Source: a virus. From it: DNA of 64,000 nucleotides. The stretch spans positions 34,574 through 98,573 of IMG/VR virus record IMGVR_UViG_3300045988_140174; one strand, written 5' to 3'. Positions within the stretch are counted from its first letter, which is position 1; each line of letters opens with the position of its first letter. Position numbers and translations under genes: made by a program. This document shows positions 1-64,000 of the stretch, piece by piece. Below the pieces are notes generated by a model. The model was given only the letters and a program-made list of their open reading frames with translations. It had not been told where the DNA came from and made no database searches.

Positions 1-980
1 TCTTTATCTGTTTCTTCTACCCACCCAGAAGTTTTTAATTTTGTATATAAACGATGTATTAAAGCTGGTTTATCCTTTAATATAATATCATTTTTTAAAG
101 CTATAATTAAATTTGTTAATTCTGTTGTTTTTAATTTTCCGCCAATTCGTCTTCTTTGCTTAGAAGAATTCTTTAAAATCTAACCAGTCTTTAACTAAAT
201 ATTAAATAATTGTCCCTAATATTTTATAATAATATCACCACCAGTAATCCATGATATATGATTTAATGAATCAGCTAATAGTTTAAAAATATTATCTTTT
301 TCTTCATTCCATACTGACTAAGCAAATAAATTCTATTGTTCTGCTGGTATACTTCCTGCTAAAATCTATACATGTAAATGGGCCATATGATTCATAAAAG
401 CATCAGCTGCATTGCCTTGCCACACAGGATTGTTACCATAAATAATATTTTTATAAGTCCAATTGTGGGTATTCCATCTAGCTTCAGAAGCATTATGTTT
501 TATATCATGATATTTACTTTTAAAAATATCTCGAATTAATTCAATATCTGAAATGGTTTTTGTGGAAATATCAGTTATAAATTCTGATAAATGTTCATTA
601 ATTTGTTCTTGTATTGATTCTTGATAAGTTACTTTCATTAAATTTGAAATATGAGTTAATTTTCCTCTATCATTTAAAATATCATATTCTTTAGTAGCGT
701 GTTTAAATTGGTAATCTTTATTTTCACTATTAATATTTTCAATAAACAATAAAGATACAGCATAATCTTTATTCTATAAAATATTGCGCTATAAACTTTC
801 CCATTCTTTATAAGCCTCTTTTATCTACCCTCTTTTAATAAATTTCAATATAGAATTAAGTCTTAAATTTAAATTATGTAACAATCTTTCATCTAAAATT
901 GGGTCTATAAAATCTTTAAATTCCGTTTCAGATAAAATATCATTATTTGCTAAAATACCTTCTTTTAAAACTAAAGCCAT
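1..980 (-). CDS. hypothetical virion/late protein, 3' end outside window; contains many in-frame TAG
   Basis: RBS (aggagag) + ATG near 980 on minus strand; reading frame runs through track ORF 366..749 and to position 1 only if TAG is sense. Confidence 0.45.
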
Positions 981-992
981 TTTATCTCTCCT

Positions 993-1032
993 AAAATAAA
1001 AAAAATGGGAAGAGGAATAAATCCTCTCCCCA
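993..1032 (-). terminator. rho-independent terminator after 1050..2126
   Basis: hairpin GGGAAGAGGA-ATAA-TCCTCTCCCC followed (minus strand) by T-run. Confidence 0.7.
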
Positions 1033-1049
1033 TAAAATTTTTAATTAAA

Positions 1050-2126
1050 TTACCAATTATAACTATCGTGAGATTTCTGGTGAACTGTACTATGACGATG
1101 TAAATCATCATTATCCAGATACTCAATTACTTGGATTGCAGCTAGAACTTTCTTACTATGATCGAAACGAGTATAATCAGGGAATGCATCTAAGGTGAAA
1201 GTAAATGTACTTGGGTCACCAGAAGAAGCCATAGTAAAGGTGAAGTTAGACTGAATCTTGCAGTTAGGAATAATGAACTCAGCAGGCATGTCTACACCAT
1301 TAGTATCACGGAATAGAGTAGAAGCTTCAAGATAATAGTTACCACCAAACTTATCAGCAGTAATTTCCATCTGAGTAGCGCCAGACTTACGCTCTGTGTA
1401 GTAATCAACTAATACAGAATCGAACTTTAAACGATCTGGTAGAGTAACTACATCATAAGCAGTATCGCCGCTTTCACTTTCATATTTATGTCCTTTATTC
1501 TGCTCATCCTCATAGGAAGCTAAACCAATATACATTTTATGATCCATAACAGCTACACGATAATAAGTTTTACCATCTACATCAGTTACAGTCTCAGGCA
1601 TAGCCTCACTATCAATAGCAGTATCATCACCTTCATGAACAGGAATGTAAGGTTCAGTAGTGATTTCACCATTCTTCATAAACATTACATAAGCGAAGTT
1701 ATCACCAGCATTAGCAGGTAAATAAGGTTTATTTTCAGTATAAACAGCAAATTTAAATCCAGTAGCATCAAATTTGAAACGTAAAGAATCGCTTGCATCA
1801 ACAGTCTCAGTTACATGTTGATAAATTGGCTTATCCTTATTAGCAGCAATTAAACCGGCACCAGAAAGAATCATAAATCCTTCAGGAGAAATTAAAGCAT
1901 CCTCCATAGTAAAGGTTAAAGTTCTTTCACCTTCCCATGCTACTAAACGAGAGTTACCACGACCACCTTGTGCATATACAGTGGTAGCAGCGCCTTCTAA
2001 GCTAGAAGTTTTTAGGGTGTCAAAATAAATAACAGGTTCACCAGCATAGAATACCTTATTACCGATTTTCTGTGCTGACTTAGCCTTTAGTACAACATCA
2101 CAAATTTCGCGGACACCGAATTTCAT
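1050..2126 (-). CDS. major structural protein (capsid or major tail candidate), 358 aa
   Basis: complete ORF in standard code, strong RBS AAGGAGGAAATAAC, own terminator; sits in structural module. Confidence 0.6.
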   Translation of the reverse strand: MKFGVREICDVVLKAKSAQKIGNKVFYAGEPVIYFDTLKTSSLEGAATTVYAQGGRGNSRLVAWEGERTLTFTMEDALISPEGFMILSGAGLIAANKDKPIYQHVTETVDASDSLRFKFDATGFKFAVYTENKPYLPANAGDNFAYVMFMKNGEITTEPYIPVHEGDDTAIDSEAMPETVTDVDGKTYYRVAVMDHKMYIGLASYEDEQNKGHKYESESGDTAYDVVTLPDRLKFDSVLVDYYTERKSGATQMEITADKFGGNYYLEASTLFRDTNGVDMPAEFIIPNCKIQSNFTFTMASSGDPSTFTFTLDAFPDYTRFDHSKKVLAAIQVIEYLDNDDLHRHSTVHQKSHDSYNW

Positions 2127-2153
2127 AGTGTTATTTCCTCCTTGTATTTTTAA

Positions 2154-2678
2154 TTAATGAATGTTTTTCATCCAATTATCCGGGGTCCCTTCAGGTTTAC
2201 CGCCAGCTAAACGCTAGCGCACATCCAGGTCCCAAGCAGTATATAGCGTATATCTCTCCATTAAATCATATAATTGGAACATTGTCAGATTTGTCAAATC
2301 CTATAATGACATTGAACCTAATCCAATAGTCAAGATTGACATATACTAACTAAAAACACTTACATTCGAATTACCGTTTTGCGCGGCAACTCGCTGTCTC
2401 CCTCGCATTAGCTTTTGAGCAATCTCACGAGCCTTGTCGTTGGCAGGATTGAAAGCCTACTAATCCATCGGGCCATTGTGCATACAAAAGATTAAACGCA
2501 ACACTTCTTGTAATGCTTCAAAATTATTCCCATCTACAGTAATAGGAGGAACACCTTCCTTTATAAATAATAATGAGTTTGGTGTCACATTTATTTTATA
2601 TGATGGAAATAATAAATTTAAAACATTTAAAATGTTAGCTTTTTTATCCTTTGTTTCATCCTATAACATTATCGTCAT
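2154..2678 (-). CDS. hypothetical protein, 174 aa with 7 in-frame TAG (one TAG-TAG doublet)
   Basis: ATG 2678 to TAA 2154 is open only if TAG is sense; fills the gap between flanking genes. Confidence 0.5.
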
Positions 2679-2881
2679 AAATATCTAAAAATTATTGATA
2701 CTGTCTAGAATAGTTTTGTCCTCTATAAACATTGTTTTATGTAAACAGAGGGTCTATGCTCCAATAAAAAAATCAGATTCCCCAATAAATGAAATTTCTT
2801 TTATCCTTGGTTGATGAGCGACTAAATTACATTCAGGAATCAACATATCAGTTCCACAAATTAAATTTAAGCGGTAATCCA

Positions 2882-3484
2882 TTATTTACTAATGTAATCC
2901 TTGAATTCTTTAATAAATTGTTCCTCTTTAATTTTGCCGCTATTTTTATCAGGATAAGTTGGCATATATTTTTCATCTTCACCGCCATGAACAGTGCGAT
3001 ACATCAAACATAACCCAGCAAATTCATCAGTCAAAACAATCTAAGTAGCCCCCACAAATTCTAAATAACCAATACCAGTTAATTTTTTCAAATTGAACAT
3101 TGAATCAATCTCTCCAGCAATTTTATATGGGCGCAATGCATAATCTCTTAAATTCCATTGATCAAAATGACATACAATATCAAATTGAATAGTATTATCT
3201 CTAAACTCTGGATTTTCACTGGGAATAAAATTATCGAAATTAATTAATATATAATTTAAAACAGAACCATCAACATATAATTTAGGTACTATTTTAATAT
3301 TAGTTCCTAGTAAACTTAAAGACTAATCTTCAGTAAGATTAGGTTTTTCCATAGCATCACTAGTAGTATAATATAATAATTTTTTTAAACGATTATTTTT
3401 TAATATTTCATTAACAATAATCCCAGTATCTTTTTCCATAGATAGAAAACTTGATTTTGGAATATGATATCCGTCTATTCTCAT
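2882..3484 (-). CDS. hypothetical protein, 200 aa with 2 in-frame TAG
   Basis: RBS AAAGGAGATTGG + ATG 3484; ends TAA 2882; hand translation. Confidence 0.55.
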
Positions 3485-3506
3485 GTTTCCAATCTCCTTT
3501 TACTCA

Positions 3507-4661
3507 TTAGAACAATGATTCTACTACTATAGTTTTTCGACTAGTTCCATATACTAAATCAAACTAGCCACTATAAGTAGAGTCCCACTTAAGTTTAATT
3601 GTTGAAAATCCTTTATCATTAATTCCTTCACTAATAATTCGGACAGGGACATCATTACCTTCAATTTTCCAAGTTCCTCGAACATTTTTAATATTTAAAT
3701 TAAAATCATATTCTTTCTTAGGTTTAATAAAGGTTTCACCAACTATATTTAAAATTTTATTATTATCTTTATTATCGTCTATAATTTTACGTTTTAATAT
3801 TGGATCTGGTATTTTAAATACATCAGCTAATCCTGCGTCTCGATCATCTGTAAATTCATTAGCATAATATTCAACAGCATTCACTTCAATAACGCCAGTC
3901 ATACTAATATTATTTACAGCTTCAACTCTCCAACAGGTATCATAAACTGAACCATCTTCCGGCCAAATATAAAACTTCTAATAACGTTTAAAAAATTTTA
4001 AAGTTTTTTCATTTTTAGGGATTAATAAATTTAAAGAATAATTTGGATTGTCTACACTAGTAGTATGTTTTTGAATATAATCAATTTTAGTTTCTACTGG
4101 ACCTCGATTAGCCACATAAACTACATTTAATTCATCATCCATCATAAATGGAATTTGATAAGTACATCTACGAACGTCCCCACGGAAATAAGCTAATTCA
4201 TCTAAATCCTATAAATAAATTAACCAATAAGTTCCAGTATTACACCATTCAAATACATCTCCACAATTAAATTTATGTTCAAATCCAATTGAAATAACTT
4301 TATCATCATAATCCTATTTTAATTTATTAGGATTCATTAATGCTCGAACAGGAGGTAAAATATTTTTTTCTTTTTTAGTTTCTACCTCTGTGGCCGCACA
4401 TTTACGCACCCAAGCCGCCTAATAAGAATATTTAGTAGCTTGGTCTAACGAATGTCGTTTATCTTTGATCATTCGCTACTGTTGGGCAAAACCACCCGCA
4501 CTCATTAATCTTTTAGCCATATCTAAACTACCATCAACTGAATCTGGCTAAGGAATTTTTATACTTGTATCACCTAAACGAGCCCCTACAAGATTTACAC
4601 TTTTATTAGTATTTAAACCATAAGGCAATAATTTTTCCATCTTTTCTGGACGTTTTGGCAT
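3507..4661 (-). CDS. hypothetical virion protein, 384 aa with about 7 in-frame TAG
   Basis: RBS AGGAGATTAAAAAAGTA-ATG at 4661; includes track ORF 3564..3902 in frame (253 codons upstream of its Met). Confidence 0.55.
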
Positions 4662-4949
4662 TACTTTTTAATCTCCTATAATAAACTAATACATTCAAAT
4701 ACAGTTTTTCTATAAATTGAGAACTCAATATCATTTAAAACATTTAGCCCTTCTAATTTACTAAGCAACTATAAAAATCGCGGGTCCTAAATAAAAATTT
4801 CATTTAAGCCCGCAATTTCAATAATAACTGTATTTAATTGTTTATCCCAATCTTCTTCATTTTCTCTCATAGGGATTAATTTCCACAGTTGATTAGTTAA
4901 TCTTACTATATTTTTCTCCATGACTTCATCAGAAATATCTGTATGATAT

Positions 4950-5537
4950 TTAGTTATCATAAGGATAATTCTTATAATGAAATACGCCCCAATTGGATTC
5001 GTATTTCCCTTCTACTAATTTACGACGTTTATATAAACGTTGCATATGGAATGATTGTCTCTAACATTCATTTAATAAAGACATCAATTTTTGTAAATGA
5101 TTAGCCTATGAAGTCATTTTAAAATCTGAACCACTATATTTCATACGAGTGTGTTCAATAGAAGTGACTTGGCGTTGTACCCAGTTCACCATCATCAATA
5201 TAGCTAAAATATTAATTTCCTCCGGTGTTAATTCAACTCCAAAAGATGAATGCTCTACCATTACACGAGGAGGGCGGATTTCTGATTCTTCATCTGTTTC
5301 ATCTTCCCACAAAAGACCAATTACAAAATCATCTTCTAATATTTCATCTTCATATTTAATTTCCTAATCAATAGTATAATCATAAATATCAAATCTAGGA
5401 AATTCAAATTCCGGCAAAATATTTAAAAGTATCGCACGCAAATCTTTAATTGTGTCTTCTGGAGTTAATTCAATATAAAGATCATCAGTAATTTTCCCAA
5501 GGAAGCGATTATAAATATCAGTGAATTTAGTTCCCAT
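4950..5537 (-). CDS. hypothetical protein, 195 aa with 3 in-frame TAG
   Basis: RBS AGGAGGCGTATC-ATG at 5537; contains track ORF 5106..5312 in frame; ends TAA 4950. Confidence 0.55.
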
Positions 5538-5558
5538 GATACGCCTCCTATTTATTTA

Positions 5559-6146
5559 TTATTCAGCAGATTTAGTTTCAGTTTGCTTTACTACTTTGTA
5601 AGCATTCCCAGATGTACGACGTCCTGCGGGAGCAGATTCTGTAACACGTCTTTCAGCTGGCTTATCTGCGATAGTTTCCTTTTTATCATCTTCTTTACTA
5701 GCGCGGTCATTTTCAATAGCCTTATCTACGTCAAAACCAGTTTTAGCTTTTAGAGCTTCACGCTTAGCCATATCAGTAATAGGTAATTGAACAGACATAG
5801 TTTTAATCAAATCAATAACTCCAATAGGAGCAAAATCAAGAGCATCTAAAAATGCATCAATAGAACCACTAAGAATTAAATCACGCACTTGCTCTTCTGA
5901 CATATTATATTCAGGCTCACGATGGACATTTAAATCATCAGTAACTTCATTTTCCATAATTTGTAAAAAATTAGCAATTAACTCACGACCGCCAGGTTGA
6001 TAAGTTAATTTTTCTAATTCACTAAATGGAATACGCTTTACTTCACCGGGTGCCCACTCACGTCTCAGATTACTCTCAGGAATTCTATATACAACAACAC
6101 TAGTACTTCTATTTTTTACATTAAACATATCTTCAGAATGAATCAT
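5559..6146 (-). CDS. hypothetical structural-module protein, 195 aa
   Basis: complete standard-code ORF with RBS. Confidence 0.7.
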   Translation of the reverse strand: MIHSEDMFNVKNRSTSVVVYRIPESNLRREWAPGEVKRIPFSELEKLTYQPGGRELIANFLQIMENEVTDDLNVHREPEYNMSEEQVRDLILSGSIDAFLDALDFAPIGVIDLIKTMSVQLPITDMAKREALKAKTGFDVDKAIENDRASKEDDKKETIADKPAERRVTESAPAGRRTSGNAYKVVKQTETKSAE

Positions 6147-6171
6147 TTTATTATCTCCTTTTTCTCTAAAA

Positions 6172-6212
6172 AAAATAAGGGGAGAGGGAGTAAATCCCTT
6201 CTCCCCTTAAAC
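6172..6212 (-). terminator. rho-independent terminator after 6235..7341
   Basis: hairpin AAGGGGAGAGGGAG-TAAA-TCCCTTCTCCCCTT plus T-run on minus strand. Confidence 0.7.
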
Positions 6213-6234
6213 AATAGTTATATTAAGGTTTTAA

Positions 6235-7341
6235 TCAAATAGTACCACTCTTACGGCCATCATAGGTAACAACCTTACCAGTAATGCCATCATAATTCCA
6301 AGTATACATTTGACCCATTAAGGAAGTGTCAACATAAGAGCAAATGTTGTTAGCCAACATACAACCAACGCCGACCTTCTTATAAACCTGAATCTCACGA
6401 GAACGATCGTAATTGCTGAATTCATCAACAATAGTTCCACCCTCGAAAGCAATCTTTACAGGCTTGCCATCAACACCAGTAGGAATAATCCAAGCGTAGC
6501 CAGGATCAATAACCTTACGAGTATTACTTTCATCTTCGAAGCCCTGCTCTAAAATAACAACCTTGGTTCCCTTATAGGTAGCCAAACGGCCAGTATTCCA
6601 CAGCTCAGTCTTCATAGCTTCAGTATAACGCCAAGCTTCATTAGGAATCATACGAACAGCAAATTCATAAGTACAATAAATAGTAGGAGTACCATAAGCA
6701 GAAGCAATAGTAATCAAACGATCCATAGCACCCTCATCAAAACCTGCTGCAGCAACGCGGTTAGCAGGAGGTAGCTGATTGATAGAAGACTTCAAAGCCA
6801 AAGCAACTTCCTTATAAATCAGTTCATCCATACCATCCATAATAATCTTGGTAACTTCAGCAAAATCAACACGACCATCTAAGAACTCTTCGAAGCCGAT
6901 TTGAGCAGCTCCACCGATAGCAGAGGTACGAACCTCAAAGCTCTCGTTCTCAGCAGGTCCCAGCTTGAAGACTTCATAGATACCAGCCAGTCCAACACGA
7001 GTCACAAACTGCTTAGCACGTGCGCGTGTGTTTAGAGGACGACGGAAAATGGGCTTATCACCCTGAGCAAACTGCTTAACTTCAGCAAACTGCTCATAAG
7101 ACTGAGAAACCTTCTTAGGAAGAACTTCATCCAAAGTCTCCTCAATCATTGAGAAAATTAGATTTTTATTTTCACGATATAGAGCATTGGTACCAGCCAG
7201 CTCATTCATCTCATTACGTAAAGTATCGTTCAGAGCCTCATAAGAAAGGTTCTGACCATTATAACTGTAAGCCACAGGAGAAGAAGGATCAGCCTTAGCA
7301 ACAGTCTTCATTAAAGCAACTAAATTGTTTCTATCTAACAT
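6235..7341 (-). CDS. putative major capsid protein, 368 aa
   Basis: size and position downstream of scaffold-like gene, strong RBS, followed by terminator; no recognisable motif. Confidence 0.5.
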   Translation of the reverse strand: MLDRNNLVALMKTVAKADPSSPVAYSYNGQNLSYEALNDTLRNEMNELAGTNALYRENKNLIFSMIEETLDEVLPKKVSQSYEQFAEVKQFAQGDKPIFRRPLNTRARAKQFVTRVGLAGIYEVFKLGPAENESFEVRTSAIGGAAQIGFEEFLDGRVDFAEVTKIIMDGMDELIYKEVALALKSSINQLPPANRVAAAGFDEGAMDRLITIASAYGTPTIYCTYEFAVRMIPNEAWRYTEAMKTELWNTGRLATYKGTKVVILEQGFEDESNTRKVIDPGYAWIIPTGVDGKPVKIAFEGGTIVDEFSNYDRSREIQVYKKVGVGCMLANNICSYVDTSLMGQMYTWNYDGITGKVVTYDGRKSGTI

Positions 7342-7358
7342 TATTCTTCTCTCCTTTC

Positions 7359-8294
7359 TTACGCAATACGTAGAATTTTAGCGCCACGTTGTCCATCAGG
7401 CATAGTATATACCTTAACAACCTGCCACTTCATATCCTGACTCTCATCTTTTACAAGAATTCCGTCAGCAGCTGCTGGAGCTAAAATATCACCAACAGAA
7501 ACACTATCTTCATTAATCATATTAGTAGTATAATGATCGCCAACATTAGTCTTGAAGACACGAGGAACCATTGCAGTACCTGGAGTCATGCGCTTCTCAT
7601 GATAAACACCAAGCTTCTTATATGGATCATTAGTCCAAGTCAGCTCTTCGTAAATGTCAGCGACATCAGTTAGAACCTTATCATAAGCATACTTTACAGG
7701 CACAGGAGTCTTAGTCTGATTGGTCTTAGGATCAATCTCATACTCTACACCATTATAAGTAAACTTATTGTCCTTAACATCATAAACTTCGCCAGCGATG
7801 GTAACAGTCTTTAGACCCTGGTCTAAAGCAACAGTGTGCTCAAGCACCTTGTGATCAGCACCAGTTTCATCAACACCATTCCAGAAACGTCCACCATATT
7901 CAACCTCGGTATGCTCCCAATCATATGGAGAATAAATACGAGCCTGATAGTCGTCCTTTAGCATAGCAAATTCGCAATCCCACTGCTTAGTTCCATCAGG
8001 ATGATCGCGATATAACTTAATCTCATTATAAACTAGCATCCACTCGCCCTTGCCAGTAAAATTCACTTCACCAATACCATTGGCATTAGCAGCGTAATCA
8101 TACTTGACAAACTGGCCGTTTTCAAGAATATTAATATTCTTGTTAGCAGGCAACTGAGCATAAATTTGAGCGGTTCTTTGTGCAGACAGGTGATTTGGCT
8201 CAACCTGACCATAACCAAACTCAACATACTTAGCCTGTGACTTAGGTGGATTTTTACCAACGCCTAAACGAGAATTTAAAAAATCCTTAAACAT
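7359..8294 (-). CDS. hypothetical head-module protein, 311 aa
   Basis: complete ORF between scaffold-like gene and capsid candidate. Confidence 0.65.
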   Translation of the reverse strand: MFKDFLNSRLGVGKNPPKSQAKYVEFGYGQVEPNHLSAQRTAQIYAQLPANKNINILENGQFVKYDYAANANGIGEVNFTGKGEWMLVYNEIKLYRDHPDGTKQWDCEFAMLKDDYQARIYSPYDWEHTEVEYGGRFWNGVDETGADHKVLEHTVALDQGLKTVTIAGEVYDVKDNKFTYNGVEYEIDPKTNQTKTPVPVKYAYDKVLTDVADIYEELTWTNDPYKKLGVYHEKRMTPGTAMVPRVFKTNVGDHYTTNMINEDSVSVGDILAPAAADGILVKDESQDMKWQVVKVYTMPDGQRGAKILRIA

Positions 8295-8312
8295 TTAAGT
8301 ATGTCCTCCTTA

Positions 8313-9902
8313 TTAGTTTTTATTGGCTGATTCTAGAACAGCCTTGACCCAAGCTGGCATTCCAGCATCTCTGTCATCATCTAAATTGCTTAAATTATAG
8401 GTAGTTGGGCCTTTATCATTATTATCATCATCAAGGTTAAAATTAACCTTGTTGCGAACACAAATAACAGAAAGTTTTGCTTCAATATCATCAACAGAAT
8501 ACTTATCAATGTTATCAATAACATCTTTCTTATCATCATCAGACAGCATATAGAATGATTGAATCATAGCTTCTTTATCCTTGCGTTCAATACTATTTTT
8601 AAACTCAGTTAAAGAAGTATTAGTTTCACTTAGAGTTTTATTTTCAGCCTCTAATAAACTAAATTTATTTTGTAATTCTTCATATTCTGCCTTTAAGCTA
8701 ACATATTCTTCAATTTCATCCAAGGAATACTTTTTCTTTTTCTTTTTATCCTCATCATCTTCTGAAGGATCGTCATCTTCATTTTCTGACTTTTGACCAT
8801 TATTTTTAGAAGAACCATCATCTTTTTTGTTCTCAGGGTCGCCAGAATTATTGCCCTTATCATCGTTTGCCTTTTTATTTTCTTCTTCTTCTTGCTTTTT
8901 CTTAAATTCGGCTTCATAAGCTTCAACCGCATCTAAAGCAAACTGAGGCTCTGCTACTGGAGTATAAGATTTAGTTACTTCAATTAAACCTTCACCAGGA
9001 ACAAGACCATCAGAATCACTCAAAGAAAAGTTTAAACGATAATATTTCATATCTCCGCGGTCTTGAAGAATAGCAAATTTCTGACTATTATCTTCAAAAA
9101 CGCCATCAATACGATATTTAGAGCAATAATTGTTAGAGCCATCAGGGAAAGCCTTATTTACATATTCCCATAAAGCACTCCATAGAGAATCTCCGATTTC
9201 TACGGCATATCTATTAAACACTTTTGCTCCTCCTTCTTTTAATAATTCTTTTAGTTCATTCATCATTGAGTATAGTTCATTTTTAAAACTATCATCAAAT
9301 GAAAAAGAAAACTTTGTAATAGAGGAGCCTTCGAAGCAAGGTTCACACTCTTCTCCTAAAATACAAAGTTTAGAAATAATTGCTTCATTAATAATGAAAA
9401 ACTACGGCTTTCCATTATTATCTTTCGTCCAAGTTCCATCTAAAGTACCTTCATCGAGCTCCATAGAATGATTATTACCTTGCTCGATGATGCGCTTACA
9501 TTCTGGATATTGGCCGGTCCATAAATATCCTTCAGTCATAAGATATTCATGTTCATTAACGCCATCATCTAAAAATTTCTAAAACCAAACCTTGGCACCT
9601 AAATCTACAAAACCATAAGGTTTAGTAGTGTCTTTCATTTCAAACTTTCCGTTTGAAATATCAATAATTCTATTGTGTTCCTCAAAATCTCCATTAGATT
9701 CATTATAAAAACCAACAATAGGACTGCCAGGGAGACTATTAGCCATCTCCCTCGCAGTTTCTTTAGAAATAATGCTTCGATTGCGATTTGGCTCATCCCC
9801 AACGTAGCAAACTTTAATTTGGCATTTAGAAATCAAAGGATTAATAGGAGTTACATTAATAAATTCACAAGGCGTTTCAAGTTTAATACTTTGATGCTTC
9901 AT
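8313..9902 (-). CDS. scaffold-like protein with acidic K/E/D-rich coiled-coil C-terminus, about 529 aa, 2 in-frame TAG
   Basis: track ORFs 9579..9902 and 8313..9266 are in the same frame and joined by TAG read-through; C-terminal low-complexity KKKQEEEENKK.../DDDPSEDDEDKKKKKK. Confidence 0.5.
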
Positions 9903-9913
9903 GATTTACCTCC

Positions 9914-11575
9914 TTAATTCATTGACTCTTTATTTTTTATGGTTTTTTCACTTTTCTAATCATCAGCCTTTTCAGGTCGCCCAGACTATTTTGTTTCAGT
10001 AGTCTGTTTTGTAGTAGTCTATTGATTACTACTTCCTGAATTATTTTGTGTTTTATTCTAATTGTTTGAACCTTTATTACCCAAAACATCTTGACTACTC
10101 ATAGTAGAAGACATTAATGGTGGGATCATAATTTCAGTTAATTTCAACACATCATTTTCAAATACCGCAGTATTTAAAATAAAACTCTAAGAGTGACCAA
10201 GAGCAATTTGAGGTAGCATCTTAGAATAACCAAGTTGCGTTTGTTCTTTATATAATTTTGACATTTCTTTATAATTATATTGTGTAGTTTCAAGCATATA
10301 AAATTTAAAACTATATTTCTTATTATTCGCAACTTTCATCTTTACTATTCTATCAAAAAAAATGTTAAATTGCAACAACAAGTTTCTAACAGTTGATTCA
10401 TCATTAAGGATAGACTTCTCTAATGATAAATTACCATCAGTATTAAATAGATTTTGAGAAATACCTAAATTATTATAAACAGTACGCTCAACTTTTGCTA
10501 AATCATCTGTAGTAGTTGTAGTATTTTTATCTGATAAATCAATAGATTGAACATCAGTAAATGTTGTTAAAACATCAACACCAATAGCTCTTGATAACAT
10601 AGCAACAGCATTATTATGTATATCACGAGATTCATCAATATCAAATATTAAATCACCATTTTTATCCATGGGAAGTTTTTGAACAATAATTTTTAGCAAC
10701 TTCTACATTTGTTTTCTGCGGTCTAAATCTTGAGCAGCATCTAAATCCATAAGAGCAGGAATAGAATTAATAAATGGTGGAGTATCGCTACCATTAAAAT
10801 TAAATTTCACACTTAATTCTGGAGATAGTAAATACCAACTTCCACTATAATCTCCCTTAATATCAGGAAGTAATTTTCCTTTCTTATATAAAACATATCC
10901 GCGCTAAAATTCTTCGGGGAATAATTTTAATACGCGCATACGATAATTAGGATCTGGAAACTAATCAAAAAACCGCATATCAAACTCAATTGCTGGCATA
11001 CCAGCCACAAAGTATCTAGAACGGCAATAGCTAGCAGGCAATTCTTGTAGCATTAAACTATTTGCAGATTGCACTATATATCCATAATAGCAACCATTTT
11101 TCATAATACTTTGAGCAATATCACCGCAGATTTTTTTAATATAAGTATTATCTAAGTAATTTAATAACTTTGAAAAATCTTTTAAAACTTTTTCATCTTT
11201 TACCGTATCATCTAAAATTTCTGGAGCGACATACCAATCATATCTATACAAATAAGCAAAATAATTACATACTCGCTCATAAATGCCGCTAATATCATAA
11301 AATAAATTAGAAATTCTACGCATTTCAACAATATCACGATTTATCATAGCTCGTAATACATCATTTTTAGTGACCATGCGACATGGTCCACGACGATTAG
11401 GATATAGTCGAGCGAATGACCCTAAATCTAATACAGCATCATCTAATGTTTGAACCCCAACTTTTATCTTACGATATTCTGTTGGATCAGCAGTTCGATA
11501 ATCACTTGTTCCATTGCTGATATTAAATCCTTTGGAGTGGATGATTTCCTAACGTGATAATTCTTTAGTATCCAA
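9914..11575 (-). CDS. portal-protein candidate, about 553 aa, 3 in-frame TAG
   Basis: RBS AAGGAGGTGG + TTG start at 11575; includes track ORFs 10961..11377 and 10187..10699 in frame; located right after terminase; size typical of portal. Confidence 0.5.
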
Positions 11576-11587
11576 AATTCCACCTCC

Positions 11588-11944
11588 TTAATATCCAGCT
11601 AATTGCATTATATAATCATATGTAATAAGATTTTCATCTGTATAAGGAATCTCTATTAATTTAAAATCATGTAAAGCGCAAAAACGTCGTTTTTGATTAT
11701 CATTATATTGTTGTTGATATAAACCTTTTTTACCACCAAATTTCGCGCTAGGCTCATAGTGCTATTTACCCTAATATTCAATAATAAAATCAATTCTACC
11801 ATCATCATCAAAAACGACAAAATCGAAACGTAAGGGTCTACCACTTGGTGCCTTCAAATCTGGAAAAATATATTCCATCTTAAATGGTAATTCAGCTTGT
11901 CGCAAAATTTCTTCAATTTTAATTTCGCCTCTAGACGCTCTCAT
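11588..11944 (-). CDS. small PD-(D/E)xK-like endonuclease (homing-endonuclease-like), 118 aa, 2 in-frame TAG
   Basis: motif RFDFVVFDDDGRIDFIIEY*GK*HY...IEIPY, paralogous to the C-terminus of 40812..41741; lies between terminase and portal genes. Confidence 0.55.
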
Positions 11945-11954
11945 AATTACCTCC

Positions 11955-13688
11955 TCAATTCAAGAAACACCAATCTTTAGCATTAAACTTTTTACGTTTC
12001 TTCTTTTTATCTTCTTCTAATTTTAAATAATATAGTCCATATTCAAAAGCAGAAAATTTATCTTTTCGGATACTTTTATTTGCTTGCTTCAGGATAATAT
12101 TTACTCCTTCAGTTTCTTCACGTAAATTCATCATTTCTTCTTTTAATATGGAAGTTAATGTAAATGGTTTTAATTCTTCTGCCCTCTATTCTGGAGTCAT
12201 AGTTTGACCTTTCTTTTTAGCAAGAAGTTTATTTTTTGCTACGCGCTCATCAATTAAAAATTTCACTTTTCCAGAAGCAAGTTGTGATTTAGCAATCGCG
12301 TGGGCCTCTGTGTTGAGTGGCGCATTAGCTTTTATAATATACATAGCATCTAATACTGTATTAGATGTTTTATATTTTTTATAAAATAAATCATCGTCAT
12401 TAACAACACCAAAATCAGGGAAAATTTCATTGGTTTCAGGGTCAATCTACGTCTTAACCATATAATCAATTAAACCAATTCCTAAACCATTACCATCAAT
12501 TACAATTCTATCAGCATTATATTTATAATATAATTTTTTTAATTTAATAGTTTGGTCTTCAAAATGTTCATCAGATAATGTATATATATTTACTAAACTT
12601 TTAATTGAACCACCTTGTGATTGTGGAGTTACTTTAAATACACAAATAACTGAATCGCATCCTTTACGACCAACATCGACAGCAAGTACATAAGATGCTA
12701 ATTTTGAATTACGCCCGGATGCTTCATATTCAGGCTAATTTAATATTCTATTTCTATCAAATATTTCAGCATTAAAAAATGCATCTTCTACTGTGCCAGA
12801 CCATTTACTTTCATACTCTCGGTCAAATGAACTTTCATTGAACGTTCCGTCCATTTTTAAGTCTTTAATAAAATTCGCATCTAACAATTTCATTAAAACA
12901 GGAATACGATAAGTACCACCCATAATAATAGATTGCTAAGGTTTAACAATCTCCCAAACTAATAATTGGATTAATTTATCATAGGGGAAAGTATTTTTAT
13001 ATCCAGCAGTAGTAATATAAATTTGAGATTTATTAAGAGTTTCATCAGGTTGAGTAGTACCATCCATACACATACGAGAAATATTCATTGTAGGAATAAT
13101 AACTTGTGATAAAATATCGCCATCAACGCCAACACACTCTTCAATTAAACCACCATGGCGACGTTTACCACGAGAAGACTCTCTCGCGGCAATATTATCA
13201 AAATATGAACCATTTTTAAATACATATTTAACATAATCCTTACCTTCAAGTGTCTAACCACGGCGCCAATCTATTTCTTTCTAAAATGCAGGAATAAGAG
13301 TACAAATTTCTTGAACTTTTTCTTTTACAATTCCAGCCGCTTGTTCTTTACCACCAGAAGTAATAAATAATTTACATCTGGGGTATAAAATCGCACGACA
13401 CATTAAGACCATCATTGACAAAAAAGATTTTGAATAAGCACGAGGGAATACAGCATAAATATATTTATGACGCATCGCAGCGCGCAAAAAGATTCTCTAA
13501 TAAAAATAGAGTTTAAAATGTTGAGGGCCGCCATCAGGTCCTGCCATAAAGTCGATAAACATATCTGGATATTCTCTCCAAAAGGCTATGTACTGTCTTG
13601 CTTCTGGTATAATCGCACGAAGACGGTCCTCTGAAATTCCAATCTTTTTACGCTTCTAAGATAAATCAAGTAAATCCTATAAAGCCAT
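11955..13688 (-). CDS. terL: terminase large subunit, 577 aa, about 10 in-frame TAG
   Basis: N-terminal ATPase region (CKLFITSGGKEQAAGIV) and RNaseH-like nuclease region (LAVDVGRKGCDSVICVFKV...VIDGNGLGIGLIDYM); track ORFs 13281..13487 and 12735..12923 share the frame; ends TGA. Confidence 0.85.
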
Positions 13689-13689
13689 A

Positions 13690-14886
13690 TTATCCTTCTA
13701 AATTCCTTAAAGTCTGAGCGTCTATTTCAGACTCTTCCTCAAGGAAATCATTATATTCAATTAAATCTTCATCTTTAAGATGATCGATTTCCTCCATCGT
13801 TAAATCTTCTTCAATATCTTGGTCTTCTTCTTTATTTTCTTCTTCTTGCATTTTCTTAATAGCCCCTTCAATGAGATTACCTAAATTCATCTCTTCGGTG
13901 ACTAATGTGTGTGTATAGTTCTTTAAATCTTGTAAAGTTTCATCAACTTTATCTTTTGGACCTTCTGTATAATAACGAGGAATAAATCCTTCAGTTTCAC
14001 ACATGGCCACTAATTCTCCAATAGAATCAAATGCTTCTCCTGTATCTGCTTTGTTTTGAGCGGCGGTGAAATTACCTGATTTCATTAGACTATCATAAAC
14101 CTTGCTCATCTTTTGGAAACCTTCGATATCACCAATATCGATCAACTAGTTTGCTTTTAAGGATGTCTTACAAATTAATTTTAATGTATCAATATGACCA
14201 GCGCCACGGATATCATAAGAACTCATCATTTCTTCATAGAGTTGCTCTAGTTTAACCCATTCTTCGGGTTTATATGCTTTACCCCACTTCATACGAAGAT
14301 ATAAAATATCTTCTTCTGTTAAATCGAGGTCATCTGCTGGGTCATGTTCAATACCATTCTATTGATCAAAATAATCATCACCATCTCTAAAACGTTCTGG
14401 TAATTCAGGAGTGTAAGGTTTTAATTCTTCTTCTGGAATAGCGACAGTAGATTTAGCAATAGCTGTTGCTATTTGCTGGGCATCATAGCCTTGTCGTTTC
14501 ATAGTTTGTTCTAATTTATTATTAGCCACTTCCTATAAAAACTCAGAATCTTTCCATCGATAATCTCTATATTGTTTAAGTTTCATTTTGGACAAATATC
14601 TACCTAAAATACTCATACCAGTTAATTTAGATTTATCTTGTCCATATTTTACCATTAATTTACTCCACTCATCTGGAACATAAGGTACATCAATTTCTTG
14701 TAGAATCCACATATAAGTTTCTGGATTCCAATTATCTACAAGCATTGTAATACATTTTTTACATTGAGGGAGTTTTCCATCATTTGGATATTTTTCTAAA
14801 TTATTAGATGTATAAAACTGGTCAGCGCCCATAGTTCTATTACATCGTTCGCAATAATATACTTTTTTATCATTATCTACAGTCAT
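13690..14886 (-). CDS. zinc-ribbon protein with acidic C-terminus, terminase small subunit candidate, 398 aa, 2 in-frame TAG
   Basis: immediately upstream of terL; N-terminal CERC...CKKC; track ORFs 14533..14886 and 13690..14145 joined in frame. Confidence 0.4.
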
Positions 14887-14928
14887 AATTTTCCTCCTTA
14901 TATCTATCCAATAACAGGCATCTCAAAA

Positions 14929-15993
14929 TTATAACTGTTTGCCCTTGTTTTTAGCATTACGGCATTTTTTACAAATACTATAATAACCATCTTTGCTAGT
15001 TTTATTTTTGCTAAAATATTTATTATGTGCTAATTTAATTTGCCCACAGCGACTACATTTTTTATATTTACCTTTTGCTTTATGTAAATAATAATCATAT
15101 AGGTATTGGTCTTCAGCCGCAGAGGCGATTAATTTTGGAATTTTATTGCGCCATAAACTAGAAATATATTCTAAACTATGAGTAATATTAAATTCCTCTT
15201 GAATTTTCTTTTGAATGTCTATATTCTATAATCCATCAATTTTATATTCAACTATTCTATCATATAAGGGATAATCTTTAAGAGCAATGGTACATAAATT
15301 ATCGAAATCTTCCATAATATACCATAAATCTCTTTCAAAATCTCCCCAACTATCTTGCTTTAAACGAGAATAATTACATAAAATTGCAGAACATACTCTA
15401 GGGTCTAAGAGTGAAACGCCATCCGGAATTGGATAACCATCATCATCAAAAATACAAGTCGTGTCCTCTAATGGAATAAAATTTCTTGAACGAGTAATTT
15501 TAGTCATAACAATTGGACGACGAACTGCATTTTTAATAACATACTAATCTTTACGCATTTCAATAATAGCACGTTTAATTATAAATGCCTCGCGTCCTTC
15601 GCTAACTCGTAATTTGGCTTCCCAAGTAGTAATGGCGTCTCTTAACTATTTTAAATGAGGTATTTCTTCTATATCTTTTTTAGTAATTGTAATTTTAGGC
15701 TAAAATATTGTATTTTTATTTTCAGTAATTAAATTATAAATTCCATCTTCGCCATTCTCAAATTGGGAAACAAGACCTTCAAAAGATGTTTCACGTTTAT
15801 TAACTGTTGCCATACGATTATCAGTTAATAATTTACGCTCCTTTTTCTCTTGTTTCTCCATACAAAGAATGATATAGTCCCCTAATATTTCTAAATATCG
15901 AGGAGAGGGGTCTGGGGTTTCCTCTAATATTTTCTTGACTAATTCATTTCTTTCTTCTGGAGTTTGTAAGGAATAATCTAATTTTATCATCAT
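14929..15993 (-). CDS. hypothetical protein with C-terminal zinc ribbon (CSRCGQ...CKKC), 354 aa, 3 in-frame TAG
   Basis: track ORFs 15700..15993 and 15226..15507 in same frame, continued through TAGs to TAA at 14929. Confidence 0.5.
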
Positions 15994-16018
15994 TACCTCC
16001 AGATTTTTTTACGTCTTC

Positions 16019-16047
16019 ATTATACAAAAAATTTTTCCAGGTGTCAA
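16019..16047 (-). promoter_or_regulatory. sigma70-type promoter for the minus-strand late operon
   Basis: TTGACA-17-TGTATAAT on the minus strand. Confidence 0.6.
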
Positions 16048-16102
16048 ATTTTAATAAATGCATTTAAAAAATTTTTAAACGATACTATTAATTGGAAAAA
16101 AT

Positions 16103-16131
16103 TTGACAATAAAAAAAATTTTTTGTATTAT
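16103..16131 (+). promoter_or_regulatory. sigma70-type promoter, divergent from 16019..16047
   Basis: TTGACA-17-TATTAT with TG extension. Confidence 0.55.
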
Positions 16132-16161
16132 TATTATAATAAAAAATAAAAGGAGAAGTTT

Positions 16162-16560
16162 ATGGTAATTGCTATTATTATATTAAGTATATTATTAATA
16201 TTATCTATTATATATAATATATTGTTTACAAAAGGAGTCGCTAAACTTCTTGACCCTGAAAACATTGAACAAAAATATAATTTAATAGCAGATTATTATG
16301 GAGATGCAAATAATATTGAAGAAAGTTTTCCTTGTTGTTTACTATTACATCTCCAATTTAATGCGAAAAAGTCCGCGAAAATTACAGACTTCTCTAATTA
16401 TGAAAATTCTAATATAATCGCTTATTCAGTTTTGTCCAAGGGCCCGCCACCGCCTGGATACGCCAATCAACTGGAAGAAGACGGCTCTATAAGAATATTA
16501 GTCCGCAATGTTCGAGTAAATAAATATAAGGATGGTGAATATTTTTGGGAGCCTATGTAA
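16162..16560 (+). CDS. membrane-anchored hypothetical protein, 132 aa
   Basis: RBS AAAAGGAGAAG; N-terminal transmembrane helix. Confidence 0.6.
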   Translation: MVIAIIILSILLILSIIYNILFTKGVAKLLDPENIEQKYNLIADYYGDANNIEESFPCCLLLHLQFNAKKSAKITDFSNYENSNIIAYSVLSKGPPPPGYANQLEEDGSIRILVRNVRVNKYKDGEYFWEPM

Positions 16561-16751
16561 TTGTTATCTTTTGGATAATCATTTCAGCATTAGTAATGTT
16601 TGAATATATTGATGCAATTCAAAGCGCCGGTGAAAATAAATTAATTGTTTGTCTAATATTTTTTATTGGTGGCCCAATATTTGCTGCGAGTGATTTATTA
16701 CAAAGAATTTTAGATATATTTTTACCGGAAGGGTGGAATGGTGATGACTGA
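16545..16751 (+). CDS. small membrane protein, 68 aa
   Basis: two hydrophobic helices; overlaps the upstream stop. Confidence 0.5.
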   Translation: MGAYVIVIFWIIISALVMFEYIDAIQSAGENKLIVCLIFFIGGPIFAASDLLQRILDIFLPEGWNGDD

Positions 16752-16770
16752 AAAATAGATTAAATATATT

Positions 16771-17070
16771 TTGAAAAATTTTAAACGAGGCACTACTATT
16801 CTATTTATGGGTGTATCATTTAATCAATATATTAATCTTGAACAATTAACTGAAGCAGGATATACTTGTATCTTATTGGGTGAAGGTCAAGATTATTGGC
16901 CATATATTCAAGATAATATGATTATTTATGTAGATAATATTGATATTAAAATTATGCGATTAAATTGTTATCCGTTACATTGCCCTATTTTTGTATATGA
17001 TAAAAATCGAGTAATGAATGCAGAAGATAGAGACGTGCGCGTTTGGGCAGAAGTGTTAAACGAGGAGTAA
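16771..17070 (+). CDS. hypothetical protein, 99 aa
   Basis: ORF with RBS. Confidence 0.55.
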   Translation: MKNFKRGTTILFMGVSFNQYINLEQLTEAGYTCILLGEGQDYWPYIQDNMIIYVDNIDIKIMRLNCYPLHCPIFVYDKNRVMNAEDRDVRVWAEVLNEE

Positions 17071-17071
17071 T

Positions 17072-17365
17072 ATGAAGATTTATAAATATTTAATTGAAAC
17101 TCCAGGGTCAACTCATATTATGGATCATCTGACTGATATTGTATCTACTGGATTAGATGTAAATAATAATCCATGCGTATGGGCAGTTTATGATGAAAAA
17201 GCACCCAAAAAATATTTCCAGATTAATGCTGTTGGCACAGGTTGGGAATTGGATAAATATGTAAATAATAATGATAAGTATTTAGGAGTTATTAATGATG
17301 GCGAGTATATTTGGCATATCATTAAGTCTTCTGGAGAAAAATGTCATATAATGGAGGAGAAGTGA
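17072..17365 (+). CDS. hypothetical protein, 97 aa
   Basis: RBS AACGAGGAG; overlapping start/stop. Confidence 0.55.
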   Translation: MKIYKYLIETPGSTHIMDHLTDIVSTGLDVNNNPCVWAVYDEKAPKKYFQINAVGTGWELDKYVNNNDKYLGVINDGEYIWHIIKSSGEKCHIMEEK

Positions 17366-17369
17366 TTTT

Positions 17370-17687
17370 ATGGAAGATGGAAAAAATTATTTTGATATTG
17401 TAATGCGAGAAGGTCAAGCAATAGTTCATAATGAAGGTTCTATTCATTAGGTTGATAGTTTAGGCCGTCTTGTTTTTCCTAAAAATTTAAGACAAAAATA
17501 TGGTATTACTCCTGGCGACCGTATGGAATTTTATACTATTGAATATAATGGTGAAGTTTATGTTGGAGTGCGAGTGAGTAAACGATATGGTAGTAGAATA
17601 GAGTATTTACGCGCTAAAGAAGTATTAGATGATTTGGGAATTGAAATTCCTCAAAAATTAACCGATGCTATTAATGGAGTAATGTAA
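17370..17687 (+). CDS. AbrB/MazE/SpoVT-family DNA-binding protein, 105 aa, 1 in-frame TAG
   Basis: swapped-hairpin motif VDSLGRLVFPKNLRQKYGITPGDRMEF; RBS GGAGGAGAAG. Confidence 0.7.
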
Positions 17688-17688
17688 T

Positions 17689-17832
17689 ATGCCTAAATAT
17701 AAAAGTTTTGGAAATGCCCTTGCTGCTAAAATGCAGAAAAAGGCTAATTATTATGCTACTAAAGCAGTTCATCAAATTGTATGGGGTGAAAACCCTAAAC
17801 GTGGTCGTCCTAAGAAGGAGAATAAGAAATGA
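17689..17832 (+). CDS. small basic protein, 47 aa
   Basis: ATG overlapping the upstream stop; K/R-rich C-terminus. Confidence 0.4.
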   Translation: MPKYKSFGNALAAKMQKKANYYATKAVHQIVWGENPKRGRPKKENKK

Positions 17833-17912
17833 TTCTTGAAGCATTGGCATTAATAGGATTAATTCTATTTTTTCCTATCTGGTTTTTTGGTAGAAATAAA
17901 ATTAAAAAGTAA
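17829..17912 (+). CDS. 27-aa hydrophobic peptide
   Basis: overlapping start (ATGA); single transmembrane-like segment. Confidence 0.3.
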   Translation: MILEALALIGLILFFPIWFFGRNKIKK

Positions 17913-18206
17913 TTCTTTTTACCGTTATCTGAATTGAAAAAAGTTTTGGTGAGAGTTTGTACCAGCCAAACAAAAAAATAAAAAGCAAAAAAAATTTTTT
18001 CCCGAAACCCACCCCCCGGTCGGTTTTTATCTGAGAAAAAATCTGAACACTATCGAGACCTTCTTGGGCTTGGCGCACGCGGAAAGGCTAGACCATCCCC
18101 AATACAGCCCCTCAACTCGCAGGACCGCGAATGGCTGTCGCGGTCCTCATTCGCAATAAATACAAACTCCACAAAAAATCTCTCGCAAATTTGTGTATTC
18201 TGCTAA

Positions 18207-18235
18207 TAGACACGCATCCTGAAACGTGGTATAAT
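18207..18235 (+). promoter_or_regulatory. promoter (TAGACA-17-TGGTATAAT)
   Basis: extended -10 and spacing; 26 nt upstream of RBS AAAGGAGG. Confidence 0.55.
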
Positions 18236-18260
18236 AGCACTATCAAAGGAGGAATAGTCT

Positions 18261-18356
18261 ATGTCTATCATCTACAAAGTCGTGCGCTTCATCACCGCGG
18301 TCGCTGTTGTCGCGGGCACTGGCATCTTGATGTGCCTCATCTGCCTCCCTCACTGA
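18261..18356 (+). CDS. 31-aa hydrophobic peptide (MSIIYKVVRFITAVAVVAGTGILMCLICLPH)
   Basis: own promoter, perfect RBS AAAGGAGG, own terminator overlapping the stop codon. Confidence 0.6.
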   Translation: MSIIYKVVRFITAVAVVAGTGILMCLICLPH

Positions 18357-18368
18357 GGGAGGTTTTTT
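18344..18368 (+). terminator. intrinsic terminator
   Basis: CCTCCCTCACTGAGGGAGG + TTTTTT. Confidence 0.75.
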
Positions 18369-18380
18369 GTTGCCCTAAGA

Positions 18381-19170
18381 TTGTTAAAAATTTAACGATG
18401 TAGCAAGATTGTTAAAAGATTAACAATGTAGTGAGATTGTTAAAAATTTAACAATCACTCAACCAAGAGAGGACAAGGACACGCACGGCACAGTGGACAA
18501 GGCAGAGCGAGCCAATGAGCGAGCGACCAACAGACAAAGAGAACAACACACAACACAACACAATGATAGATACATTGTTAATGTATTAACAATGTAGTAT
18601 AGTAGTATGGTATGGTAGTAGGTGGGGTAGGGGTGGGCTATGGGTAGTGGGTGGTGGAGGAGAGTAGACCAACAATAAGAGAATAGAACGCGCTTCCCAC
18701 CGGTCGGCTCACCAGGAACCGCGCACAACAAATCTAATGTAAGTATTCTATTTCTCTTTTGGGTTCATCATCGTTAACGGCCCTAATCGCCCAAGAATAA
18801 GCCCTCGCACAATTGCCAAACAACACAGCGGGGCAGGCGCTGAACCGCGCGCATCCCGCAACGCACAACTCTCACAGAGGAGCGAGCAAGATTGTTAAAA
18901 GTTTAACAATGTGAGAGCCAAGAGCAAGAGAGTAAAGAGTGCGCTTGCACAGGTAGCAAGGAGGATACACACGGCACAGTTGATACATTCGCTGACCGAG
19001 CAAGATTGTTAAAAAATTCACAATGTGTGGATGTGGTGAAGTCGCTGTTTAATTGTTAAAAATTTCACATTCGCTGTTGGATGCCGAACACGGTCGCAAC
19101 GCCCCAGACTTCACCACAGTAAAGTGGTAAAGAAAAAAAATTGCAAATGCGATTGTTAAAATAATCACAA
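18381..19170. repeat. array of 8 copies of the 18-bp palindrome TTGTTAAAA-N-TTTAACAA (ninth copy at 20313..20330)
   Basis: sites at about 18381, 18409, 18438, 18576, 18893, 19007, 19053 and 19154; dyad symmetry suggests binding sites for a dimeric protein. Confidence 0.7.
18459..18668. other. strand-asymmetric low-complexity region: T-depleted stretch, (CA)n-like run, C-free G-rich stretch with G-quadruplex potential
   Basis: 18459..18563 has only 2 T; 18594..18668 is composed of G/T/A; GGTGGGGTAGGGGTGGGCTATGGGTAGTGGGTGGTGG. Confidence 0.6.
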
Positions 19171-19212
19171 TCTCTGTCCCGAAAATAAATAGGTTATTTT
19201 TGAAAAAACCTC

Positions 19213-19241
19213 TTGACAAATTGCCCTATGTGTGCTACAAT
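19213..19241 (+). promoter_or_regulatory. promoter TTGACA-17-TGCTACAAT
   Basis: consensus -35, TG-extended -10. Confidence 0.6.
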
Positions 19242-19271
19242 GATTACAGTAAAACAAAGGAGGACGATACA

Positions 19272-19508
19272 ATGTCTAACATCTATGGAGTCTGCTACAC
19301 CACCAAAGAGCCTGTTGTCTACAACAGAGGGACACAGTGGGAGAAAACCTGTTCCGATTTCCTGTTCGTTCAGGCAAACAAGGACAATGGCACAGAGCTG
19401 GTGGACAAACTGAACGCTATGCTCGCCGAGGGTGTGGAAAAGTACGAACTGCTGGACATGACCAAGATTGACCATTTCTATCTTGACAAGTCCGAGGAAA
19501 TGTATTAA
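19272..19508 (+). CDS. hypothetical protein, 78 aa
   Basis: RBS AAGGAGGACGATACA-ATG; track ORF 19200 starts upstream of the promoter, so the internal Met is used. Confidence 0.6.
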   Translation: MSNIYGVCYTTKEPVVYNRGTQWEKTCSDFLFVQANKDNGTELVDKLNAMLAEGVEKYELLDMTKIDHFYLDKSEEMY

Positions 19509-19521
19509 GGAGGAACTGACA

Positions 19522-19710
19522 ATGACACGCACTATCGCTAATACCTACATCTGTATCAACAACGAGGGACAGACGCTCTCCATCATCGCCCGCACGGGCA
19601 ACGAAGCCCACAACATCGCAATAGGGTTTTTGCGGAAAGCCAACATCGTGAGCGTTCGTCGTGTATTCAAGTCCGGCAAGCTGGGCAAGGAAATTCTGAA
19701 AATTAAATAA
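19522..19710 (+). CDS. hypothetical protein, 62 aa
   Basis: RBS AAGGAGGAACTGACA-ATG. Confidence 0.6.
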   Translation: MTRTIANTYICINNEGQTLSIIARTGNEAHNIAIGFLRKANIVSVRRVFKSGKLGKEILKIK

Positions 19711-19716
19711 AATAAA

Positions 19717-19740
19717 CAGGGCGCAAGCCCTGTTTTTTTT
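19717..19740 (+). terminator. intrinsic terminator (GCAA tetraloop)
   Basis: CAGGGCGCAAGCCCTG + T8; identical hairpin repeated at 19992. Confidence 0.8.
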
Positions 19741-19750
19741 GAAAAAACTA

Positions 19751-19779
19751 TTGACAAATCCCGAAATAGGTGTTATACT
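19751..19779 (+). promoter_or_regulatory. promoter TTGACA-17-TATACT
   Basis: consensus spacing. Confidence 0.6.
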
Positions 19780-19811
19780 AAATACAGAAATTAAGAAATG
19801 AGGTAAACACC

Positions 19812-19991
19812 ATGAACACTAATTCTAATCTTTCCAACACCGCTTTCCAGTCCCTGCTCCGCACAATCCGCAACTATCGCGAAACATCTCGCCCGTTCTC
19901 CGCAATCACTACTTACAATGAGTTTTTTGACCGCATGAGCCAGGAACAGCGGGAAGAAGCGTATGAAGCACTCACCGGTAAATTGAATTAA
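19812..19991 (+). CDS. hypothetical protein, 59 aa
   Basis: RBS GAAATGAGGTAAACACC-ATG; below the ORF-track size cutoff. Confidence 0.5.
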   Translation: MNTNSNLSNTAFQSLLRTIRNYRETSRPFSAITTYNEFFDRMSQEQREEAYEALTGKLN

Positions 19992-20018
19992 CAGGGCGCA
20001 AGCCCTGTTATTTTTTTT
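19992..20018 (+). terminator. intrinsic terminator
   Basis: CAGGGCGCAAGCCCTG + T-run. Confidence 0.8.
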
Positions 20019-20038
20019 ATAAAATGCGAAAAAAACTA

Positions 20039-20067
20039 TTGACAAACACAAATAAGCGTGTTATAAT
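20039..20067 (+). promoter_or_regulatory. promoter TTGACA-17-TATAAT
   Basis: perfect consensus hexamers. Confidence 0.65.
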
Positions 20068-20099
20068 GAATACAGAAATTAAGAAATGAGGTACACAAA

Positions 20100-20288
20100 A
20101 TGAAGAACATCTATGAAATCGAGAACATCATCGACGAAATCCCCGCTGATGACTGGGCTGGCATTTGTAATTTGATGGACTACTACTATCAGTCGAATTT
20201 CTCCGCTGACGCTGAACAGAGACTGGCAAGGGCAATCGCTCCTTACGGCTTGACCGCAGAGGAAATCCTGACCTGGGACGCTGAATAA
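20100..20288 (+). CDS. hypothetical protein, 62 aa
   Basis: RBS GAAATGAGGT; same leader (AATACAGAAATTAAGAAATGAGGT) as gene 19812. Confidence 0.6.
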   Translation: MKNIYEIENIIDEIPADDWAGICNLMDYYYQSNFSADAEQRLARAIAPYGLTAEEILTWDAE

Positions 20289-20325
20289 GCGTCCTATTTT
20301 TTTGCTGTTGGATTGTTAAAATTTT

Positions 20326-20398
20326 AATGAGCATCGTCGCGCTCATCAGGCACGTGGCGCCCCGAAATATTATACCACAGCAGTCCACCAGTTGTCAA
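20326..20398 (-). promoter_or_regulatory. antisense-oriented promoter (TTGACA-18-TGGTATAAT on minus strand) firing toward a hairpin + T-run (20326..20345)
   Basis: rc of 20369..20398 gives a consensus promoter; ATGAGC-N8-GCTCAT + TAAAATTTT downstream on the minus strand. Confidence 0.5.
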
Positions 20399-20456
20399 GA
20401 GAAAAATGCGAAAATTTCGCACAAAATTTGCTATCCCGATTTGTATAGTTTGCCAA

Positions 20457-20485
20457 TAGACAAAATAAAATAAGCGTGTTATAAT
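20457..20485 (+). promoter_or_regulatory. promoter TAGACA-17-TGTTATAAT
   Basis: extended -10. Confidence 0.5.
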
Positions 20486-20518
20486 GAATACAACAAAACA
20501 ACAAAGGAGATACACAAC

Positions 20519-20827
20519 ATGATTAACATTCGTTCTATCCGCAAGCTGGGCAACAATGACGGGCTGACCCTCAAAATGGGCAAAAAGGTAAACTATAAAT
20601 CCGGCTGGCAGGTTGCCACAGAGGGCATCGAGTGCAAGACCGCACAGGAAGCCATTGACGCGGTGAGAGACTACGGCGGAAATTGTGGCGTGTGGTTCAG
20701 CGAGGGCATTTACTACATCGACAAGAGCAAGCGCGTGGCGACAAAGTGTGAAGCTATGGAAATCGGCAAAGCGTGCAATCAAATTTCCGTGCTGAAATGG
20801 GCGACTATGACGCTTGCCTACTGTTAA
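20519..20827 (+). CDS. hypothetical protein, 102 aa
   Basis: RBS AAAGGAGATACACAAC-ATG. Confidence 0.65.
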   Translation: MINIRSIRKLGNNDGLTLKMGKKVNYKSGWQVATEGIECKTAQEAIDAVRDYGGNCGVWFSEGIYYIDKSKRVATKCEAMEIGKACNQISVLKWATMTLAYC

Positions 20828-20832
20828 AATAA

Positions 20833-20858
20833 TAGGGCGAAAGCCCTATTTTTTTTTT
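20833..20858 (+). terminator. intrinsic terminator (GAAA tetraloop)
   Basis: TAGGGCGAAAGCCCTA + T10. Confidence 0.8.
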
Positions 20859-20879
20859 GAAAAAATTTTGAAAAAGGTA

Positions 20880-20908
20880 TTGACAAATCCCGAAATAGGT
20901 GCTATAAT
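20880..20908 (+). promoter_or_regulatory. promoter TTGACA-17-TATAAT
   Basis: consensus. Confidence 0.65.
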
Positions 20909-20939
20909 TAAACCATCAAATGAAGGAGGTCGCAAGACT

Positions 20940-21104
20940 ATGATGACTACTGTAAAGACTCCTGACGGCGTGCCCCCTGTTAAGCCTCTGTCCTATGTGC
21001 TGGGCGATGACTGGACGTACCTTTACAGCGATAGCTGGAAAGGCGTTGAATTCGACGTTCACGCGTGTATGAACGGCGAGGTTGTCGCAGTAGTCGAGGG
21101 TTAA
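20940..21104 (+). CDS. hypothetical protein, 54 aa
   Basis: RBS AAGGAGGTCGCAAGACT-ATG; the track ORF N-terminus would include the promoter. Confidence 0.55.
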   Translation: MMTTVKTPDGVPPVKPLSYVLGDDWTYLYSDSWKGVEFDVHACMNGEVVAVVEG

Positions 21105-21132
21105 TCCCTCGGTTATTTTTTTTATTTTTTTT
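21095..21132 (+). terminator. intrinsic terminator overlapping the stop codon
   Basis: CGAGGGTTAATCCCTCG + T-rich run. Confidence 0.6.
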
Positions 21133-21142
21133 GAAAAAACTA

Positions 21143-21171
21143 TTGACAAAATGCGCCTACGGTGCTATAAT
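21143..21171 (+). promoter_or_regulatory. promoter TTGACA-17-TATAAT
   Basis: consensus. Confidence 0.65.
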
Positions 21172-21201
21172 TAAACCATCAAAAGAGAGGAGCTAAACGC
21201 T

Positions 21202-21393
21202 ATGACAAATTTTGAACAGTATCTCGAAAACCTGATGGGTATGAAGAAAGCGGAAATCATCAACGAGGGCATCACCTGGGGCATCTGGGCGAACACCGAG
21301 GGCAACAAAGCCGAGCTGATGAAATGGAAAAAAGTGCTGCTGGCGCGTTCCCTTGCCGATAGGCTGGAAAGACTGGAAAGGCGGGGCTACTAA
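21202..21393 (+). CDS. hypothetical protein, 63 aa
   Basis: RBS AGAGAGGAGC. Confidence 0.6.
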   Translation: MTNFEQYLENLMGMKKAEIINEGITWGIWANTEGNKAELMKWKKVLLARSLADRLERLERRGY

Positions 21394-21395
21394 GA

Positions 21396-21420
21396 CAAGG
21401 GCGAAAGCCCTTGTTTTTTT
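21396..21420 (+). terminator. intrinsic terminator
   Basis: CAAGGGCGAAAGCCCTTG + T7. Confidence 0.8.
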
Positions 21421-21472
21421 ATATATGGCATTATGCCCATAATTCGGTTGAAAATTTTGGTGATTTTGCCTA

Positions 21473-21567
21473 TTGACATTCTGCCCCATTTGTGTTATAC
21501 TCGGTCGCGCGCCCACGGCCCTGATGCGCGGAAATTCCATTATACCACAGCCCAGCCAATTTGTCAA
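21473..21567. promoter_or_regulatory. composite element: plus promoter (TTGACA 21473-17-TATACT 21496), GC hairpin (21502..21531), face-to-face minus promoter (TTGACA-17-TGGTATAAT, 21539..21567 rc)
   Basis: both promoters have consensus hexamers and 17-bp spacers; they converge on a 30-nt GC stem-loop. Confidence 0.6.
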
Positions 21568-21626
21568 GCATTTTGTGTTCGGTATTTTCAACAATTTTTT
21601 GTCCCGAAATTTGTGCAATTTGACGG

Positions 21627-21655
21627 TTGACAACGCCCAGTAGGTATGCTATACT
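21627..21655 (+). promoter_or_regulatory. proximal promoter TTGACA-17-TGCTATACT
   Basis: extended -10. Confidence 0.6.
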
Positions 21656-21685
21656 TATACCATCAATTAAAGGAGGTCATTCACA

Positions 21686-21861
21686 ATGGCTACTATCGCA
21701 ATCCTCGCAATCCTCGCCCTCGCTGGCTTCGCTGGCGTTCAGTGTGTCGGCGGGGATATGGTTTATCGTCAGACGCACGACTGGCACTTCCTCGTTGGCT
21801 CTATCCTATATGGCGTTGCCTGTATCGGTCTGATGCGCTTCGTGTTCAATATGGGGTGGTA
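21686..21861 (+). CDS. small membrane protein, 58 aa, 2 transmembrane helices
   Basis: RBS AAAGGAGGTCATTCACA-ATG. Confidence 0.6.
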
Positions 21862-21863
21862 AT

Positions 21864-22187
21864 ATGGAAAACTACACTATGTCGAACCATCTGACAGAGG
21901 AGCGGGCTAACCGGCTCGCCCTCTTACAGGAATACCTCGGATATTCCGACCGCGTGATGATTGAGGTCATCGACCAACGCCAAACCGCCCGTCTGCGTTT
22001 GCTCTCGACTGGCATTATCTTGGTGCTGGACTTATATGAGAATTTCATCATCACCGCATACCCCGCAACCTTTGAACGGGCTGTCGCTATATACAAGAGT
22101 GCAGGCAAAAACCGCTTACCTCAACAGTTGGTCAAGCGCATCCGCAAGAATGAGGAACGCCACCCCGAATTTTATGTAGTAAAGTAG
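21864..22187 (+). CDS. hypothetical protein, 107 aa
   Basis: start overlaps the upstream stop (TAATATG). Confidence 0.6.
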   Translation: MENYTMSNHLTEERANRLALLQEYLGYSDRVMIEVIDQRQTARLRLLSTGIILVLDLYENFIITAYPATFERAVAIYKSAGKNRLPQQLVKRIRKNEERHPEFYVVK

Positions 22188-22193
22188 AAAATT

Positions 22194-22227
22194 GGGGCTT
22201 GACAACAAGCCCCATTTCTGCTATAAT
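22194..22227 (+). promoter_or_regulatory. promoter whose -35 (TTGACA 22199) sits in the loop of hairpin GGGGCTTG-ACAA-CAAGCCCC; -10 TATAAT 22222
   Basis: hairpin immediately 3' of the upstream gene; -10 follows after an 18-nt spacer. Confidence 0.55.
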
Positions 22228-22258
22228 GAGTATAACAAAACAAGGGAGGACGAAAAAA

Positions 22259-22588
22259 ATGTCTGATGTAATTATCGCTGGTTTGCTTATGGCTGGTCTG
22301 GTGGGTCTGCCTATTGGCTTGCTTTTTGCCATAGGGAGTGATACATGGTGGGGCAAGGTGCTGTCGTTCGTTATCTTTTGTTCCATCTTCTTCGGCTTCG
22401 GTGCTATGATAGGACAAGACCACGTCAACGATTGCAACACTTTCAACAATGGCGTGTGCGTTCAGTGTGGCGGTGAATACCGCATGAGTGGCGCAACTCG
22501 CACCCGTATGGGAAGCGAAACATTTTACTACACCTGTGAAAACTGCGGTTGGACTATTGAGACTAACGGTCTGATGAACAAACACTAA
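22259..22588 (+). CDS. membrane protein with C-terminal zinc ribbon, 109 aa
   Basis: RBS AAGGGAGGACG; two transmembrane helices, then CVQCGG...CENCG. Confidence 0.6.
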   Translation: MSDVIIAGLLMAGLVGLPIGLLFAIGSDTWWGKVLSFVIFCSIFFGFGAMIGQDHVNDCNTFNNGVCVQCGGEYRMSGATRTRMGSETFYYTCENCGWTIETNGLMNKH

Positions 22589-22601
22589 GGAGGGAAACAA
22601 A

Positions 22602-22829
22602 ATGGAAATTATTAAAGCCCCTATCTATGTCAAAATGACAGAGGAGGAACGGAAAACCCTGCGTGACGCCTATGACATTCTGAATGAATTGTATGACATT
22701 ATCCACGATAATGACTGCGAGTATGTGAGCGATACTTGCGGAAATGGCTATGACAGAGTGGACGTCGCGCTTACGGCTAATGTGCTTCAAATGCTTGCCC
22801 CCACTGAAAAAGTGGAAATCGGCAAATGA
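22602..22829 (+). CDS. hypothetical protein, 75 aa (paralog of 22845..23075)
   Basis: RBS AAGGAGGGAAACAAA-ATG. Confidence 0.6.
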   Translation: MEIIKAPIYVKMTEEERKTLRDAYDILNELYDIIHDNDCEYVSDTCGNGYDRVDVALTANVLQMLAPTEKVEIGK

Positions 22830-22844
22830 AAGGAGGTAAAACAA

Positions 22845-23075
22845 ATGAACATCATTACCTCAAATGTTCAGGTTCAACTCACCCAAGAGGAAAAGGACAA
22901 ACTTCAAGACGCCCGCGAGGTCATTTCTCACCTGTTTGATTTGATGTATGACTACGAACAAGAATACGCTATTTCCAACATCGGCGAAGAGTATTCTATG
23001 AGCCAAGTCCGTGATACCTCAAACCTGCTGGCCGCGCTTATCGGGTCTGATAAAATGCGGTTAGAAAATAAATAA
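22845..23075 (+). CDS. hypothetical protein, 76 aa (paralog of 22602..22829)
   Basis: RBS AAAGGAGGTAAAACAA-ATG; shared pattern ..T.EE...L.DA.....L..L.D.D.EY. Confidence 0.6.
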   Translation: MNIITSNVQVQLTQEEKDKLQDAREVISHLFDLMYDYEQEYAISNIGEEYSMSQVRDTSNLLAALIGSDKMRLENK

Positions 23076-23080
23076 AAAAA

Positions 23081-23105
23081 TGTGGGAGAAATCCCACATT
23101 TTTTA
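23081..23105 (+). terminator. intrinsic terminator
   Basis: TGTGGGAGAAATCCCACA + T6, abutting the next -35. Confidence 0.75.
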
Positions 23106-23134
23106 TTGACAACAACCAAGAGGTGTGGTATAAT
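23106..23134 (+). promoter_or_regulatory. promoter TTGACA-17-TGGTATAAT
   Basis: consensus. Confidence 0.65.
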
Positions 23135-23164
23135 AAATACATCAAATAAAGGAGGATACCCCGA

Positions 23165-23371
23165 ATGACTATTTTTGAAATCAGAACTGAACTGGCCGAC
23201 CGTTATTGCGTAAAGCCTGACAAGGTAAGATGTTCCAACTGTGAATATTGGGGTTATAACCGCGGTAAGGTAATGAACAGTATGGGCGAGAGTAAATGTA
23301 TGAAGCGAAAGAACGAGCGCACCTGGTGTCGTCAATTCTGCCGGGGTTTCGTTCCAAAATCGGGAAAGTAA
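23165..23371 (+). CDS. Cys-rich small protein, 68 aa
   Basis: RBS AAAGGAGGATACCCCGA-ATG; CSNCEYW...CMKRK..WCRQFC. Confidence 0.6.
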   Translation: MTIFEIRTELADRYCVKPDKVRCSNCEYWGYNRGKVMNSMGESKCMKRKNERTWCRQFCRGFVPKSGK

Positions 23372-23376
23372 ATCAT

Positions 23377-23412
23377 TTGGGCTGGATGAACAAAAATCCA
23401 GCCCAATTTTTG
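23377..23412 (+). terminator. intrinsic terminator
   Basis: TTGGGCTGGATGAACAAAAATCCAGCCCAA + T-run. Confidence 0.75.
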
Positions 23413-23425
23413 TATAATTTTCCAC

Positions 23426-23479
23426 TTGACATTTTCGGCCGCGCGCTCACGATTGTGGCGCCCGGCATTTTTGTCAATA
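23426..23479. promoter_or_regulatory. degenerate copy of the promoter/hairpin/antisense-promoter element (TTGACA 23426; hairpin about 23436..23466; inverted TTGACA 23471..23479 without a good -10)
   Basis: hairpin loop TCACGATTGTG is shared with the copy at 31537..31561. Confidence 0.45.
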
Positions 23480-23525
23480 GGCATACTTCACAAATTTTTC
23501 GCCGCAATTTTGTGCATTTTGACGA

Positions 23526-23554
23526 TTGACTTCTATCCCGTAATACGGTATAAT
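23526..23554 (+). promoter_or_regulatory. proximal promoter TTGACT-17-TATAAT
   Basis: leader GGTATAATGGCTATACTGAAACAAGGAGGTAAG is shared with the 27195 gene. Confidence 0.6.
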
Positions 23555-23583
23555 GGCTATACTGAAACAAGGAGGTAAGAACA

Positions 23584-23802
23584 ATGGAGTTGAAGAAAGC
23601 GTATCAGATGGTGTTCAGCGACCTGCGCGAATGCCCTATGTTCCAAGGGCGTTATGATGCCATCAACGGCAATCCCTATTATATGTCCGGCATTGAGACG
23701 GTTATGGAAGTCATCGCCAATCGCGCCTATAATGATGATTTCGCCGAGCGGTTCTCCAATGAATTTACCGACAATATGTTAAGGAGTAGAAAAAATGTCT
23801 GA
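23584..23802 (+). CDS. hypothetical protein, 72 aa
   Basis: RBS AAGGAGGTAAGAACA-ATG. Confidence 0.65.
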   Translation: MELKKAYQMVFSDLRECPMFQGRYDAINGNPYYMSGIETVMEVIANRAYNDDFAERFSNEFTDNMLRSRKNV

Positions 23803-24166
23803 TTTTCAGAAGCAAACCCTCAAAAGGTATGGGCACAATTTCCTCATTGTGTGCGGTTTCGGTTTGCTGGTGTATGGTATGATAAAGTCCACACTGGTGC
23901 TATACGCAACAGTTGCGATTATGGTACTAACTATCGTAGGCGCGTGTATATGGTCTATGGTAGACTCTGTTCGCTGGGACTGGCGGTTGCGCGGTAAGCT
24001 AACAGAGAGCGAGTATAAGGCATACCAGTCCTGTGAAAGAGTTTTCGGCTGGCGTGATGATAAATACCTGCCGACTGAGGAACAAATTTACGCTATGGCG
24101 ATGGAAACATCTATTGACAAAGATGTGCTATGGAGTATGTATAACAAACTGACGGAGGGGCATTAA
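23795..24166 (+). CDS. membrane protein, 123 aa
   Basis: overlaps the upstream gene by 8 nt; two transmembrane helices. Confidence 0.6.
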   Translation: MSDFQKQTLKRYGHNFLIVCGFGLLVYGMIKSTLVLYATVAIMVLTIVGACIWSMVDSVRWDWRLRGKLTESEYKAYQSCERVFGWRDDKYLPTEEQIYAMAMETSIDKDVLWSMYNKLTEGH

Positions 24167-24252
24167 CGCCCCTCTTGTTGGGTTTAGTTCTGACTAACTA
24201 CACGGAACAAAAAATTAGTCCTGTGAGAATTTAACTACAACAAAAATTTTTC

Positions 24253-24281
24253 TTGACATTTTCAATTAAATGTGTTATTAT
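24253..24281 (+). promoter_or_regulatory. promoter TTGACA-17-TATTAT
   Basis: consensus -35. Confidence 0.5.
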
Positions 24282-24312
24282 TATAATAGAAATTAAGAAA
24301 GGAATTGATACT

Positions 24313-24513
24313 ATGAACATCCCCTCTAAGCTGAAACAAGTTGCTAATGAGTTGGAGCAACTGTCAATCGAAATCGCCGCAGAAAAGAAAAACCTGTCCA
24401 ACAGTGAGGACAAGCAAGCCGCTCAAAATTTGAGCGATGATTTGTTTGAAATCCAGTCCCATTTACGTACATCTATGTACTGGGTGGCGGAAGCTATGTT
24501 TGGGGAGGAGTGA
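24313..24513 (+). CDS. hypothetical protein, 66 aa
   Basis: RBS GAAAGGAATTGATACT-ATG; this leader sequence recurs at 29013 and 30202. Confidence 0.6.
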   Translation: MNIPSKLKQVANELEQLSIEIAAEKKNLSNSEDKQAAQNLSDDLFEIQSHLRTSMYWVAEAMFGEE

Positions 24514-24989
24514 TGACTATGAATGCTATTATTCTATTCATTGTTTGCACCGCTGTGAATGTGGTGCTGTCCACCATCAAATCCATTTTGACTGTCAAAG
24601 GCAATAAATGGGTTGCCGCTGGTATCAATGCGCTGACTTATGGCTTCTATTCCTATGTCATTATCCTGACCAACATTGACGGCGTTTCTACGCTGGCAAA
24701 GATGGGCATTACCGCCGCCTGTAATTTCGTTGGTGTGCTGGCGGTCAAATGGGTTGAGGAGCTGGCGCGCAAAGAAAAACTGTGGAAGATTGAAATGACT
24801 GTTCCCACTAAATACCGAGCCGCTGTGGATTTTGACCTGCGAGACATTCCACATTCATACATTGAGATTAGCAACAAACACACGCTATTCAATTTCTATT
24901 GTGCCACGCAAGCCGAGAGCAAAAAGGTCAAGGACATTGTGGCGCAGTATGGCGCAAAATATTTCGTAGCAGAAAGCAAAAATTTATAA
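24510..24989 (+). CDS. membrane protein, 159 aa (N-terminal 3 transmembrane helices)
   Basis: RBS GGGGAGGAG; overlapping start. Confidence 0.6.
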   Translation: MMTMNAIILFIVCTAVNVVLSTIKSILTVKGNKWVAAGINALTYGFYSYVIILTNIDGVSTLAKMGITAACNFVGVLAVKWVEELARKEKLWKIEMTVPTKYRAAVDFDLRDIPHSYIEISNKHTLFNFYCATQAESKKVKDIVAQYGAKYFVAESKNL

Positions 24990-24997
24990 AATAGGGG

Positions 24998-25026
24998 TTG
25001 ACAAATCAGTCCCTCTGTGTTAGAAT
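24998..25026 (+). promoter_or_regulatory. promoter TTGACA-17-TGTTAGAAT
   Basis: extended -10. Confidence 0.55.
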
Positions 25027-25056
25027 GGTATCATCAAATAAGGGAGGACAACAAAA

Positions 25057-25206
25057 ATGGAAATGATTAAAGTTTTCAATGACCACACCGGCGAAATCCT
25101 CGAAAAGACGTTCGTAGACCCCGCAGACGCGGACGACTTCGAGTTCATTCTCGACTTCCTTGAAGCGAGATACGAACGCTACCACAACGGCGAACAAATC
25201 TATTAA
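25057..25206 (+). CDS. acidic small protein, 49 aa
   Basis: RBS AAGGGAGGACAACAAAA-ATG. Confidence 0.55.
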   Translation: MEMIKVFNDHTGEILEKTFVDPADADDFEFILDFLEARYERYHNGEQIY

Positions 25207-25219
25207 GGAGGTTGCGACA

Positions 25220-25417
25220 ATGGAGACCAAAGATGTGTACTACAACGTTGAGTGGTGGGGCATAACTACTTGGGGCGAACGCTTCACTAATAGCGAGTAG
25301 TTCAAGAACGAAAACGAAACACTGTCGTTCATCGCAAATGACCTGGCAAATGACCCGCTTGTTCGCGGAGCGACCTTCACCACACACAAAACCATCGTAT
25401 TTAAGAGAGGAGAATAA
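25220..25417 (+). CDS. hypothetical protein, 65 aa if the in-frame TAG at 25298..25300 is read through (26 aa if it is a stop)
   Basis: RBS AAGGAGGTTGCGACA-ATG; the frame stays open after the TAG and ends at TAA overlapping the next RBS. Confidence 0.4.
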
Positions 25418-25418
25418 A

Positions 25419-25625
25419 ATGATTACTATTCTGATAACGGTTATTGCCCTCGGCATTTCGTTCCTGTTTACTGCTGGGCTGGTCTGGCTTCTCTGCTGGC
25501 TTCTCCCTGCTATCGGCATCGCGTCCATCGGCTCTATCGCCATCGTGTTTTCGTGGAAACTGGCGTTGGTGATTTGGCTCATTATCGCGCTCCTGCGCTC
25601 CATCTTCGTTAGCGTTAAGAGTTAA
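25419..25625 (+). CDS. small membrane protein, 68 aa
   Basis: RBS AAGAGAGGAGAATAAA-ATG; entirely hydrophobic. Confidence 0.6.
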   Translation: MITILITVIALGISFLFTAGLVWLLCWLLPAIGIASIGSIAIVFSWKLALVIWLIIALLRSIFVSVKS

Positions 25626-25673
25626 TTGAAAAATCTCCCAAATTTGGGAAATTTTTTTTGTCTATTTTACCTA

Positions 25674-25769
25674 TTGACAAACACCCCCCATTTGTGGTAT
25701 ACTCGGCCGAGCGCCCACGGCCCTGGCGCTCGAAATTTCTATTATACACCCTGCCAGCAATTTTGTCAA
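25674..25769. promoter_or_regulatory. composite element: plus promoter (TTGACA 25674-17-TATACT 25698), hairpin (25706..25732), face-to-face minus promoter (25741..25769 rc, TTGACA-17-TATAAT)
   Basis: consensus hexamers on both strands; minus-promoter spacer identical to the copy at 28167..28195. Confidence 0.6.
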
Positions 25770-25849
25770 TAGATAAATTGAACAAATTTACCCAAGCGCG
25801 CATCCCGAAAGTTTGTGCAAAATGACCAAGAGCAAAACCGAAAAAACTG

Positions 25850-25878
25850 TTGACAAATTGCGTTTTATCCTGTATAAT
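25850..25878 (+). promoter_or_regulatory. proximal promoter TTGACA-17-TATAAT
   Basis: consensus. Confidence 0.65.
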
Positions 25879-25909
25879 AGCATTACAATCAAGAAAGGAA
25901 GTTGATACA

Positions 25910-26356
25910 ATGACTATTTATCTGGACATGGACGGCACTATCGCGGGGATTTACAACGACCCTAACTGGTTGGCAAAGCTGGAAGCCTCTGACGTGAGTG
26001 TATATGCGGACGCCTGCCCGCTTGTTCACTTCTCCACCCTCGCCCGCTATCTGAACCGCTTACAGGCGCGGGGCTACCGCATCGGCATCATTAGCTGGCT
26101 GTCCAAGAGCGGAACGGATAAGTTCAACGCCGAGGTTGCCGAGGTCAAGCGCGAATGGCTGGCAAAGCATCTCCACAGCGTTCAGTGGGACGAAATTCAT
26201 ATTGTCCCCTATGGCGTTCCCAAGTCCAACTGCGCGACCTGCCCCAACGCGATTTTGTTCGATGACGAACAGCGCAACCTCAACGAGTGGATGGCAAACA
26301 CCCATAATATGGCGTACAATGCTGACCTCCTGATGGAAATTTTGCGAAACCTGTAA
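25910..26356 (+). CDS. HAD-superfamily phosphatase, probable 5'(3')-deoxyribonucleotidase-like, 148 aa
   Basis: motif I YLDMDGTIA (DxDGT) and C-terminal ILFDDE; RBS AGAAAGGAAGTTGATACA-ATG. Confidence 0.65.
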   Translation: MTIYLDMDGTIAGIYNDPNWLAKLEASDVSVYADACPLVHFSTLARYLNRLQARGYRIGIISWLSKSGTDKFNAEVAEVKREWLAKHLHSVQWDEIHIVPYGVPKSNCATCPNAILFDDEQRNLNEWMANTHNMAYNADLLMEILRNL

Positions 26357-26362
26357 AAAAAA

Positions 26363-26404
26363 TAGCAGACAGGGGTTGACAACCTCGCCCCTGTCTGCTA
26401 TAAT
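26363..26404 (+). promoter_or_regulatory. promoter with the -35 inside a hairpin loop (AGCAGACAGGGG-TTGACAACCTCG-CCCCTGTCTGCT) then TATAAT
   Basis: 12-bp stem; TTGACA 26376; TATAAT 26399. Confidence 0.6.
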
Positions 26405-26416
26405 ATGTAATGTAAT

Positions 26417-26462
26417 TAAGGTATGGGAAACGATGGTAAGCCCAACCAAGAGAAAAGGAGAA
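26417..26462 (+). promoter_or_regulatory. conserved 5' leader motif (copy 1)
   Basis: AAGGTATGGGAAACGATGGTAAGCCCAACCAAGAGAAAAGGAGAAA; near-identical copy at 27470..27520; contains a short upstream ORF. Confidence 0.5.
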
Positions 26463-26469
26463 ATGAACA

Positions 26470-27126
26470 ATGAAAAATATCTACTGCACGCTGGACACTG
26501 AAACGGTAGGCGGCGCGGCTCACCCCACGGGAATGTATAATGTGGGTGCGATTATCCACGACCGCAAGGGCGAAATCCTCGCCACCACGTCCCTGCTGGT
26601 GATGGAGCATTATGACGAAATCGCCCTCGATGGCTACGCCAAGAAGAATTTTCCGGTATATGCCGAACGGCTCAAAACTGGCGAAATCTCCGCTATCGCC
26701 ACGGAGCGCGAAGCCTATGAGGTAGTCAAAAACCTGTGCGACCATTACGGTGTCCGCTATGTGATGGCATACAATTCCGGTTTTGACTTCTGCAAGACCT
26801 GTTTCCGCGCCCTGCTGGATAATTTCGAGTTCATCGACCTGTATCTGATGGCACTGGAAACTATCACCCACAAAAAGTCCTATGCAGAATACTGCCGAGA
26901 GCATGGCAAGCGTTCCAAGAATGGCAAGACCTGTGCAACCTCTGTCGAAGCGGTGTATGGTTATCTCCACGATAACCCCGACTTTTCCGAAGAACACACC
27001 GCCCTGTCTGACGCTATGCAGGAAATGGAAATTTTCCTTGCCTGTCAGAAGATGCACAAGCGATACACCAAGAACGTCCACGCATGGGATGCGCCCTTTG
27101 AGGTAAAATGTTTTCCCAAGTTTTGA
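26470..27126 (+). CDS. DEDDh 3'-5' exonuclease (DnaQ/RNase T-like), 218 aa
   Basis: Exo I CTLDTETVG, Exo II YVMAYNSGFDFCKT, Exo III YGYLHDNPDFSEEHTALSDAMQ. Confidence 0.75.
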   Translation: MKNIYCTLDTETVGGAAHPTGMYNVGAIIHDRKGEILATTSLLVMEHYDEIALDGYAKKNFPVYAERLKTGEISAIATEREAYEVVKNLCDHYGVRYVMAYNSGFDFCKTCFRALLDNFEFIDLYLMALETITHKKSYAEYCREHGKRSKNGKTCATSVEAVYGYLHDNPDFSEEHTALSDAMQEMEIFLACQKMHKRYTKNVHAWDAPFEVKCFPKF

Positions 27127-27130
27127 GAAT

Positions 27131-27164
27131 GGGGCTTGACAGCCCCTTTCTCATGTGGTATAAT
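27131..27164 (+). promoter_or_regulatory. promoter with the -35 in a hairpin loop (GGGGC-TTGACA-GCCCC) then TGGTATAAT
   Basis: TTGACA 27136, TATAAT 27159. Confidence 0.6.
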
Positions 27165-27194
27165 GACTATACTGAAACAAGGAGGTAAGCGCAA

Positions 27195-27407
27195 ATGCCT
27201 AAGCAGGTTCTTTTCAAGAGCGACCATTCAGATGGCGTTCAGGCAGGCATTCAGGAAGATAACGGAAATATTATCTGTGCCTGTTGCGGTGGAGTGTTTG
27301 AAGCCGAGGAAGCTACCATTCTCCATGAGTTCGACTATTGGGTTGACTTTTCGGAATGGATTGGCGACCCTGACCTGACTGAGTATCGCAAGCACGATAC
27401 CCCGTAA
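27195..27407 (+). CDS. hypothetical protein, 70 aa
   Basis: RBS CAAGGAGGTAAGCGCAA-ATG; CACCGG motif. Confidence 0.6.
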   Translation: MPKQVLFKSDHSDGVQAGIQEDNGNIICACCGGVFEAEEATILHEFDYWVDFSEWIGDPDLTEYRKHDTP

Positions 27408-27416
27408 AAAAAGTTT

Positions 27417-27455
27417 GGAATGGGGGTTGACAACGCCCCCATTCCATGCTATAAT
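27417..27455 (+). promoter_or_regulatory. promoter with the -35 in a hairpin loop (GGAATGGGGG-TTGACAAC-GCCCCCATTCC) then TATAAT
   Basis: TTGACA 27427, TATAAT 27450. Confidence 0.6.
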
Positions 27456-27469
27456 AACATTACAAATTC

Positions 27470-27520
27470 AAGGTAGGGGAAACGATGGTAAGCCCCACCA
27501 ATAGAAAAGGAGAAAAAAAA
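27470..27520 (+). promoter_or_regulatory. conserved 5' leader motif (copy 2)
   Basis: AAGGTAGGGGAAACGATGGTAAGCCCCACCAATAGAAAAGGAGAAAAAAAA. Confidence 0.5.
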
Positions 27521-27522
27521 CT

Positions 27523-28053
27523 ATGAAAGCTCGCTATGCTAACCTGACTAACTTCAATCGCACTGTCAAGACCTACAAGTGGCTGGTAGACCTGTTCGGA
27601 AGTAAGGAGTTCTCCTCTGAGGACTTCAAACAGGCAAAGCGCAAGTATCGGTGGTACACCTACAATTCCCTTGCGTTTCTGCGGGACGAGGGTATCATCA
27701 AGGTAGTTCGCACCGAACAGACCACCAAGGAAATTAATCTGCGTCCGTGGGAAGCGGACATTTGGATGATTGACAAGGATGGCAACGCCCTGATGACCGA
27801 GTATGACTGGGTGCGTTTGCCGGACGTGGCGCAGAACGCTCTGCGGACTATAAATGGACAGAATTTCCGCACGGAGCGCAAGGACACCAAGACCGTGGAA
27901 GTGGAAAAGTCCATTTACACAGTCAATCCTGATGGTATGCTGGCATGGCGCAAGAGGTATGGGCGTCTGTTGGCTGAAAGGGCTGACGCGCTGGCGGGCG
28001 AAATCGCAAACCTGAACGAAAAGCGGGACGCATTTCTCGCTTGTCAGCTCTAA
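27523..28053 (+). CDS. hypothetical protein, 176 aa
   Basis: ORF with RBS in the conserved leader. Confidence 0.65.
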   Translation: MKARYANLTNFNRTVKTYKWLVDLFGSKEFSSEDFKQAKRKYRWYTYNSLAFLRDEGIIKVVRTEQTTKEINLRPWEADIWMIDKDGNALMTEYDWVRLPDVAQNALRTINGQNFRTERKDTKTVEVEKSIYTVNPDGMLAWRKRYGRLLAERADALAGEIANLNEKRDAFLACQL

Positions 28054-28058
28054 CAAAA

Positions 28059-28086
28059 ATGAGGGGAAAATTCCCCTCATTTTTTG
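28059..28086 (+). terminator. intrinsic terminator
   Basis: ATGAGGGGAAAATTCCCCTCAT + T6. Confidence 0.8.
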
Positions 28087-28100
28087 TATAATTTTCCCTA

Positions 28101-28195
28101 TTGACAAACGCGCCTGGGCATGGTATAATGGCCGGCCGATTTCGCGCGTCTCGGCCGGAATTCACCATTATACACCCTGCCAGCAATTTTGTCAA
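28101..28195. promoter_or_regulatory. composite element: plus promoter (TTGACA 28101-17-TATAAT 28124), hairpin GGCCGGCCGA-N11-TCGGCCGG (28130..28158), face-to-face minus promoter (28167..28195 rc)
   Basis: consensus hexamers with 17-bp spacers on both strands. Confidence 0.6.
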
Positions 28196-28253
28196 GAGTT
28201 TTTTTGCACAAATTTTTTTATTTATTTTTCCCGAAACTTGTATAGTTTGCCTA

Positions 28254-28960
28254 TTGTAATCTATACTTACCTATGCTATACTACATAATGTCAAGAGGGA
28301 GTGAGACCCCGTGGGCTGGGCTAATGGTAGGTAATGTCCCAAGTGTAAGTGAGAGCGCGCCGTACTGAAAAAAAAGACCAAAATTCCCTCTTGACAAACT
28401 CCATCAAAGGTGCTATAATGGGTGTGTCAGGAGGCGGCTCAATGATGGGTCGCTCCCATCAGGATTAAACCGAAAAAAATTTCAAAGAAATTTGAAATTC
28501 CCTCTTGACAAACCCAAGCCCCTGTGCTATAATGGATAATGTCAAGAGGGGAACGGCACGGCAGATGCGTCTAATGTGTCGCTTGTGTAGACAGGTTTCA
28601 GAAATTTGGAAAAATTTCAAAAAACCTCTTGACAATCCCCAGCACCTGTGCTATAATTGATAATGTCAAGAGGGGAACAGCCCCACCCAAGAAATCCGCG
28701 GGTCGCGAACCGTGCGAGAGTAAAGGAAGTAAGCCCTATACCAGCGCAGTAAACCCAAACGATGAACGAAAAGTGAGTGGATTGGTCAGTTCGTCCATGC
28801 GCATGGAAACGTTGAACCAACAGCAACACCTTATTCGTCAGGCGAGGTTGTAAGTCGGCTGTGAATACTTGTGGAGCGTTCCCCTGTTGACACTATCAAA
28901 AAAAATCAAGAATTTTGGAAAAAACTCTTGACAATCCCAGCGCAAGCTGTTATAATAGAT
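28254..28960 (+). other. tandem array of 5 promoter-leader modules (TTGACA-17-TATAAT then transcript starting (G/A)ATAATGTCAAGAGGG...) with tiny ORFs
   Basis: promoters at about 28254, 28391, 28505, 28629 and 28928; tiny ORFs 28288..28368 (26 aa), 28442..28468 (8 aa, with AGGAGG RBS), 28539..28574 (11 aa), 28663..28752 (29 aa); a 175-nt spacer of unknown function at 28753..28927. Confidence 0.5.
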
Positions 28961-29012
28961 AATGTCAGGAGGGCAAAGCCCTCAAAACCAAATGGAGAAA
29001 GGAATTGATACT

Positions 29013-29393
29013 ATGGCTAACACTAACACCACCACCCGCAAGCCCACCAAGCGCGATAATTTCACCGCCCTGCTGAAACTGTCCGAGGTCAAGGCTGACC
29101 CCAAGCTGGTGGAGTTCATCACCCACGAAATCGACCTGCTCGACCGCAAGAACACCGTGGACAAGAAGCCCACCAAGACCCAGCAGGAGAATGAGGTCAT
29201 CAAGACCACTGTCCTGTCCGCTATGGAGAGCAACCGGCTGTATTCTATCAGCGAGATGCTCAAAGAGTTCCCCGTCTGCAAGGACATGAGCAATCAGAAG
29301 CTGTCCTCCCTCGTCCGGCAGATGGTGCTGGATAAGCAGGTGGAGCGCGTGGAGGACAAGCGCAAGGCGTTCTTCCGCAAGGTGAGCGCGTAA
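29013..29393 (+). CDS. family-A protein, 126 aa (paralogs at 30202..30621 and 55655..56062)
   Basis: RBS GGAGAAAGGAATTGATACT-ATG; shared TKRDnFTAlL and LDRKNTVDKKPT motifs. Confidence 0.7.
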   Translation: MANTNTTTRKPTKRDNFTALLKLSEVKADPKLVEFITHEIDLLDRKNTVDKKPTKTQQENEVIKTTVLSAMESNRLYSISEMLKEFPVCKDMSNQKLSSLVRQMVLDKQVERVEDKRKAFFRKVSA

Positions 29394-29444
29394 ACCTCAA
29401 AGGGTGGGGAGCAATCCCCACCCTAACCCTGAAAGGAGTATCGC

Positions 29445-29801
29445 ATGACTGACCGAGTTGCCGACCTCATGCGAAAGCTGGATTGCACCGAAGCCGAAGC
29501 CAAGGACATTATCGTTCAAGATGCTATCATCGACAAAGGCGGCAATCCGTTTCCGCTGACCGAGGAGCAGGAAAAGGCAAGCAAGAAAGCGCGGGGAGTA
29601 GGACGCCAGCCGACCGCATACAAGTTCGCGCCAAGAGAAAAAAAGGCTAATCCCACAAAGCAGACTATCATCACTCTGCTGACCGAGACACTGACCACAT
29701 ACGGCGCGACTGACCTGAACGTGAGCAACGCGGAGCGCGAATTTTTATTCACGCTTGATGGAACAAAATACAAGGTTGTGCTGTCGTGCCCGCGCAAGTG
29801 A
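29445..29801 (+). CDS. family-B protein, 118 aa (paralog at 30683..31081)
   Basis: RBS TGAAAGGAGTATCGC-ATG; shared PTAYKF..RE.KANPTK motif. Confidence 0.7.
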   Translation: MTDRVADLMRKLDCTEAEAKDIIVQDAIIDKGGNPFPLTEEQEKASKKARGVGRQPTAYKFAPREKKANPTKQTIITLLTETLTTYGATDLNVSNAEREFLFTLDGTKYKVVLSCPRK

Positions 29802-29827
29802 GGGAGAGAAATCTCCCTCATTTTTTT
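29799..29827 (+). terminator. intrinsic terminator overlapping the stop
   Basis: TGAGGGAGAGAAATCTCCCTCA + T7. Confidence 0.8.
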
Positions 29828-29841
29828 GTGCATTTTGACTA

Positions 29842-29936
29842 TTGACAAACGCGCTCAAATGTGTTAAAATGGGTCGGGCGCTCACGGCTGTGGCGCCCGA
29901 AATTTCCATTATACCACGTGGCACAAATTTTGTCAA
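29842..29936. promoter_or_regulatory. composite element: plus promoter (TTGACA 29842-17-TAAAAT 29865), hairpin CGGGCGC-TCACGGCTGTG-GCGCCCG (29875..29899), face-to-face minus promoter (29908..29936 rc, TTGACA-17-TGGTATAAT)
   Basis: same architecture as 21473, 25674 and 28101. Confidence 0.6.
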
Positions 29937-30104
29937 GTGTTTTTTTGCACAAATTTTGGATGTTGAAAATCCCATTTTTTGTGAGTATTGACTATTGCAA
30001 TCTGCCCAAGGGTGTGGTAATATATAATTGTTCCAAGGGAGAGGGTAAGACCTCCCGGCGGGGCGTGTACCTCGAAAAAAATTCCACAAATCCGAAAAAA
30101 AGTC

Positions 30105-30133
30105 TTGACAAGGCTTCGGGTGTGTGTTATAAT
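30105..30133 (+). promoter_or_regulatory. promoter TTGACA-17-TATAAT
   Basis: consensus; leader ATAGATGTTCCAAGAGG has a 13-codon upstream ORF. Confidence 0.6.
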
Positions 30134-30201
30134 ATAGATGTTCCAAGAGGAAAACAACAATATGGTGGGCGACACCTAAAAACGCAGAAAGGGTTGATAC
30201 T

Positions 30202-30621
30202 ATGACTAACACTACTTCCACTGTGCGCCTGACCAAGCGCGACTACTTCACCGCCATTCTGTCCAAGGTGGATATGGACGCTACCTATGACATCCCCAAG
30301 GGTGATGCCATTGTCAAGGTTTCCGGTGCTGATGTGGCGGGCTTCCTGAACCACGAGCTGGACCTGCTCGACCGCAAGAACACCGTGGACAAGAAGCCGA
30401 CCGCCACGCAGGTGGCAAACGAGGGTATCAAGGCTGACATCAAGGCGTTCCTGGACGCCCACAAGGGCGAGAAGTACACCGTGTCCGCTCTGATGAAGTC
30501 TGTCCCCGCTATCGCCGATGCGTCCAATCAGAAGGTTTCTTCTCTGGTGCGTCAGATGGTGCTGGACGGTCAGGCAGACCGTATCGAGGATAAGCGCAAG
30601 GCGTATTTCACCGCCAAGTAA
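30202..30621 (+). CDS. family-A protein, 139 aa
   Basis: RBS GAAAGGGTTGATACT-ATG. Confidence 0.7.
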   Translation: MTNTTSTVRLTKRDYFTAILSKVDMDATYDIPKGDAIVKVSGADVAGFLNHELDLLDRKNTVDKKPTATQVANEGIKADIKAFLDAHKGEKYTVSALMKSVPAIADASNQKVSSLVRQMVLDGQADRIEDKRKAYFTAK

Positions 30622-30682
30622 GACATGAGGGGGGGAGACATTCTCCCCCCCTATCCTCTAAAATCTGAAAAGGCGGTGTTTT

Positions 30683-31081
30683 ATGGCTGAAATCTCCAAA
30701 ACTGAATGGCTGAAAAACGCTATGGCGAAAATGGGCTGGACGGCTGATGAAGCGGAAGCCGTGTGGAACTCTGACCGAGAAATCGACAAGGGCAAGAAGC
30801 AGGATTTTGACCTGTCGAAAGAACAGCTCAAAATCGCCCAAAAATTCGCCAAGACTGGCACACGCAAGACCCCCACCGCATACAAATTCACCACAAGGGA
30901 ACGCAAGGCAAATCCCACAAAAGCATCCATTATCGCTGAACTCGCAACATTTTTGACCGAAAACAGCGAAAATGCCTGCGAAAATGTGGAAATAACTAAC
31001 AAAGAGAGACAGATTGCATTTTCGGTTGGTGAAAATTCCTATGAACTGACCCTTGTGCAGAAGCGCAAGCCGAAAAGTTGA
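30683..31081 (+). CDS. family-B protein, 132 aa
   Basis: ORF; paralog of 29445..29801. Confidence 0.7.
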   Translation: MAEISKTEWLKNAMAKMGWTADEAEAVWNSDREIDKGKKQDFDLSKEQLKIAQKFAKTGTRKTPTAYKFTTRERKANPTKASIIAELATFLTENSENACENVEITNKERQIAFSVGENSYELTLVQKRKPKS

Positions 31082-31131
31082 GAAAATGGGGGAGAAATCC
31101 CCCATTTTCCCCGAAAAATGAGGAAAAAAGT

Positions 31132-31476
31132 GTGAAAAACAAGGAATTTTTGTATGTAGGGCACTATTATGATGAAAATGGCGTATACATTCTGAAAATA
31201 GGCACTACTAACAATTTAAAGCGCAGACAGCGGGAACATACCCACAACTACAAAGAGTCTCCGGTTTACCGTTTACCGAAAAATGGTAAGTTTATTTACG
31301 ATTTTTCGATACCGCTCTCTAAATACAACACTTTGCGATACGAGGACAAAAATCGTGAGCATTGGCAGAAAATGGGATACGGCGTGTTTGTGAGAAATGA
31401 CAGATTTGCCTGTCCTGTGAAGCCGAAGTCTGTTGAAATTACCATTCGTCGAACTTACCAAATCGCTCTCGATTGA
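31132..31476 (+). CDS. GIY-YIG nuclease-domain protein, about 114 aa (start codon uncertain: GTG 31132 or TTG 31078)
   Basis: motif GVYILKIGTTNNLKRRQREH; no dedicated promoter; follows hairpin 31086..31105. Confidence 0.55.
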   Translation: MKNKEFLYVGHYYDENGVYILKIGTTNNLKRRQREHTHNYKESPVYRLPKNGKFIYDFSIPLSKYNTLRYEDKNREHWQKMGYGVFVRNDRFACPVKPKSVEITIRRTYQIALD

Positions 31477-31503
31477 GGGCGATTTTTTTATTCAATTTGA
31501 CTA

Positions 31504-31561
31504 TTGACAACGCCCTCTGACTGTGGTATAATGGGTCGGGCGCTCACGATTGTGGCGCCCG
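31504..31561. promoter_or_regulatory. promoter (TTGACA 31504-17-TATAAT 31527) + hairpin CGGGCGC-TCACGATTGTG-GCGCCCG (31537..31561) + inverted TTGACA remnant
   Basis: degenerate copy of the composite element. Confidence 0.5.
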
Positions 31562-31622
31562 GCATTTTTGTCAATACACATTTTCAACAATTTTTCCGGC
31601 GAAAGTTTGTATAAATTGACTA

Positions 31623-31651
31623 TTGCATTTTGTCCCGAAATGCGCTATACT
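31623..31651 (+). promoter_or_regulatory. proximal promoter TTGCAT-17-TATACT
   Basis: spacing and hexamers. Confidence 0.5.
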
Positions 31652-31699
31652 ATAAACAATCTGAGGGAACTGGAACCCACCAACAGCAAGGAGGCATCT

Positions 31700-32311
31700 A
31701 TGAATAAGAGCCAGTTTTTTGACCACGAAATCGAGTTCATTCAGTCCGAGGATTTGCGCTCATTCGTGCGCTATTACTTCGACTGTATCGTTCCCGATTA
31801 TTTCTGGACTATCGGCGCGAGTTCTTCCGGCAAGTTCCATCCGGCTATGAGCCAAGGCGAGGGCGGTTTGGTGCGCCACACTAAGGCGGTGGCGTGGTTT
31901 TGTGAGGAATTGCTCCGCATGAGCCAGTGGGCGTATCTCACTGACGAGCGCAAGGACTATGCACGAGTTGCCTGTCTGCTCCACGATACAGCCAAGTATG
32001 GCTTACACGAGTTCGACAAGGAACAGTATGCCCAGCACGGCGCGATTGCCGCTGACCAAGTTTGCCGGACGTGGATGGTGTTTTTCAATGAGGACTGCCC
32101 CTACGAGCTGACGCAAGCCATCAAGTCCCACATGGGTCAGTGGACTACCAACAAGGCGGATAGACCTTTCACTCCTATCGACAGACTGGTACACATGGCT
32201 GACTATGTGGCAAGCCGTCCGTTTATCGACATTCCGGCAATCAACGCTGACTATAACGACAAGGCGGAACTGGACGAAATCTCGCCTGGACTGCCGTGGG
32301 AGGAGGAATAA
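31700..32311 (+). CDS. HD-domain phosphohydrolase (5'-deoxynucleotidase-like candidate), 203 aa
   Basis: H..(GKFHP), HD (LLHDTAKY), D (HMADYVAS) motif set; RBS CAAGGAGGCATCT-ATG. Confidence 0.65.
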   Translation: MNKSQFFDHEIEFIQSEDLRSFVRYYFDCIVPDYFWTIGASSSGKFHPAMSQGEGGLVRHTKAVAWFCEELLRMSQWAYLTDERKDYARVACLLHDTAKYGLHEFDKEQYAQHGAIAADQVCRTWMVFFNEDCPYELTQAIKSHMGQWTTNKADRPFTPIDRLVHMADYVASRPFIDIPAINADYNDKAELDEISPGLPWEEE

Positions 32312-32313
32312 TC

Positions 32314-32505
32314 GTGACCCTTAAATTTTACTTCAACGCTGACGAGAATATGTGTGCGAGCGAGCACTGGGTCATCCAGTATCTCCACATACAAAATCCC
32401 GACATAGACGAGGATGAAATCGAGGACGAACTCCGCTCCCGCCGGGAATATTTTGGCTGGTATGAGTGCCAAGTGTCCGATGACATTGAAGAAAAATTCT
32501 TTTGA
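32314..32505 (+). CDS. acidic small protein, 63 aa (GTG start)
   Basis: RBS GGAGGAGGAATAATC-GTG overlapping the upstream stop. Confidence 0.5.
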   Translation: MTLKFYFNADENMCASEHWVIQYLHIQNPDIDEDEIEDELRSRREYFGWYECQVSDDIEEKFF

Positions 32506-32507
32506 GA

Positions 32508-32538
32508 TTAAGGGTGGAGAAATCCACCCTTAATTTTT
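32508..32538 (+). terminator. intrinsic terminator
   Basis: TTAAGGGTGGAGAAATCCACCCTTAA + T6. Confidence 0.8.
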
Positions 32539-32552
32539 GTTTATTTTGCCTA

Positions 32553-32640
32553 TTGACAACGTGGGCCCGGTGTGGTATAATAAAAGGGGAGGGTACAACG
32601 GGCCGAGCGCGGGCGCTGCGGTCCGAAATTCCGATCTGTA
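32553..32640. promoter_or_regulatory. promoter (TTGACA 32553-17-TATAAT 32576) + GC-rich hairpin region; the antisense promoter is absent in this copy
   Basis: GGGCCGAGCGCGGGCGCTGCGGTCCGAAATTCC resembles the hairpin + GAAATTYC of the other copies. Confidence 0.45.
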
Positions 32641-32730
32641 CCCCCATATGGAAAATTTTTCGTGATTCTAGCGACCCTCATATGCGCGCCAAAAATCCCA
32701 AAAAGCCGAGCCCCGCTCGGTACCCATATG
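32638..32730. repeat. three CATATG motifs in about 90 bp, two embedded in GTACCC(CC)ATATG direct repeats
   Basis: CATATG at 32645, 32679 and 32725; GTACCC at 32638 and 32720. Confidence 0.5.
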
Positions 32731-32739
32731 CCGCCCGGT

Positions 32740-32825
32740 TTGACATAAAAAAAAATTTATGTTATAATGATAAAAAAAACCATTTTTTTTCTCACTTGAC
32801 TTTTAAAAAAATTTTTTGTATAATA
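32740..32825 (+). promoter_or_regulatory. two tandem promoters (TTGACA 32740-17-TATAAT 32763; TTGACT 32797-17-TGTATAAT 32820)
   Basis: consensus hexamers and spacing. Confidence 0.55.
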
Positions 32826-32856
32826 TATGTATACAAAATGAAAAGAGGTTATTTAT

Positions 32857-33231
32857 ATGAATAAGAACGATATTCTGACGCGCTTAATGAATGGCGAGAG
32901 CGCTGAGGATATTGCTAAGGAAATGACTGCGATGCTGAATGACGCCACCAAGGCATATGCTGACCAGAAGAAGGACAAGGAAAAGATGGCCCGAGCGGAA
33001 GCGGTTGCCGATGCTATCAACGACTATGCGGCCTACGTCGGCTATAAGGGCGCAGAGTTGAAGGGCGAGGACGTCATTAAGGTTATGGACAGTTTCCTTA
33101 AATTCTACAAGGACCCAGGTAATTTCAAGATTGAACTCCCCGGATTCCGTTTTGAAACAAACTCTAAGGGTGCGATTAAGAAGGGCAAAACCGTTGATGA
33201 AATTCTCAACGACTGGATTTCTCGCATTTAA
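32857..33231 (+). CDS. hypothetical protein, 124 aa
   Basis: RBS AAAAGAGGTTATTTAT-ATG. Confidence 0.65.
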   Translation: MNKNDILTRLMNGESAEDIAKEMTAMLNDATKAYADQKKDKEKMARAEAVADAINDYAAYVGYKGAELKGEDVIKVMDSFLKFYKDPGNFKIELPGFRFETNSKGAIKKGKTVDEILNDWISRI

Positions 33232-33244
33232 TTTCGATTAACGT

Positions 33245-33307
33245 GTCGGCCCAGGTATTTTTCATTTGGGAAATTGGCGATTAGAATACCTGGGCTCGAC
33301 GTTTTTT
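33245..33307 (+). terminator. strong intrinsic terminator closing the GC-rich block
   Basis: about 15-bp stem GTCGGCCCAGGTATT...AATACCTGGGCTCGAC + TTTTTT. Confidence 0.8.
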
Positions 33308-33612
33308 GGAAAGGGTATCTTGAAAAATTCAGAGGATGACGATAACGATGAAATTGAGTGATGAGTTGGTACCGAGCGGGGGCACCAAACTTCCATCATT
33401 TTTCAATTTTTCTATTATTATCATCATTCTACCATAATCATTTTGTTATTAAGAGAAAACATTATAAGTTCCATTATTCGTTGTTTACAATTATATTCAT
33501 CAACCCCGCTAATAGGTTTATTTAATTATGATTTAGTTTTTGTGGAGGTAAAACAATTAATCAAACCTCAGACTCAAAAAAACGTCATAAGTCAAAAAAA
33601 ACATCATTGGTT

Positions 33613-33652
33613 AAAAAAAAATGGAGTGGCGATAAACCACTCCATTTTTTTA
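33613..33652. terminator. bidirectional terminator
   Basis: A8-ATGGAGTGG-CGATAAA-CCACTCCAT-T7. Confidence 0.7.
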
Positions 33653-34030
33653 TTCTTTATACATCAAATCACTTAAAATGTCATTATACGCTGATTCCAG
33701 GAGAGAATCAACAAGCGTCATATCAACATCAAGGTTAATCTCCGGCTTCACATCATTCTCCATAACCGGTCCAGAAGAAGAGATATCAGAAACCGGGCGT
33801 TCTAGCTTTTTCCAAGGTGATTCCCATTTACGATTCATATTACCATCTTCATCGACAGTCGCAATCCAATAGCCATCAACAATAAGGGCATTATTATAAT
33901 CATATAGAATATATACATTATCGCCCAAATCATCATACTTAGAGCGCACAATTACACCTCTGCCTTTATAATTACCAACTCTCTTACCATATTTATTTTT
34001 TAATACATCATAACTGAATTCATTTTTCAT
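33650..34030 (-). CDS. hypothetical protein, 126 aa
   Basis: complete ORF followed by the terminator. Confidence 0.65.
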   Translation of the reverse strand: MKNEFSYDVLKNKYGKRVGNYKGRGVIVRSKYDDLGDNVYILYDYNNALIVDGYWIATVDEDGNMNRKWESPWKKLERPVSDISSSGPVMENDVKPEINLDVDMTLVDSLLESAYNDILSDLMYKE

Positions 34031-34172
34031 TTTTTCATTTCACTTTCTAAAACGTTCCTTGATGTTTTGAGATAGTGCCCTAATTTTTCATTTCATATCC
34101 CTAATTGGGACTCCTACCCCTATTTCATTTTCTAAATATATTATATAATAATTTTATATATAAATCAACTTA

Positions 34173-34634
34173 CTTAATATAAAGTTGGTCAAATAACTTA
34201 CTTAATGCGTCTCCTGCGTCTTCTGCGCTACACCCCATAGCATTTACTTGTTTACTCAAATCCAATAGAGAATCAAATATAGAGACATAACTATTACTAT
34301 TATCGTAAATATTATTAGGCTAAGCATAGTCTGTTGTATCACTAATATTTACGTAATCATCATTCTGATGATATCCAGTAGAACGAAAATCTACATTTAA
34401 CTTTTGATTGCCCTTTCCGCCATAAACATCATTATCAAATGCAATCTTTACAGGTTTATAATTACTAGGCAATACAAAATAGATTGTATCATCTTTTAAA
34501 TATGTTTCTACTTTAATTGCCTCTTCGGGTACTTCTTCTTTACAACATCTTTTAAAACGTGCTGTATGTCTATTATTTACTTTCACAGGAATATTACTAC
34601 TATATTCACCATTTAATCCACTATGATAACCCAT
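34173..34634 (-). CDS. hypothetical protein, about 153 aa, 1 in-frame TAG
   Basis: track ORF 34320..34634 continued through TAG to TAA. Confidence 0.5.
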
Positions 34635-34655
34635 TATTATTTCTCCTTTTATTTT

Positions 34656-34829
34656 TTATTTACCCCAATTGATATCTACATCAATTTTACCACTATCTAT
34701 ATCTTTTATTACCTATTTATAGTTTTTCTAATTAAACTCAAATAATGTTCCATCTTTTAATTTAATTACATAAACTATTTTATCGTTTACTATCTTTACA
34801 CCATAATTTAACTATTCACTAATTTTCAT
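34656..34829 (-). CDS. small protein, 57 aa, 3 in-frame TAG
   Basis: RBS AAGGTGG + ATG; ends TAA. Confidence 0.35.
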
Positions 34830-34859
34830 TATTGCCACCTTTCAAGCGCCACAACGTGC

Positions 34860-35538
34860 GGTTGTATTTATACAACCACACCATTATTTATATTTATATT
34901 TATATTTATATTTATATTGCGGTTGTAATGGTTGTAATGGTTGTATTTAAATGTTTTTGGTTGTAAATTTTAATTCAAAATGGTTGTAATGGTTGTATTT
35001 GGATAAAAATGGTTGTTAAATTGGTTGTAAAAATCATAGATTTTTATTTAGTTTTAACAACCATTTTACAACCTCTTTACAACCATTTTACAACCAAATT
35101 GTGTGAAACAACCATTTTTGGTTGTGAAACAACCATTTTAGTTGTATTTATATAATTTTGGTTGTAATACAACCATTTTCATAAGGATACAACCATTTTC
35201 ATTCAAAATAGTTGTACTACAACCAATTTAGTTGTATACAACCATTTTTATTACCTTACAACCATTTTCATAAGAATACAACCAAAATGGTTGTTAAATT
35301 TTCATTTTTAGTTGTATACAACCATTTTTATTACCTTACAACCATTTTCATAAGAATACAACCAAAATGGTTGTTAAATTTTCATTTTTAGTTGTATACA
35401 ACCATTTTAAAAATCATACTTTATTTTTTTCTACTTTACAACCAAATTGGTTGTTAAATTTTCATTTTTGGTTGTATCCTATTGATTTGGTTGTAATACA
35501 ACCTTTTTGGTTGTATTTTCAGATAATTTTGGTTGTAA
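34860..35538. repeat. iteron array: more than 30 copies of GGTTGTA / TACAACC in both orientations (many as palindromic pairs) plus a (TATTTA)x5 tract at 34885..34918; putative replication origin
   Basis: dense 7-mer repeats with 10-11 bp phasing (e.g. GGTTGTAATGGTTGTAATGGTTGTA); palindromes ACAACCATTTTTGGTTGT and GGTTGTAATACAACC; AT-rich unwinding-element-like tract. Confidence 0.65.
35231..35408. repeat. 80-bp unit tandemly duplicated (2.2 copies) inside the iteron array
   Basis: GTTGTATACAACCATTTTTATTACCTTACAACCATTTTCATAAGAATACAACCAAAATGGTTGTTAAATTTTCATTTTTA repeated exactly at 35231 and 35311. Confidence 0.8.
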
Positions 35539-35970
35539 ATTTTTCGGCGCTGCCGATTCTTTTAACCACTCCGGATGCTTCTCTCGAATGATAAGCATAC
35601 GCTTTGCAATAGTCTGTTGAGAAACTCCAAACTTCGCGCCAATATCCTTCTATGTCATTCCAGAGTTTACCATTGTTGCAATTTCTTTAAGTTTTAAGGC
35701 TTCTACCTATCTCTCTTCCTTAGACTCTCTATGATTTGCCTTTTTATCAATAGTACTTTTCATTACATAGCCAATGTTCTATAACAATGCCTGAACCATA
35801 AAATCATCACTACTAATCTATCCAGTTAATGATAACTCAATGGCTGAAACCGCTAATTCTTTCGCCAATTCTTCTTCTCCATTATTATATAACATTTTAA
35901 TCTATTCAAACAATGATTGATATACAATTCCAGTTTTTTCCATAGGGCACTCTTTGAATTCTTTAATCAT
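35407..35970 (-). CDS. helix-turn-helix DNA-binding protein, about 187 aa with several in-frame TAG; C-terminus overlaps the iterons (possible origin-binding/initiator or regulator)
   Basis: RBS GGAGGGCGAGAAGA-ATG; HTH segment MTQKDIGAKFGVSQQTIAKRM; 3' end uncertain. Confidence 0.4.
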
Positions 35971-36162
35971 TCTTCTCGCCCTCCTTTAAGATACGATCAA
36001 ACGCATCTAATAATTCAGGCGTTGCCTCATAAACCCAACAACTAAAATGTGAGTTCTATGGATTCTTCATTTCAGTTAACGCACGAAAACCTCTTTGCTA
36101 TAACTAAATATGAATCTTTAATGAATAAATAATTTTAAAATTTGACACTTCAATATTGCTCC

Positions 36163-36312
36163 TTATCTTGACATTTTATTCATATACTCTTTCAATGCCT
36201 TGCGTATAACCTGAGACATTGTTAAATCCTGCGCTTGGGCAAAATTTTGTAATTCTAATTTCTCAGTTTGTGTCAGTCTAAGACTAATTATAACGACATC
36301 ATTATTTGCCAA
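36163..36312 (-). CDS. ribbon-helix-helix (CopG/Arc-like) protein, 49 aa (TTG start)
   Basis: VVIISLRLTQTEKLELQNFAQAQDLTMSQVIRKALKEY; RBS GGTGAGAGGTGATAAAAA-TTG. Confidence 0.45.
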   Translation of the reverse strand: MANNDVVIISLRLTQTEKLELQNFAQAQDLTMSQVIRKALKEYMNKMSR

Positions 36313-36458
36313 TTTTTATCACCTCTCACCATATAATAAAAATTTTTTGTATTACATTGTTCTACGTTGTCCTACGTAATATTACAAACCCATTCACTCA
36401 TTAAAAAAATCTATGCGTCTAAAATTTTAACACATTTTTTTAACAAAAATATTAAAAA

Positions 36459-36487
36459 TTGATTTTTAATAAAAATTTTTATATAAT
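36459..36487 (+). promoter_or_regulatory. promoter TTGATT-17-TATAAT (first copy of the conserved cassette promoter)
   Basis: same hexamers and spacing as the nine downstream copies. Confidence 0.55.
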
Positions 36488-36553
36488 ATATATATAAACA
36501 ATAAGAAATGAATTAACAACAGTTCAACTACAACTAATCAGGAGGTAATAAAT

Positions 36554-37066
36554 ATGAATGCTGCCGGCTTTTATCGTTTCGACGTTCATTTCTTCGATGG
36601 CGCTGAACAGAATGCTCACGGTTTCGTATATGCCGAGAATTATGCCAATGCGGTTGAAAAAGTTTGTGATATGGTTGATGATGAAGACATCGCAGATATC
36701 AAGATTGAGGGTATGGAGCCCGGTGAAGTCCTCCTAATGCCCGACTGGATTGCTGATAGAATTACCAAGTATGACTATTTCAGCAGCGGCGATTACGCGC
36801 GCGAGGACAAAAATGTTCAATTTAAGAATGTTAATTCTTTGCCGACCGCCGAAGAACTTTCTAAATGTATTCACACCTATGATACTAAGCCTACTCCGCC
36901 GTTTAAGAATGACGAAGTTATGAAGGAGATTGAGAAGCATCTGACCAGCGGCAACTATGGCCCCTCTGACAAACTCCCTCTGTCTCAGCAGTCTATCGAA
37001 TATATCAACGAGTGCGTTAAGAACGGTCTCCCTATCGAGATGCCGGACCATCGTGGTGAAACCTAA
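36554..37066 (+). CDS. hypothetical protein, 170 aa
   Basis: RBS AGGAGGTAATAAAT-ATG. Confidence 0.7.
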   Translation: MNAAGFYRFDVHFFDGAEQNAHGFVYAENYANAVEKVCDMVDDEDIADIKIEGMEPGEVLLMPDWIADRITKYDYFSSGDYAREDKNVQFKNVNSLPTAEELSKCIHTYDTKPTPPFKNDEVMKEIEKHLTSGNYGPSDKLPLSQQSIEYINECVKNGLPIEMPDHRGET

Positions 37067-37515
37067 TGTGGCAACGAACCTGTAAAGAGTGCGCTTATTT
37101 CGATGATATGCGCTGTAAAATTAGCGGACAACCGGCTATCTCTCACAATATTGCTTGTGCCTCATTCAGTAGCAAACGCTACGAGTGCGAGATTTGCCAC
37201 CGTCAAATTCACCATACTGAGGTAATCTATGATAGCAAAAGTAATAAGATTGTTTGTTCAGATTGCTGTAATCGTCTGTCTACGTGTAATAATTGCCATA
37301 ATGGGAATATTTGCCTTTTTGAAACAGACCCATCACCACTTCCGAAACAAATACAAAAACAAATCCGTCAGGGAAATATGATAGGACAGACGATTGTAAA
37401 AAACCCCGACAGAATCCTCATTACGTGTAAGAAAGGTTGTCCTTGTTGGGACGCTGAAACAGAAAGTTGTAATAAACAACTTCGATACTGTGCTAACATT
37501 CAGGAGGTTATATGA
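37066..37515 (+). CDS. Cys-rich zinc-binding protein, 149 aa
   Basis: multiple CxxC pairs (CKEC, CEIC, CSDCC, CNNC). Confidence 0.65.
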   Translation: MWQRTCKECAYFDDMRCKISGQPAISHNIACASFSSKRYECEICHRQIHHTEVIYDSKSNKIVCSDCCNRLSTCNNCHNGNICLFETDPSPLPKQIQKQIRQGNMIGQTIVKNPDRILITCKKGCPCWDAETESCNKQLRYCANIQEVI

Positions 37516-37754
37516 CATTTGCTGTAATACACAATGGTTCCACCCATTTCATCATTGATGATATCAAGGAAATTATCGGCGTCGCCAAAATTTACCTTAG
37601 TGGTATCGGGCCTAGTACAGTAATACTTCTCAAAAATGGCGGACATTATGAGTTCTCATTTCCTATGACTGACGAACAATTCAGTAAGATCCGAGATAGT
37701 TGGCTTCTCGCAAAAATAAAAAGAGACGGTCTTGATGTAATCGTTGAAGTATGA
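37512..37754 (+). CDS. hypothetical protein, 80 aa
   Basis: overlapping start. Confidence 0.6.
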   Translation: MTFAVIHNGSTHFIIDDIKEIIGVAKIYLSGIGPSTVILLKNGGHYEFSFPMTDEQFSKIRDSWLLAKIKRDGLDVIVEV

Positions 37755-38002
37755 GCACGTTGGGCAAAATTCTTAAATTTAACAAAACTGACCAGGAGGA
37801 GCGTATGAAACGTAAAGGCTACGACATCTACATCGGCAAACGTGGTGCGATTTATTACCTCGAAACTATCGAGGAAACTAATCCACTCGTCGCAGATACC
37901 TATGCCTATGATAAGGCACTCGACAAGTTTGGCGATATTCCAGAAGTAGTATGGAAAGCAATCCCGGCAGTAATTTGGGTACCGGAGGATGGAAGAGAAT
38001 GA
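37751..38002 (+). CDS. hypothetical protein, 83 aa
   Basis: overlapping start. Confidence 0.6.
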   Translation: MSTLGKILKFNKTDQEERMKRKGYDIYIGKRGAIYYLETIEETNPLVADTYAYDKALDKFGDIPEVVWKAIPAVIWVPEDGRE

Positions 38003-38217
38003 CACTATTTAGAATTAACCTTGAAGACTGTGGCTGTTTCTGTATCGACCTCGACACCATCAGTTCATTCTATATCGGCTTCGGCAATAAACTGAAAATT
38101 CTCCCTATCGGAGGTTCTGAGTATATCGCCCCTATCACGATTTGCCCGCAGGATGCTAAGCGTCTCGTTGAGGCCTGGGAGAGTCGAGACGGAGGAGAGC
38201 GCATTAATGCTGTATAA
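37999..38217 (+). CDS. hypothetical protein, 72 aa
   Basis: internal Met of track ORF 37951; start overlaps upstream stop (GAATGA). Confidence 0.5.
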   Translation: MTLFRINLEDCGCFCIDLDTISSFYIGFGNKLKILPIGGSEYIAPITICPQDAKRLVEAWESRDGGERINAV

Positions 38218-38557
38218 TATTTACTATTATAATGTTTTCTCGCCAGACCGAGAAACGCCTTGTATTCAAGAAAAATCAAAAGAGTTTGAAAATTTCCGCG
38301 AGGCCACTCTCTATGCAGCCACTCGATGTATCGACAGTCAATTTGAGTGGGAGCATCAGATTGGTCGAGTTGAAGATTATATCGACCTGGCGCACCGGAA
38401 TCCTTATCTTATTGAAAAAGGTATCGACTCTAAATTAATGGATGCTATCGGGCGTAAACAATACTGTATGAATACTACCGTAGATATGTGGTTTTATGCC
38501 GTTCCAGTAGAAGATGATAATCTAATTAAAGAGGCATTTGAAAATGGAACTCTATAA
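38207..38557 (+). CDS. hypothetical protein, 116 aa
   Basis: internal Met of track ORF 38153 at the previous stop. Confidence 0.55.
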   Translation: MLYNIYYYNVFSPDRETPCIQEKSKEFENFREATLYAATRCIDSQFEWEHQIGRVEDYIDLAHRNPYLIEKGIDSKLMDAIGRKQYCMNTTVDMWFYAVPVEDDNLIKEAFENGTL

Positions 38558-38906
38558 TCTCTATTCCTACATCGAAACTGTCGATGAACCTGACATATTT
38601 CTATATCTGTTCTCGGCCCGTTTCGACAATGATGAAGATGCCGAGGCTAGCGCATACAATGAAACTTGCTTACGTTATGAAGAGTGTGAAAATGAATATC
38701 GTCTACCCAGTCTCGACGATATAATTGTCGAACTGGAAGAAAACGCACGCAAAAATGGTAAATCAGCAGCATTAACCAAAGAAATGTATAGAGACGCAAT
38801 TGAAATGTCCATTGATGTGCGTAATGAATATATTGACTCTTACGCGATTCGAGCGATAGACGACGACCGCGACTATGAAGATATATTTGATTATGATAAT
38901 GCGTAA
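38538..38906 (+). CDS. acidic hypothetical protein, 122 aa
   Basis: ORF. Confidence 0.6.
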   Translation: MKMELYNLYSYIETVDEPDIFLYLFSARFDNDEDAEASAYNETCLRYEECENEYRLPSLDDIIVELEENARKNGKSAALTKEMYRDAIEMSIDVRNEYIDSYAIRAIDDDRDYEDIFDYDNA

Positions 38907-38994
38907 TTAAATTCGTCAAGATTTTCACCACCTTATATTTCTATTATCATTATACCAAATAATTTTGGAAAAATCAATACAAGGAGAATTGAAA

Positions 38995-39276
38995 ATGGCT
39001 GTTAAAATCCGCAAAGCATTTACTATTATGCCCGATTCCCTCTATGATGACCAGCGCTATATTTTCCACGGCATCGACCGCGCAGAGGCCGAAGAGATTT
39101 GTCTCGCATTTGTCGAGGAACTCCTGGATGATGATATTCAGATGTGCCAGCGCGCTGAACATTATCCTGAGATTACATACTGCCCTGATTGGTGGAAGGA
39201 TATTGAGCCTGACCTCCGTCTCTGTCAGTATGATTCGTTTGTATATGAAACCTCAATTTACGATTTTGGACACTAA
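38995..39276 (+). CDS. hypothetical protein, 93 aa
   Basis: RBS ACAAGGAGAATTGAAA-ATG. Confidence 0.6.
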   Translation: MAVKIRKAFTIMPDSLYDDQRYIFHGIDRAEAEEICLAFVEELLDDDIQMCQRAEHYPEITYCPDWWKDIEPDLRLCQYDSFVYETSIYDFGH

Positions 39277-39281
39277 TATAT

Positions 39282-39341
39282 AAGAGTATTTGGCGATGCC
39301 AAATACTCTTATTTGATTTTTTTATAAATTTATAATATAAT
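39282..39341 (+). promoter_or_regulatory. conserved cassette: terminator hairpin (39282..39310) + T-run + promoter TTGATT 39313-17-TATAAT 39336 + ATATATAAG + RBS GAAAGGA
   Basis: one of 10 near-identical cassettes; the others have TATAAT at about 43807, 44844, 47724, 49992, 51232, 53764, 55587, 57087 and 36482. Confidence 0.65.
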
Positions 39342-39363
39342 ATATATAAGATAAAGAAAGGAA

Positions 39364-39618
39364 ATGATACTTATGGATTACGATTATGCCTGTATAATGA
39401 ATACTGAGAACGGCTCCGTTGTTAAGCTTACGATGAACGATTTGCGGCTTGCTTATCGTGAGTATCGTTTCCTTACCAAGCGCGAATATATTCTTGAAAA
39501 CTATCCTGAGTCTGAGGCTTGTGTAGATGAAATTGCTAAGCGAGCCATTGAACTGGAAGACAGTTATCATTATCGGGAAGACGATGCAATCGAACAAGCG
39601 TTCGATGAGATTATGTGA
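39364..39618 (+). CDS. hypothetical protein, about 84 aa (alternative start 39373)
   Basis: first gene after cassette L1. Confidence 0.6.
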   Translation: MILMDYDYACIMNTENGSVVKLTMNDLRLAYREYRFLTKREYILENYPESEACVDEIAKRAIELEDSYHYREDDAIEQAFDEIM

Positions 39619-39630
39619 GGAGGATACGCT

Positions 39631-39861
39631 ATGAAGTGGCATTTGATTTCTGAGAAGCGGCCTGAACTTGGCACTGATGTTCTCGTATGTTTCGAGCCTG
39701 GCAATCCTTTCTCCTGTGATGTATGTAGTCTCGAAGATGAAGGCGAAGGCCACTATGTTTGGTGGCGCCTTGAAAAAAGTTATCCTATTGATGATACTGA
39801 TTATTGGGCTGAGATTCCGATGCCTCAGCCGAGAATTCCCGCTTATAAGGAGGAGGATTAA
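39631..39861 (+). CDS. DUF551-like phage protein, 76 aa
   Basis: MKW..SEKRPE.G..VLV.....W......W...MPQP pattern typical of DUF551. Confidence 0.5.
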   Translation: MKWHLISEKRPELGTDVLVCFEPGNPFSCDVCSLEDEGEGHYVWWRLEKSYPIDDTDYWAEIPMPQPRIPAYKEED

Positions 39862-39863
39862 CT

Positions 39864-40616
39864 ATGATTGAAGGTCTCTACCCGCCGTTTCAGCATTGGG
39901 GCGCGTCTGGTACGACGTGGATTATTTCCGATACGCATTTCAATGACCCCGACCTCATTCATGTATATGCTGACCGTCCCTCCGCAGAAGAGCAGGTGAA
40001 GCGCATCAATGCTAAGTGCGGTCGCGCTGATACGTTGATTATCCTTGGTGATGTTGGCGATATCTCCTATGTGCGTCAGTTGCGCGCTAAGTATAAGATT
40101 CTCGTGATGGGCAACCACGATTCTGGTGCCTCCAATTATCAGCGTCAGATTTTCAGACAGAAGTTTGATAAGGGTCTGTTCCAGAAGCATGAGGCATTGG
40201 ATGAGATGAAGCGTCTCTATCCTGATTGTGCCTATTCCATTACCGATAGTTATGATTATCTCGATAATTTCCCTTGTTGGGAGGTTCGCGCTGATAATAA
40301 ATTATTTGATTTGGTGTTTACGGGGCCGGTTATGATTTCTGAGAAGCTGATGCTCTCTCACGAGCCTATCAATATGATTCCTTGGGCGTTTAATATCCAT
40401 GGTCATGTTCACGACCGTCGCGCTAAGAACAACGGCAACCATTTCAATGTGTGCGCTGATGTGATTGGCTACGAGCCTATCAACTTTAACAAGTGGATGA
40501 AGGAAGGCCATCTCGCAAACATCGTATCCATTCACCGTGATACAATCGATAGAGCCACATCTAACGCTCGTAAACGAGGTTATAGATTAGGTCGAAAAAT
40601 GTCCGGACAAAAATAA
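39864..40616 (+). CDS. calcineurin-like metallophosphoesterase, 250 aa
   Basis: ISDTHFN (DxH), ILGDVGD (GDxxD), MGNHD (GNHD), HGHVH motifs. Confidence 0.8.
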   Translation: MIEGLYPPFQHWGASGTTWIISDTHFNDPDLIHVYADRPSAEEQVKRINAKCGRADTLIILGDVGDISYVRQLRAKYKILVMGNHDSGASNYQRQIFRQKFDKGLFQKHEALDEMKRLYPDCAYSITDSYDYLDNFPCWEVRADNKLFDLVFTGPVMISEKLMLSHEPINMIPWAFNIHGHVHDRRAKNNGNHFNVCADVIGYEPINFNKWMKEGHLANIVSIHRDTIDRATSNARKRGYRLGRKMSGQK

Positions 40617-40660
40617 ATAAATTTATAAAAATGTTTTTTATAATAATCAGAGGTGATTTT

Positions 40661-40810
40661 ATGAAAAACAATAGAGATAGTCGATTAGAAATTCGATTAC
40701 CAGAGGATATAAAAATAGAATTTCAAGAATACGCTAAAAAGTATAAAACAACTATGAGTTCTATTTTATTGGCTTATATTTTATATTTAATCCAAGAGGA
40801 GGAGAAATAG
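40661..40810 (+). CDS. ribbon-helix-helix protein, 49 aa (ends at TAG 40808; if TAG is sense it runs 4 more codons to TAA)
   Basis: SRLEIRLPEDIKIEFQEYAKKYKTTMSSIL, Arc/CopG-like; RBS AGAGGTGATTTT-ATG. Confidence 0.5.
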   Translation: MKNNRDSRLEIRLPEDIKIEFQEYAKKYKTTMSSILLAYILYLIQEEEK

Positions 40811-40811
40811 A

Positions 40812-41741
40812 ATGGGATTTAAAGTTGATTTAACAGATTAGCGATTCGGACGATGGACAGTATTAGGCTTCGACTGTAATAAAAATAAAAAAAATTATTG
40901 GAAATGTAAATGTGATTGTGGAACTGAACGTAGTGTCGTAGGTAGTCATCTAGTTAACCAAAATTCAAAGTCTTGTGGGTGCTTATCAAGAGAAATAACC
41001 GCACAGCGTTCACGTAAAGATATTACAGGTTAGAAATTTGGGCGATTAATAGCTTTATATTCAACTAATACAAAAACTAATAATGGAAAATATATTTGGC
41101 ATTGTTAGTGTGATTGTGGTAATGTGGTAGATGTACCTATTGATGCCTTAACCACAGGAAATAAAAAATCTTGCGGGTGTTTATCTCGTGAAAAAGCTAG
41201 TGAAAGATTTGGTATTGATGAAACAGGAAATGTTTATGGCAAATCGACTGTAATTAAACGGGATACGTCTTAGGTTTATAATCATATTCACTGGTTATGT
41301 CAATGCTCTTGTGGCAATCCTGAATTAGAATCTATTAGTGGTGTTTCATTAAGGTTAGGAAAAAGAATAGCCTGTTCTAAATGTCGACCTCGTTCCAAGG
41401 GAGAAGAATAGATTCGTGATATTTTAATAGCGAATAATATTAATTTTATCCAAGAAAAATCATTTGATGATTGTCGTTTTCCAGATACTAATCGGCTAGC
41501 TAGATTTGATTTTTATGTCAATAATAGTTATATAATTGAATTTGATAGCAAATAGCATTCAGAAGAAACGTCTGGTAAATATAGTAATTGGCAATCATTG
41601 GATTACGTACAAGCTCACGATGAAATTAAAAATAATTATTGCTTAAAAAATAATATTCCAATGATTCGAATACCTTATCATAAATTAAACAATATTCAAT
41701 TAGAAGATTTATTAATAGAAACTTCAAAATATAAATTCTAA
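40812..41741 (+). CDS. homing-endonuclease-like protein, 309 aa: 3 Cys-rich zinc-finger repeats + C-terminal PD-(D/E)xK-like domain; 6 in-frame TAG
   Basis: repeats ..*RFGRW..CKCDCG....SCGCLSRE x3 with TAG at the same repeat position; C-terminus RFDFYVNNSYIIEFDSK*HSEE...IRIPY is paralogous to 11588..11944. Confidence 0.6.
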
Positions 41742-41762
41742 CTTAGGAGGGAGGAAACCGCA

Positions 41763-41921
41763 ATGATTGTTATTTTCATACTTGGCATTGTAGCAATAGT
41801 TAATTTGCTTTTGGCTCTCTATGGATTTAGAGGTAATTTCTCTCCGTTTATTAGTCTATCTCTTATGATTTCTGGAATGGCCAACGCAATTACTACCGCA
41901 GTAATTCTATTAGGAGTTTAA
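41763..41921 (+). CDS. tiny membrane protein 1, 52 aa
   Basis: RBS TTAGGAGGGAGGAAACCGCA-ATG; one or two transmembrane helices. Confidence 0.55.
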   Translation: MIVIFILGIVAIVNLLLALYGFRGNFSPFISLSLMISGMANAITTAVILLGV

Positions 41922-41922
41922 T

Positions 41923-42111
41923 ATGAATAAAATACTGTTTGCTCTCGTTCTCACAAGTATCAGCTTTTTCTTTTTTAATACGTTTCTCCACGAAAAGAGT
42001 GAGAGTAAATTATTCGATATTATGACAGCATTTATGTGTATCCTTGTCGCAGTTGCTCTCATTACTATGTGGATTGTCCTCATTGTTCAATTGATTGGAG
42101 GAACGCTATGA
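41923..42111 (+). CDS. tiny membrane protein 2, 62 aa
   Basis: two transmembrane helices; tightly packed with neighbours. Confidence 0.55.
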   Translation: MNKILFALVLTSISFFFFNTFLHEKSESKLFDIMTAFMCILVAVALITMWIVLIVQLIGGTL

Positions 42112-42281
42112 TATTCCGCCTTATCCTCCTTATGGTTCTTGGAGCCTCTATTTGTATAGGCATTGAGACAATGTGGCACGCTTTCAAAAATGGGAAATGG
42201 CCTCTTGGAATAGTAGTAATTTTTGAGGTTATAGGATTTATTCTTATGACTATATTCTTTATCAAGGAGCAAGTACTATAA
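42108..42281 (+). CDS. tiny membrane protein 3, 57 aa
   Basis: two transmembrane helices; ATGA overlap. Confidence 0.55.
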   Translation: MIFRLILLMVLGASICIGIETMWHAFKNGKWPLGIVVIFEVIGFILMTIFFIKEQVL

Positions 42282-42457
42282 TGTTTTTCAATATTTTGAA
42301 CCAACTCCTTTTGTTTATTTTCGGTCTTATGTTGTTAGCCATTACTATTAACAACATCGAAGAGCCTTATCTCAATCATAAATGGGGTATCATTCTCCCA
42401 TTTATTGGGGCTATGTCTTGCGCGGCCTGTATTATTCATAATTTGTTTCAGGGGTGA
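42281..42457 (+). CDS. tiny membrane protein 4, 58 aa
   Basis: two transmembrane helices; TAATG overlap. Confidence 0.55.
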   Translation: MFFNILNQLLLFIFGLMLLAITINNIEEPYLNHKWGIILPFIGAMSCAACIIHNLFQG

Positions 42458-42657
42458 TTACTATGTCTATTTTTGGTATTATTACATTTGCCCTTTGTAT
42501 GGTTATTATTTTTGCTTATATGTATAAATCTTATCATATACTTAAATATTACCGTGAGCAGGGCAAATGGTTCATTTGGGCAGTTTTGAATATTCTGTCT
42601 ATCACAATTATCGTGGAGACCACTGAAATTATCGTGGAGGTTGCTCATCTATGCTAA
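42454..42657 (+). CDS. tiny membrane protein 5, 67 aa
   Basis: two transmembrane helices. Confidence 0.55.
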   Translation: MITMSIFGIITFALCMVIIFAYMYKSYHILKYYREQGKWFIWAVLNILSITIIVETTEIIVEVAHLC

Positions 42658-43055
42658 TTACTATTTTGTTCATTATAGTATTCATTATCAGCGCCTATCT
42701 GTGCCATAAATTTGAAAACCGTGATATTTCTATGGCTTTTCTCCTGATTGCAGTTTGCTGTGCGATTGGTCTTATTGTGTGCGGGGCTATGTGCGCTTGT
42801 ACGCCATATGACTCTGACCTTCGCACACAAGATGCGATGGATAAGGAGCGCACGCTTCTTGAACTGCGTATTAACGATGATTATTGGCGCAAAGATGCTC
42901 GCCTGACCGCGGAACTCGTCCACGATGTAGATGAATATAATGAATTGGTCATCTCAATGCGCAAGACCTATAATAGTGAATGGACTTCTTGGTTTGGTCG
43001 CTCTTGGATGGCTGACCTAACTACCGTAGAATTTCCAGAAGGAGGATGGAAATGA
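42651..43055 (+). CDS. membrane-anchored protein 6, 134 aa
   Basis: two N-terminal transmembrane helices + soluble domain. Confidence 0.6.
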   Translation: MLITILFIIVFIISAYLCHKFENRDISMAFLLIAVCCAIGLIVCGAMCACTPYDSDLRTQDAMDKERTLLELRINDDYWRKDARLTAELVHDVDEYNELVISMRKTYNSEWTSWFGRSWMADLTTVEFPEGGWK

Positions 43056-43444
43056 TTCTCTTATTGCTACCTCTCGTAGTATTTGTAATTTGTAGCATTC
43101 TATTTCATAAGATTCGAGATGTTGATACAAATGAATGTATTAGTGTCATCGGAGGAGTCGCTCTTTGTGCTTTCCTCGCATTGGGCATCGTTTGTTTCTT
43201 TATACGCCTTTGCGATTATGATAAGTTTCAGATTGATGCGGAGCGCGCAAATATCGTTCGATACATTGAACGGTATGGTGATGATGCAGAGACTAATGAA
43301 GCTACCTACAATACTATTTATAATAAGGTTTACGATTTTAATTATCGAGTATATAGATGTCAGAGGACTCGGTCAAATCCTCTCATCAGTTGGTTTAGAG
43401 CCGGATGGTGGATGGAGATTGAACCGATAGATTGGGCGCCGTAA
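43046..43444 (+). CDS. membrane-anchored protein 7, 132 aa
   Basis: two N-terminal transmembrane helices + soluble domain; similar layout to protein 6. Confidence 0.6.
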   Translation: MEMILLLLPLVVFVICSILFHKIRDVDTNECISVIGGVALCAFLALGIVCFFIRLCDYDKFQIDAERANIVRYIERYGDDAETNEATYNTIYNKVYDFNYRVYRCQRTRSNPLISWFRAGWWMEIEPIDWAP

Positions 43445-43455
43445 GGAGGTATAAT

Positions 43456-43740
43456 ATGGATTCTTTGTTTGATTTGATGTTCGGCATTATGAATAACGAT
43501 TATTCGAAGGCCGATAAGGTGGGTCGTGATATTATTGGCGATTATACCATTGACACTTGCGACACCGTGGACCAGGGCTATGAAACCGCTATGTGGAAGG
43601 GCGATGGCGATATTATCATCGTTCAGCGGTATCCTGATAGGGCGAGAGCCGAAGAGGGTCATCAGAAGTGGGTTGGTTTTGCTGAGACGAAGCCTAAGGA
43701 TGTGTATAGCGTTCAGGTAGACGCGCACGTCAATTTCTAA
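43456..43740 (+). CDS. hypothetical protein, 94 aa
   Basis: RBS AAGGAGGTATAAT-ATG. Confidence 0.6.
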   Translation: MDSLFDLMFGIMNNDYSKADKVGRDIIGDYTIDTCDTVDQGYETAMWKGDGDIIIVQRYPDRARAEEGHQKWVGFAETKPKDVYSVQVDAHVNF

Positions 43741-43749
43741 TAATTAGGT

Positions 43750-43812
43750 CAATGGAGGGTTTTACCAAACGTAAAATCCTCCATTGATTTTTTTTAAAAA
43801 TTATTATATAAT
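43750..43812 (+). promoter_or_regulatory. cassette L2: terminator hairpin 43750..43786 (its stem end supplies TTGATT 43784) - TATAAT 43807
   Basis: CAATGGAGGGTTTTACCAAACGTAAAATCCTCCATTG + T8. Confidence 0.65.
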
Positions 43813-43846
43813 ATATATAAGGTAAAAGAGAAAGGAATTGATATTT

Positions 43847-44527
43847 ATGATGATTTTTCCCACCTTGCATATTGAGTTTGAAAAGTGGAAATTTAATAAG
43901 GAGTATGGAGTTTGGGTTTCCAACTTCGGCAACTTCAAGGACATTCATAAGCGTCCTATTCCTAAGAAAATCTTCCAGCAGAATGGTTATGTGAGCGTAA
44001 AGACCAAGCACGGCAATCGTATGGCGCATCGTTTGGTTATGTATACATGGTGCCCCATTGAAGACCGCGAGGCGTTCACTGTTGACCATATTGACCACAA
44101 CAAGCGCAATAACCGCGTTGATAATCTGGAATGGGTTAGTCAGGCTGAGAATATTATGCGCGCTAACGATGATATTGTAATGAATCCTGCTCCTATTATT
44201 AACAATGCGGGCGCCGAACCCACCGACCGGGACACTGGGAAAATTCTGGAAGAGTGCGACAATACTCTGGCTAAGTGGCTTGCCACTACTACTGACACCA
44301 CTTGCCGTTCCTTCATTGTTCAGGAGGGTATCACTCTTGATACTGTTTTTACCAACACTGATGGTTTCAAGGGCACGGCGATGGAGGCTATTGATTGGCT
44401 CCAAAAGCATAACTCTAAGGTCAGCACTACCGAAGAGAAGTTTTTCTTCAAACTGTGTAATAGCATCCGTATGGATGGTTTTATGTATTCTCGTAAGTGG
44501 AATTTTTTGAAAGGAGTAAAAGCGTGA
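43847..44527 (+). CDS. HNH homing endonuclease, 226 aa
   Basis: HRLVMYTWCP...TVDHIDHNKRNNRVDNLEWVSQAEN; no TAG. Confidence 0.75.
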   Translation: MMIFPTLHIEFEKWKFNKEYGVWVSNFGNFKDIHKRPIPKKIFQQNGYVSVKTKHGNRMAHRLVMYTWCPIEDREAFTVDHIDHNKRNNRVDNLEWVSQAENIMRANDDIVMNPAPIINNAGAEPTDRDTGKILEECDNTLAKWLATTTDTTCRSFIVQEGITLDTVFTNTDGFKGTAMEAIDWLQKHNSKVSTTEEKFFFKLCNSIRMDGFMYSRKWNFLKGVKA

Positions 44528-44820
44528 GAGTAGCAATTTACGCAACTGAGCCCTATTATGGCGGGCTCCACGGTTATTTCAACTGCGGCATCTACCACAT
44601 TAATACTATAAGTGAGGCTGATGAAATCGGTCGGTATCTGTGTGATGAACTGATTGATAGTTATACTACACTGACCGACCTCTACGAAGACGGCGAGCGC
44701 GAGTATGATTATGCTATCTATGAAATCCCTAATGCGTTCGATGATATCGACGATGACCGGCTTGACGCCGACCTTTATGACTACGGTTTGAGCGATTTTA
44801 TCAAGAAATATTCTCTCTAA
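44524..44820 (+). CDS. hypothetical acidic protein, 98 aa (GTG start)
   Basis: RBS AAAGGAGTAAAAGC-GTG. Confidence 0.5.
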   Translation: MRVAIYATEPYYGGLHGYFNCGIYHINTISEADEIGRYLCDELIDSYTTLTDLYEDGEREYDYAIYEIPNAFDDIDDDRLDADLYDYGLSDFIKKYSL

Positions 44821-44883
44821 TTGATTTTTTTAAAAATTTATAATATAATATATATATAAGATAAAGGAAGGGGAAATCAAACA

Positions 44884-45072
44884 ATGTATCGTACTATTGA
44901 AGTTTGGGACGACGATGATGTTGTTGAGAATGATTTTGATACCTATAAGGAAGCGTTTGACATTTATGTTGACAAATTCCATTATGGCATTCTCCCTATG
45001 GAAGATTTCCTCATTGTAGATATGAGCACTGGCGAAGTGGTGTTTCAGGCATCCACTGTTAAAATGATTTAA
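44884..45072 (+). CDS. hypothetical protein, 62 aa
   Basis: after cassette L3 (TATAAT 44844). Confidence 0.6.
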   Translation: MYRTIEVWDDDDVVENDFDTYKEAFDIYVDKFHYGILPMEDFLIVDMSTGEVVFQASTVKMI

Positions 45073-45082
45073 GGAGGAACTT

Positions 45083-45280
45083 ATGGCTCGTCGAGAATTT
45101 AACCGTCTTGCTAAATATTGTAAGGAGACTTATGGTTCTCTTTATAATCGTGATGAGGCCTGGTTTATTTGTCCTGAGTGTTGGGAACCTATCTATTTCG
45201 ATGACTGGACTGAGGAAGAGACGCACGACTGGGCATATTGCCCTATCTGTGAAACTAATCTGTATGAGGATGTGGAATAA
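45083..45280 (+). CDS. zinc-ribbon protein, 65 aa
   Basis: CPECW...CPICE; RBS AAGGAGGAACTT-ATG. Confidence 0.6.
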   Translation: MARREFNRLAKYCKETYGSLYNRDEAWFICPECWEPIYFDDWTEEETHDWAYCPICETNLYEDVE

Positions 45281-45456
45281 TGAAAGTTTGGTATGAGCGC
45301 ACTGTTCGCAATTTCATCAATGTCCCCTGTGATTGGCCGGAATCGAAAATCTATAAGTATCTCCGTGAGAATACCTGTGGCCCATATGATGATTTGGCTT
45401 GGTGGTATGACAAGGAGATTGTCGAGGGTGATGAAGATGAAGATGAAATTATCTGA
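45280..45456 (+). CDS. hypothetical protein, 58 aa
   Basis: TAATG overlap. Confidence 0.5.
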   Translation: MKVWYERTVRNFINVPCDWPESKIYKYLRENTCGPYDDLAWWYDKEIVEGDEDEDEII

Positions 45457-45643
45457 TGAATTTAATACGCGCACTTACATCGACAAACTGATGAATCTGG
45501 ATATGGCGTTGGAGCGTCTGGACGGTCTGTTTGATGCGATTAGCGTAGCGATGCACGAAAAGGAAATTGAGGAAGCTGAGTATGACATTCAGCGCATCTA
45601 CGAGTTCCGCAATTATATCGACAAAATGATGGAGGGCGAATAA
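45437..45643 (+). CDS. hypothetical protein, about 68 aa (start ambiguous, 45431-45443)
   Basis: MKMKMKL start region overlapping the upstream gene. Confidence 0.45.
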   Translation: MKMKLSDEFNTRTYIDKLMNLDMALERLDGLFDAISVAMHEKEIEEAEYDIQRIYEFRNYIDKMMEGE

Positions 45644-45816
45644 TGAATATTCCTACTACTGTTAATAAGGTCGAAGCCAATGCCTGTCTGATGAACATTC
45701 GGACTGAGATTGATGCTCTGGTCAAACACGGCGAACTGGATAACGACGAGGGTTGTTATATGGCTCATTGTTTGAATATCATTGATACCTACATCAATAG
45801 GGGTGATGCGGAATGA
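45643..45816 (+). CDS. hypothetical protein, 57 aa
   Basis: TAATG overlap. Confidence 0.5.
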   Translation: MNIPTTVNKVEANACLMNIRTEIDALVKHGELDNDEGCYMAHCLNIIDTYINRGDAE

Positions 45817-46097
45817 CTAAATATTTCCACATTACCATCACTACCGCGCTTAGGGACAAGGACGAGTTTTATGTCTATTTCAGAGGTAATACTGAGGACG
45901 AAATCTATTATACGCTTCACGACTTTATTGAAGATAACTTGGACGAGATTGCGACTAAGTATTTTGATAGCGATGAAATCGTTAAGCGTGGTATGACTGA
46001 AGATTATTACTTTCACGAGTCCGAGGCCGACTATGATGAAATCACCGAAACTGAATACCGCGAAGCAATGAATCAAATTTTTGGCAATCTCGATTAA
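45813..46097 (+). CDS. hypothetical acidic protein, 94 aa
   Basis: ATGA overlap. Confidence 0.6.
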   Translation: MTKYFHITITTALRDKDEFYVYFRGNTEDEIYYTLHDFIEDNLDEIATKYFDSDEIVKRGMTEDYYFHESEADYDEITETEYREAMNQIFGNLD

Positions 46098-46109
46098 GGA
46101 GGTAGTCAA

Positions 46110-46472
46110 ATGAAGAAAATAGATTTAGACCGTTTTATGATTTGGGTCTGTCTGATATTACTCTTGGGTATGATGATTTGGGTAGTAGTTAAGACGGTCC
46201 ATAAGGCGGAGCAAGGTCGTGTAAACGGCCCAGCAAACAAAATGGAAGAACTACAAGACGGAAGTTTTTTCCCCGTTGATAGTGAGCGATTCCTGAAAAT
46301 AGACAGTGGTGAGGTATGCGGGCATACAGCCACAGTGTATGCCGATTCTATTACTGGCATTATGTATATTTTCGTCGGTGGATATGGCAGTTTTTGTCCG
46401 CTATATAATGAGGATGGGTCATTGATGATATATGACCCAAGCGAGGAAATGGTTGATGTTGGACTCGATTAA
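46110..46472 (+). CDS. membrane-anchored protein, 120 aa (paralog of 46456..46749)
   Basis: RBS AAGGAGGTAGTCAA-ATG; N-terminal transmembrane helix. Confidence 0.6.
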   Translation: MKKIDLDRFMIWVCLILLLGMMIWVVVKTVHKAEQGRVNGPANKMEELQDGSFFPVDSERFLKIDSGEVCGHTATVYADSITGIMYIFVGGYGSFCPLYNEDGSLMIYDPSEEMVDVGLD

Positions 46473-46749
46473 GAAATATTTTGGAACAGCGTGCCTGACT
46501 GCGGCGATTTTGTTGGTGGCGATTATGTTTATTAGCATTTTCTCGTCATTTAAGCCTAATACCGTCGATGATGGCATTGTATTTCCAGAAGATAGAGAAC
46601 TATTTATCCCAGTTGATAAGGGCGAGGTGCTAGGTGGAGACGCATACGCGGTCGCTGACCGAAATACTGGCGTCGTATATATTTATACAAATGGAGCACT
46701 CTCGCCCTTATATGATAAGGAAGGAAATTTAATTATTTATGAGCATTGA
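46456..46749 (+). CDS. membrane-anchored protein, about 97 aa (paralog of 46110..46472)
   Basis: shared F.P.D.E.F..ID.GEV.G....YA...TG..YI...G...PLY...G.L.IY pattern. Confidence 0.55.
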   Translation: MLDSIKKYFGTACLTAAILLVAIMFISIFSSFKPNTVDDGIVFPEDRELFIPVDKGEVLGGDAYAVADRNTGVVYIYTNGALSPLYDKEGNLIIYEH

Positions 46750-46999
46750 AATTAAAAGTGGTTGGGTAAATGCCCTTGATAGCGTGCCCAGTGATTATCC
46801 GTCTCTCAAAGATAAGGGTAAGGCCTATGTCGTTCATACTGCGCCTGTTTATCGGGGTCGCCCTGATATGACCGAAGAGAGTTATTCAGTAAGTTATTGG
46901 GATTATGATAACCAAGTTTGGGGCAATATCTGTGAAGGTGATATTGTTCTTCATTGGATGCCATTTATAAAATGGTTTATGGAGGGTCCTAATGCATAA
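46739..46999 (+). CDS. hypothetical protein, 86 aa
   Basis: ORF. Confidence 0.55.
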   Translation: MSIEIKSGWVNALDSVPSDYPSLKDKGKAYVVHTAPVYRGRPDMTEESYSVSYWDYDNQVWGNICEGDIVLHWMPFIKWFMEGPNA

Positions 47000-47678
47000 G
47001 TTTCTGTGTATGTTGATGGCGGTTTTGATTATTCTGATGTGCGCTGGCTGTGCAGGCGGACCGAAGGGCGAGACTCTCGGCGCTGATAAGCCAGAAGACG
47101 AAGCAGTAAAAATCACTTTCAATGCTGATTTTTACGATAACGCCGGCGACCTGTGGCTGAGTGCGATCGGCTCTACTTTCAATATTGAGCCGAACAAGGT
47201 GAAGGAATATACTTATAGCACCGAAGGATATTGGGAATATAATTGGGCAATGTCTTCTGTAATGTCTGTATATATCGACGGTAAGCAGATTGATTCATGC
47301 GGTTCTACTATTATTTTCGCTGATAACCGCCTTGAAATTCTGAATATGAATATTCCTGAGGTTATTAATACTCACGCCCGCACTAATGACGCTTATATTG
47401 ATGCTAATGAACCTTGGTATAGTATGAATTGGACTGACTATTGGACTGTTCAGTGGTGGTGTATTAACGAGCAGTCTCACGGGCGTACGGTGAAGCCTCG
47501 TGTTGTTGTGATTCAGTCTCAGACGGGCGAGCCTATCCGAATGTATAGCGGGTCTGATGTTAGTTGGGAACTTTGTAAGAATTTGCCCAAGACCACGCAT
47601 ATCACAATTGATGGTATGGATTTGTATGTTCATAGGGCTAATTTTTCAATCATTGATACAAGTATTTTGAAGGGATGA
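46992..47678 (+). CDS. putative lipoprotein, 228 aa
   Basis: signal peptide + lipobox MHKFLCMLMAVLIILMCAGCAGG. Confidence 0.65.
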   Translation: MHKFLCMLMAVLIILMCAGCAGGPKGETLGADKPEDEAVKITFNADFYDNAGDLWLSAIGSTFNIEPNKVKEYTYSTEGYWEYNWAMSSVMSVYIDGKQIDSCGSTIIFADNRLEILNMNIPEVINTHARTNDAYIDANEPWYSMNWTDYWTVQWWCINEQSHGRTVKPRVVVIQSQTGEPIRMYSGSDVSWELCKNLPKTTHITIDGMDLYVHRANFSIIDTSILKG

Positions 47679-47729
47679 GGTCTAGCGCCTCATCCCTTTT
47701 TTGATTTTTATTAAAAAATATTATATAAT
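47671..47729 (+). promoter_or_regulatory. cassette L4: terminator GGGATGAGG-N8-CCTCATCCC + T - TTGATT 47701 - TATAAT 47724
   Basis: conserved cassette. Confidence 0.65.
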
Positions 47730-47762
47730 ATATATATAAGATGAATGAAGGGAATGATACAA

Positions 47763-48479
47763 ATGGTAGCGAAGTCTTTCCAGTCCTACGCCATTGTGAG
47801 CGAGGTATATATGGTTAATGGACGTCAGTATGTGAAGGTCCAGAACCCCAAGAACGGTAGCACTAGACAAGTGCGGTGGTATACCGAGGATGAATACAAT
47901 AAGATGTATGGCGTTGCTGAGCCTCAGAGCATTCCCTTTAAAACTCAGAAAATCGTTCTGGGTTTTGTAAATGATTATATCACCATTTTTAAAAATGGTG
48001 GAATGGACGAAAACAATGAGTATTTTAAGTATTCTCCTGCCCGGTATTGCCGACTGTGGGGCTGGTATTTCCCTTCTGATATCGACCTTCCTGAGGACTT
48101 GCCTACTGACTGTAATCCTATGAAGTTGGAGTGGGCGCTGGTTGGTAATAATGATGAGAAGTTGAAGACTGACGCCGAAATTCACGAGAACATTGATGCT
48201 CTGTTATGGCCGGAACATCCCAGTCAGTATCAGGGCGCCGTTGGTGAGCGCATTGACCGCAGTATCGTGGTTATTCGCAACTATAAACTGGAAACTAATT
48301 ATGGTCATTCCAATATGATGACTTTCGAGGACGAGTCTGGCAATATTTATCTCTGGACTACTACCGCGAAGGATTGGCCCGAGGGCACTAAGCATCGTAT
48401 TCGCGGGACTATAAAAGGTTATAACCTCTATCACAACATTCATCAGACTATACTGACTCGCGTCGCGGAGGTAAGATAA
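47763..48479 (+). CDS. hypothetical protein, 238 aa (alternative start 47745)
   Basis: ORF after cassette. Confidence 0.6.
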   Translation: MVAKSFQSYAIVSEVYMVNGRQYVKVQNPKNGSTRQVRWYTEDEYNKMYGVAEPQSIPFKTQKIVLGFVNDYITIFKNGGMDENNEYFKYSPARYCRLWGWYFPSDIDLPEDLPTDCNPMKLEWALVGNNDEKLKTDAEIHENIDALLWPEHPSQYQGAVGERIDRSIVVIRNYKLETNYGHSNMMTFEDESGNIYLWTTTAKDWPEGTKHRIRGTIKGYNLYHNIHQTILTRVAEVR

Positions 48480-48480
48480 T

Positions 48481-48750
48481 ATGAAAATGTATATTTACTA
48501 CGCCAATCAGGGTATGGAGTTCACCAAGCAGGTAATCATCGCTGAGAACGACACACAAGCCAAAGCGTATGTTGATAACCTGATTTGTAAGGCACTCGCC
48601 AATGGAGAGTCCACGAAGTTTACCGGTCCGATGGAGTTTAATGCGGCGTTTATGATGGATTGTCTCGCTCCTAAAAACATTAGCAATAAGCCGTATCGTC
48701 TGGCAAAGTTTGAATGTGAAATCGAAGAAAGACCTTGGGGGGAAATGTAA
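48481..48750 (+). CDS. hypothetical protein, 89 aa
   Basis: ORF. Confidence 0.6.
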   Translation: MKMYIYYANQGMEFTKQVIIAENDTQAKAYVDNLICKALANGESTKFTGPMEFNAAFMMDCLAPKNISNKPYRLAKFECEIEERPWGEM

Positions 48751-49151
48751 TGTGCGATTATTGTAATCCTAAGATGTATGACCACGAAGTTTATTACAAT
48801 CCCACTGATGATGCTTGGTATTTCGATATTGAGACCAGTGAGTGGAGTGATTATGATGATGATTTTATTCATATTCAGCGTCAGATAAACTATTGTCCGT
48901 ATTGTGGTCGGCGTCTGCGGTGTAAAAATGAGAAAAATGAAATTCATCTTGACAATTATGATACAGATACTCCCTTCGTTCCCAATCCCACAAATTGTGA
49001 TATGAGTTATTTGAATTATAATAGTTGGACTGGCGATGAAATGACTATGTGTCGTGAGACTCTTAATCATTGTCCAGTAGCAGAGAGAAATGAAAAGTGC
49101 CCAATTATTCCAACTTATGAGGAGACAGTTGCTTATGAAAATCCTTGTTGA
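48750..49151 (+). CDS. Cys-rich hypothetical protein, 133 aa
   Basis: TAATG overlap; CDYC, CPYCG, CPVAE...C motifs. Confidence 0.55.
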   Translation: MCDYCNPKMYDHEVYYNPTDDAWYFDIETSEWSDYDDDFIHIQRQINYCPYCGRRLRCKNEKNEIHLDNYDTDTPFVPNPTNCDMSYLNYNSWTGDEMTMCRETLNHCPVAERNEKCPIIPTYEETVAYENPC

Positions 49152-49425
49152 TGAAATGCCTACTAAGGCTGAAAATTGCCCTTGGTCTTATCCTACTGAA
49201 ATGCCTTGGAATGATCGCACCATTTGGTTTTGTCAGTGGGCTTTGAGTAATGGCGAGACTTGTCCAATGGCAAAAGGCGGTGAGTGCCCCTATTTCACTA
49301 CTATGTCTCGGCAGAGCGACCTTGATTGTATCATTGATGCTTTCAATGCTATTCCTGAGACTTATCCCATTCGCACCCAAGAGGCGAAAGAAATTATTAT
49401 CCGTAATCCCAATAGAAAGGATTGA
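49135..49425 (+). CDS. Cys-rich hypothetical protein, 96 aa
   Basis: internal Met of track ORF 49090. Confidence 0.5.
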   Translation: MKILVDEMPTKAENCPWSYPTEMPWNDRTIWFCQWALSNGETCPMAKGGECPYFTTMSRQSDLDCIIDAFNAIPETYPIRTQEAKEIIIRNPNRKD

Positions 49426-49742
49426 TTGATATGAATATCTATACGTGGCACGTCATTCGATTCAGTGATGCCTATGAACTGTGTAAATATTCCATTAAGA
49501 ATTACGATATTAATTATTTGGATATGTGGGATATGCTCATAACTCAGTGTGAACTATATAGTGAAGACCTCGTTCGCATTGATTTCGTGGAAGATGGTTT
49601 CCTCTCTATGGACGAGAATTTGGATAAGGAAGAGTTCGATTATAATTGTCAGTTCAATTTGATTATCGGCACTATTCGTAAGGAGTGTCTGGCTATGGAT
49701 AATTGGACGGGCAATAAAGTATATGTGGAGATGAACTGGTGA
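49422..49742 (+). CDS. hypothetical protein, about 103 aa
   Basis: track ORF; start ambiguous. Confidence 0.55.
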   Translation: MIDMNIYTWHVIRFSDAYELCKYSIKNYDINYLDMWDMLITQCELYSEDLVRIDFVEDGFLSMDENLDKEEFDYNCQFNLIIGTIRKECLAMDNWTGNKVYVEMNW

Positions 49743-49757
49743 TGAAGAGGTAAAAGA

Positions 49758-49925
49758 ATGATTTATTGTGCGTTTGACCCGTTGAATATCCCCAAGGACC
49801 CGAATACCAATGAGGATATTCACGTTTGTAAGAACTATGGTTCGTTTTTGTGTGCGGAATGTCCAAGTCGATACGACGGCGACCGCATTAAGGAATATAT
49901 GGAGTCTCACCCTCGTGAGCATTGA
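49758..49925 (+). CDS. small Cys-containing protein, 55 aa
   Basis: RBS AGAGGTAAAAGA-ATG; below the ORF-track cutoff. Confidence 0.45.
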   Translation: MIYCAFDPLNIPKDPNTNEDIHVCKNYGSFLCAECPSRYDGDRIKEYMESHPREH

Positions 49926-49934
49926 TACAAAAAT

Positions 49935-49997
49935 AAGGATAGTATTATACTATCCTTATTTTTTTTTATTGATTTTTATTAAAAATTATTATATAAT
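49935..49997 (+). promoter_or_regulatory. cassette L5: terminator AAGGATAGTAT-T-ATACTATCCTT + T9 - TTGATT 49969 - TATAAT 49992
   Basis: conserved cassette. Confidence 0.65.
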
Positions 49998-50029
49998 ATA
50001 TATATAAGGTAAAGGAAGGAAATGGGCTT

Positions 50030-50296
50030 ATGATGTATAAGATTGAGTATGGTCTATATAATATAATTCATGAAGGCCTATGTAAAGGTCGTATATTTAT
50101 TAATGCTTCTAATGTGAAACAGGCTCAATTCCGAGCGACACAGATAGCCCATAGTTTATTTTTTCGTAAAGCGAATGAAAACCGCACTCGGTTTCTTAGC
50201 CAAAAGAAAGTTTATGAAAAAGTAATAAAAGATTTACATTTACCTAATACTTGGGATAAATGGGATACTACATGGGATTATGTTAATAATTTATAG
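50030..50296 (+). CDS. hypothetical protein, 88 aa
   Basis: ORF after cassette. Confidence 0.6.
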   Translation: MMYKIEYGLYNIIHEGLCKGRIFINASNVKQAQFRATQIAHSLFFRKANENRTRFLSQKKVYEKVIKDLHLPNTWDKWDTTWDYVNNL

Positions 50297-50394
50297 TGGT
50301 CAATGATTGATGACTATGTTTGGTATAAAGTAGAAGAAGCCCCTGACATAGCGCCTTCGTTAATACCGACAGTAGAAGAGTGGGAGGAGTTTTA

Positions 50395-50751
50395 ATGTTT
50401 CATAAATATTTGCTTACCTACGGCTGTTATGATGTGGGCGATATAATAACTATGACTCGTTATAGCGAAAGTCTTGAAGAGGCTCTTGAAGATGCTCAAT
50501 GTATTGCCCGTAATCATTTTGAGTATTTGGTTCGTGGAAAGAAAATCAGATGGAATCATTCTATTGGCGAGTTTGTTGAAGAGTATCGAGATAAAGTAAA
50601 ATATTTGACTGGCAAACGTCCGGTGGGTCCGGAATATGAAGGTCAGTCATTCTGGACTCTTGGAGTTAATAAATACAGTGATATGCTTGAAGACCATATT
50701 TGGTATCAGGCAGAGCTGATTGACATTAAAGACCCATTTGAGGAGTTGTAA
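50395..50751 (+). CDS. hypothetical protein, 118 aa
   Basis: RBS GGGAGGAGTTTTA-ATG. Confidence 0.6.
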   Translation: MFHKYLLTYGCYDVGDIITMTRYSESLEEALEDAQCIARNHFEYLVRGKKIRWNHSIGEFVEEYRDKVKYLTGKRPVGPEYEGQSFWTLGVNKYSDMLEDHIWYQAELIDIKDPFEEL

Positions 50752-50753
50752 TT

Positions 50754-51062
50754 ATGAATTATCGTTATCATATAAAATATGGTTTGAGGTCTGATGACCG
50801 AGCCCGTTCCGCATTTATTGTTTGCGATCCCGGCGTGGTCAATATGCGCGCTCAGACTATCGTAGATGCTTTCTATGATAATTTGGTTGAGCAGGGTGTT
50901 ATCTTTGATAATACTATTGACTATTATGTCGAGCAAGTTCGTGATGAACTGGCCAAAGAACATATCCAGTGGGCTGAGGAGGCTATTTGGGTAGATGCGT
51001 ATACGCGCTATTATACTCATCGTTCTCTCGCTACTTGGTATCAGGTTGAGGAGGCATATTAA
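50754..51062 (+). CDS. hypothetical protein, 102 aa
   Basis: ORF. Confidence 0.6.
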   Translation: MNYRYHIKYGLRSDDRARSAFIVCDPGVVNMRAQTIVDAFYDNLVEQGVIFDNTIDYYVEQVRDELAKEHIQWAEEAIWVDAYTRYYTHRSLATWYQVEEAY

Positions 51063-51211
51063 TGGATTACACAGATGTGTTTGCTAGCATTATCAAAGAG
51101 GCTGTTAACGCCGATTTGGTTGACTGGTATGTAGATACTTATTTCTGTGGTAATTGGCATATGTTCGAAGACGCATACCGCAGAGAGTTTGGCAAAAATC
51201 TATTCGATTGA
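51062..51211 (+). CDS. small protein, 49 aa
   Basis: TAATG overlap; below the track cutoff. Confidence 0.4.
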   Translation: MDYTDVFASIIKEAVNADLVDWYVDTYFCGNWHMFEDAYRREFGKNLFD

Positions 51212-51237
51212 TTTTTTAAAAAAAAATATAATATAAT
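51208..51237 (+). promoter_or_regulatory. cassette L6 promoter TTGATT-18-TATAAT; here ATATATAAG abuts the ATG with no spacer or RBS
   Basis: conserved cassette sequence. Confidence 0.55.
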
Positions 51238-51248
51238 ATATATATAAG

Positions 51249-51416
51249 ATGAAAGAAGAAATTAAAAAAGCACTTGAATGTTGTGCTGAATTTATATGTG
51301 ATGAATGTCCATATAAAAAATATGATACAGATATGGAAACATATCCTCTGAAATGTTCTCATAGATTGATTATGGATTTATATAATGAACTGAAAGGAAT
51401 TGATGAATATGATTAA
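51249..51416 (+). CDS. small Cys-rich protein, 55 aa
   Basis: ORF begins inside the cassette motif; CCAEFICDECP...C. Confidence 0.4.
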   Translation: MKEEIKKALECCAEFICDECPYKKYDTDMETYPLKCSHRLIMDLYNELKGIDEYD

Positions 51417-51717
51417 GGCTTTGGTTCTGGACGATGGCTATCACGATAAGGACGTTGTAATGTTCTATGAGGATAAGAGTCTGTTGAAGGTTAGCCTGGC
51501 GTATTTCATTAATATCCATCTGTGTGTTCCTCATCACGAGGACTATCAGGTTAGGACTGTTCATTATGAGGGTATTGAGGACAATGATTTGATTGATATG
51601 TTTGATGAACTCAATCGTATGAAGTCTGTTGCCCGTATTGACGATGAAGATTTGGTCTGGTATTTTCAGAAGTTGTATGATTCTGATGAAGTTGTAGATG
51701 GGTGTGATATTTACTAA
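51409..51717 (+). CDS. hypothetical protein, 102 aa
   Basis: track ORF (internal Met). Confidence 0.6.
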   Translation: MIKALVLDDGYHDKDVVMFYEDKSLLKVSLAYFINIHLCVPHHEDYQVRTVHYEGIEDNDLIDMFDELNRMKSVARIDDEDLVWYFQKLYDSDEVVDGCDIY

Positions 51718-51956
51718 TGACTATCTATAAGATTAAATATATTCTCGACATAGAAGAAGATTATTACCTGTTCCTTGCTGATGCCATTGACGCCGGCAAT
51801 CACTATATTGATAGAATTGCCGAAGAAGAGGGTGATTGGGACGATATGATGATTACCTATGCTAAGAATTGTTTGAAGAACAATCTTGAATTCAAAGACG
51901 TAGTAAAGATTGATGAGATTGAGGCGCGCGCTTCACGAAATTCTGTTAATTGGTAA
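51717..51956 (+). CDS. hypothetical protein, 79 aa
   Basis: TAATG overlap. Confidence 0.6.
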   Translation: MTIYKIKYILDIEEDYYLFLADAIDAGNHYIDRIAEEEGDWDDMMITYAKNCLKNNLEFKDVVKIDEIEARASRNSVNW

Positions 51957-51994
51957 TAGAATGTCCGAAATTTCGATAACGCAGGTGATAAATT

Positions 51995-52168
51995 ATGTTT
52001 AATATGAATGACCCGTTTTGGCCCTATGCGAAGCACACCCAAGAGGTAGAAGATATTATTGACGCGCTGGTTCATGCGGACGCGGGCAATTATACTATTG
52101 ACGTCGATGATGACCTGTCGCAGTCTGACCTCGACTATATTAAGTCCGAAGTAATGCGACGTAGGTAG
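51995..52168 (+). CDS. small acidic protein, 57 aa; terminates at TAG 52166
   Basis: RBS GCAGGTGATAAATT-ATG; the TAG stop is embedded in the next gene's RBS (TAGGAGGAAG). Confidence 0.45.
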   Translation: MFNMNDPFWPYAKHTQEVEDIIDALVHADAGNYTIDVDDDLSQSDLDYIKSEVMRRR

Positions 52169-52178
52169 GAGGAAGATA

Positions 52179-53669
52179 ATGGCAACAATTAAGAGTCCCA
52201 CTCTGTATGTTAAATGCTCTCAGTTTGCGTTTGATGAACTGTTTGAGAAGTTTAATAAGGCAGTCAAGCAAAAGCAATATAAGAAGTTTGATTACGATGC
52301 TTGGTGTAAGATTCGTAAGACAATTAAGGAACATTGTTCCAAAGTTGATAAGAAAATCATTCCAACATCTATTCATTTTGACGTTGATACAAAAAAAGTA
52401 TTCGTTGAAAATGTTCCAAACTTTTATTTTGATGATAAATCCTTCGGTCAGTTCCTTGTCAATGAGTTGACCCCTCAATTTATTATCAAAGTATTGATGT
52501 GCGGCATTGAGGTAAAAGAAGCCACTGAGTATGTCATTTCTACAAAGCCTACCACAGCAGAATTGAATTGGAAGAGAGAAATGACTACTAACGATAAATA
52601 TTATTACAAGAATATCATTAAGCAGTATAAGGAAACCAATAACTATTACAACGATGTATATGAAAAAATTTACACCGATGCTGATAAGTATTCATCTGCT
52701 TATGCAACCGCTCAGCCCTCTAATTTGAGTTGGGATGGTATTACAAGTGGCCCTATCGCGGATAATACTGCGACTAAGGCAACTACCAATACTGAGAAGC
52801 TGGATGGTTTTACTATTGATTGGAATGCGCCTACCAGCACTACTAAGCCTATTACCAATGCTATAAAGCCGGATAGTCTCACTCTTGATTGGTTTGCGAC
52901 TACAAGTAGCACTAAACCTATTAGTGCGGACGATTTGGTTTCTGTTGCCAAACTTAATACCAGGGCTGATGTTATCAAGCCTTGCGCTGACCAGGTAAGC
53001 ATTTGCTGTGATGACCTGTGTAAAAACTGTAAGAATTACGAAAAAAAGGATAATGAAGAAAAGGAGAATAAAATGAAGGGTTTCAATTTTGATTTCGGTA
53101 AGATTACCAACGATTCCATCCGTATGTCTATGTATGGTATGGCTGTTAAGAATGCTTCTGGTGTCTGGACTGCCTATGATAAGGGCACTGGCGACCTGAT
53201 GGATGTTGACGTGTTCAATTTCGATGGTTCCAATTTCCTGTTCAAGATGCCTGTGGCTATCAAGGACATTGCGGTGAGCGATGTCGTTATCCACGCACGC
53301 AAGCCTATGTTCGTTATCAGCAAGACTGAGGCCGGCGATCTGATTGCCATTGACCCCGTGGCTGGTGAGAAGAAGACTATTATGCCTTCCAAGAATATGT
53401 TTGGCTTCAATTTCGCTACTAAGGTTGTGTCTCTGTTCGACAACCTGATGGGCCAGACTCCCACTTCTGAGAACCCCTTTGGCAATATGTGGATGCTGAT
53501 GCTGATGGATGGCAAGTCCGATATGAAGGATATGCTGATTCCTATGATGCTGATGAGCCAGGCCAATGGTTCTACCAATGCGTTTAACCCTATGATGCTG
53601 ATGCTGATGAATGATGGCGATATGAAGGACATGGCTATCCCTCTGATGCTGATGAATCAGGTTAAGTAA
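52179..53669 (+). CDS. large hypothetical protein, 496 aa, with C-terminal Met-rich repeats
   Basis: repeats NPFGNMWMLMLMDGKSDMKDMLIPMMLMSQ / NPMMLMLMNDGDMKDMAIPLMLMNQ. Confidence 0.7.
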   Translation: MATIKSPTLYVKCSQFAFDELFEKFNKAVKQKQYKKFDYDAWCKIRKTIKEHCSKVDKKIIPTSIHFDVDTKKVFVENVPNFYFDDKSFGQFLVNELTPQFIIKVLMCGIEVKEATEYVISTKPTTAELNWKREMTTNDKYYYKNIIKQYKETNNYYNDVYEKIYTDADKYSSAYATAQPSNLSWDGITSGPIADNTATKATTNTEKLDGFTIDWNAPTSTTKPITNAIKPDSLTLDWFATTSSTKPISADDLVSVAKLNTRADVIKPCADQVSICCDDLCKNCKNYEKKDNEEKENKMKGFNFDFGKITNDSIRMSMYGMAVKNASGVWTAYDKGTGDLMDVDVFNFDGSNFLFKMPVAIKDIAVSDVVIHARKPMFVISKTEAGDLIAIDPVAGEKKTIMPSKNMFGFNFATKVVSLFDNLMGQTPTSENPFGNMWMLMLMDGKSDMKDMLIPMMLMSQANGSTNAFNPMMLMLMNDGDMKDMAIPLMLMNQVK

Positions 53670-53707
53670 TATATCCCCCCAGTTTGTTGATTTCATCCCC
53701 CAAAAAT

Positions 53708-53769
53708 AAGGGTCTTACCTCTCGGCGGTAAGACCCTTATTTGATTTTTTTATAAATTTATAATATAAT
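53708..53769 (+). promoter_or_regulatory. cassette L7: terminator AAGGGTCTTACC-N7-GGTAAGACCCTT + T - TTGATT 53741 - TATAAT 53764
   Basis: conserved cassette. Confidence 0.7.
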
Positions 53770-53803
53770 ATATATATAAGATGAAGAAAGGAAATGATAC
53801 AAA

Positions 53804-55543
53804 ATGAATCTGTATGACGCCCTGACTACGGAAGATATTGACCTGATTCGTGCTTACATTGAGGCATATGGCGGCAAGAATGATGAATATGATGCGACTG
53901 GTTGTTGTGTTCAGTCTATGCCGAATACGATGGCGCCGTGGGCAGAGGCTAAGGAGCGTCTCTATACGATGTTCGGTGAGCAGCTTATTCTGAGGAAGTC
54001 CTTTAACTTCTCTAAGGGCGTCGATGAGTTGGCCGATGAAATCAATGATGCTCGTTATCGCAGAGATGGCAATGGTATCTCTGAGATGGACAATTTGATT
54101 CGTGAAAATTTCTGGCCTCGGAATATTTATTCCGCTTTGGGTCTGGATGATGACCAGGCGGATAATATTTGTCGGCTGATTGATTCCTATATGCTGGCTA
54201 ATAACTCTTGGAGCCGCACTGAGTTCACTGTGAATGGCGTTCGTGTGAATACTGGTGCTAAGGCTGTGAAGATTCTGGGCAAGATTCTCGCCACTTTTGA
54301 GAACCCTGAGTGGAACGAAATCTTTGAGCAGTTCCGCCTGGAACATTCTCGTATTCTCAATCAGAAGAAGCTGACTGGCGAACTGTGCCTGTCTATTCAT
54401 CCTCTGGATTATATGACTATGAGTGATAACAACGAGGGTTGGGACAGTTGTATGAGCTGGCAGGCTTGCGGTGATTATCGTCAGGGCACCGTAGAGATGA
54501 TGAACTCTCCTTGTGTCGTGGTGGCATATCTGCGAAATCCCGGCTATGAGATGGACATTCCCGATGGTCATTGGAACAGCAAGAAGTGGCGTTGCCTGTT
54601 TGTTGTCGACCGCGATGTTATTGTTAATATCCGCGAGTATCCCTATTGTAATGATGAACTGGTAGGCGAGTGCCTGAATTGGTTGAAGAGCCTGGCCGAG
54701 AAGAACCTTCATTATCAGTATCGTGATACTACTTGTCGGTATCGCGCAGATTGCGAGAATAGTGTTCAGGTTGGCGAGAAGAAAATTCCTGTGAATTTTT
54801 CTACTGGTCATATGTATAGCGATTTCCGTTTTGAGCATCTGATGTATCTGAATGCCGCTCTGCCGGATAATATTAACATTTATTACTCTGGTGTGAGTGA
54901 GTGCCTGGGTTGCGGTAAGACTTCTAGCGGCTATGATGAAAGTCTCCTGAGTTCCAACGATTTGATTTGTCATAGCTGTAATGGCGATGGCGAATGCGAA
55001 GAGTGTGGTCGTTATTGCGATGCTGAGGAATTGTATGAGGTTGAGGGCCGTTTGATTTGTCAGAATTGCTATGATAACGAGACTGCTGAGTGTCCTGTTT
55101 GTCAGCGTGAGGTTGACCTCCACAATGAAAAGTGTGAAGATTGGCGCGACCAATTGCCTGACCCTGAACGCCATTTCATCCGTAGCGATAATACATTTGA
55201 AATCGCGTTCAATGGCTATATCACTCATCTTCACTTTGATACTCTGTGTGAGTGTTGTGCTAAGAAAATTCGTTCTGGCGAAATCAAGGATTATGGCCCC
55301 GTTGAGCAGTTTGTTGATAAGTGGAGCATTTCCCATACCTATCTGGATTTGGAGAAGATGACTGAGGACGCTGTTCAGGATGTTATTCCTTGGAACGGTA
55401 AGGGCTGGATGGAGCATCGCAGAGATAATCCTAACCGCAGTTGGGTAAGTCTCAAAACAGGATATTGCGATTTTGATAAGGGTTATTTCATTGATGAAGA
55501 CGGGAACGAAATCGAAAATCCTCGCAAAATCTTCTTCTCCTAA
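53804..55543 (+). CDS. large Cys-rich protein, 579 aa (paralog of 58165..59628); family unknown
   Basis: shared core LSIHPLDY...W.SC...Y..G......Y.......WNSKKWRCL...YPY; C-terminal zinc-ribbon cluster. Confidence 0.75.
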   Translation: MNLYDALTTEDIDLIRAYIEAYGGKNDEYDATGCCVQSMPNTMAPWAEAKERLYTMFGEQLILRKSFNFSKGVDELADEINDARYRRDGNGISEMDNLIRENFWPRNIYSALGLDDDQADNICRLIDSYMLANNSWSRTEFTVNGVRVNTGAKAVKILGKILATFENPEWNEIFEQFRLEHSRILNQKKLTGELCLSIHPLDYMTMSDNNEGWDSCMSWQACGDYRQGTVEMMNSPCVVVAYLRNPGYEMDIPDGHWNSKKWRCLFVVDRDVIVNIREYPYCNDELVGECLNWLKSLAEKNLHYQYRDTTCRYRADCENSVQVGEKKIPVNFSTGHMYSDFRFEHLMYLNAALPDNINIYYSGVSECLGCGKTSSGYDESLLSSNDLICHSCNGDGECEECGRYCDAEELYEVEGRLICQNCYDNETAECPVCQREVDLHNEKCEDWRDQLPDPERHFIRSDNTFEIAFNGYITHLHFDTLCECCAKKIRSGEIKDYGPVEQFVDKWSISHTYLDLEKMTEDAVQDVIPWNGKGWMEHRRDNPNRSWVSLKTGYCDFDKGYFIDEDGNEIENPRKIFFS

Positions 55544-55564
55544 CTGGTTCAATATAAAGTATTT

Positions 55565-55592
55565 TGATTTTTTTAAAAAAAAATTATATAAT
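55565..55592 (+). promoter_or_regulatory. cassette L8 promoter TTGATT-16-TATAAT
   Basis: conserved cassette. Confidence 0.55.
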
Positions 55593-55654
55593 ATATATGT
55601 AAGGTAAAGGAAGACCTTACAACAAAAATAAATTTTTGAAAGAGGTATACAAAT

Positions 55655-56062
55655 ATGAAGACTACCGATCGCACCACTAAGCGTGATTTTTATGAGGCTA
55701 TTATCAAGGCTATGGAGACTGGCGAGACTGACGTCGAGCCCACCAAGATTATCGAGTTCTGTGAGAACGAGATTGCCCTGCTGGATAAGAAGGCCGACAA
55801 GGCTAAGGAGCGCGCCGCTGCTAAGAAGGCTGAGGCTGACGAGTTGATGGATAAGGTGTATGCCGTCCTGAGCGATACCGAGTTTATGACTCGTAATGCT
55901 GTGATGGAGGCCCTGGGTGATATGCCCGAGGACGTGACCATCAGCAAGGTCGGCGCAAGATTGACCAAGCTGGTCGGCGCTGAGAAGGTCGAGAAGGCTG
56001 AGCAGACCGTGGCTAATGCCGAGGGCAAGAAGAGCAAAGTGATGGGGTATAGAAAAATCTAA
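55655..56062 (+). CDS. family-A protein (third paralog), 135 aa
   Basis: TKRDFYEAII...ALLDKKADKAK aligns with 29013 and 30202 family-A genes. Confidence 0.7.
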   Translation: MKTTDRTTKRDFYEAIIKAMETGETDVEPTKIIEFCENEIALLDKKADKAKERAAAKKAEADELMDKVYAVLSDTEFMTRNAVMEALGDMPEDVTISKVGARLTKLVGAEKVEKAEQTVANAEGKKSKVMGYRKI

Positions 56063-56085
56063 TCGGGACACACCGATTCTTGAAT

Positions 56086-56117
56086 GAGGTTAGGATTTAA
56101 TTCCTAACCTCATTTTT
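56086..56117 (+). terminator. intrinsic terminator
   Basis: GAGGTTAGGATTTAATTCCTAACCTC + T5. Confidence 0.75.
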
Positions 56118-56201
56118 CTATGGGTCTGCTCCGGGCGAGGTCGGGGGTAAAGACCGAAAACCCAAATTAAAATATGGCTTACTAATTTTTTAACCAATTT
56201 A

Positions 56202-56230
56202 TTGACATATATTAAAAAATATGCTATAAT
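56202..56230 (+). promoter_or_regulatory. promoter TTGACA-17-TGCTATAAT
   Basis: consensus. Confidence 0.6.
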
Positions 56231-56254
56231 AAAAACAAAAAAGGATTTATTATA

Positions 56255-57067
56255 ATGAGATATTGTTTGAAATATATAAAAAATCAATATATCCAAGAGG
56301 CTGATGAAATTCTATTCGCAGATAATCATGGTGATGATATGATTGACGCAATAGAACAATATCCTCACGCGGATTTTATTTATGAGGTCGTTGATGAGCC
56401 TGATTGGGATTATTTAAAAATGATTAATAGCAAACTAAATGAAACTGATCGACGATTAATCATTTCTACATTATATACTAAAATTGCCCAAGAGGCAAAA
56501 GAAAATGGATTGGCATTTTATTTTTCATTTGCTATTAATAATTTCGCGGATTTACAAGCCGTGTGTGAATTAAGGGCTTGTTATGCGCTTATTACGGCTC
56601 CAATCTTTTTTGAGCAGGATAAATTGGAAAAATTTTCCATTCCACTTCGCTATCGTGCCAATGTTGCATATAGTGGTATTTTGACTACAAAGCGCGTAAA
56701 TGCGAATGCGGCATTTATTCGTCCTGAGGATGTAGACCTTTATGATTATGATACAACAACCATTGAGTTTGGCGCAACCCATACTGAACAAGAAGAGGTT
56801 TTATACCGTCTATATAAATATAATAAGCGTTGGCCGGGCGATTTAAATATGGTAATTACAACTCTTAATGTCGTGCCTGCGCCAATGAATCGAATGATTG
56901 GCCCAGACTTCGGCAAGCATAGATTGAACTGCGGTCAACGATGCGTAGAAGGCGATACTCTTCAATGTCATTTATGCCATAATCAGATGGCATTAGCAAA
57001 TCCGTCAAAAATTAAGGATTATATAGATAATGTAATTTTACCAGTTAGACAAGAAAAGATAAATTGA
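56255..57067 (+). CDS. hypothetical protein, 270 aa (AT-rich, no TAG)
   Basis: RBS AAAAAGGATTTATTATA-ATG. Confidence 0.65.
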   Translation: MRYCLKYIKNQYIQEADEILFADNHGDDMIDAIEQYPHADFIYEVVDEPDWDYLKMINSKLNETDRRLIISTLYTKIAQEAKENGLAFYFSFAINNFADLQAVCELRACYALITAPIFFEQDKLEKFSIPLRYRANVAYSGILTTKRVNANAAFIRPEDVDLYDYDTTTIEFGATHTEQEEVLYRLYKYNKRWPGDLNMVITTLNVVPAPMNRMIGPDFGKHRLNCGQRCVEGDTLQCHLCHNQMALANPSKIKDYIDNVILPVRQEKIN

Positions 57068-57092
57068 CAATTTTATTTAAATATTATATAAT
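57064..57092 (+). promoter_or_regulatory. cassette L9 promoter TTGACA-17-TATAAT
   Basis: variant of the cassette. Confidence 0.55.
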
Positions 57093-57124
57093 ATTTATAT
57101 AAAATAAGAAAGGAAGATTGATAG

Positions 57125-58165
57125 ATGCGAGTGATGAAAGATTCTGAGTATCTAGCATTTAAGCAGTTAGCCAAGCTCACTCAAGATCAAATGATTAGGG
57201 CTATGCGTGCGGTGTTAGAGGCTCGTTATACCGATATTATCGCAACAAAGGAATATATTGTAGCCAAGGGAGATATTCCTATCGGATTGGTTGCCCATAT
57301 GGATACAGTGTTCCCGCTTCCTCCTACTGAAATTTATTATGATACTACACAAAATGTTGTGTGGAGTCCGCAGGGTCTTGGAGCTGATGACCGCGCCGGT
57401 ATATTTGCGATTCTTCAAATTCTGAAGACTACAAAATTGCGTCCGCATATTATTTTGACAACTGATGAAGAGAAGGGCGGATGGGGCGCATACGCCCTTG
57501 TTGAACAGCATCCAGATTTTCCGTTTGATGATTTGAAATATCTGATTCAGTTGGACCGCCAGGGCGCGAATGATTGTGTGTTTTATGATGGTATCAATGA
57601 AGATTTTATCCGTTATGTATCTTCTTTTGGTTTCGTAGAGCATATTGGTTCATTCAGCGATATTAGTATTCTGTGTCCATTCTGGGATGTGTGCGGTGTC
57701 AATCTTTCTGTCGGTTATAAAAATGAGCATAGTCTCATTGAAACATTAAATATTAGCCATTTGTTCGATACCATCCAAAAGGTGAAGAGAATGTTAATGG
57801 TGAAGGAAATTCCTGACTTTGAGTGGAAGGAAAAATACTATCCTTATTTCACTAATGGGTATCCTCTGGATGATGACATTGATGAGTATAGCGCGGCTTA
57901 TGGTTATAATTGGGTAAATGATAAACGCTCTGTTGATGCTTATACAGTAATTTGTCATAATTGTAAGAAGCCATTTTATAATTATGAAACATTCCCCACT
58001 AAGAAAATTGATGGTGGAACTATGTTCTTGTGCCCCGATTGTGTGGGCGACCATGCTAATTGGTGCGATTGTTGTGGCGAAGCATTTGAGCGTACACCGG
58101 AAAATGCCGGGGCTACTCTTTGCCCTGACTGTGCGAAAATTGAGAAGATTAAGGTTAAAGGTTAA
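57125..58165 (+). CDS. M20/M42-family metallopeptidase-like protein with C-terminal zinc-ribbon domain, 346 aa
   Basis: GLVAHMDTV, GADDRAG, TTDEEKGGWGA, GYKNEHS metal/catalytic motifs; C-terminal CHNC...CPDC...CDCC...CPDC. Confidence 0.65.
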   Translation: MRVMKDSEYLAFKQLAKLTQDQMIRAMRAVLEARYTDIIATKEYIVAKGDIPIGLVAHMDTVFPLPPTEIYYDTTQNVVWSPQGLGADDRAGIFAILQILKTTKLRPHIILTTDEEKGGWGAYALVEQHPDFPFDDLKYLIQLDRQGANDCVFYDGINEDFIRYVSSFGFVEHIGSFSDISILCPFWDVCGVNLSVGYKNEHSLIETLNISHLFDTIQKVKRMLMVKEIPDFEWKEKYYPYFTNGYPLDDDIDEYSAAYGYNWVNDKRSVDAYTVICHNCKKPFYNYETFPTKKIDGGTMFLCPDCVGDHANWCDCCGEAFERTPENAGATLCPDCAKIEKIKVKG

Positions 58166-59628
58166 TGAAGAGTTATAATTTAGATGAACTAAAACAGCAA
58201 GTCAAACACGTATTAGAGTATAGTCAGGGTATTTATGATGTGAGTGAGGACGCTCTTGATAATATGATGAGTGAATGGGAGCGTAATAAAGCACGATTCA
58301 TTAATGATTTTATGGGCGGCAAACTCATTGTGGAGTTGCCAGGCAAACGCTCCTTTCATTTGGGAGAAAAGGCAAAACTCAAGAAATACAATGATTTTTT
58401 GGATTATGTTGTTCTGCGAATGAATAATTATGAGTTATGCCGATTTATTGAAGCGCAGGGCGAAGAAGGATTTTATGAGAACACCGTAAAAACTGGTTGG
58501 GACCATACTAAGAGTGATACATTTATTTCGCCGGGATCTAAACTAATACGAGCATTTAAATATTTCATTGAAGATAAGGATTTGCTGGAAACTGTTCAGA
58601 ATGAGGCCAGTCGTATTATTCAAGGAGACTGTATCGAAGGCATTCTTTGTATATCAGTCCATCCTCTTGATTACCTCAGTTTAAGTGAAACTACATATAA
58701 CTGGCGTTCTTGCCATGCTCTTGATGGCGAATATCGCGCTGGTGATTTGAGTTATTTGATGGATGGTAGCACATTTATCTGTTATCTGAGAGGCGATGAT
58801 AAACAAAACCTCCCTTCATTTCCCGATGATTTGCTCTGGAATAGTAAGAAGTGGCGTTGTTTGGGCTTCTTGGCTGATGATGAAAATGGTATCATTATGG
58901 GCCGTCCTTATCCCTATGAGGCCGCAGATATTATTAATGAACTTCGTTGGGAAGTGTTTAATAGAGAATGGAATTTGGGCCTTGGTAGTTGGCGCGCAGA
59001 CGCCATTCGTTCGGTTCAAGACCGCTTAACTAACTGGGATGAAGATTTGAATCGTACTTATATCCCTTGGAATGGCCGTCTTGTAGAACTTGATAAAACT
59101 GTTCATGATTGTCCAAGTCCTACTCATTATAATGATATTCTTTTATCCAGTTGTTATTTGCCTATTTATGCTCGTGGTAAAGGATATTTTGGCAAAAATG
59201 ATTGGAAGAAGGTTCAGTATCATATTGGACACTCAGTAATGTGTATCCATTGTAATTCTGAGTATGTGTCTCCTGGTGATGGCACGATGATGTGCCATTC
59301 TTGTGAGATTAGATATGGCAATTCTGACAGTGATGATATTGTTTATTGTGAGAATTGCGGTTGTCGTTTATGGTATGAAGACGCAATTGTTGTTGGAGAC
59401 AATGGAAATTATCTTTGTGATGAATGCGCTAGTAGAATCACTAAAACTTGTAGAGATTGCGGTAATCCATATTACATTGATGATTTAACATACCATAAAG
59501 ATGATGAAGATGAAAACGGCGGATATTATTTGTGCGGATGGTGCGAGCAAGATAGACAGGACACGGAAGAAATCGCAGAAGATGAATCTTCTACTACTAC
59601 TATCAACTTTGATGAGTTTGATCTGTAG
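58165..59628 (+). CDS. large Cys-rich protein, 487 aa (paralog of 53804..55543)
   Basis: shared HPLDY/WNSKKWRCL/YPY core and zinc ribbons. Confidence 0.75.
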   Translation: MKSYNLDELKQQVKHVLEYSQGIYDVSEDALDNMMSEWERNKARFINDFMGGKLIVELPGKRSFHLGEKAKLKKYNDFLDYVVLRMNNYELCRFIEAQGEEGFYENTVKTGWDHTKSDTFISPGSKLIRAFKYFIEDKDLLETVQNEASRIIQGDCIEGILCISVHPLDYLSLSETTYNWRSCHALDGEYRAGDLSYLMDGSTFICYLRGDDKQNLPSFPDDLLWNSKKWRCLGFLADDENGIIMGRPYPYEAADIINELRWEVFNREWNLGLGSWRADAIRSVQDRLTNWDEDLNRTYIPWNGRLVELDKTVHDCPSPTHYNDILLSSCYLPIYARGKGYFGKNDWKKVQYHIGHSVMCIHCNSEYVSPGDGTMMCHSCEIRYGNSDSDDIVYCENCGCRLWYEDAIVVGDNGNYLCDECASRITKTCRDCGNPYYIDDLTYHKDDEDENGGYYLCGWCEQDRQDTEEIAEDESSTTTINFDEFDL

Positions 59629-59747
59629 TCATTAAATACAAGACCTATATATTATATACACGATGAAAATGGCGAATGGATACCTATTACGCGAGTGCGT
59701 CAAATACCTCCGCCAGAACGTGAATAATTATTTAAATATTTAAGGAG

Positions 59748-60046
59748 TGATTATTATAGCACGCGGAAGTATTGCTAAGGAAAATGTCGCTAAAGTGCTT
59801 GCTGAATCATTTGGCAAGGACTGGATTGGCGAGTCTGATAAGAAATATTATGTTTGGGCTAATGATGGCGGTGAGCGCGTTCAAATCGCTATTAGTTTGA
59901 CCTGTCCAAAGAATCCAGTAGGAGCCGCAATATCTCCTACAAGTAATGAAATCAATTTTGAGGCCGAGCCTGAGAGACCTGTAATGGAGATTACTCCTGA
60001 TGAACAGGAAATGATTGACAGACTTAAGGCTGAATTGAATCTTTAA
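59748..60046 (+). CDS. hypothetical protein, 99 aa (GTG start)
   Basis: RBS TAAGGAG-GTG. Confidence 0.55.
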
Positions 60047-60050
60047 TATA

Positions 60051-60085
60051 ATGAGATAAGTCATTTGACTTATCTCATTTTTTTT
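60051..60085 (+). terminator. intrinsic terminator
   Basis: ATGAGATAAGTCA-TT-TGACTTATCTCAT + T7. Confidence 0.8.
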
Positions 60086-60125
60086 GTTATAATTTAAATA
60101 GAATTAGATTATAAGGAGATTTAAA

Positions 60126-60827
60126 ATGTATAATCAAATTATTGAAGAATTAGAAGTTCTTAAATAGAATTTTGATAGTGAAGATATTGTATCATATCAA
60201 TTACTTTTAATTAAAATTAAGAAAATTATTGATTTGATTAATGATAAACAACTTGAGGAAGCAGATAAAAGCAAATTATCTAATTATATTCGAGATTATT
60301 TAGCAAGTTTGCATTTAAATAGAATTTTCACAATTTCTGATTTGAATGAATTATTTATTCCAGAAGTGAAAGATTTAGATATTGGTAATAAAAATATTTA
60401 TATTACAATTTTTAATTTATTCGTGGAAGAATTATCTGATGTAGATAATATTTTTTCTCAAAAACTTAAATACTGTATTACAAATATGATTTCTAGAATT
60501 GCTGCTTCTGTAGATGAAACAATGGTTACAGAAGATAAAACTCAAGAAACTGTAATTAATGAACCTGTTCAAATTATTCCAACTATAAATACAGTAAATA
60601 CTAATTCATTCGATTTGGATATTGATATTACTAATAAAAATTATTTGAAAGAATATATTATGCGTAAAAATTTAAAACCTTATAGATGTGATATTTGTGG
60701 ATTAAGTTCCTGGCAAAACAATCCTCTTATGCTATATTTATACAGTAAAAATCATATTTATTCAAATAAAAATTTAGAAAATTTGATGTTTTTATGCCCT
60801 AATTGCTATTCTCAGATTGGAGAGTAA
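60126..60827 (+). CDS. HNH-like endonuclease-domain protein, 233 aa, 1 in-frame TAG
   Basis: C-terminus YRCDICGLSSWQNN...LYSKNHIYSNKNLENLMFLCPNCY; RBS TAAGGAGATTTAAA-ATG. Confidence 0.5.
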
Positions 60828-60830
60828 TTT

Positions 60831-62018
60831 ATGTATTATAATTCTTATAATTAGAATTATTTTAATGAATTAAATAAAATATTCAATAAATTTGATACTA
60901 ATAATATTAATGATTATTATAATTTATTTAAATTAATATATGATATATATTTTAATGAAAATGTATTTATAATTGTTAATGATGATATAAAATATCAATT
61001 AGAATCAAATTTAAAATTACTTATTAAAAAAAATAATTGGTTTATAGATTTTGAACAAACTGAAAAAAATATATTAATTTCATTATTTATTATAATTACT
61101 TAGAAAATTAATTTTGGAAATTATTATCAAATTAATAATACATTAAAACAATAGATTGAATCATTATTATTAGATAAAAATTTAATTAATGAAAAAATGA
61201 TTCATGATAGTAAAAATGTTTTTCATTTAGTTGATAGTTTTCCTGAAAATGAAAGTATGATTAAATTTTTTAAGCAATATAATATTGATATTATGAATTA
61301 GGAATTTTTAACTATTGGTAATACGAAAATTCCTAATTTTTATTTAAAACAAAAAAATAAAATGATAGATCATTATTATGAATTTTGCCATTTATTATTT
61401 AAAATTTATAGTCCAATCTTATATTATGGTGTTTCATTTGAAGAAGGATATGAATATAAAATAACTAATAAAGATATTGTATTTGATTGTGGCGGAAATA
61501 TGGGACTATTCGCGCTATACTGTGCTTCAAAAGGCGCGCAAGTATATTGTTTTGAGCCTATGTCTTATATTAGAGATTTTTTATATGAGAGTCAAAAATT
61601 ATATCCTGATTTAATCCATATTATTCCTTGTGGAGTGTTTAATAGAAATTAGGAACAATATTTTTCTCAAACCTATAATCCAGGAGCTGGATCGAATTCA
61701 ATATTTCATGAATTAGAATATACATCTGATAGATTATATAAAGAAAAATGTAAGTTAATTACATTAGATTCATTTAGTTAGAATAATCATATTATTCCTA
61801 CATTTATTAAAGCAGATATTGAAGGGTCTGAAGCACAAATGCTTGAAGGCGCTTCACAAATTTTACAAACATATAAACCAACTATGAATATTTGTTTAAA
61901 TCATCGGACGGAAGACCAATATAATATTCCTACCCTTATTTATAATATCAATTCTAATTATTCATTTTATTATTTTATTGAAGGAGAAATACATTCTAAA
62001 TTTGTATTGTGTAAATAA
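60831..62018 (+). CDS. FkbM-family SAM-dependent methyltransferase with a 177-aa N/I/K/Y-rich N-terminal extension, 395 aa, 6 in-frame TAG
   Basis: DCGGNMGLFALY...FEP and IKADIEGSE motifs; single frame from ATG 60831 through track ORF 61362..61652 to TAA 62016. Confidence 0.55.
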
Positions 62019-62020
62019 AT

Positions 62021-62974
62021 ATGCCAAATATTATTTTAACAGAATATTGTAATCTTCAATGCCCTTACTGTTTTGCTAGTAAAATGATTGAAGAAAAAAC
62101 AGATGATACTAAAAATATTTCTCTTGAATAGTTAGATATGATTTTAAAATGGTTATTACCTTCAGCAACAAATTTAGATCGGATTGGATTAATTGGAGGA
62201 GAACCTACTTTACATCCTTAGTTTAGAGAGATATTAGGTAGAATAAATTCATTTAATGAATTTACAAATACTTCTTCAATAGTATTTACGAATGGAATTA
62301 ATTTAAGTGAATTTTTATCTGCTATTGGACCAAATATGTCAATTTTAATTAATGTAAATAAATTGACTGGTAAATCATTAAATAAACTTAATAGTGTATT
62401 AGATGAAATTAATTATTTAAGTTGGTTTAAAATTGATAAAGTTATTTTAGGATGTAATTTATATCAAAATGAAAATGATTATTCTTATTTTTGGAATGTA
62501 GTTGATAAATATCCAGATATTTTAAGAATAAGAATGTCTATTACTGCACCCAATAGCAAAGAATTAAGAGTAAATAAAAAATTGTATTATACTATTATGA
62601 AACCTATATTATTACAATTTTTAGAAGAAACTAAAAAACGTGATATAAAAATTTCATATGATTGTAATTAGATTCCGTTATGTTTATTAAACAATGAAGA
62701 ATAGAATTTAATAAATCAATTAGGGGAATTAAATAGTTTTTGTGAGCCCGTTATAGATATTACTCCAGATTTTAAAGCTACTTGCTGTTTTGGTGTTTAT
62801 GATAATCCCATTCAATGTAATGATTTTAATAATATCGAAGAATTAACTAGATATTTTAAAAATCAAATAGTAATAAAAACTATAAATAATAACACTTCCA
62901 TGTGCAAAGATTGTAAAAAATTACAACTTGCTCAATGTCAAGGAGGATGTTTATCATTTTCTAATGTTGGGTAA
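62021..62974 (+). CDS. radical SAM enzyme with C-terminal SPASM/twitch domain, 317 aa, 4 in-frame TAG
   Basis: CNLQCPYC (Cx3Cx2C), GGEPTLHP; C-terminal CCFGVY...C...CKDCKKLQLAQCQGGC. Confidence 0.7.
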
Positions 62975-63032
62975 GTATAAGTAATAAAGTTTTATAATTT
63001 TTTAATTCTAAAAAAGAAGGAGGAATTTTTTT

Positions 63033-63470
63033 ATGGCAAATATTACTTATGAATTAATTTTTAAATTTGCTTCTGGTAAAGAGGTAAATTTTATCGATGA
63101 AGAACATACATTTTCTATTGTAGAAGATTATCGTTCTCCAGTTCTTTTAACCCCTCAAATGTTTGGTATTGATGATTTACGTGAGTATTATGCATTATTA
63201 TTAATTGATGGTAAGCCTATGGAGGATTATGCATCAAATTATTGTAATTTTAAAAATTTTGGTAATTCTATTGTTGATTTGCTTAATAATAAAGATACTA
63301 TTTCAGAAATTATTTTAAAAGATATTGATACTAAAGGAGAATATTTTCATATAAATTCTGATCAATTAGTAGGTATTGAAGCTGGCGGAGGAACTGATAG
63401 AGGCTTTGATAATATAATGGTATACCGCATACAAATTTATTATAAAAAAGTTGGAAAAATAGGTGAGTAA
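63033..63470 (+). CDS. hypothetical protein, 145 aa
   Basis: RBS AAGAAGGAGGAATTTTTTT-ATG. Confidence 0.65.
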   Translation: MANITYELIFKFASGKEVNFIDEEHTFSIVEDYRSPVLLTPQMFGIDDLREYYALLLIDGKPMEDYASNYCNFKNFGNSIVDLLNNKDTISEIILKDIDTKGEYFHINSDQLVGIEAGGGTDRGFDNIMVYRIQIYYKKVGKIGE

Positions 63471-63472
63471 TA

Positions 63473-64000
63473 ATGGGAGCTAATGCTACATCTGCGGGTA
63501 ATTTAGTTAAACTATCTGATTTAGATGCGCTATATTTACGTTTATATAATTTAAAAGTAGCTCATATTAATGATGCAGATTAGATTAATAAACCTGCTCT
63601 AACAGTTCCACCCAAAAGTAGTGGATTAACCCAAGGTAATAAAGTAGAAGTTTCAACCGCTAAAATTGCTACATTAAAATCTGAACTAGCAAATTTAGCT
63701 CAATCAAAATGGTATTAGTCTAATACGGAGAATACTATAGTAACAATGACAGATTTTAGTACAAATATTAAAGTACCTAATGTAGGAGATTTATTAAAAA
63801 GCGTAGATTTTAATTTAATTGAAACTGCTATTACCTCTGCTGAAACTATTATACCTACTTATTCAAATAAATATAATACTCGTTATAGTTTTTGTTATAG
63901 TGGTCATTATAGTTCTGATTATAGTGCCTGTTATGATAGTCGTTATGGTACTTGTTATAGTAATTGTTATGGAGGCCGTTATAGTACTCGATATGGTACT
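63473..64000 (+). CDS. partial (5' end only) protein with Tyr-every-4th-residue Cys-rich repeat, more than 175 aa, 2 in-frame TAG
   Basis: RBS AGGTGAGTAATA-ATG; RYSF CYSG HYSS DYSA CYDS RYGT CYSN CYGG RYST RYGT at the window edge. Confidence 0.55.

What the first reader, a model, noticed from the sequence alone, without database searches (positions are those of the whole stretch)
11955..13688. In-frame TAG codons in conserved late genes: amber stop-codon recoding confined to the AT-rich segments
The terminase large subunit is a single 577-codon frame with recognisable ATPase and nuclease motifs only if about 10 TAG codons are read as sense. The same holds for the portal, scaffold and capsid-region genes, the AbrB-like regulator, the FkbM methyltransferase (6 TAG) and the radical SAM enzyme (4 TAG). 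No gene in the 36.5-60 kb plus-strand operons needs TAG read-through, and at least one gene there appears to terminate at TAG (52166). This fits a suppressor-tRNA (code-15-like) system that is switched on late. No suppressor tRNA is visible in this window.
Basis: partly seen in the sequence, partly recalled or inferred. Interest (0 to 1): 0.75.

Follow-up and report, generated by a model that had tools for sequence, protein, structure and literature searches.

The report
Amber-recoded (TAG=Gln) gut phage late genes
This window is part of a ~197 kb human-gut phage that reads the TAG stop codon as glutamine in its packaging, virion and accessory genes, using its own suppressor tRNA encoded about 20 kb outside the window. 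The phenomenon is real but already well described (genetic code 15).

Summary
Window 11955-13688 (-) is one 577-codon terminase large subunit frame with 9 in-frame TAG, no TAA or TGA, ending in TGA. In a 109-gene set, 26 genes carry 88 in-frame TAGs.

TAG means glutamine. At 52 TAG sites in 13 late genes, 26 standard-code relatives have Gln as the majority residue at 31 sites, and 59% of all aligned residues are Gln. Strains with an identical TerL protein differ by a CAG/TAG swap at codon 32.

The missing suppressor exists. Five conspecific genomes carry a Gln-like tRNA with anticodon CUA, behind a perfect host-type promoter, in a ~31-tRNA array that starts 9 kb beyond the window.

Recoding is concentrated in AT-rich late and accessory modules. 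It is nearly absent from a GC-rich block of small genes, most of which have their own consensus promoter. There are exceptions. AT-richness is not specific to recoding, because non-recoded sister lineages are equally AT-rich. The most abundant virion genes are TAG-free.

The "switched on late" step is inferred, not shown.

This is a new member of a known kind (Borges et al.; Babkin et al. 2023, phAss-1). Interest is modest.

The parts
11955..13688 (-). Terminase large subunit gene: 577 codons, 9 in-frame TAG, stop TGA. TAG codons lie at 13677-79, 13656-58, 13497-99, 13281-83, 13254-56, 12936-38, 12735-37, 12447-49 and 12186-88. Codon 32 (13593-13595) is CAG here and TAG in conspecific strains.
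1..15993 (-). Late packaging and virion operon, mean GC3 0.22. 11 of 15 genes carry TAG (51 in all). They include portal 9914-11377 (8), YonD_N-like 8313-9902 (2), 3507-4661 (7), YomV-like 2154-2882 (8), YomW-like 2882-3484 (2), endonuclease-like 11588-11944 (2) and 13690-14886 (3). The window start cuts a further gene that holds about 9 TAG.
14929..15993 (-). First gene of the late operon: 354 aa, 4 in-frame TAG, C-terminal zinc ribbon. PHROG 5767 is annotated 'sigma factor'. Its identity is unresolved (sigma-like/HTH protein or small terminase).
16019..16047 (-). Perfect sigma-A-type promoter TTGACA-17-TATAAT, 26 nt upstream of the first late gene. A divergent 11/12 promoter lies on the + strand at 16103-16131.
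   Evidence: TTGAC[A/T]-17-TATAAT is conserved, with a diverged spacer, in both recoded and non-recoded relatives.
1050..8294 (-). TAG-free abundant virion genes inside the late operon: tail tube (YomU-like) 1050-2126, 5559-6146, YonB-like probable major capsid 6235-7341, and 7359-8294. Together they have 0 TAG, 24 CAG and 13 CAA. The recoded genes that lie between them in this range are listed under the late-operon part.
   Evidence: Fisher p = 1.5e-13 against the other late genes. The same pattern is seen in 10 recoded relatives.
16162..17832 (+). Small AT-rich plus-strand genes next to the late promoter, including AbrB/MazE-like 17370-17687 (1 TAG) and 16744-17070 (1 TAG).
19213..33231 (+). 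GC-rich block (GC 0.45-0.5, GC3 0.63) of 28 small genes, with 1 in-frame TAG in 2851 codons. It holds 23 plus-strand and 4 minus-strand consensus or near-consensus sigma-A promoters; most of the plus-strand ones lie about 31 nt upstream of a gene. Presumed immediate-early region.
33650..35970 (-). AT-rich minus-strand genes. 3 of 4 carry TAG (11 in all), including an HTH/sigma-region-4-like protein at 35407-35970 with 7 TAG.
36554..60046 (+). Plus-strand block, GC about 0.40, 49 genes outside the island, with 3 in-frame TAG in 6801 codons (50294, 52166, 59626). Stops are TAA 31, TGA 18.
40661..41741 (+). AT-rich island (GC about 0.3) inside the plus-strand block. 40812-41741 (309 aa, Cys-rich repeats plus an endonuclease-like C-terminus) has 6 TAG; 40661-40822 has 1.
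52166..52168 (+). TAG within TAGGAGG, the Shine-Dalgarno sequence of gene 52179-53669. Seven codons follow before TAA. It is either a true TAG terminator or a harmless read-through.
59626..59628 (+). TAG 32 codons before the TAA of gene 58165-59727, conserved in close strains. Stop or sense is undecided.
60065..64000 (+). Start of a very AT-rich (GC 0.20-0.26, GC3 0.11), TAG-rich accessory cassette behind a near-consensus promoter (60065-60093). Genes: 60126-60827 (1 TAG), FkbM methyltransferase 60831-62018 (6), radical SAM 62021-62974 (4), 63033-63470 (0), and 63473 onward (2 or more). The cassette continues about 9 kb beyond the window and is replaced by another TAG-rich cassette in a conspecific strain.

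Best explanation
The window is about one third of a ~190-200 kb tailed phage from human-gut metagenomes. The phage has an SPbeta-like virion module.

Its packaging genes, many virion genes, several regulator-like genes and AT-rich accessory genes use TAG as a glutamine codon (genetic code 15). TAA and TGA remain the only terminators.

Decoding is by a phage-encoded tRNA with anticodon CUA. It most resembles tRNA-Gln, the same kind of change as the classical E. coli supE suppressor (established knowledge). It lies in a ~31-tRNA array that begins 9 kb beyond the window's 3' end.

The block of small genes that have their own host-type promoters contains almost no TAG, so unmodified host ribosomes can translate it. 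TAG-containing genes can give full-length protein only once enough suppressor tRNA is present to outcompete release factor 1.

Shown:
- The recoding itself.
- The Gln identity of TAG.
- The suppressor tRNA in conspecific genomes.
- The genome-wide avoidance of TAG as a terminator.
- The partition of TAG among modules.

Inferred:
- That the same tRNA is on this very contig.
- That it is charged with Gln.
- That the partition acts as a timer for late proteins.
For: 1. TerL has 9 TAG, 0 TAA and 0 TGA in frame over 577 codons.

2. Allowing TAG as sense raises coding density from 0.69 to 0.90 in 1-16.1 kb, from 0.09 to 1.00 in the 40.75-41.8 kb island, and from 0.47 to 0.83 in 60-64 kb. Density does not rise at all in the 17.7-33.3 kb block and rises only slightly in the 36.5-40.75 and 41.8-60 kb blocks.

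3. At 52 TAG sites in 13 late genes, compared with 26 non-recoded relatives, Gln is the majority residue at 31 sites and is the only residue seen in every aligned relative at 16. Overall 753 of 1272 aligned positions are Gln.

4. TerL TAG columns in 59 relatives hold only CAA, CAG or TAG at the FYQR motif.

5. Strains with identical TerL protein carry TAG where the window has CAG at codon 32.

6. Radical SAM TAG sites fall on the HPQF and DCNQIP motifs of homologs.

7. A 72-74 nt tRNA-CUA lies at a conserved position between tRNA-Val and tRNA-Tyr in five conspecific genomes. It scores 55 bits on the Rfam tRNA model. Its nearest non-self tRNA is a relative's tRNA-Gln(UUG).

8. The window is 100% identical to ENA ERZ28568875 scaffold_17, whose tRNA array begins identically.

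9. In the public code-15 calls, none of the 83 genes without an in-frame TAG has a TAG terminator; counting the ambiguous sites 52166 and 59626 gives at most 2 of 85. Non-recoded relatives use TAG for 13% of stops.

10. 27 of the window's 31 consensus or near-consensus host-type promoters lie in the TAG-free GC-rich block.

11. Public gene calls on this contig are already full length: 577 aa TerL, 395 aa methyltransferase, 317 aa rSAM.

12. The literature describes the same architecture: Borges et al. preprint 10.1101/2021.08.26.457843, Babkin et al. PMC10607447, Peters et al. PMC9523058.
Against: - The suppressor tRNA was read from conspecific IMG/VR genomes (TerL 99.8-100% identical in protein, 96-98% in DNA; flanks 97% identical in DNA), not from the window's own contig.
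- No protein-level or expression data exist.
- The suppressor, the late operon and the AT-rich cassette all sit behind host-type consensus promoters. Nothing in the sequence shows late activation.
- A few TAGs occur in the presumed early and middle blocks.
- Non-recoded sister lineages manage with the same late promoter, so recoding is not required for timing.
- At 21 of 52 TAG sites the relatives' majority residue is not Gln. These are variable positions with E, K, T or D.
- No release factor or aminoacyl-tRNA synthetase gene was seen near the tRNA, and about 95 kb of the genome was not examined.
Confidence: 0.85

Rival explanations
1. Code 15 is used throughout infection, with no functional early/late switch. 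The suppressor is made from the start. The uneven distribution of TAG only reflects codon bias: GC-rich or highly expressed genes prefer CAG, and AT-rich genes drift from CAG to TAG.
For: - The suppressor has a perfect host-type promoter like the presumed early genes.
- TAG replaces CAG specifically.
- TAG-free genes include the most abundant late virion proteins, not only early genes.
- TAG is avoided as a terminator genome-wide.
- A few TAGs exist in the middle block.
Against: - The GC-rich block has 1 TAG against 79 CAA+CAG, and the middle block has 3 against 157.
- Regulator-like genes are heavily recoded.
- The literature model favours a switch, although that model is itself an inference.
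Confidence: 0.3
2. TAG is decoded as an amino acid other than glutamine. ARAGORN labels the tRNA 'Pyl', so pyrrolysine is one candidate; Tyr, Ser, Leu or Trp are others.
For: - ARAGORN's label is based on the anticodon only.
- At 21 of 52 sites the relatives' majority residue is not Gln.
- A distant relative (L031) carries a 91-nt type-II CUA tRNA that resembles Ser or Tyr tRNAs.
Against: - 59% of aligned residues are Gln, and 16 sites show only Gln in every aligned relative.
- CAG/TAG polymorphism occurs between strains with identical proteins.
- The tRNA is an ordinary 74-nt cloverleaf with a 5-bp anticodon stem. It is closest to tRNA-Gln and has G73 and an unpaired 1-72 position.
- The array otherwise lacks an intact tRNA-Gln.
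Confidence: 0.03
3. The TAGs are damage or artefact: a decaying prophage, sequencing or assembly errors, a chimeric assembly of AT-rich and GC-rich genomes, or frameshift sites.
For: Standard-code calling fragments the genes. GC content jumps by up to about 30 points between segments.
Against: - Only TAG interrupts the frames, never TAA or TGA.
- No frame change is needed.
- The same TAG positions and the same AT/GC junctions recur in independent assemblies from different samples: ERZ28568875, ERZ27261223, ERZ27229841, ERZ28568765, Logan runs and IMG/VR.
- The 27-63 nucleotide differences in TerL leave the protein identical (L099, L046) or one residue different (L042) when TAG is read as Gln.
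Confidence: 0.01

Closest known systems
Code-15 (TAG to Gln) recoded gut phages: crAss-like, Lak and the 'gemstone' clades (Borges et al., preprint 10.1101/2021.08.26.457843; metaproteomic validation in Peters et al. 2022, PMC9523058)
   Same: - In-frame TAG in structural and packaging genes.
- A phage suppressor tRNA-CUA.
- Only part of the genes recoded: 24% here, 26% reported for the Sapphire clade.
- Low GC.
- Recoded and standard-code lineages interleaved within one clade.
- Large genome (~197 kb, the size range given for the large clades).
   Different: - Membership of any named clade could not be tested, because no reference sequences are held.
- No lysis genes were identified in the window, so the reported bias of lysis genes could not be checked.
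- The most abundant virion proteins are TAG-free here.
- The suppressor has its own consensus host-type promoter.
- No release factor or synthetase was seen near it.
Phage phAss-1 and the proposed Phassvirus group (Babkin et al. 2023, PMC10607447; NCBI taxon 'Caudoviricetes code 15 clade')
   Same: - Human-gut origin.
- TerL, portal and tail genes split by TAG.
- TAG falls on conserved Gln positions.
- tRNA-Sup-CTA together with a large tRNA set.
- TerL is related: 44% identity over 92% of the length.
- Both are related to Enterococcus phage EF1-type TerL.
   Different: - Genome ~197 kb against 136 kb.
- One CUA tRNA found so far, against three in phAss-1.
- TerL is only 44% identical, so this is not the same genus.
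- phAss-1 TerL has far fewer in-frame TAGs (2 within the part that aligns to other TerL, against 9 here), and at different positions.
E. coli supE (glnV) amber suppressor (established knowledge, not tested here)
   Same: A tRNA-Gln whose anticodon reads UAG and inserts Gln in competition with RF1.
   Different: supE is a host mutation giving partial suppression. Here the tRNA is a conserved phage gene that serves dozens of essential genes.
Bacillus phage SPbeta virion module
   Same: Precomputed Pfam hits to YonD_N, YonB, YomW, YomV_2nd and YomU_Tube, in the same gene order downstream of TerL and portal.
   Different: SPbeta uses the standard code and is a 134 kb temperate phage. No integrase or YonO RNA polymerase was seen in the window.

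Membership tests
Genetic code 15 (TAG = Gln) phage | Conserved genes are intact only if TAG is read as sense; TAA and TGA still terminate | tested here: met
   TerL has 9 TAG, 0 TAA and 0 TGA. 26 of 109 genes carry 88 TAG; stops are TAA 81 and TGA 28.
Genetic code 15 (TAG = Gln) phage | TAG positions correspond to glutamine in standard-code homologs | tested here: met
   31 of 52 sites have a Gln majority and 59% of aligned residues are Gln. TerL columns hold CAA, CAG or TAG only. A CAG/TAG polymorphism occurs at codon 32. rSAM sites fall on HPQF and CNQIP.
Genetic code 15 (TAG = Gln) phage | Genome encodes a suppressor tRNA with anticodon CUA | tested here: met
   Found in five conspecific genomes at a conserved position, and it is Gln-like. 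It was not read from the window's own contig, which could only be followed to the first six tRNAs of the array.
Genetic code 15 (TAG = Gln) phage | Gln is actually incorporated at TAG (peptide evidence) | not testable with these tools
   No proteomic data are available.
Temporal code switch (Borges et al. model) | Early genes are compatible with the host code; late structural and lysis genes need the new code | tested here: inconclusive
   The partition exists, and the TAG-free GC-rich block is full of host-type promoters. However, timing is inferred, no lysis genes were identified, and the major virion proteins are TAG-free.
Temporal code switch (Borges et al. model) | Code-change machinery (suppressor tRNA, with or without a release factor or synthetase) is expressed before the recoded genes | tested here: inconclusive
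   The suppressor has its own perfect consensus promoter. No RF or aaRS lies within about 8 kb. About 95 kb of the genome was not examined.
Proposed genus Phassvirus (phAss-1) | About 80% or more nucleotide identity and shared synteny with phAss-1 | tested here: not met
   TerL is only 44% identical in protein. Genome size is 197 kb against 136 kb.
Pyrrolysine decoding of TAG | An atypical tRNA-Pyl and TAG positions not tied to a standard residue | tested here: not met
   The tRNA is a standard cloverleaf scoring 55 bits on the Rfam tRNA model. It is closest to tRNA-Gln, and TAG aligns with Gln. The pyl genes were not searched genome-wide.
SPbeta-like virion module | Homologs of SPbeta YonB, YonD, YomU, YomV and YomW in order | tested here: met
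   Precomputed Pfam hits on the source contig's gene products. The local Pfam copy lacks these newer families.

The most novel reading that the evidence does not exclude
In this clade the amber code, not transcription, may be the main timer of late protein synthesis.

The late operon, the AT-rich accessory cassette and the suppressor tRNA all sit behind host-type consensus promoters. Delay would then come from the build-up of tRNA-CUA against RF1.

The first late gene (PHROG 'sigma factor', 4 TAG) and an HTH protein (7 TAG) would be translationally gated regulators. The major capsid and tube genes would be kept strictly TAG-free because suppression is leaky.

Recoded and standard-code sister lineages share the same late promoter, which offers a natural experiment.
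Probability: 0.2. Interest if true: 0.55.

Novelty: new member of a known kind. Interest (0 to 1): 0.3.

Why it matters
For annotation, a standard-code gene caller shreds about a quarter of this phage's genes, including TerL and portal. The window must be called with table 15.

For biology, the finding adds a large, very abundant gut-phage clade to the recoded phages. One late gene family alone has 6925 metagenomic members.

In this clade, recoded and non-recoded lineages alternate at 75-85% protein identity. Early genes carry textbook promoters, and the suppressor tRNA has its own promoter. That makes the clade a convenient system for asking what times the code switch and why abundant proteins avoid the recoded codon.

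The phenomenon itself is already established.

Tried and rejected
1. A search for a tRNA or any Rfam family in the window found none.

2. At first sight 18-33 kb looked like a 15 kb non-coding stretch, with no long ORF under any code. I rejected this: it is densely packed with 47-218 aa genes, most with their own promoter.

4. The local Pfam copy gave no hits for the virion proteins. The precomputed newer Pfam families on the source contig were used instead.

5. A theta or HDV-like ribozyme next to the suppressor tRNA (the idea of PMC10879173) gave no Rfam match, even at E = 10.

I used the search for homologous proteins instead. Those homologs are partly translated with code 15 themselves, so they are not fully independent.

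7. I tried to decide whether the TAG at 59626 is stop or sense. It is conserved in all close strains, which is uninformative.

8. I tested whether AT-richness explains recoding. It does not: non-recoded relatives are equally AT-rich.

9. The exact-match look-up for gene 47745-48479 failed because of a wrong start codon.
Full report
**The observation.** The minus strand of 11955-13688 translates as one continuous terminase-like protein interrupted only by asterisks. All nine interruptions are TAG, and the frame ends in TGA. The same stretch has 25-77 stop codons of all three kinds in each of the other five frames, so a 577-codon frame free of TAA and TGA is not chance.

The protein is a terminase large subunit. 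It is 52.6% identical over 93% of its length to the annotated TerL of Enterococcus phage H1. It is 49.7% identical to that of Geobacillus virus E3 and 44% to a region of phage phAss-1 that GenBank annotates as three fragments. It also hits PHROG terminase families.

**Where the window comes from.** The window is 100% identical to ENA metagenome contig ERZ28568875 scaffold_17, which is 197,687 bp. Near-identical contigs of 118-198 kb occur in other samples and in IMG/VR. This rules out assembly chimeras and sequencing errors.

The public gene calls on that contig are already full length: TerL 577 aa, methyltransferase 395 aa, radical SAM 317 aa. The source pipeline therefore already used a TAG-sense table. 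The virion genes carry Pfam families built on Bacillus phage SPbeta: YonD_N, YonB, YomW, YomV and YomU_Tube.

**Extent of the recoding.** I transferred the public calls to window coordinates, giving 109 genes. Of these, 26 contain 88 in-frame TAGs. All terminators are TAA (81) or TGA (28).

By module:

| Module | Genes with TAG | In-frame TAG | Mean GC3 |
|---|---|---|---|
| Late minus-strand operon, 1-16 kb | 11 of 15 | 51 | 0.22 |
| 33.6-36 kb minus-strand genes | 3 of 4 | 11 | 0.25 |
| AT-rich island, 40.66-41.74 kb | 2 of 2 | 7 | 0.18 |
| Cassette, 60.1-64 kb | 3 of 4 | 11 | 0.11 |
| GC-rich block, 19-33.3 kb | 1 of 28 | 1 (2851 codons) | 0.63 |
| 36.5-60 kb block outside the island | 3 of 49 | 3 (6801 codons) | 0.42 |

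Reading TAG as sense raises coding density from 0.69 to 0.90, from 0.09 to 1.00 and from 0.47 to 0.83 in the late operon, the island and the cassette. It does not raise density at all in the 17.7-33.3 kb block and raises it only slightly in the 36.5-60 kb blocks.

Two statements need correction:
- The capsid-region genes are not uniformly recoded.
- The 36.5-60 kb block has exceptions: 40812-41741, 40661-40822, 50030-50395 and 58165-59727.

**What TAG encodes.** IMG/VR holds 78 loci with a TerL 63-98% identical by tblastn. Of the 60 full-length sequences I aligned (window included), half have no TAG and half have 1-13.

At the window's TAG columns the relatives carry CAA, CAG or TAG. At the invariant FYQR motif the counts are 26, 15 and 18 respectively.

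I extended the test to 52 TAG sites in 13 late genes, compared against 26 non-recoded relatives by tblastn. Gln is the majority residue at 31 sites and the only residue seen in every aligned relative at 16. It accounts for 753 of 1272 aligned positions.

Two conspecific strains have a TerL protein identical to the window's once TAG is read as Gln. They differ at 27-50 nucleotides, and one of those differences is CAG (window, 13593-13595) against TAG at codon 32.

The radical SAM TAG sites fall on the HPQF and DCNQIP motifs of homologs. This carries a caveat: some of those homologs may themselves have been translated with code 15.

TAG therefore means glutamine.

**The suppressor tRNA.** The window has no tRNA. 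On the same contig, however, a tRNA array starts 9 kb past the window end. I walked along five conspecific IMG/VR genomes. Each has about 31 tRNAs covering 19 amino acids, plus a 72-74 nt tRNA with anticodon CUA between tRNA-Val and tRNA-Tyr.

ARAGORN labels this tRNA 'Pyl' from the anticodon alone. In fact:
- It is an ordinary cloverleaf scoring 55 bits on the Rfam tRNA model.
- Its closest non-self tRNA is the tRNA-Gln(UUG) of a related phage.
- It has G73 and an unpaired U1-U72.

The only other Gln-like tRNA in the array is interrupted by an insertion of about 120 nt in its anticodon loop.

No release factor or synthetase gene lies within about 8 kb of the suppressor. The remaining ~95 kb of the genome was not examined.

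**Is it a late switch?** The sequence gives indirect evidence in both directions.

For a partition by timing:
- The TAG-free GC-rich block holds 27 of the window's 31 consensus or near-consensus TTGACA-17-TATAAT promoters. Twenty-three are on the plus strand, many have a TGn extended -10, all are intergenic, and most lie about 31 nt upstream of a small gene. This is the classical look of an immediate-early region read by unmodified host RNA polymerase.
- In the public code-15 calls, none of the 83 genes without an in-frame TAG has a TAG terminator; counting the ambiguous sites 52166 and 59626 as stops gives at most 2 of 85. Non-recoded relatives use TAG for 13% of stops (P between about 1e-5 and 7e-4). 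The whole genome has therefore been purged of TAG stops.

Against a simple late switch-on:
- The suppressor tRNA has its own perfect consensus promoter, conserved in five genomes.
- The first late gene also has one, conserved across recoded and non-recoded relatives while the spacer diverges.
- The AT-rich cassette has a near-consensus one.

Transcription of the suppressor and of the recoded modules therefore looks host-driven. Any delay would have to arise from tRNA accumulation against RF1, or from repressors not identified here.

Non-recoded sister lineages keep the same late promoter, so recoding is at most an added layer of control.

**Two further patterns.**

First, AT-richness is not specific to recoding. 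Non-recoded relatives have the same low TerL GC3 (about 0.2). What changes is that TAG takes the place of CAG: mean CAG count is 2.3 against 7.9, with CAA unchanged. This fits C-to-T drift at CAG becoming tolerable once a suppressor is present.

Second, the most abundant virion genes contain no TAG. These are the tube gene 1050-2126, 5559-6146, the YonB-like gene 6235-7341, and 7359-8294. Together they have 24 CAG and 13 CAA. The other late genes have 51 TAG, 10 CAG and 86 CAA (Fisher p = 1.5e-13). The same avoidance holds in ten recoded relatives from several lineages. The simplest reading is that suppression is less efficient than ordinary decoding and is selected against where output must be maximal. 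This is an inference.

**Phylogenetic pattern.** In a neighbour-joining tree of TerL, recoded and non-recoded lineages are interleaved, which implies several gains or losses. Borges et al. report the same thing for their clades.

**Comparison with what is known.** Everything central here has been described:
- TAG-to-Gln recoding of late genes with phage suppressor tRNAs in gut phages, and the proposed path from low GC, through loss of TAG stops and gain of a suppressor, to in-frame TAG in structural and lysis genes (preprint 10.1101/2021.08.26.457843).
- Metaproteomic proof in crAss-like phages (PMC9523058).
- A TerL-related lineage, phAss-1, with the same signature (PMC10607447). NCBI files it under 'Caudoviricetes code 15 clade'.

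The present phage is not a Phassvirus. Its TerL is 44% identical and its genome is 197 kb against 136 kb. Whether it belongs to one of the named large clades could not be tested.

**Verdict.** The timing claim is plausible but unproven. This is a new member of a known kind, of modest interest.

The most novel reading not excluded is that translation gating by the amber code is the principal timer in this clade. That would include gating of TAG-containing regulator-like genes: 14929-15993, whose sigma-factor assignment I could not confirm, and 35407-35970.

Noticed in passing
window 19213-32824: 27 consensus or near-consensus sigma-A promoters lie in 14 kb: 23 on the plus strand and 4 on the minus strand. 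They have the form TTGACA-17-TATAAT, many with a TGn extended -10. All are intergenic, and most of the plus-strand ones lie about 31 nt upstream of a 47-218 aa gene of unknown function. Three of the minus-strand copies (21539-21567, 28167-28195, 29908-29936) have no called gene downstream. The block is GC-rich (0.45-0.5, GC3 0.63) inside an AT-rich genome.
   Followed up: partly
window 34885-35503: A dense array of ACAACCA / TGGTTGT motifs includes three or so 80-bp tandem units (35227-35477) and short palindromes of the form ACAACCAAAATGGTTGT. It overlaps the 3' end of, and lies downstream of, the HTH gene 35407-35970 (minus strand). Copy number differs between strains: the window has one more 80-bp unit than L038 and L041. 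It may be an iteron-type origin or an operator array.
   Followed up: partly
L033 10760-10953 (conspecific genome, about 0.9 kb upstream of the tRNA-CUA); the same sequence is in L018, L034, L035, L036 and L037: A tRNA gene is interrupted by an insertion of about 112-124 nt in the anticodon loop. The insertion is closed by a CGAGAAA/TTTCTCG stem. Joining CUUU|GAC gives tRNA-Gln(UUG), and the joined sequence is closest to a relative's tRNA-Gln. The insertion is too short for a group I intron and has no Rfam match. Otherwise the array has no intact tRNA-Gln.
   Followed up: partly
L031 10979-11069 (IMGVR_UViG_3300028591_000104, a distant relative): A 91-nt type-II tRNA with a long variable arm has anticodon CUA, C1-G72 and A73. 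It is most similar to Ser and Tyr tRNAs and sits alongside normal tRNA-Gln(CUG) and tRNA-Gln(UUG) genes and a tmRNA. It may be an amber suppressor that inserts something other than Gln.
   Followed up: no
window 60094 to the end, continuing in L012 to about 18830; compare L018 697-9780: The AT-rich TAG-rich cassette (FkbM methyltransferase, two radical SAM enzymes, a GT8 glycosyltransferase, and others) is replaced by a different cassette in a conspecific strain. The replacement is equally AT-rich (GC 0.18-0.34) and TAG-rich, and the flanks are 97% identical. This is a hypervariable accessory locus whose gene pool is itself code-15 adapted.
   Followed up: partly
window 1050-8294 and relatives L048-L115: The major virion genes (YonB-like, its two neighbours and the tube gene) are TAG-free in the window and almost entirely so in ten recoded relatives (three single TAGs in the two neighbour genes), while neighbouring genes carry 1-13 TAGs.
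   Followed up: yes
window 11588-11944 (-) and 40812-41741 (+): Two TAG-containing genes share a C-terminal endonuclease-like motif (RFDF...IEY/FD..KQH). One is inserted between portal and TerL. The other forms an AT-rich island in the plus-strand block and carries N-terminal CxCxCG repeats. They are probably mobile homing-endonuclease-type genes. A separate HNH_3 gene at 43847-44527 has no TAG.
   Followed up: no
window 53804-55543 and 58165-59727: Two large paralogous proteins (579 and 520 aa, PHROG 18912, unknown function) share the SxHPLDY and WNSKKWRC motifs and have Cys-rich C-termini. The antisense strand of the first carries a 779-codon stop-free frame (53750-56089), which appears to be a by-product of codon bias.
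   Followed up: no
L033 5253-8954 and 16667-18196 (tRNA array of a conspecific genome): Genes interspersed with the tRNAs include a sodium:dicarboxylate symporter family transporter (E = 2e-90), a formate/nitrite-transporter-like protein, a papain-like protease and a DUF2828/DUF7788 protein. Two further perfect consensus promoters precede tRNA-Leu(taa) and tRNA-Gly.
   Followed up: no
window 14929-15993: This late-operon head gene belongs to a family with 6925 members at E <= 1e-5 in the metagenome protein collection. None has a Pfam domain, and one is labelled 'antirestriction protein' by JGI. The phage clade is evidently very abundant.
   Followed up: partly

What the first reader, a model, noticed from the sequence alone, without database searches (positions are those of the whole stretch)
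17940..33320. Three-way compositional mosaic with sharp boundaries that track codon usage and gene architecture
An approximately 15.4-kb block at about 50% GC sits between approximately 30% GC flanks, and the 36.5-60 kb block is about 42% GC with AT-rich islands at 40.6-41.75 kb and 56.1-57.1 kb. Boundaries coincide with strong terminators (33245..33307) and with the switch between TAG-as-sense and TAG-free coding. Family-A paralogs occur in both the 50% and 42% blocks, which argues against simple contamination or chimerism. A gene in the GC-rich block (25220..25417) may carry one read-through TAG. Either the phage keeps an early/host-takeover module in a TAG-free, host-like codon style, or it has captured a large foreign module.
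Basis: seen in the sequence. Interest (0 to 1): 0.7.

Follow-up and report, generated by a model that had tools for sequence, protein, structure and literature searches.

The report
Phage genome written in three codon dialects
This window comes from a large gut or rumen phage whose early, middle and late gene blocks differ sharply in base composition, promoter type and use of the TAG codon, so the sharp GC steps are a conserved feature of how the genome is organised and not an assembly error or captured foreign DNA.

Summary
The mosaic is real. Change points lie at 18001, 33387, 36560 and 60033. GC is 32/29/46/29/40/23% across the six segments.

The contrast sits mainly at third codon positions: GC3 is 0.61 in the GC-rich block, 0.42 in the 36.5-60 kb block and 0.11-0.26 in the AT-rich segments.

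The GC-rich block is an early transcription region. It holds 30 near-consensus TTGACA-N17-TATAAT promoters (about 4 expected in the whole window), each followed by a small TAG-free gene, many of them by a terminator as well.

The 40% block has its own promoter class, with about 11 copies. The AT-rich segments hold the virion and packaging genes and read TAG as glutamine.

The same junctions occur in several diverged contigs. Orthologues of the early genes sit next to the packaging module across the family. Their GC3 ranges from 0.17 to 0.68, while late-gene GC3 stays at 0.15-0.37. This excludes chimerism and a one-off foreign capture.

Most likely reading: early genes are held in a GC-ending codon style for the unmodified host. 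Late genes use a TTA/TAG-rich style that phage tRNAs decode. Host-likeness of the early style is untested.

Code blocks in phages are already known. The tight coupling to composition and promoter class appears not to have been described.

The parts
1..16008 (-). Late virion and packaging module. It is about 32% GC with GC3 0.21 and reads TAG as Gln. It includes a virion protein (1050-2126), a capsid-region gene (6235-7341), portal (9914-11575) and large terminase (11955-13688).
   Evidence: ORFs become contiguous only with TAG as sense. PHROG matches for portal, terminase and virion protein. 58 in-frame TAG in 5107 codons. TAG aligns with Gln in 343 of 570 comparisons with standard-code relatives.
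14929..15993 (-). Sigma-factor-like gene carrying 4 in-frame TAG. It is the first gene behind the promoter at 16047.
   Evidence: phrog_5767 'sigma factor', E = 1.6e-53. No Pfam match. TAG count.
16019..16131 (.). Divergent pair of sigma-A-like promoters with A/T-tract spacers. The first hexamer of one starts at 16047 on the - strand; the other starts at 16103 on the + strand.
16162..17912 (+). AT-rich small genes with TAG, including an AbrB/MazE-fold DNA-binding protein at 17370-17687.
   Evidence: PF04014, E = 2.7e-6
18001..33387 (+). GC-rich early block: 46% GC, GC3 0.61, TAG-free. It holds about 26 credible small genes in short units, each starting at a promoter and many ending at a terminator.
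18207..32824 (+). Array of 30 TTGACA-N17(18 in one)-TATAAT promoters with at most one mismatch. Most have a TG extended -10 element and a G+C-rich spacer.
   Evidence: 4.0 expected in the whole window on both strands
18370..19180 (.). Non-coding stretch with 8 copies of the palindrome GATTGTTAAAAATTTAACAATG and a G-rich tract.
25298..25300 (+). In-frame TAG in gene 25220-25417. The five close relatives that carry the gene have TGG here.
28962..30621 (+). Family-A paralogues (28962-29393 and 30202-30621; GC3 about 0.75-0.83) flanking one member (29445-29801) of a second paralogue pair (its partner is 30683-31081).
33245..33307 (+). Long hairpin followed by a T-run at the right edge of the early block.
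   Evidence: read
33396..36555 (-). AT-rich segment with TAG-bearing genes, including an HTH / sigma-region-4-like gene at 35407-35970 with 7 TAG.
34927..35542 (.). TACAACC/GGTTGTA iterons, including three 80-bp tandem units.
   Evidence: Two related contigs end here (L002 and L003).
36560..60033 (+). Intermediate block: 40% GC, GC3 0.42, TAG-free. It holds many small acidic proteins, a metallophosphatase (39864-40616), an HNH protein (43838-44527), an M28-like peptidase (57125-58165) and two large paralogues (53804-55543 and 58165-59727).
36459..57103 (+). Second promoter class, TTGATTTTT-(AT-only spacer)-TATAAT-ATATATATAAG(A/G)T, in about 11 copies. Copies start at 36479, about 39330, about 43800, 44841, 47721, 49989, 51229, 53761, 55584 and 57084.
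   Evidence: 0.03 expected. The motif is also present in relatives.
40609..41750 (+). AT-rich island. It is a homing-endonuclease-like insertion (40631-40822 with 1 TAG; 40812-41741 with 6 TAG; GC3 0.18).
   Evidence: The C-terminal domain is paralogous to 11588-11944. It is absent from relatives L253 and L254 although both flanking genes are present there.
55655..56062 (+). Family-A paralogue in the 40% block (GC 0.53), behind a second-class promoter at 55584.
56164..57067 (+). Second AT-rich island. It is one TAG-free gene (56255-57067, GC 0.35) behind a sigma-A-like promoter with an AT-rich spacer at 56202.
60091..64000 (+). Very AT-rich, TAG-bearing segment: 23% GC, GC3 0.11. It includes an FkbM-type methyltransferase (60831-62018) and a radical-SAM protein (62021-62974). 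The segment runs off the window.
   Evidence: It continues for at least 10 kb at 19-31% GC in relative L106.

Best explanation
The window is part of a phage of roughly 130-200 kb. Its host is probably in the Bacillota. The genome is organised into expression classes, and each class has its own promoter type, codon style and relation to the TAG codon.

Shown:
- The 18.0-33.4 kb block is an array of about 30 short transcription units with near-perfect host sigma-A-type promoters. It uses the standard code, contains no sense TAG, and has GC3 0.61.
- The 36.6-60.0 kb block has a second promoter class, no sense TAG, and GC3 0.42.
- The AT-rich segments hold the virion and packaging genes, a sigma-factor-like gene and several others. 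They read TAG as glutamine. TAG makes up 31% of their Gln codons and TTA 65% of their Leu codons.
- The arrangement is conserved in relatives. Early-gene GC3 differs widely between genomes, while late-gene GC3 stays low.

Inferred:
- Early genes must be translated at once by the unmodified host. They are therefore held by selection in a GC-ending codon style that suits the host's tRNA pool.
- Late genes sit near the phage's AT-biased mutational equilibrium. They depend on phage tRNAs: suppressor CTA, Leu-UAA, Gln-UUG and Pro-UGG.
- In one recoded relative these tRNAs lie directly behind promoters of the second class.
- Expression would then run in order: early promoters, then second-class promoters and tRNAs, then TAG/TTA-rich genes, including the sigma-factor-like protein.
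- On this reading the GC steps are the visible trace of that ordering.
For: Composition:
- Composition and change points.
- GC1/GC2/GC3 by class are 0.49/0.36/0.61 (early), 0.49/0.34/0.42 (middle) and 0.44/0.32/0.21 (late module, 1-16 kb).
- Codon tables show, for example, CTG at 50% of Leu codons in early genes against TTA at 65% in late genes.

Promoters:
- 30 consensus promoters lie on the coding strand of the early block, against about 4 expected in the whole window. Terminators lie between many of the units.
- The second promoter class is confined to 36.4-57.1 kb.

The code:
- TAG aligns with Gln in standard-code relatives.
- TAG is almost never a terminator in the early and middle blocks.

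Family comparison:
- Early-type promoter arrays lie upstream of the terminase in all 51 relatives analysed (those with full 10-kb flanks).
- Orthologous early genes have GC3 of 0.17-0.68, while late genes stay at 0.15-0.37.
- By terminase cluster, recoded lineages show an early-minus-late GC3 contrast of 0.30, against 0.15 in unrecoded ones (p = 0.011). Late GC3 is the same in both, at 0.22.
- The junctions are spanned in 8, 5 and 1 diverged contigs.

Recent substitutions:
- Outgroup-polarised recent third-position changes imply a similar AT-biased equilibrium in both blocks (GC3* of 0.37 and 0.31). Standing GC3 is 0.64 and 0.23. The early block is therefore held far above its mutational equilibrium.

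Phage tRNAs:
- In a recoded family member (L182), tRNA-Sup(CTA), Leu(TAA), Gln(TTG), Pro(TGG) and Leu(TAG) are present. The clusters holding four of them, the suppressor included, lie about 100 nt downstream of second-class promoters.
- TTA, TAG and CCA are the three codons most enriched in late over early genes.

Independent lineage:
- The published code-15 phage Phass-1 shows the same coupling. Its TAG-rich ORFs have GC3 0.20-0.26 and its TAG-free parts 0.43-0.70. Two of its suppressor tRNAs sit next to tRNA-Leu(TAA).
Against: - The host is unknown, so 'host-like' codon use is untested.
- No tRNA lies in the window or within 10 kb either side of it in close relatives. A suppressor-tRNA pattern did not hit the window's own clade.
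- The temporal order is inferred from promoter sequence only. All three promoter classes keep a TATAAT -10 element. The late operon itself starts behind a sigma-A-like promoter at 16047.
- Non-coding DNA in the early block is also G+C-enriched (0.43 against 0.14-0.29). Pure codon selection does not predict this.
- The early block shows phylogenetic incongruence, so GC-biased gene conversion is a live alternative.
- Some unrecoded relatives also show a contrast (L047: 0.55 against 0.22; L042 group: 0.52 against 0.34).
- A cultured standard-code distant relative, Alicyclobacillus phage KKP_3916, is compositionally uniform. Its host is GC-richer by my recollection. Early genes therefore do not track host GC as a general rule.
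- The cluster comparison is not phylogenetically corrected.
Confidence: 0.55

Rival explanations
1. Recombination-driven GC enrichment. The early block is full of repeated promoters, terminators and 240-nt units, so it recombines often. GC-biased gene conversion then raises G+C at all weakly constrained sites. TAG avoidance is a separate consequence of early expression.
For: - Non-coding DNA of the block is also G+C-rich (0.43).
- The block is dense in repeats.
- Third-position identities give a different grouping of genomes in the early block than in the late block, and the early block diverges about twice as fast.
- Gene content varies among close relatives.
- Recent changes run mainly from G/C to A/T while standing GC3 is high. 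A fixation bias would produce this pattern.
Against: - GC3 (0.61) exceeds non-coding GC (0.43) by a wide margin.
- G/C-ending codons are used very unevenly: GGC 0.50 against GGG 0.11, ACC 0.39 against ACG 0.13, TCC 0.34 against TCG 0.09, CTG 0.50 against CTC 0.16. That looks like codon preference rather than a uniform bias.
- Relatives with equally dense promoter arrays have early GC3 of only 0.23-0.38.
- GC-biased conversion has not been demonstrated in phages, to my knowledge.
Confidence: 0.17
2. Selection at the DNA level. The early block is transcribed by unmodified host RNA polymerase. It is kept G+C-rich so that its strong promoters stand out from a background free of spurious AT-rich promoter-like sites, or so that it escapes host proteins that bind or silence AT-rich foreign DNA. 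Late regions are read by a redirected polymerase and carry no such constraint.
For: - Even promoter spacers and other non-coding DNA in the block are G+C-rich.
- Promoters at the edges of TAG-bearing units have A/T-tract spacers instead.
- A phage sigma-factor-like gene is present.
Against: - The effect is largest at third codon positions and is codon-specific.
- Relatives keep the same promoter arrays at 31-35% GC.
- No silencing protein or host is known for this system.
- The 40% block has an intermediate composition and AT-only promoters.
Confidence: 0.1
3. A foreign module, captured from a GC-richer phage or host, that is now ameliorating towards the phage's AT-rich composition.
For: - The boundaries are sharp.
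- Recent third-position changes in the block run 3:1 from G/C to A/T.
- Most of the block's proteins have no family match.
Against: - Orthologues of at least nine block genes lie next to the packaging module in relatives whose terminase is 60-80% identical. Their GC3 values are specific to each genome, not to each gene.
- High early GC3 (0.44-0.68) recurs in nine terminase clusters separated by saturating divergence.
- Paralogues of block genes occur in the 40% block.
- The early promoter array is a trait of the whole family.
Confidence: 0.04
4. An assembly chimera or contamination that joins sequences from different organisms.
For: Only the compositional steps themselves.
Against: - The 17.95 kb junction is spanned without a break in 8 different contigs at 87-96% identity. 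The 33.35 kb junction is spanned in 5 contigs at 81-88%. The 60.09 kb junction is spanned in 1 contig.
- More distant relatives from other samples show the same step upstream of the terminase.
- Paralogues and shared promoter types cross the boundaries.
Confidence: 0.01

Closest known systems
Phages with code blocks, in which TAG or TGA is reassigned in late genes and early genes are standard or 'dual-coded'. Examples are crAss-like, Lak, and the Jade, Sapphire and Agate clades. Sources: Borges et al. preprint 10.1101/2021.08.26.457843; Mgcod preprint 10.1101/2022.06.29.495998.
   Same: - In-frame TAG is confined to structural and other late modules, which are scattered over a roughly 200 kb genome.
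- About 30% of genes are recoded. Borges reports 26% for Sapphire.
- Early genes use TAG neither as sense nor as stop.
- A suppressor tRNA is found in a relative.
- The host phylum is probably Firmicutes/Bacillota.
   Different: Those papers relate recoding to low GC of the whole genome. In the text I searched they do not describe a within-genome GC3 split of 0.6 / 0.4 / 0.1-0.2, its match to promoter classes, or early-gene GC3 drifting between relatives while late GC3 stays fixed. I did not test whether this family belongs to one of the named clades.
Phage Phass-1 and the 'Caudoviricetes code 15 clade' (PMC10607447; GenBank OQ749652)
   Same: - The terminase is distantly related (44% identity).
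- TAG is read as sense in late genes.
- The same coupling holds between low GC3 and TAG.
- The suppressor tRNA has a long variable arm, homologous to the one in family member L182.
- tRNA-Leu(TAA) lies next to the suppressor tRNAs.
   Different: Phass-1 is 136 kb and carries a near-complete set of 36 tRNAs. Most of its genome is the GC-richer part. The paper reports only the overall GC of 44.5%.
Host-takeover module of Bacillus phage SPO1, and the pre-early regions of T5-like phages (from my own knowledge; not tested here)
   Same: A block of about 13-15 kb holding many small genes of unknown function. Each gene, or each short group of genes, sits behind its own strong host-type early promoter.
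   Different: - No sequence homology was found.
- Whether this block lies in a terminal repeat is unknown.
- SPO1 has no comparable GC step or code change, to my knowledge.
Codon-usage differences between early and late genes that are linked to phage tRNAs, as in T4 and Shigella phage Sf14 (PMC12482277; the T4 work is from my own knowledge)
   Same: Late genes favour codons that phage-encoded tRNAs read, and early genes lie closer to host usage.
   Different: The effects reported there are modest. Here GC3 differs by 0.4-0.5 across sharp boundaries, and the split extends to a reassigned stop codon.
Gating by a rare codon and its tRNA, as with the TTA codon and bldA tRNA in Streptomyces (from my own knowledge), and late genes with host-unfavoured codons in papillomaviruses (PMC4558848)
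   Same: A class of late-acting genes is enriched in a codon whose tRNA is limiting until a particular stage. Here TTA and TAG are the most late-specific codons, and their tRNAs are physically linked in related phages.
   Different: This is an analogy only. No expression data exist for this system.

Membership tests
TAG-to-Gln (code 15) phage with code-block structure | In-frame TAG codons in conserved late genes, which are intact only if TAG is read as sense. | tested here: met
TAG-to-Gln (code 15) phage with code-block structure | TAG positions correspond to glutamine in homologues that use the standard code. | tested here: met
   343 of 570 aligned positions are Gln. The next most common residue is Glu, with 40.
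TAG-to-Gln (code 15) phage with code-block structure | Early block free of sense TAG and readable in either code ('dual-coded'). | tested here: met
   Terminators are 17 TAA / 9 TGA in the early block and 29 TAA / 11 TGA in the middle block. At most 1-2 candidate TAG terminators exist in each block.
TAG-to-Gln (code 15) phage with code-block structure | Phage-encoded suppressor tRNA with a CTA anticodon. | tested here: inconclusive
   None in the window or within 10 kb either side in close relatives. One is present in a family member with 76% terminase identity (L182). The pattern scan did not hit the window's own clade. About 130 kb of the genome was not seen.
TAG-to-Gln (code 15) phage with code-block structure | The host uses the standard code. 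| not testable with these tools
   The host is unknown. Nine of the eleven MAGs that hold family contigs are labelled as Bacillota lineages.
SPO1-type host-takeover / early module | A cluster of small genes, each behind a strong host sigma-A-type promoter. | tested here: met
   30 promoters with at most one mismatch in 15.4 kb.
SPO1-type host-takeover / early module | Location in a terminal redundancy, or in the DNA that enters the cell first. | not testable with these tools
   Genome ends cannot be defined from contigs.
SPO1-type host-takeover / early module | Products that shut off host functions, or homology to known takeover genes. | tested here: not met
   No such family matched. The only matches were an NT5C-like 5'-nucleotidase, an HD domain and a T5orf172 domain. 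Function itself was not tested.
Named recoded clades (Jade, Sapphire, Agate) of Borges et al. | Phylogenetic placement with the clade's reference genomes. | not tested
Only genome size (about 130-200 kb) and the fraction of recoded genes (about 30%) resemble Sapphire.

The most novel reading that the evidence does not exclude
The phage times its whole programme through codon 'dialects', not through TAG alone.
- Late genes are written in a phage-private dialect rich in TTA, TAG, CCA and other A/T-ending codons. It becomes readable only once phage tRNAs are made from second-class promoters.
- Early genes are held by selection in the host's dialect.
- Stop-codon recoding then arises as the extreme end of this divergence. 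It arises in lineages whose hosts use GC-ending codons, because those phages must already carry their own tRNAs.
- This would explain why recoded lineages in this family are the ones with GC-rich early genes, while late-gene composition is the same in all lineages.
Probability: 0.3. Interest if true: 0.8.

Novelty: new variant of a known kind. Interest (0 to 1): 0.6.

Why it matters
If the reading holds, stop-codon recoding in phages is one visible part of a broader split of the genome into translation compartments. Third-position composition alone would then mark temporal gene classes in uncultured phages.

It gives a concrete evolutionary route to recoding: a codon mismatch with the host, then carriage of phage tRNAs, then a suppressor tRNA. 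That route can be tested on complete genomes with known hosts.

There are practical consequences as well:
- Gene callers and host-prediction tools that assume one composition per phage genome will mis-handle such genomes.
- Binning or chimera filters may wrongly split them.

Tried and rejected
- **Other reassignments.** Reading TGA or TAA as sense only adds overlapping ORFs in several frames. TAG-as-sense alone gives a clean gene map.
- **Close annotated relatives.** Megablast against GenBank phages found nothing useful. tblastn found only distant cultured relatives.
- **RNA genes in the window.** No tRNA and no Rfam family were found.
- **Search for tRNAs.** I looked in 10-kb extensions on both sides of the window and around the terminase in more than 70 relatives. 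The only find was one tRNA-Arg in L047.
- **Suppressor-tRNA pattern scans.** They recovered a suppressor in one family member and in Phass-1-like phages, but not in the window's own clade.
- **Protein families.** Pfam and PHROGs gave almost nothing for early-block proteins. I had read 26470-27126 as an exonuclease by eye. No library confirmed this, so I do not name it.
- **Late promoter motif.** I looked in the few intergenic gaps of the late module and found none. The gaps hold only terminator hairpins and the sigma-A-like promoter at 16047.
- **Cultured relative as a host-anchored test.** Alicyclobacillus phage KKP_3916 is compositionally uniform. It does not support a general rule that early genes track host GC.
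- **First substitution count.** My first singleton count used majority-rule polarisation. I replaced it with an outgroup-polarised count, because parsimony is biased when base composition is skewed.
- **Apparent TAG codons in six early- or middle-block ORFs.** They resolve as follows:
  - codons upstream of the true start (27415; the first TAG of 25079);
  - likely terminators or short read-throughs (21864, 58165, and probably 51995, whose TAG lies 8 codons before the ORF's end and was not examined further);
  - a Trp-to-amber mutation (25298);
  - one probable sense TAG in a lower-GC gene (50294), supported by alignment to its neighbouring paralogue on reading the sequences.

Full report
**Observation**

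A 1-kb GC profile, a 200-nt profile at the edges and change-point fits show six segments:

| Segment | GC |
|---|---|
| 1-16050 | 0.323 |
| 16051-17995 | 0.291 |
| 17996-33395 | 0.464 |
| 33396-36555 | 0.286 |
| 36556-60090 | 0.398 |
| 60091-64000 | 0.231 |

The steps lie at 18001, 33387, 36560 and 60033.

**Code and gene map**

Under the standard code the AT-rich parts break into short ORFs. Reading TAG as sense turns them into long, abutting ORFs. Reading TGA or TAA as sense does not.

A strand-aware ORF set gives these classes:
- **Late-type genes**, on the - strand at 1-16 kb and 33.4-36.4 kb, and on the + strand at 16.2-17.9 kb, 40.6-41.7 kb and 60.1-64 kb. Each carries 0-9 in-frame TAG.
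- **TAG-free genes**, on the + strand at 18-33.4 kb and 36.6-60 kb.

PHROGs identifies a portal, a large terminase, a virion protein and a sigma-factor-like protein in the 1-16 kb module.

TAG positions in these genes align with glutamine in 343 of 570 comparisons with standard-code relatives. The code is therefore TAG = Gln.

In the two TAG-free blocks, terminators are TAA or TGA in 66 of 66 clear cases. This is the 'dual-coded' condition described for other phages.

**Where the contrast sits**

| Class | GC1 / GC2 / GC3 |
|---|---|
| Early block | 0.49 / 0.36 / 0.61 |
| 40% block | 0.49 / 0.34 / 0.42 |
| Late module | 0.44 / 0.32 / 0.21 |
| 60-64 kb | GC3 0.11 |

The codon tables differ drastically:
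- Leu is 50% CTG in early genes and 65% TTA in late genes.
- In late genes TAG supplies 31% of Gln codons and CAG only 13%.

Non-coding DNA of the early block is also enriched in G+C, at 0.43 against 0.14-0.29. About 39% of that block is not covered by ORFs of 60 aa or more.

**What the GC-rich block is**

Repeat finding and a direct scan (the tool scan confirms it) show 30 promoters of the form TTGACA-N17(18 in one)-TATAAT, with at most one mismatch, on the + strand between 18207 and 32796. Most have a TG extended -10 element. About 4 would be expected in the whole window on both strands.

Each promoter is followed by a Shine-Dalgarno sequence and a small gene. Intrinsic terminators follow many of the genes. 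This is the architecture of a phage early region read by host RNA polymerase.

Five promoters on the opposite strand lie in the block. Four of them sit in roughly 240-nt repeated non-coding units, where they face a + strand promoter across a GC-rich hairpin.

The block's proteins are mostly orphans. The only recognisable ones are an NT5C-like nucleotidase, an HD-domain protein and a T5orf172-domain protein.

**The 40% block**

Its intergenic regions carry a different conserved element: TTGATTTTT, an AT-only spacer, then TATAAT-ATATATATAAG(A/G)T. About 11 copies lie on the + strand between 36479 and 57084, against 0.03 expected.

A third variant has a sigma-A-like core and an A/T-tract spacer. 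It sits at the edges of TAG-bearing units (16047 on the - strand; 16103 and 60065 on the + strand) and at 32740, 32796 and 56202.

**Not a chimera, not a capture**

The family is large. The terminase recovers 78 loci in IMG/VR and 11 contigs in MAGs.

*Junctions.*
- The 17.95 kb junction is spanned in 8 distinct contigs at 87-96% identity.
- The 33.35 kb junction is spanned in 5 contigs at 81-88%.
- The 60.09 kb junction is spanned in 1 contig.

*Promoter arrays.* All 51 relatives analysed (those with full 10-kb flanks) have 6-18 consensus promoters on the divergent strand upstream of the terminase.

*Orthologues.* Orthologues of early-block genes, for example 24510, 25850, 26470, 28962 and 29445, occur there at 35-67% protein identity. 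Their GC3 is specific to the genome, not the gene. For 26470, GC3 is 0.22 in L012, 0.32 in L015, 0.57 in the L042 group and 0.68 in L013.

*Ranges.* Per genome, early GC3 spans 0.17-0.68 and late GC3 only 0.15-0.37.

*By terminase cluster.* After collapsing to terminase clusters:
- The nine recoded clusters have a median early-minus-late contrast of 0.30.
- The seven unrecoded clusters have 0.15 (p = 0.011).
- Late GC3 is 0.22 in both.
- This comparison is not phylogenetically corrected. Some unrecoded lineages also show a contrast.

**Is the excess GC maintained?**

I used seven close genomes and took contig 134374 as the outgroup. Terminal-branch changes at third positions are:

| Block | G/C to A/T | A/T to G/C | Implied equilibrium GC3 | Standing GC3 |
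|---|---|---|---|---|
| Early | 143 | 47 | 0.37 | 0.64 |
| Late | 71 | 110 | 0.31 | 0.23 |

The two blocks differ by Fisher's exact test at p = 2e-12.

The input of changes is therefore similar and AT-biased in both blocks. The late genes lie near that equilibrium. The early block stands far above it.

High early GC3 recurs in lineages separated by saturating divergence. A directional force must therefore maintain it. That force could be selection or biased gene conversion. The excess is not a decaying relic.

**tRNAs**

The window has no tRNA. The 10-kb extensions on either side have none either.

A pattern for CTA-anticodon tRNAs hit contig 3300021254_000022. This contig is a recoded family member with 76% terminase identity.
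- It carries tRNA-Leu(TAG), Pro(TGG), Gln(TTG), Sup(CTA) and Leu(TAA).
- The Leu(TAG)-Pro-Gln cluster and the suppressor each lie about 100 nt downstream of a second-class promoter. Leu(TAA) lies about 800 nt beyond the suppressor.
- TTA, TAG and CCA are the three codons most enriched in late over early genes of the window.

The window's own clade was not hit by a stricter pattern. Its suppressor therefore remains unlocated.

**Independent lineage and control**

Phass-1 is a published code-15 phage with 44% terminase identity.
- It shows the same coupling. TAG-rich giant ORFs have GC3 0.20-0.26. TAG-free regions have GC3 0.43-0.70.
- It has 36 tRNAs. Two of its suppressor tRNAs lie next to tRNA-Leu(TAA).
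- That linkage recurs in six Phass-1-like contigs.
- The Phass-1 paper reports only the overall GC.

Alicyclobacillus phage KKP_3916 is a standard-code relative. It is uniform at 40% GC with GC3 0.34-0.42. The mosaic is therefore not a general trait of the wider group.

**Details of the finding**

- The AT island at 40.6-41.75 kb is a homing-endonuclease-like insertion with 7 TAG. It is absent from the two closest relatives. It is paralogous to 11588-11944.
- The TAG at 25298 replaces TGG in all five relatives that have the gene.
- Family-A paralogues do cross blocks.

**Host**

- Nine of the eleven MAGs that hold family contigs are labelled as Bacillota lineages.
- All cultured distant relatives infect Bacillota.
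- Strong Shine-Dalgarno sites and TG-extended -10 promoters fit that phylum. This point rests on my own knowledge.
- The host species, and therefore the host's codon usage, is unknown.

**Literature**

Code blocks with early genes in the standard code, late genes recoded and suppressor tRNAs are established. Low GC of the whole genome has been proposed as a precursor of recoding.

In the texts I searched I found no description of three things:
- a within-genome third-position split of this size;
- its match to promoter classes;
- early-gene composition drifting while late-gene composition stays fixed.

Absence from this library is not proof of absence.

**Verdict**

Chimerism and foreign capture are rejected.

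The best-supported mechanism is a temporally ordered genome with separate codon styles: early genes for the host's translation apparatus and late genes for a phage-modified one. TAG recoding is the extreme case of that split.

The order of expression, the host-likeness of the early style, and the choice between selection and gene conversion remain inferences.

Noticed in passing
window 18370-19180: An 0.8-kb stretch without ORFs holds 8 copies of the palindrome GATTGTTAAAAATTTAACAATG and a G-rich tract (about 18600-18660). It lies just downstream of an AbrB/MazE-fold gene (17370-17687). It may be an operator array, a partition site or a packaging site.
   Followed up: partly
window 34927-35542: Dense TACAACC/GGTTGTA iterons, including three 80-bp tandem units, abut a TAG-rich HTH / sigma-region-4-like gene (35407-35970). 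Two related IMG/VR contigs (147738 and 120995) end at this point. It may be a replication origin, or simply a repeat that breaks assemblies.
   Followed up: partly
window 21420-21660, 25620-25860, 28050-28290, 29790-30030 (partial copies at 23370 and 32500): Repeated non-coding units of about 240 nt. Each holds a terminator hairpin, a + strand consensus promoter, a conserved GC-rich hairpin (CGGGCGC...GCGCCCG) and a consensus promoter on the - strand that faces the first one. The layout suggests convergent transcription or small antisense RNAs.
   Followed up: partly
window 25298-25300: The in-frame TAG in an early-block gene is TGG (Trp) in the five close relatives that carry the gene. It is a recent amber mutation. 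After the code switch it would truncate the protein or be read as Gln.
   Followed up: yes
window 40609-41750 and 11588-11944: A homing-endonuclease-like gene with zinc-ribbon repeats and 6 TAG is inserted in the 40% block of this genome only. Its C-terminal domain is paralogous to a small gene inside the late module. The mobile gene carries the late codon style.
   Followed up: yes
window 18262-18357: The first early transcription unit runs from the promoter at 18207 to the terminator at 18343-18363. It encodes only a 31-residue hydrophobic peptide (MSIIYKVVRFITAVAVVAGTGILMCLICLPH).
   Followed up: no
window 14929-16047: The sigma-factor-like gene that heads the late operon has 4 in-frame TAG and sits behind a sigma-A-like promoter. 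Its synthesis may therefore be gated by suppression rather than by transcription.
   Followed up: partly
window 60091-64000 and L106 8000-20435: An extremely AT-rich, TAG-bearing region (19-31% GC, GC3 0.11) holds a radical-SAM protein and an FkbM-type methyltransferase. It continues for at least 10 kb beyond the window. Its function is unknown.
   Followed up: partly
L182 7777-7866; L128 12442-12703; L154, L273, L275, L276, L278, L279: A suppressor tRNA(CTA) with a long variable arm is conserved between Phass-1-like phages and a member of this family. tRNA-Leu(TAA) is repeatedly found next to suppressor tRNAs.
   Followed up: partly
window 53804-55543 and 58165-59727: Two large paralogous proteins (29% identity over 211 residues) have cysteine-rich C-terminal parts. 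One gives a weak Prok-RING_4 match. Their function is unknown.
   Followed up: no
L254 (contig 3300045988_160359, 186299-197570): The closest IMG/VR contig (197.5 kb) has its ends at the equivalent of window position about 39.3-40.1 kb. The window therefore runs across that contig's ends. This is consistent with a circularly permuted or complete assembly.
   Followed up: no

What the first reader, a model, noticed from the sequence alone, without database searches (positions are those of the whole stretch)
18381..19170. Cluster of nine 18-bp palindromes TTGTTAAAA-N-TTTAACAA at the entry of the GC-rich block
Eight near-perfect copies lie within 800 bp (three of them 28 bp apart) and one more at 20313. 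Dyad symmetry with half-site variants (TTCACAA, TAATCACAA) is typical of binding sites for a dimeric regulator or of a partition centromere (parS-like). No cognate protein is obvious in the window. The AbrB-like and RHH proteins are candidates for the regulator case, and the location beside the first early promoters suggests a master operator or immunity region.
Basis: seen in the sequence. Interest (0 to 1): 0.7.

Follow-up and report, generated by a model that had tools for sequence, protein, structure and literature searches.

The report
Phage array of host Rex operators
A large virus of human-gut Clostridia carries, at the head of its early genes, nine DNA sites that match the docking sequence of the host's NADH-sensing repressor Rex, so the virus probably reads or hijacks the host's redox regulator using DNA alone.

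Summary
Nine copies of TTGTTAAAA-N-TTTAACAA lie at the stated coordinates, eight of them within 790 bp, against about one expected by chance. The motif equals the published clostridial Rex operator consensus TTGTTAANNNNTTAACAA. Its 22-bp extended form sits directly upstream of adhE (three times), ldh, a NuoE/HydC-type ferredoxin gene and an aldehyde dehydrogenase in gut and rumen Clostridia genomes, which is the classic Rex regulon. No Rex, ParB, HTH, RHH or AbrB protein was detected in the window, and no array-bearing viral contig encodes Rex, so the binder is most likely host Rex (about 0.8).

The half-site arms are more conserved than the DNA between sites. Distant relatives with unrelated sequence keep such clusters at the same genomic position. 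Unrelated phage contigs carry similar arrays, some interleaved with LexA-like or CodY-like boxes.

The boxes mostly sit in gaps between a terminator and the next promoter, not over core promoters. My best reading is a Rex landing pad that acts mainly as a titration sink (0.45). The main rival is a redox gate on early development (0.3). parS, iteron origin and a phage immunity operator are not supported. I found no published precedent for Rex-box arrays in phages.

The parts
18381..18398 (.). Rex box 1, TTGTTAAAAATTTAACGA (13/14 to consensus)
   Evidence: It begins 18 bp after the terminator at 18343-18363.
18409..18426 (.). Rex box 2, TTGTTAAAAGATTAACAA (14/14)
   Evidence: It is 28 bp from box 1.
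18437..18454 (.). Rex box 3, TTGTTAAAAATTTAACAA (14/14). It lies inside the perfect 22-mer GATTGTTAAAAATTTAACAATC at 18435-18456.
18575..18592 (.). Rex box 4, TTGTTAATGTATTAACAA (14/14). It overlaps a weak promoter-like site, TTGTTA-17-TATAGT (18575-18603), that points into the G-rich tract.
18892..18909 (.). Rex box 5, TTGTTAAAAGTTTAACAA (14/14)
19006..19023 (.). Rex box 6, TTGTTAAAAAATTCACAA. It is a mixed site: the right half is the general Firmicutes Rex half-site TTGTGAA.
19053..19070 (.). Rex box 7, TTGTTAAAAATTTCACAT (12/14)
19153..19170 (.). Rex box 8, TTGTTAAAATAATCACAA (12/14). Its centre is about -87 relative to the start site of the promoter at 19213.
20313..20330 (.). Rex box 9, TTGTTAAAATTTTAATGA (12/14). 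It begins 17 bp after the terminator at 20274-20296. Its centre is about +40 of the minus-strand consensus promoter at 20398->20369, and it lies 126 bp upstream of the -35 of the promoter at 20457.
18343..18363 (+). Intrinsic terminator (9-bp GC-rich stem plus T-run) that closes the mini-unit P18207 / 31-aa ORF 18261-18356. The array starts right after it.
18455..18572 (+). T-poor spacer (7 T in 118 nt, ACAAC repeats). Role unexplained.
18593..18665 (+). C-free, G/T-rich spacer (1 C in 73 nt) with a G-quadruplex-type motif at 18624-18644. Role unexplained.
19114..19132 (+). TAAAGTGGTAAAG direct repeat. Related TAAAG-type repeats accompany Rex-box arrays in L001, L014, L024 and L040.
19213..19241 (+). 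First early promoter of the GC-rich block (TTGACA-17-TACAAT), driving the 78-aa ORF 19272-19508
20369..20398 (-). Consensus minus-strand promoter (TTGACA-18-TATAAT) that reads through box 9, antisense to gene 20100-20288

Best explanation
The palindromes are operators for the host's redox-sensing repressor Rex. Eight of them form a dense, non-coding array with no consensus promoter inside it. The array lies in a transcriptionally silent gap between a terminator (18343-18363) and the first promoter of the early-gene block (19213). A ninth box lies in the next such gap.

Proposed mechanism: host Rex dimers load onto these high-quality sites when NADH/NAD+ is low and leave when NADH rises. Most boxes overlap no promoter, and the phage encodes no Rex. 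I therefore think the array's main effect is to soak up Rex as a DNA decoy. One phage genome holds about a third as many boxes as the 27 sites predicted for a whole host genome, and replication multiplies them. Host NADH-recycling fermentation genes (adhE, ldh, hydrogenase) would then be derepressed during infection. Boxes 8 and 9, and possibly box 4, would add local NADH-responsive control of P19213, of the antisense promoter P20398 and of a weak promoter-like site.

Shown: the sites exist and match the Rex operator. The same 22-mer sits at Rex-regulon genes in gut and rumen Clostridia. The half-site arms are under selection. The position is conserved in distant relatives. No phage-encoded binder was detected.

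Inferred: that Rex actually binds, that binding responds to NADH, and that titration has a physiological effect.
For: Identity of the motif:
- The consensus TTGTTAANNNNTTAACAA is the published clostridial Rex box.
- Four window sites match it 14/14, and the variant halves (TTCACAA) are the other known Rex half-site.
- The exact 22-mer GATTGTTAAANNTTTAACAATC occurs at only 19 loci in 185,579 species genomes, mostly Clostridia MAGs. There it sits directly upstream of adhE three times, ldh, a NuoE/HydC-like 2Fe-2S gene and an aldehyde dehydrogenase.
- In 7 close relatives the arm columns are invariant in 93.8% of cases, against 79.5% between sites and 78% for the central 4 nt (p = 1e-4).
- One-sided arm changes outnumber pairable double changes, 636 to 60, so the constraint is on protein half-sites rather than an RNA stem.

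No phage-encoded binder:
- tblastn and an HMM search for Rex found nothing in the window or in the 68 motif-bearing viral loci.
- Only one, unrelated, contig in the viral collection encodes Rex.
- No DNA-binding Pfam domain was found in the window ORFs.

Decoy-like geometry:
- Six of the eight array boxes are more than 100 bp from any consensus promoter.
- Across 323 distinct phage sites, half have no consensus promoter within -200..+100, and the core promoter zone is depleted of sites.
- 24% of sites lie within 90 bp downstream of a terminator-like hairpin, against 5.9% of random positions.
- Arrays are dense: 28-bp spacing here, 29 bp in L093 and 37-41 bp in L077.
- Other lineages interleave Rex boxes with LexA-like boxes (L008) or CodY-like boxes (L068), and these too are operators of global repressors.
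- A whole Caproicibacterium genome has 27 predicted Rex sites (PMC9600882), against 9 in this 2-kb stretch.
- Engineered transcription-factor decoy arrays are known to work (PMC7826281, PMC3322331).
Against: - No binding data exist and the host is unknown.
- A pure decoy could sit anywhere in the genome, yet the arrays keep the same position at the head of the early region in distant relatives.
- In some lineages boxes overlap the -35 (L009, L037, L040, L052) or lie at +10..+40. That is classical operator geometry.
- The spacers are also conserved among close relatives and have odd composition, which hints at additional functions.
- The viral loci were found by searching for the motif itself, so the logo and counts from them are biased. 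The A1 conservation test and the bacterial scan do not share this bias.
- Only 64 kb of a genome of roughly 130-200 kb was examined for a binder. The viral-collection scan for Rex uses short peptide patterns and could miss a divergent homologue.
Confidence: 0.45

Rival explanations
1. Same binder (host Rex), different purpose: a redox gate or switch. Rex bound at low NADH/NAD+ forms a repressive block at the head of the early region. The block would act on transcription, on readthrough or on replication. Early development, or exit from a dormant carrier state, would then proceed only when host NADH rises. This parallels phi29 using host Spo0A and GIL01 using host LexA.
For: - The arrays keep their position at the start of the early block in relatives whose DNA there is not homologous.
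- In L001 a box precedes each of the first four early promoters.
- In other lineages boxes overlap the -35 or lie at +10..+40.
- Box 9 is at about +40 of a consensus minus-strand promoter, and box 4 overlaps a weak promoter-like site.
- Precedents exist for host-factor sites controlling phage development: PMC2731898 and PMC4551915.
- LexA-like and CodY-like boxes in sister arrays fit a 'stress leads to induction' logic.
Against: - In this window about 35 consensus sigma-70 promoters in the early block carry no box, so Rex cannot silence the block by classical occlusion.
- The array follows a strong terminator and contains no consensus promoter.
- Sites are depleted over core promoters overall.
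- No integrase or plasmid-maintenance gene was seen in the window.
Confidence: 0.3
2. The sites are bound by some other dimeric protein with Rex-like specificity. It could be a phage regulator encoded outside the window, or another host factor such as a CRP/FNR-type protein. The Rex box contains a TGTKA-N6-TMACA core that resembles the CRP motif. On this view the array would be a conventional phage operator cluster.
For: - Only 64 kb of the genome was inspected.
- Most small ORFs have no recognisable family.
- The preference for extended flanks (aGA...TCt) goes beyond the published 18-bp Rex consensus.
- Three Flavobacteriaceae hits show that the 22-mer also occurs outside Clostridia.
Against: - The identical 22-mer, flanks included, lies at adhE, ldh and hydrogenase-type genes in Clostridia.
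- Arrays occur in phage lineages that share no universal protein family.
- Both known Rex half-site variants are used and mixed within sites.
- No HTH, RHH, AbrB or cNMP-binding domain was detected in the window.
Confidence: 0.15
3. The array is a cis-acting structural element of the phage chromosome: a parS-like centromere, an iteron replication origin, or a packaging or terminus signal. On this view the match to Rex is coincidental.
For: - The array is a clustered repeat in a non-coding region.
- The spacers are strand-asymmetric and G-rich, which could favour R-loops or G-quadruplexes.
- The array sits at the boundary of a compositionally distinct block.
Against: - No ParA, ParB, Rep or terminase gene lies nearby.
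- The repeats are palindromes, not direct iterons.
- DnaA boxes occur at background frequency.
- There is no long AT-rich unwinding stretch.
- A coincidental 14/14 match to one specific host operator, extending to the 22-mer used at adhE and ldh, is very unlikely.
- In other lineages the boxes are dispersed singly between transcription units.
Confidence: 0.05
4. The palindromes act as RNA hairpins (processing or termination signals), or are selfish short repeats with no function.
For: - The region folds better than shuffled versions (z = -3.8), which is trivially expected for palindromes.
- In one Family XIII MAG the palindrome lies inside a repeated element found on three contigs.
Against: - One-sided arm changes vastly outnumber compensatory ones.
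- The boxes lie mostly outside transcription units, after terminators.
- The arms are more conserved than the surrounding DNA.
Confidence: 0.03

Closest known systems
Rex operators (ROP / Rex boxes) of Clostridia, TTGTTAANNNNTTAACAA, upstream of adhE, ldh, crt-bcd and hydrogenase genes
   Same: The sequence is identical, including the extended 22-mer and the tolerated TTGTGAA half-site variant. It has dyad symmetry with a free central 4 nt.
   Different: Chromosomal boxes occur singly or in pairs and overlap, or lie just downstream of, the promoter they repress. Here there are eight in 790 bp on a phage, mostly far from any promoter, with no rex gene on the element.
Host Spo0A binding sites (0A boxes) in Bacillus phages phi29 and Nf (PMC2731898)
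   Same: A phage with no repressor of its own carries multiple sites for a host global regulator in its early and replication regions, which ties its development to host physiology.
   Different: The regulator and signal differ: sporulation phosphorelay there, NADH/NAD+ here. 0A boxes overlap early promoters and origins, whereas most boxes here overlap neither in any recognisable way.
LexA SOS boxes controlling tectivirus GIL01 (PMC4551915)
   Same: A host repressor, not a phage CI protein, occupies operators on the phage. Sister arrays (L008) also carry LexA-type boxes.
   Different: GIL01 has a few boxes within promoter P1 and needs the phage co-factor gp7. Here the array has many copies, lies outside promoters, and no co-factor has been identified.
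Transcription-factor decoy / titration arrays (synthetic: PMC7826281, PMC3322331)
   Same: Tandem high-affinity sites without a regulated promoter, which could sequester a limiting regulator as copy number rises.
   Different: The cited cases are engineered decoy arrays. I found no reported case of a phage-borne decoy for a host metabolic repressor.
parS centromeres and the iteron origins of plasmids and phage-plasmids
   Same: Clustered short repeats in a non-coding region, bound by dimers.
   Different: There is no ParA, ParB or Rep gene. The sequence is unrelated to parS. The repeats are palindromic rather than directly repeated iterons. DnaA boxes are not enriched.

Membership tests
Clostridial Rex operator (ROP) | 18-bp inverted repeat matching TTGTTAANNNNTTAACAA | tested here: met
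   Four sites match 14/14, two match 13/14 and three match 12/14. There are 11 matches against 1.07 expected. The consensus comes from PMC9600882 and PMC4600107.
Clostridial Rex operator (ROP) | The same sequence is used upstream of NAD(H)-linked fermentation genes in the plausible host clade | tested here: met
   The exact 22-mer lies next to adhE (L069, L070, L079), ldh (L080), a NuoE/HydC-like gene (L074) and an aldehyde dehydrogenase (L086) in Clostridia MAGs.
Clostridial Rex operator (ROP) | Constraint on the two half-sites with a free central spacer, and tolerance of T or G at position 5 | tested here: met
   Arm columns are invariant in 93.8% of cases, against 78-79.5% elsewhere. The logo shows the same pattern. 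There are 47 mixed T/G half-site boxes.
Clostridial Rex operator (ROP) | Operator overlaps or directly follows the promoter it represses | tested here: not met
   This holds for at most boxes 4 and 9. Six boxes are more than 100 bp from any consensus promoter, and sites are depleted over core promoters across all loci.
Clostridial Rex operator (ROP) | Bound by Rex, with release by NADH | not testable with these tools
   Requires EMSA, DAP-seq or ChIP with host Rex in the presence and absence of NADH.
Clostridial Rex operator (ROP) | A Rex protein is available in the cell | tested here: inconclusive
   No Rex is encoded in the window, in the viral loci or on array-bearing viral contigs. The host is unidentified. 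The candidate host clades do carry Rex-type regulon sites.
parS / ParABS centromere | Cognate ParB (ParBc domain) and ParA encoded nearby; parS-type sequence | tested here: not met
   No ParB or ParA domain was found in the ORFs scanned. The motif differs from the chromosomal parS consensus TGTTNCACGTGAAACA, which I quote from general knowledge.
Iteron-type replication origin | Directly repeated iterons, an adjacent initiator gene, an AT-rich unwinding element, often DnaA boxes | tested here: not met
   The repeats are palindromes. No Rep gene was found. DnaA boxes occur at background frequency. The spacers are 47% GC.
Phage immunity region (CI/Cro-type operators) | Operators flanked by divergent phage repressor genes with HTH domains, overlapping the early promoters | tested here: not met
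   No HTH, RHH or AbrB ORF lies next to the array. The boxes do not overlap the consensus promoters.
Transcription-factor decoy array | Multiple high-affinity sites not coupled to a regulated promoter | tested here: met
   Eight boxes in 790 bp lie between a terminator and the next promoter. Sites are 4-fold enriched just downstream of terminator-like hairpins.
Transcription-factor decoy array | Measurable titration of the factor away from its chromosomal targets | not testable with these tools
   Requires reporter or RNA-seq experiments in a host.

The most novel reading that the evidence does not exclude
A widespread group of large phages of gut and rumen Clostridia carries promoter-less arrays of operators for host global repressors. 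Rex boxes are the common element, joined by LexA-type boxes in some lineages and CodY-like boxes in others. The arrays would act as DNA decoys: as the genome replicates they would strip these repressors from the chromosome and derepress fermentation, SOS and nutrient-acquisition regulons. That would be a host-takeover mechanism encoded purely in non-coding DNA.
Probability: 0.35. Interest if true: 0.9.

Novelty: new variant of a known kind. Interest (0 to 1): 0.78.

Why it matters
Rex links gene expression to the NADH/NAD+ ratio, which is the central variable of fermentative metabolism in gut anaerobes. A common human-gut phage lineage carries dense arrays of Rex operators, and no phage-encoded binder was detected. 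This implies that phages either sense the host's redox state or reprogram it by titrating the repressor.

Either outcome would be a new kind of phage-host metabolic coupling. It can be tested directly with a purified protein and an 800-bp DNA fragment. Sister arrays mix Rex boxes with LexA-like and CodY-like boxes, which suggests a general strategy of exploiting host global repressors through cis-DNA. Such arrays might also be useful as portable decoys for engineering Clostridia.

Tried and rejected
- **DNA similarity to isolated phages.** Nothing useful was found. The only hit was a two-box fragment in an unannotated faecal phage.
- **Rfam and tRNA scans of the window.** No hits.
- **Phage-encoded binder.** Pfam and PHROGs scans of neighbouring and early ORFs found no DNA-binding domain. 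The most widely shared early protein, g26470, is a DEDD-exonuclease-like protein (DTET motif, phrog_20187) and not a regulator.
- **Phage-encoded Rex.** Rejected by tblastn, an HMM search and a scan of the viral collection.
- **Origin of replication.** DnaA boxes occur at background frequency.
- **RNA structure.** The fold z-score is explained by the palindromes themselves, and covariation is absent.
- **Fixed box-to-promoter geometry, as for a class-I-type activator.** No sharp preferred offset was found.
- **CIRCE, CtsR, cre, Fur, PerR and Spo0A motifs.** CtsR, cre, Fur, PerR and Spo0A are not enriched near the boxes; CIRCE gave too few hits to judge (3 of 6 against 0.6 expected).
- **Homology of the spacers to other lineages' arrays.** Only two short matches, both to L077.
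- **Structural paper on T. maritima Rex.** It gave no usable information on operator flanks.

Full report
**Observation.** With up to three mismatches there are 20 strand-matches against 1.56 expected, and none of 100 shuffles reaches that number. Against the shorter consensus TTGTTAANNNNTTAACAA with up to two mismatches there are 11 matches against 1.07 expected. Nine of them fall in 18381-20330, and four are perfect. The symmetric motif extends to about 24 bp, aGATTGTTAAA-NN-TTTAACAATCt. Several copies share asymmetric flanks, which points to growth by local duplication.

**Setting.** The window comes from a large siphovirus of Firmicutes.
- A structural protein is 33-49% identical to proteins of Enterococcus EF1/VRE9 phages, gut phage Phass-1, Brevibacillus Sundance and Bacillus Tsamsa-like phages.
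- An exact protein of the early block occurs on human-gut metagenome contigs of up to 197,687 bp.
- Late genes run leftward from a divergent promoter region at about 16.05-16.13 kb.
- A short AT-rich plus-strand operon occupies 16.16-17.83 kb.
- From about 18.0 to 33.5 kb the GC content rises from about 30% to 43-52%. This block holds dozens of small ORFs, and there are about 35 perfect or near-perfect sigma-70 promoters and many terminators.

The block opens with a mini-unit: a promoter at 18207, a 31-aa hydrophobic ORF at 18261-18356 and a terminator at 18343-18363. Then comes an 850-bp stretch with no credible ORF; relatives differ there by indels that include 1-bp ones. It holds eight boxes and ends at the first early promoter, 19213. 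The ninth box follows the terminator at 20274-20296.

**Identity of the motif.** TTGTTAANNNNTTAACAA is the published consensus of the Rex operator in Clostridiaceae (PMC9600882, PMC4600107). Rex is the NADH/NAD+-sensing repressor of fermentation genes. The window's variant halves (TTCACAA) match the other known Rex half-site, TTGTGAA. I then scanned one genome from each of 185,579 bacterial and archaeal species for the exact 22-mer GATTGTTAAANNTTTAACAATC. This gave only 19 loci, 14 of them from Clostridia MAGs of gut or rumen origin: Oscillospiraceae, Acutalibacteraceae, Butyrivibrio, Family XIII and unclassified Clostridia. In those MAGs single copies lie directly upstream of:
- bifunctional adhE, in three independent MAGs;
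- ldh;
- a NuoE/HydC-type 2Fe-2S ferredoxin gene;
- an aldehyde dehydrogenase.

That is the canonical Rex regulon. The phage boxes, flanks included, are therefore the same sequence that plausible hosts use as Rex operators. Two further hits (L073, L077) are short phage-like contigs binned into MAGs, with 14 and 18 boxes. L073 encodes a homologue of the window's early gene 20519-20827, and L077 shares two spacer motifs with the window array.

**No phage-encoded binder detected.** I recalled the B. subtilis Rex sequence and verified it as PDB 2VT2. It gives no tblastn hit in the window or in the 68 motif-bearing viral loci. A five-species Rex HMM also finds nothing. A scan of 2.9 million viral contigs with the Rex alignment found one unrelated 21-kb contig. 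Pfam and PHROGs scans of the neighbouring ORFs, the larger ORFs and 100 small ORFs of the window found no HTH, RHH, AbrB, ParB or cNMP-binding domain. I put the probability that Rex binds at about 0.8. The remainder allows for a divergent phage protein encoded outside the window or another host factor. The box also contains a CRP-like TGTKA-N6-TMACA core.

**Selection and conservation.** Seven close relatives (88-98% identical) keep all eight array boxes. The half-site arm columns are invariant in 93.8% of cases. The figure is 79.5% for DNA between boxes and 78% for the central four bases (Fisher p = 1.2e-4). That is the pattern expected for TTGTTAA-N4-TTAACAA.

More distant relatives have late genes 65-77% identical to the window: L001/L014/L019/L060, L011, L008, L002 and L021. 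They lose detectable DNA homology to the right of window position 16120. They still carry clusters of the box 1.7-7 kb beyond that point, which is the equivalent position. The data show the opposite.

**A wider phenomenon.** A viral-collection scan with a 19-specified-base form of the motif returned 68 loci. At least ten distinct lineages carry arrays of 5-18 boxes. Arrays built from the TTGTGAA variant also exist: L089, L093 (five boxes at 29-bp spacing) and L096. Within boxes the two half-site types are freely mixed. One-sided arm changes outnumber pairable double changes, 636 to 60. This argues for protein half-site recognition rather than an RNA stem.

Boxes for other host global repressors co-localise with the Rex boxes.
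- LexA 'Cheo' boxes (CGAACNNNNGTTCG) lie within 150 bp of a Rex box in 24 of 37 cases, against 3.4 expected.
- The L008 array interleaves about nine LexA-like boxes with ten Rex boxes.
- In L068 nearly every perfect Rex box has a CodY-like palindrome close by, AATTGTCWGACAATT or AATTTTCTGACAATT.
- Other arrays contain further unassigned palindromes.
- The window's own array has no LexA or CodY box.

**Geometry.** Across 323 distinct phage boxes, half have no consensus promoter within -200..+100. Those that do lie mostly at -40 to -200. The core promoter zone is depleted, and no single offset dominates. A minority overlap the -35 (L009, L037, L040, L052) or sit at +10 to +40. Boxes are four-fold enriched within 90 bp downstream of terminator-like hairpins: 24% against 5.9% of random positions. 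The typical location is therefore the silent gap between one unit's terminator and the next unit's promoter. In the window:
- Boxes 1-3 start 18 bp after a terminator.
- Box 8 is centred at about -87 of P19213.
- Box 9 starts 17 bp after a terminator and lies at about +40 of a consensus minus-strand promoter (20398->20369) that would make an antisense RNA.
- Box 4 overlaps a weak promoter-like site facing a G-rich tract.
- The roughly 35 strong promoters of the block have no box.

**Mechanism.** Shown: high-quality Rex operators, under selection, clustered at a conserved position, on a phage in which no Rex gene was detected. Inferred: host Rex dimers occupy them when NADH/NAD+ is low and leave when NADH rises, which is established Rex behaviour. 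Two consequences are plausible and are not mutually exclusive.

1. **Sink.** The boxes sit where they neither block nor are swept by transcription. They are denser and closer to consensus than many chromosomal sites. One genome carries nine, against 27 predicted in a whole Caproicibacterium genome. Replication would multiply them and titrate Rex, derepressing adhE, ldh and hydrogenase genes and so speeding NADH recycling. The presence of LexA-like and CodY-like boxes in sister arrays fits a common logic, because all three proteins are global repressors of resource-supplying regulons. Engineered decoy arrays are known to work (PMC7826281, PMC3322331).
2. **Gate.** By analogy with phi29/Nf and Spo0A (PMC2731898) and with GIL01 and LexA (PMC4551915), Rex occupancy at the head of the early region could delay early development or maintain a carrier state until the redox state changes. 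Positional conservation and the promoter-overlapping boxes in some lineages favour this. The unguarded promoters in this window argue against it.

I commit to the sink as the main role of the promoter-less array (0.45), with local control at boxes 8, 9 and possibly 4. The gate is at 0.30, another binder at 0.15, a structural cis-element (parS, origin or pac) at 0.05, and RNA hairpins or no function at 0.03.

**Comparison and novelty.** As a sequence, each box meets the tests for a clostridial Rex operator except the usual promoter-overlap geometry. Binding itself could not be tested. The array fails the tests for parS (no ParAB, different sequence), for an iteron origin (palindromes, no Rep, DnaA boxes at background, GC-rich spacers) and for a CI/Cro immunity region (no phage repressor). 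Phages that exploit host regulators through cis sites are known, so this is a new variant of a known kind. Three full-text searches found no report of Rex-box arrays, or of natural decoy arrays for host metabolic repressors, on phage genomes.

**Caveats.**
- There is no binding evidence.
- The host is unidentified.
- The viral loci were ascertained through the motif itself.
- Only 64 kb of the genome was inspected.
- The odd spacers remain unexplained: a T-poor stretch at 18455-18572, a C-free G-rich stretch at 18593-18665 with a G4-type motif, and TAAAG repeats.

Noticed in passing
window 18000-33500: This block has 43-52% GC inside a genome of about 30% GC. It holds about 35 perfect or near-perfect sigma-70 promoters (TTGACA-17-TGnTATAAT with an upstream GAAAAAAC tract) alongside many small ORFs of unknown function and many terminators. 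The layout resembles a host-takeover module of the SPO1 or T5 pre-early type.
   Followed up: partly
window 20398-20369, 21567-21539, 25769-25741, 28195-28167, 29936-29908 (minus strand): Five consensus promoters point against the direction of the early genes. They would produce antisense transcripts. Only the first has a Rex box, at about +40.
   Followed up: partly
window 18455-18665: The spacers have extreme strand asymmetry: 7 T in 118 nt, then 1 C in 73 nt. A G-quadruplex-type motif lies at 18624-18644, and a G4-type motif recurs at the equivalent position in several close relatives (L020, L031, L065). G-rich tracts also lie in or near arrays in L009, L048 and L056. Their function is unknown.
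   Followed up: partly
L008 200-1100 (reverse strand): The array contains about nine LexA 'Cheo'-type boxes (CGAACNNNNGTTCG) interleaved with ten Rex boxes. Across the viral loci, 24 of 37 LexA-type boxes lie within 150 bp of a Rex box, against 3.4 expected.
   Followed up: partly
L068 800-7000: Nearly every perfect Rex box has a 15-bp palindrome within about 40 bp, AATTGTCWGACAATT or AATTTTCTGACAATT. These resemble the CodY box AATTTTCWGAAAATT.
   Followed up: partly
L024 1-760; L064 4050-4350: Further unassigned palindromes recur inside Rex-box arrays: GTTAGTTAnnTAACTAAC (L024, L064), ACTTTAGCGCGCTAAAGT (L024) and CGAAAACGTTTTCG (L064).
   Followed up: no
window 19114-19132; L001 3209-3235; L014 6983-7010; L024 137-165: TAAAGnGnTAAAG-type direct repeats with an 8-bp period accompany the arrays in several lineages. 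The 8-mers GTGCTAAA and GCGTTAAA are 25-50 times enriched in array regions.
   Followed up: partly
L083 443, L084 5702, L086 2527 (one Eubacteriales Family XIII MAG): The 22-mer lies inside a repeated element flanked by cccggtggggctg ... cagccccatgcgccc, found on three contigs. This may be a small mobile or REP-like element that carries a Rex box.
   Followed up: no
window 18207-18363: A self-contained mini-unit sits immediately before the array: its own promoter, a 31-aa hydrophobic peptide (MSIIYKVVRFITAVAVVAGTGILMCLICLPH) and its own terminator. The unit is conserved in close relatives.
   Followed up: partly
window 15226-15990 (minus strand): Two small ORFs give weak matches to a PHROG annotated as sigma factor (phrog_5767). 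They lie at the start of the leftward late operon, beside the divergent promoters at 16019-16131.
   Followed up: no
window 26470-27126: A 218-aa early protein with an N-terminal DTET (DEDD exonuclease-like) motif, phrog_20187. Among the early-block proteins compared, it has homologues in the most array-bearing loci outside the close relatives (L010, L021, L027, L028, L034, L041, L057, L061, L068).
   Followed up: partly
window 60000-64000: This segment is extremely AT-rich (20-28% GC), well below the rest of the window.
   Followed up: no
L081, L082, L085 (Flavobacteriaceae MAGs): The same 22-mer is conserved between an aspartate-semialdehyde-dehydrogenase-like gene and a U32 peptidase gene in three Flavobacteriaceae genomes. 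The binding factor there is unknown.
   Followed up: no
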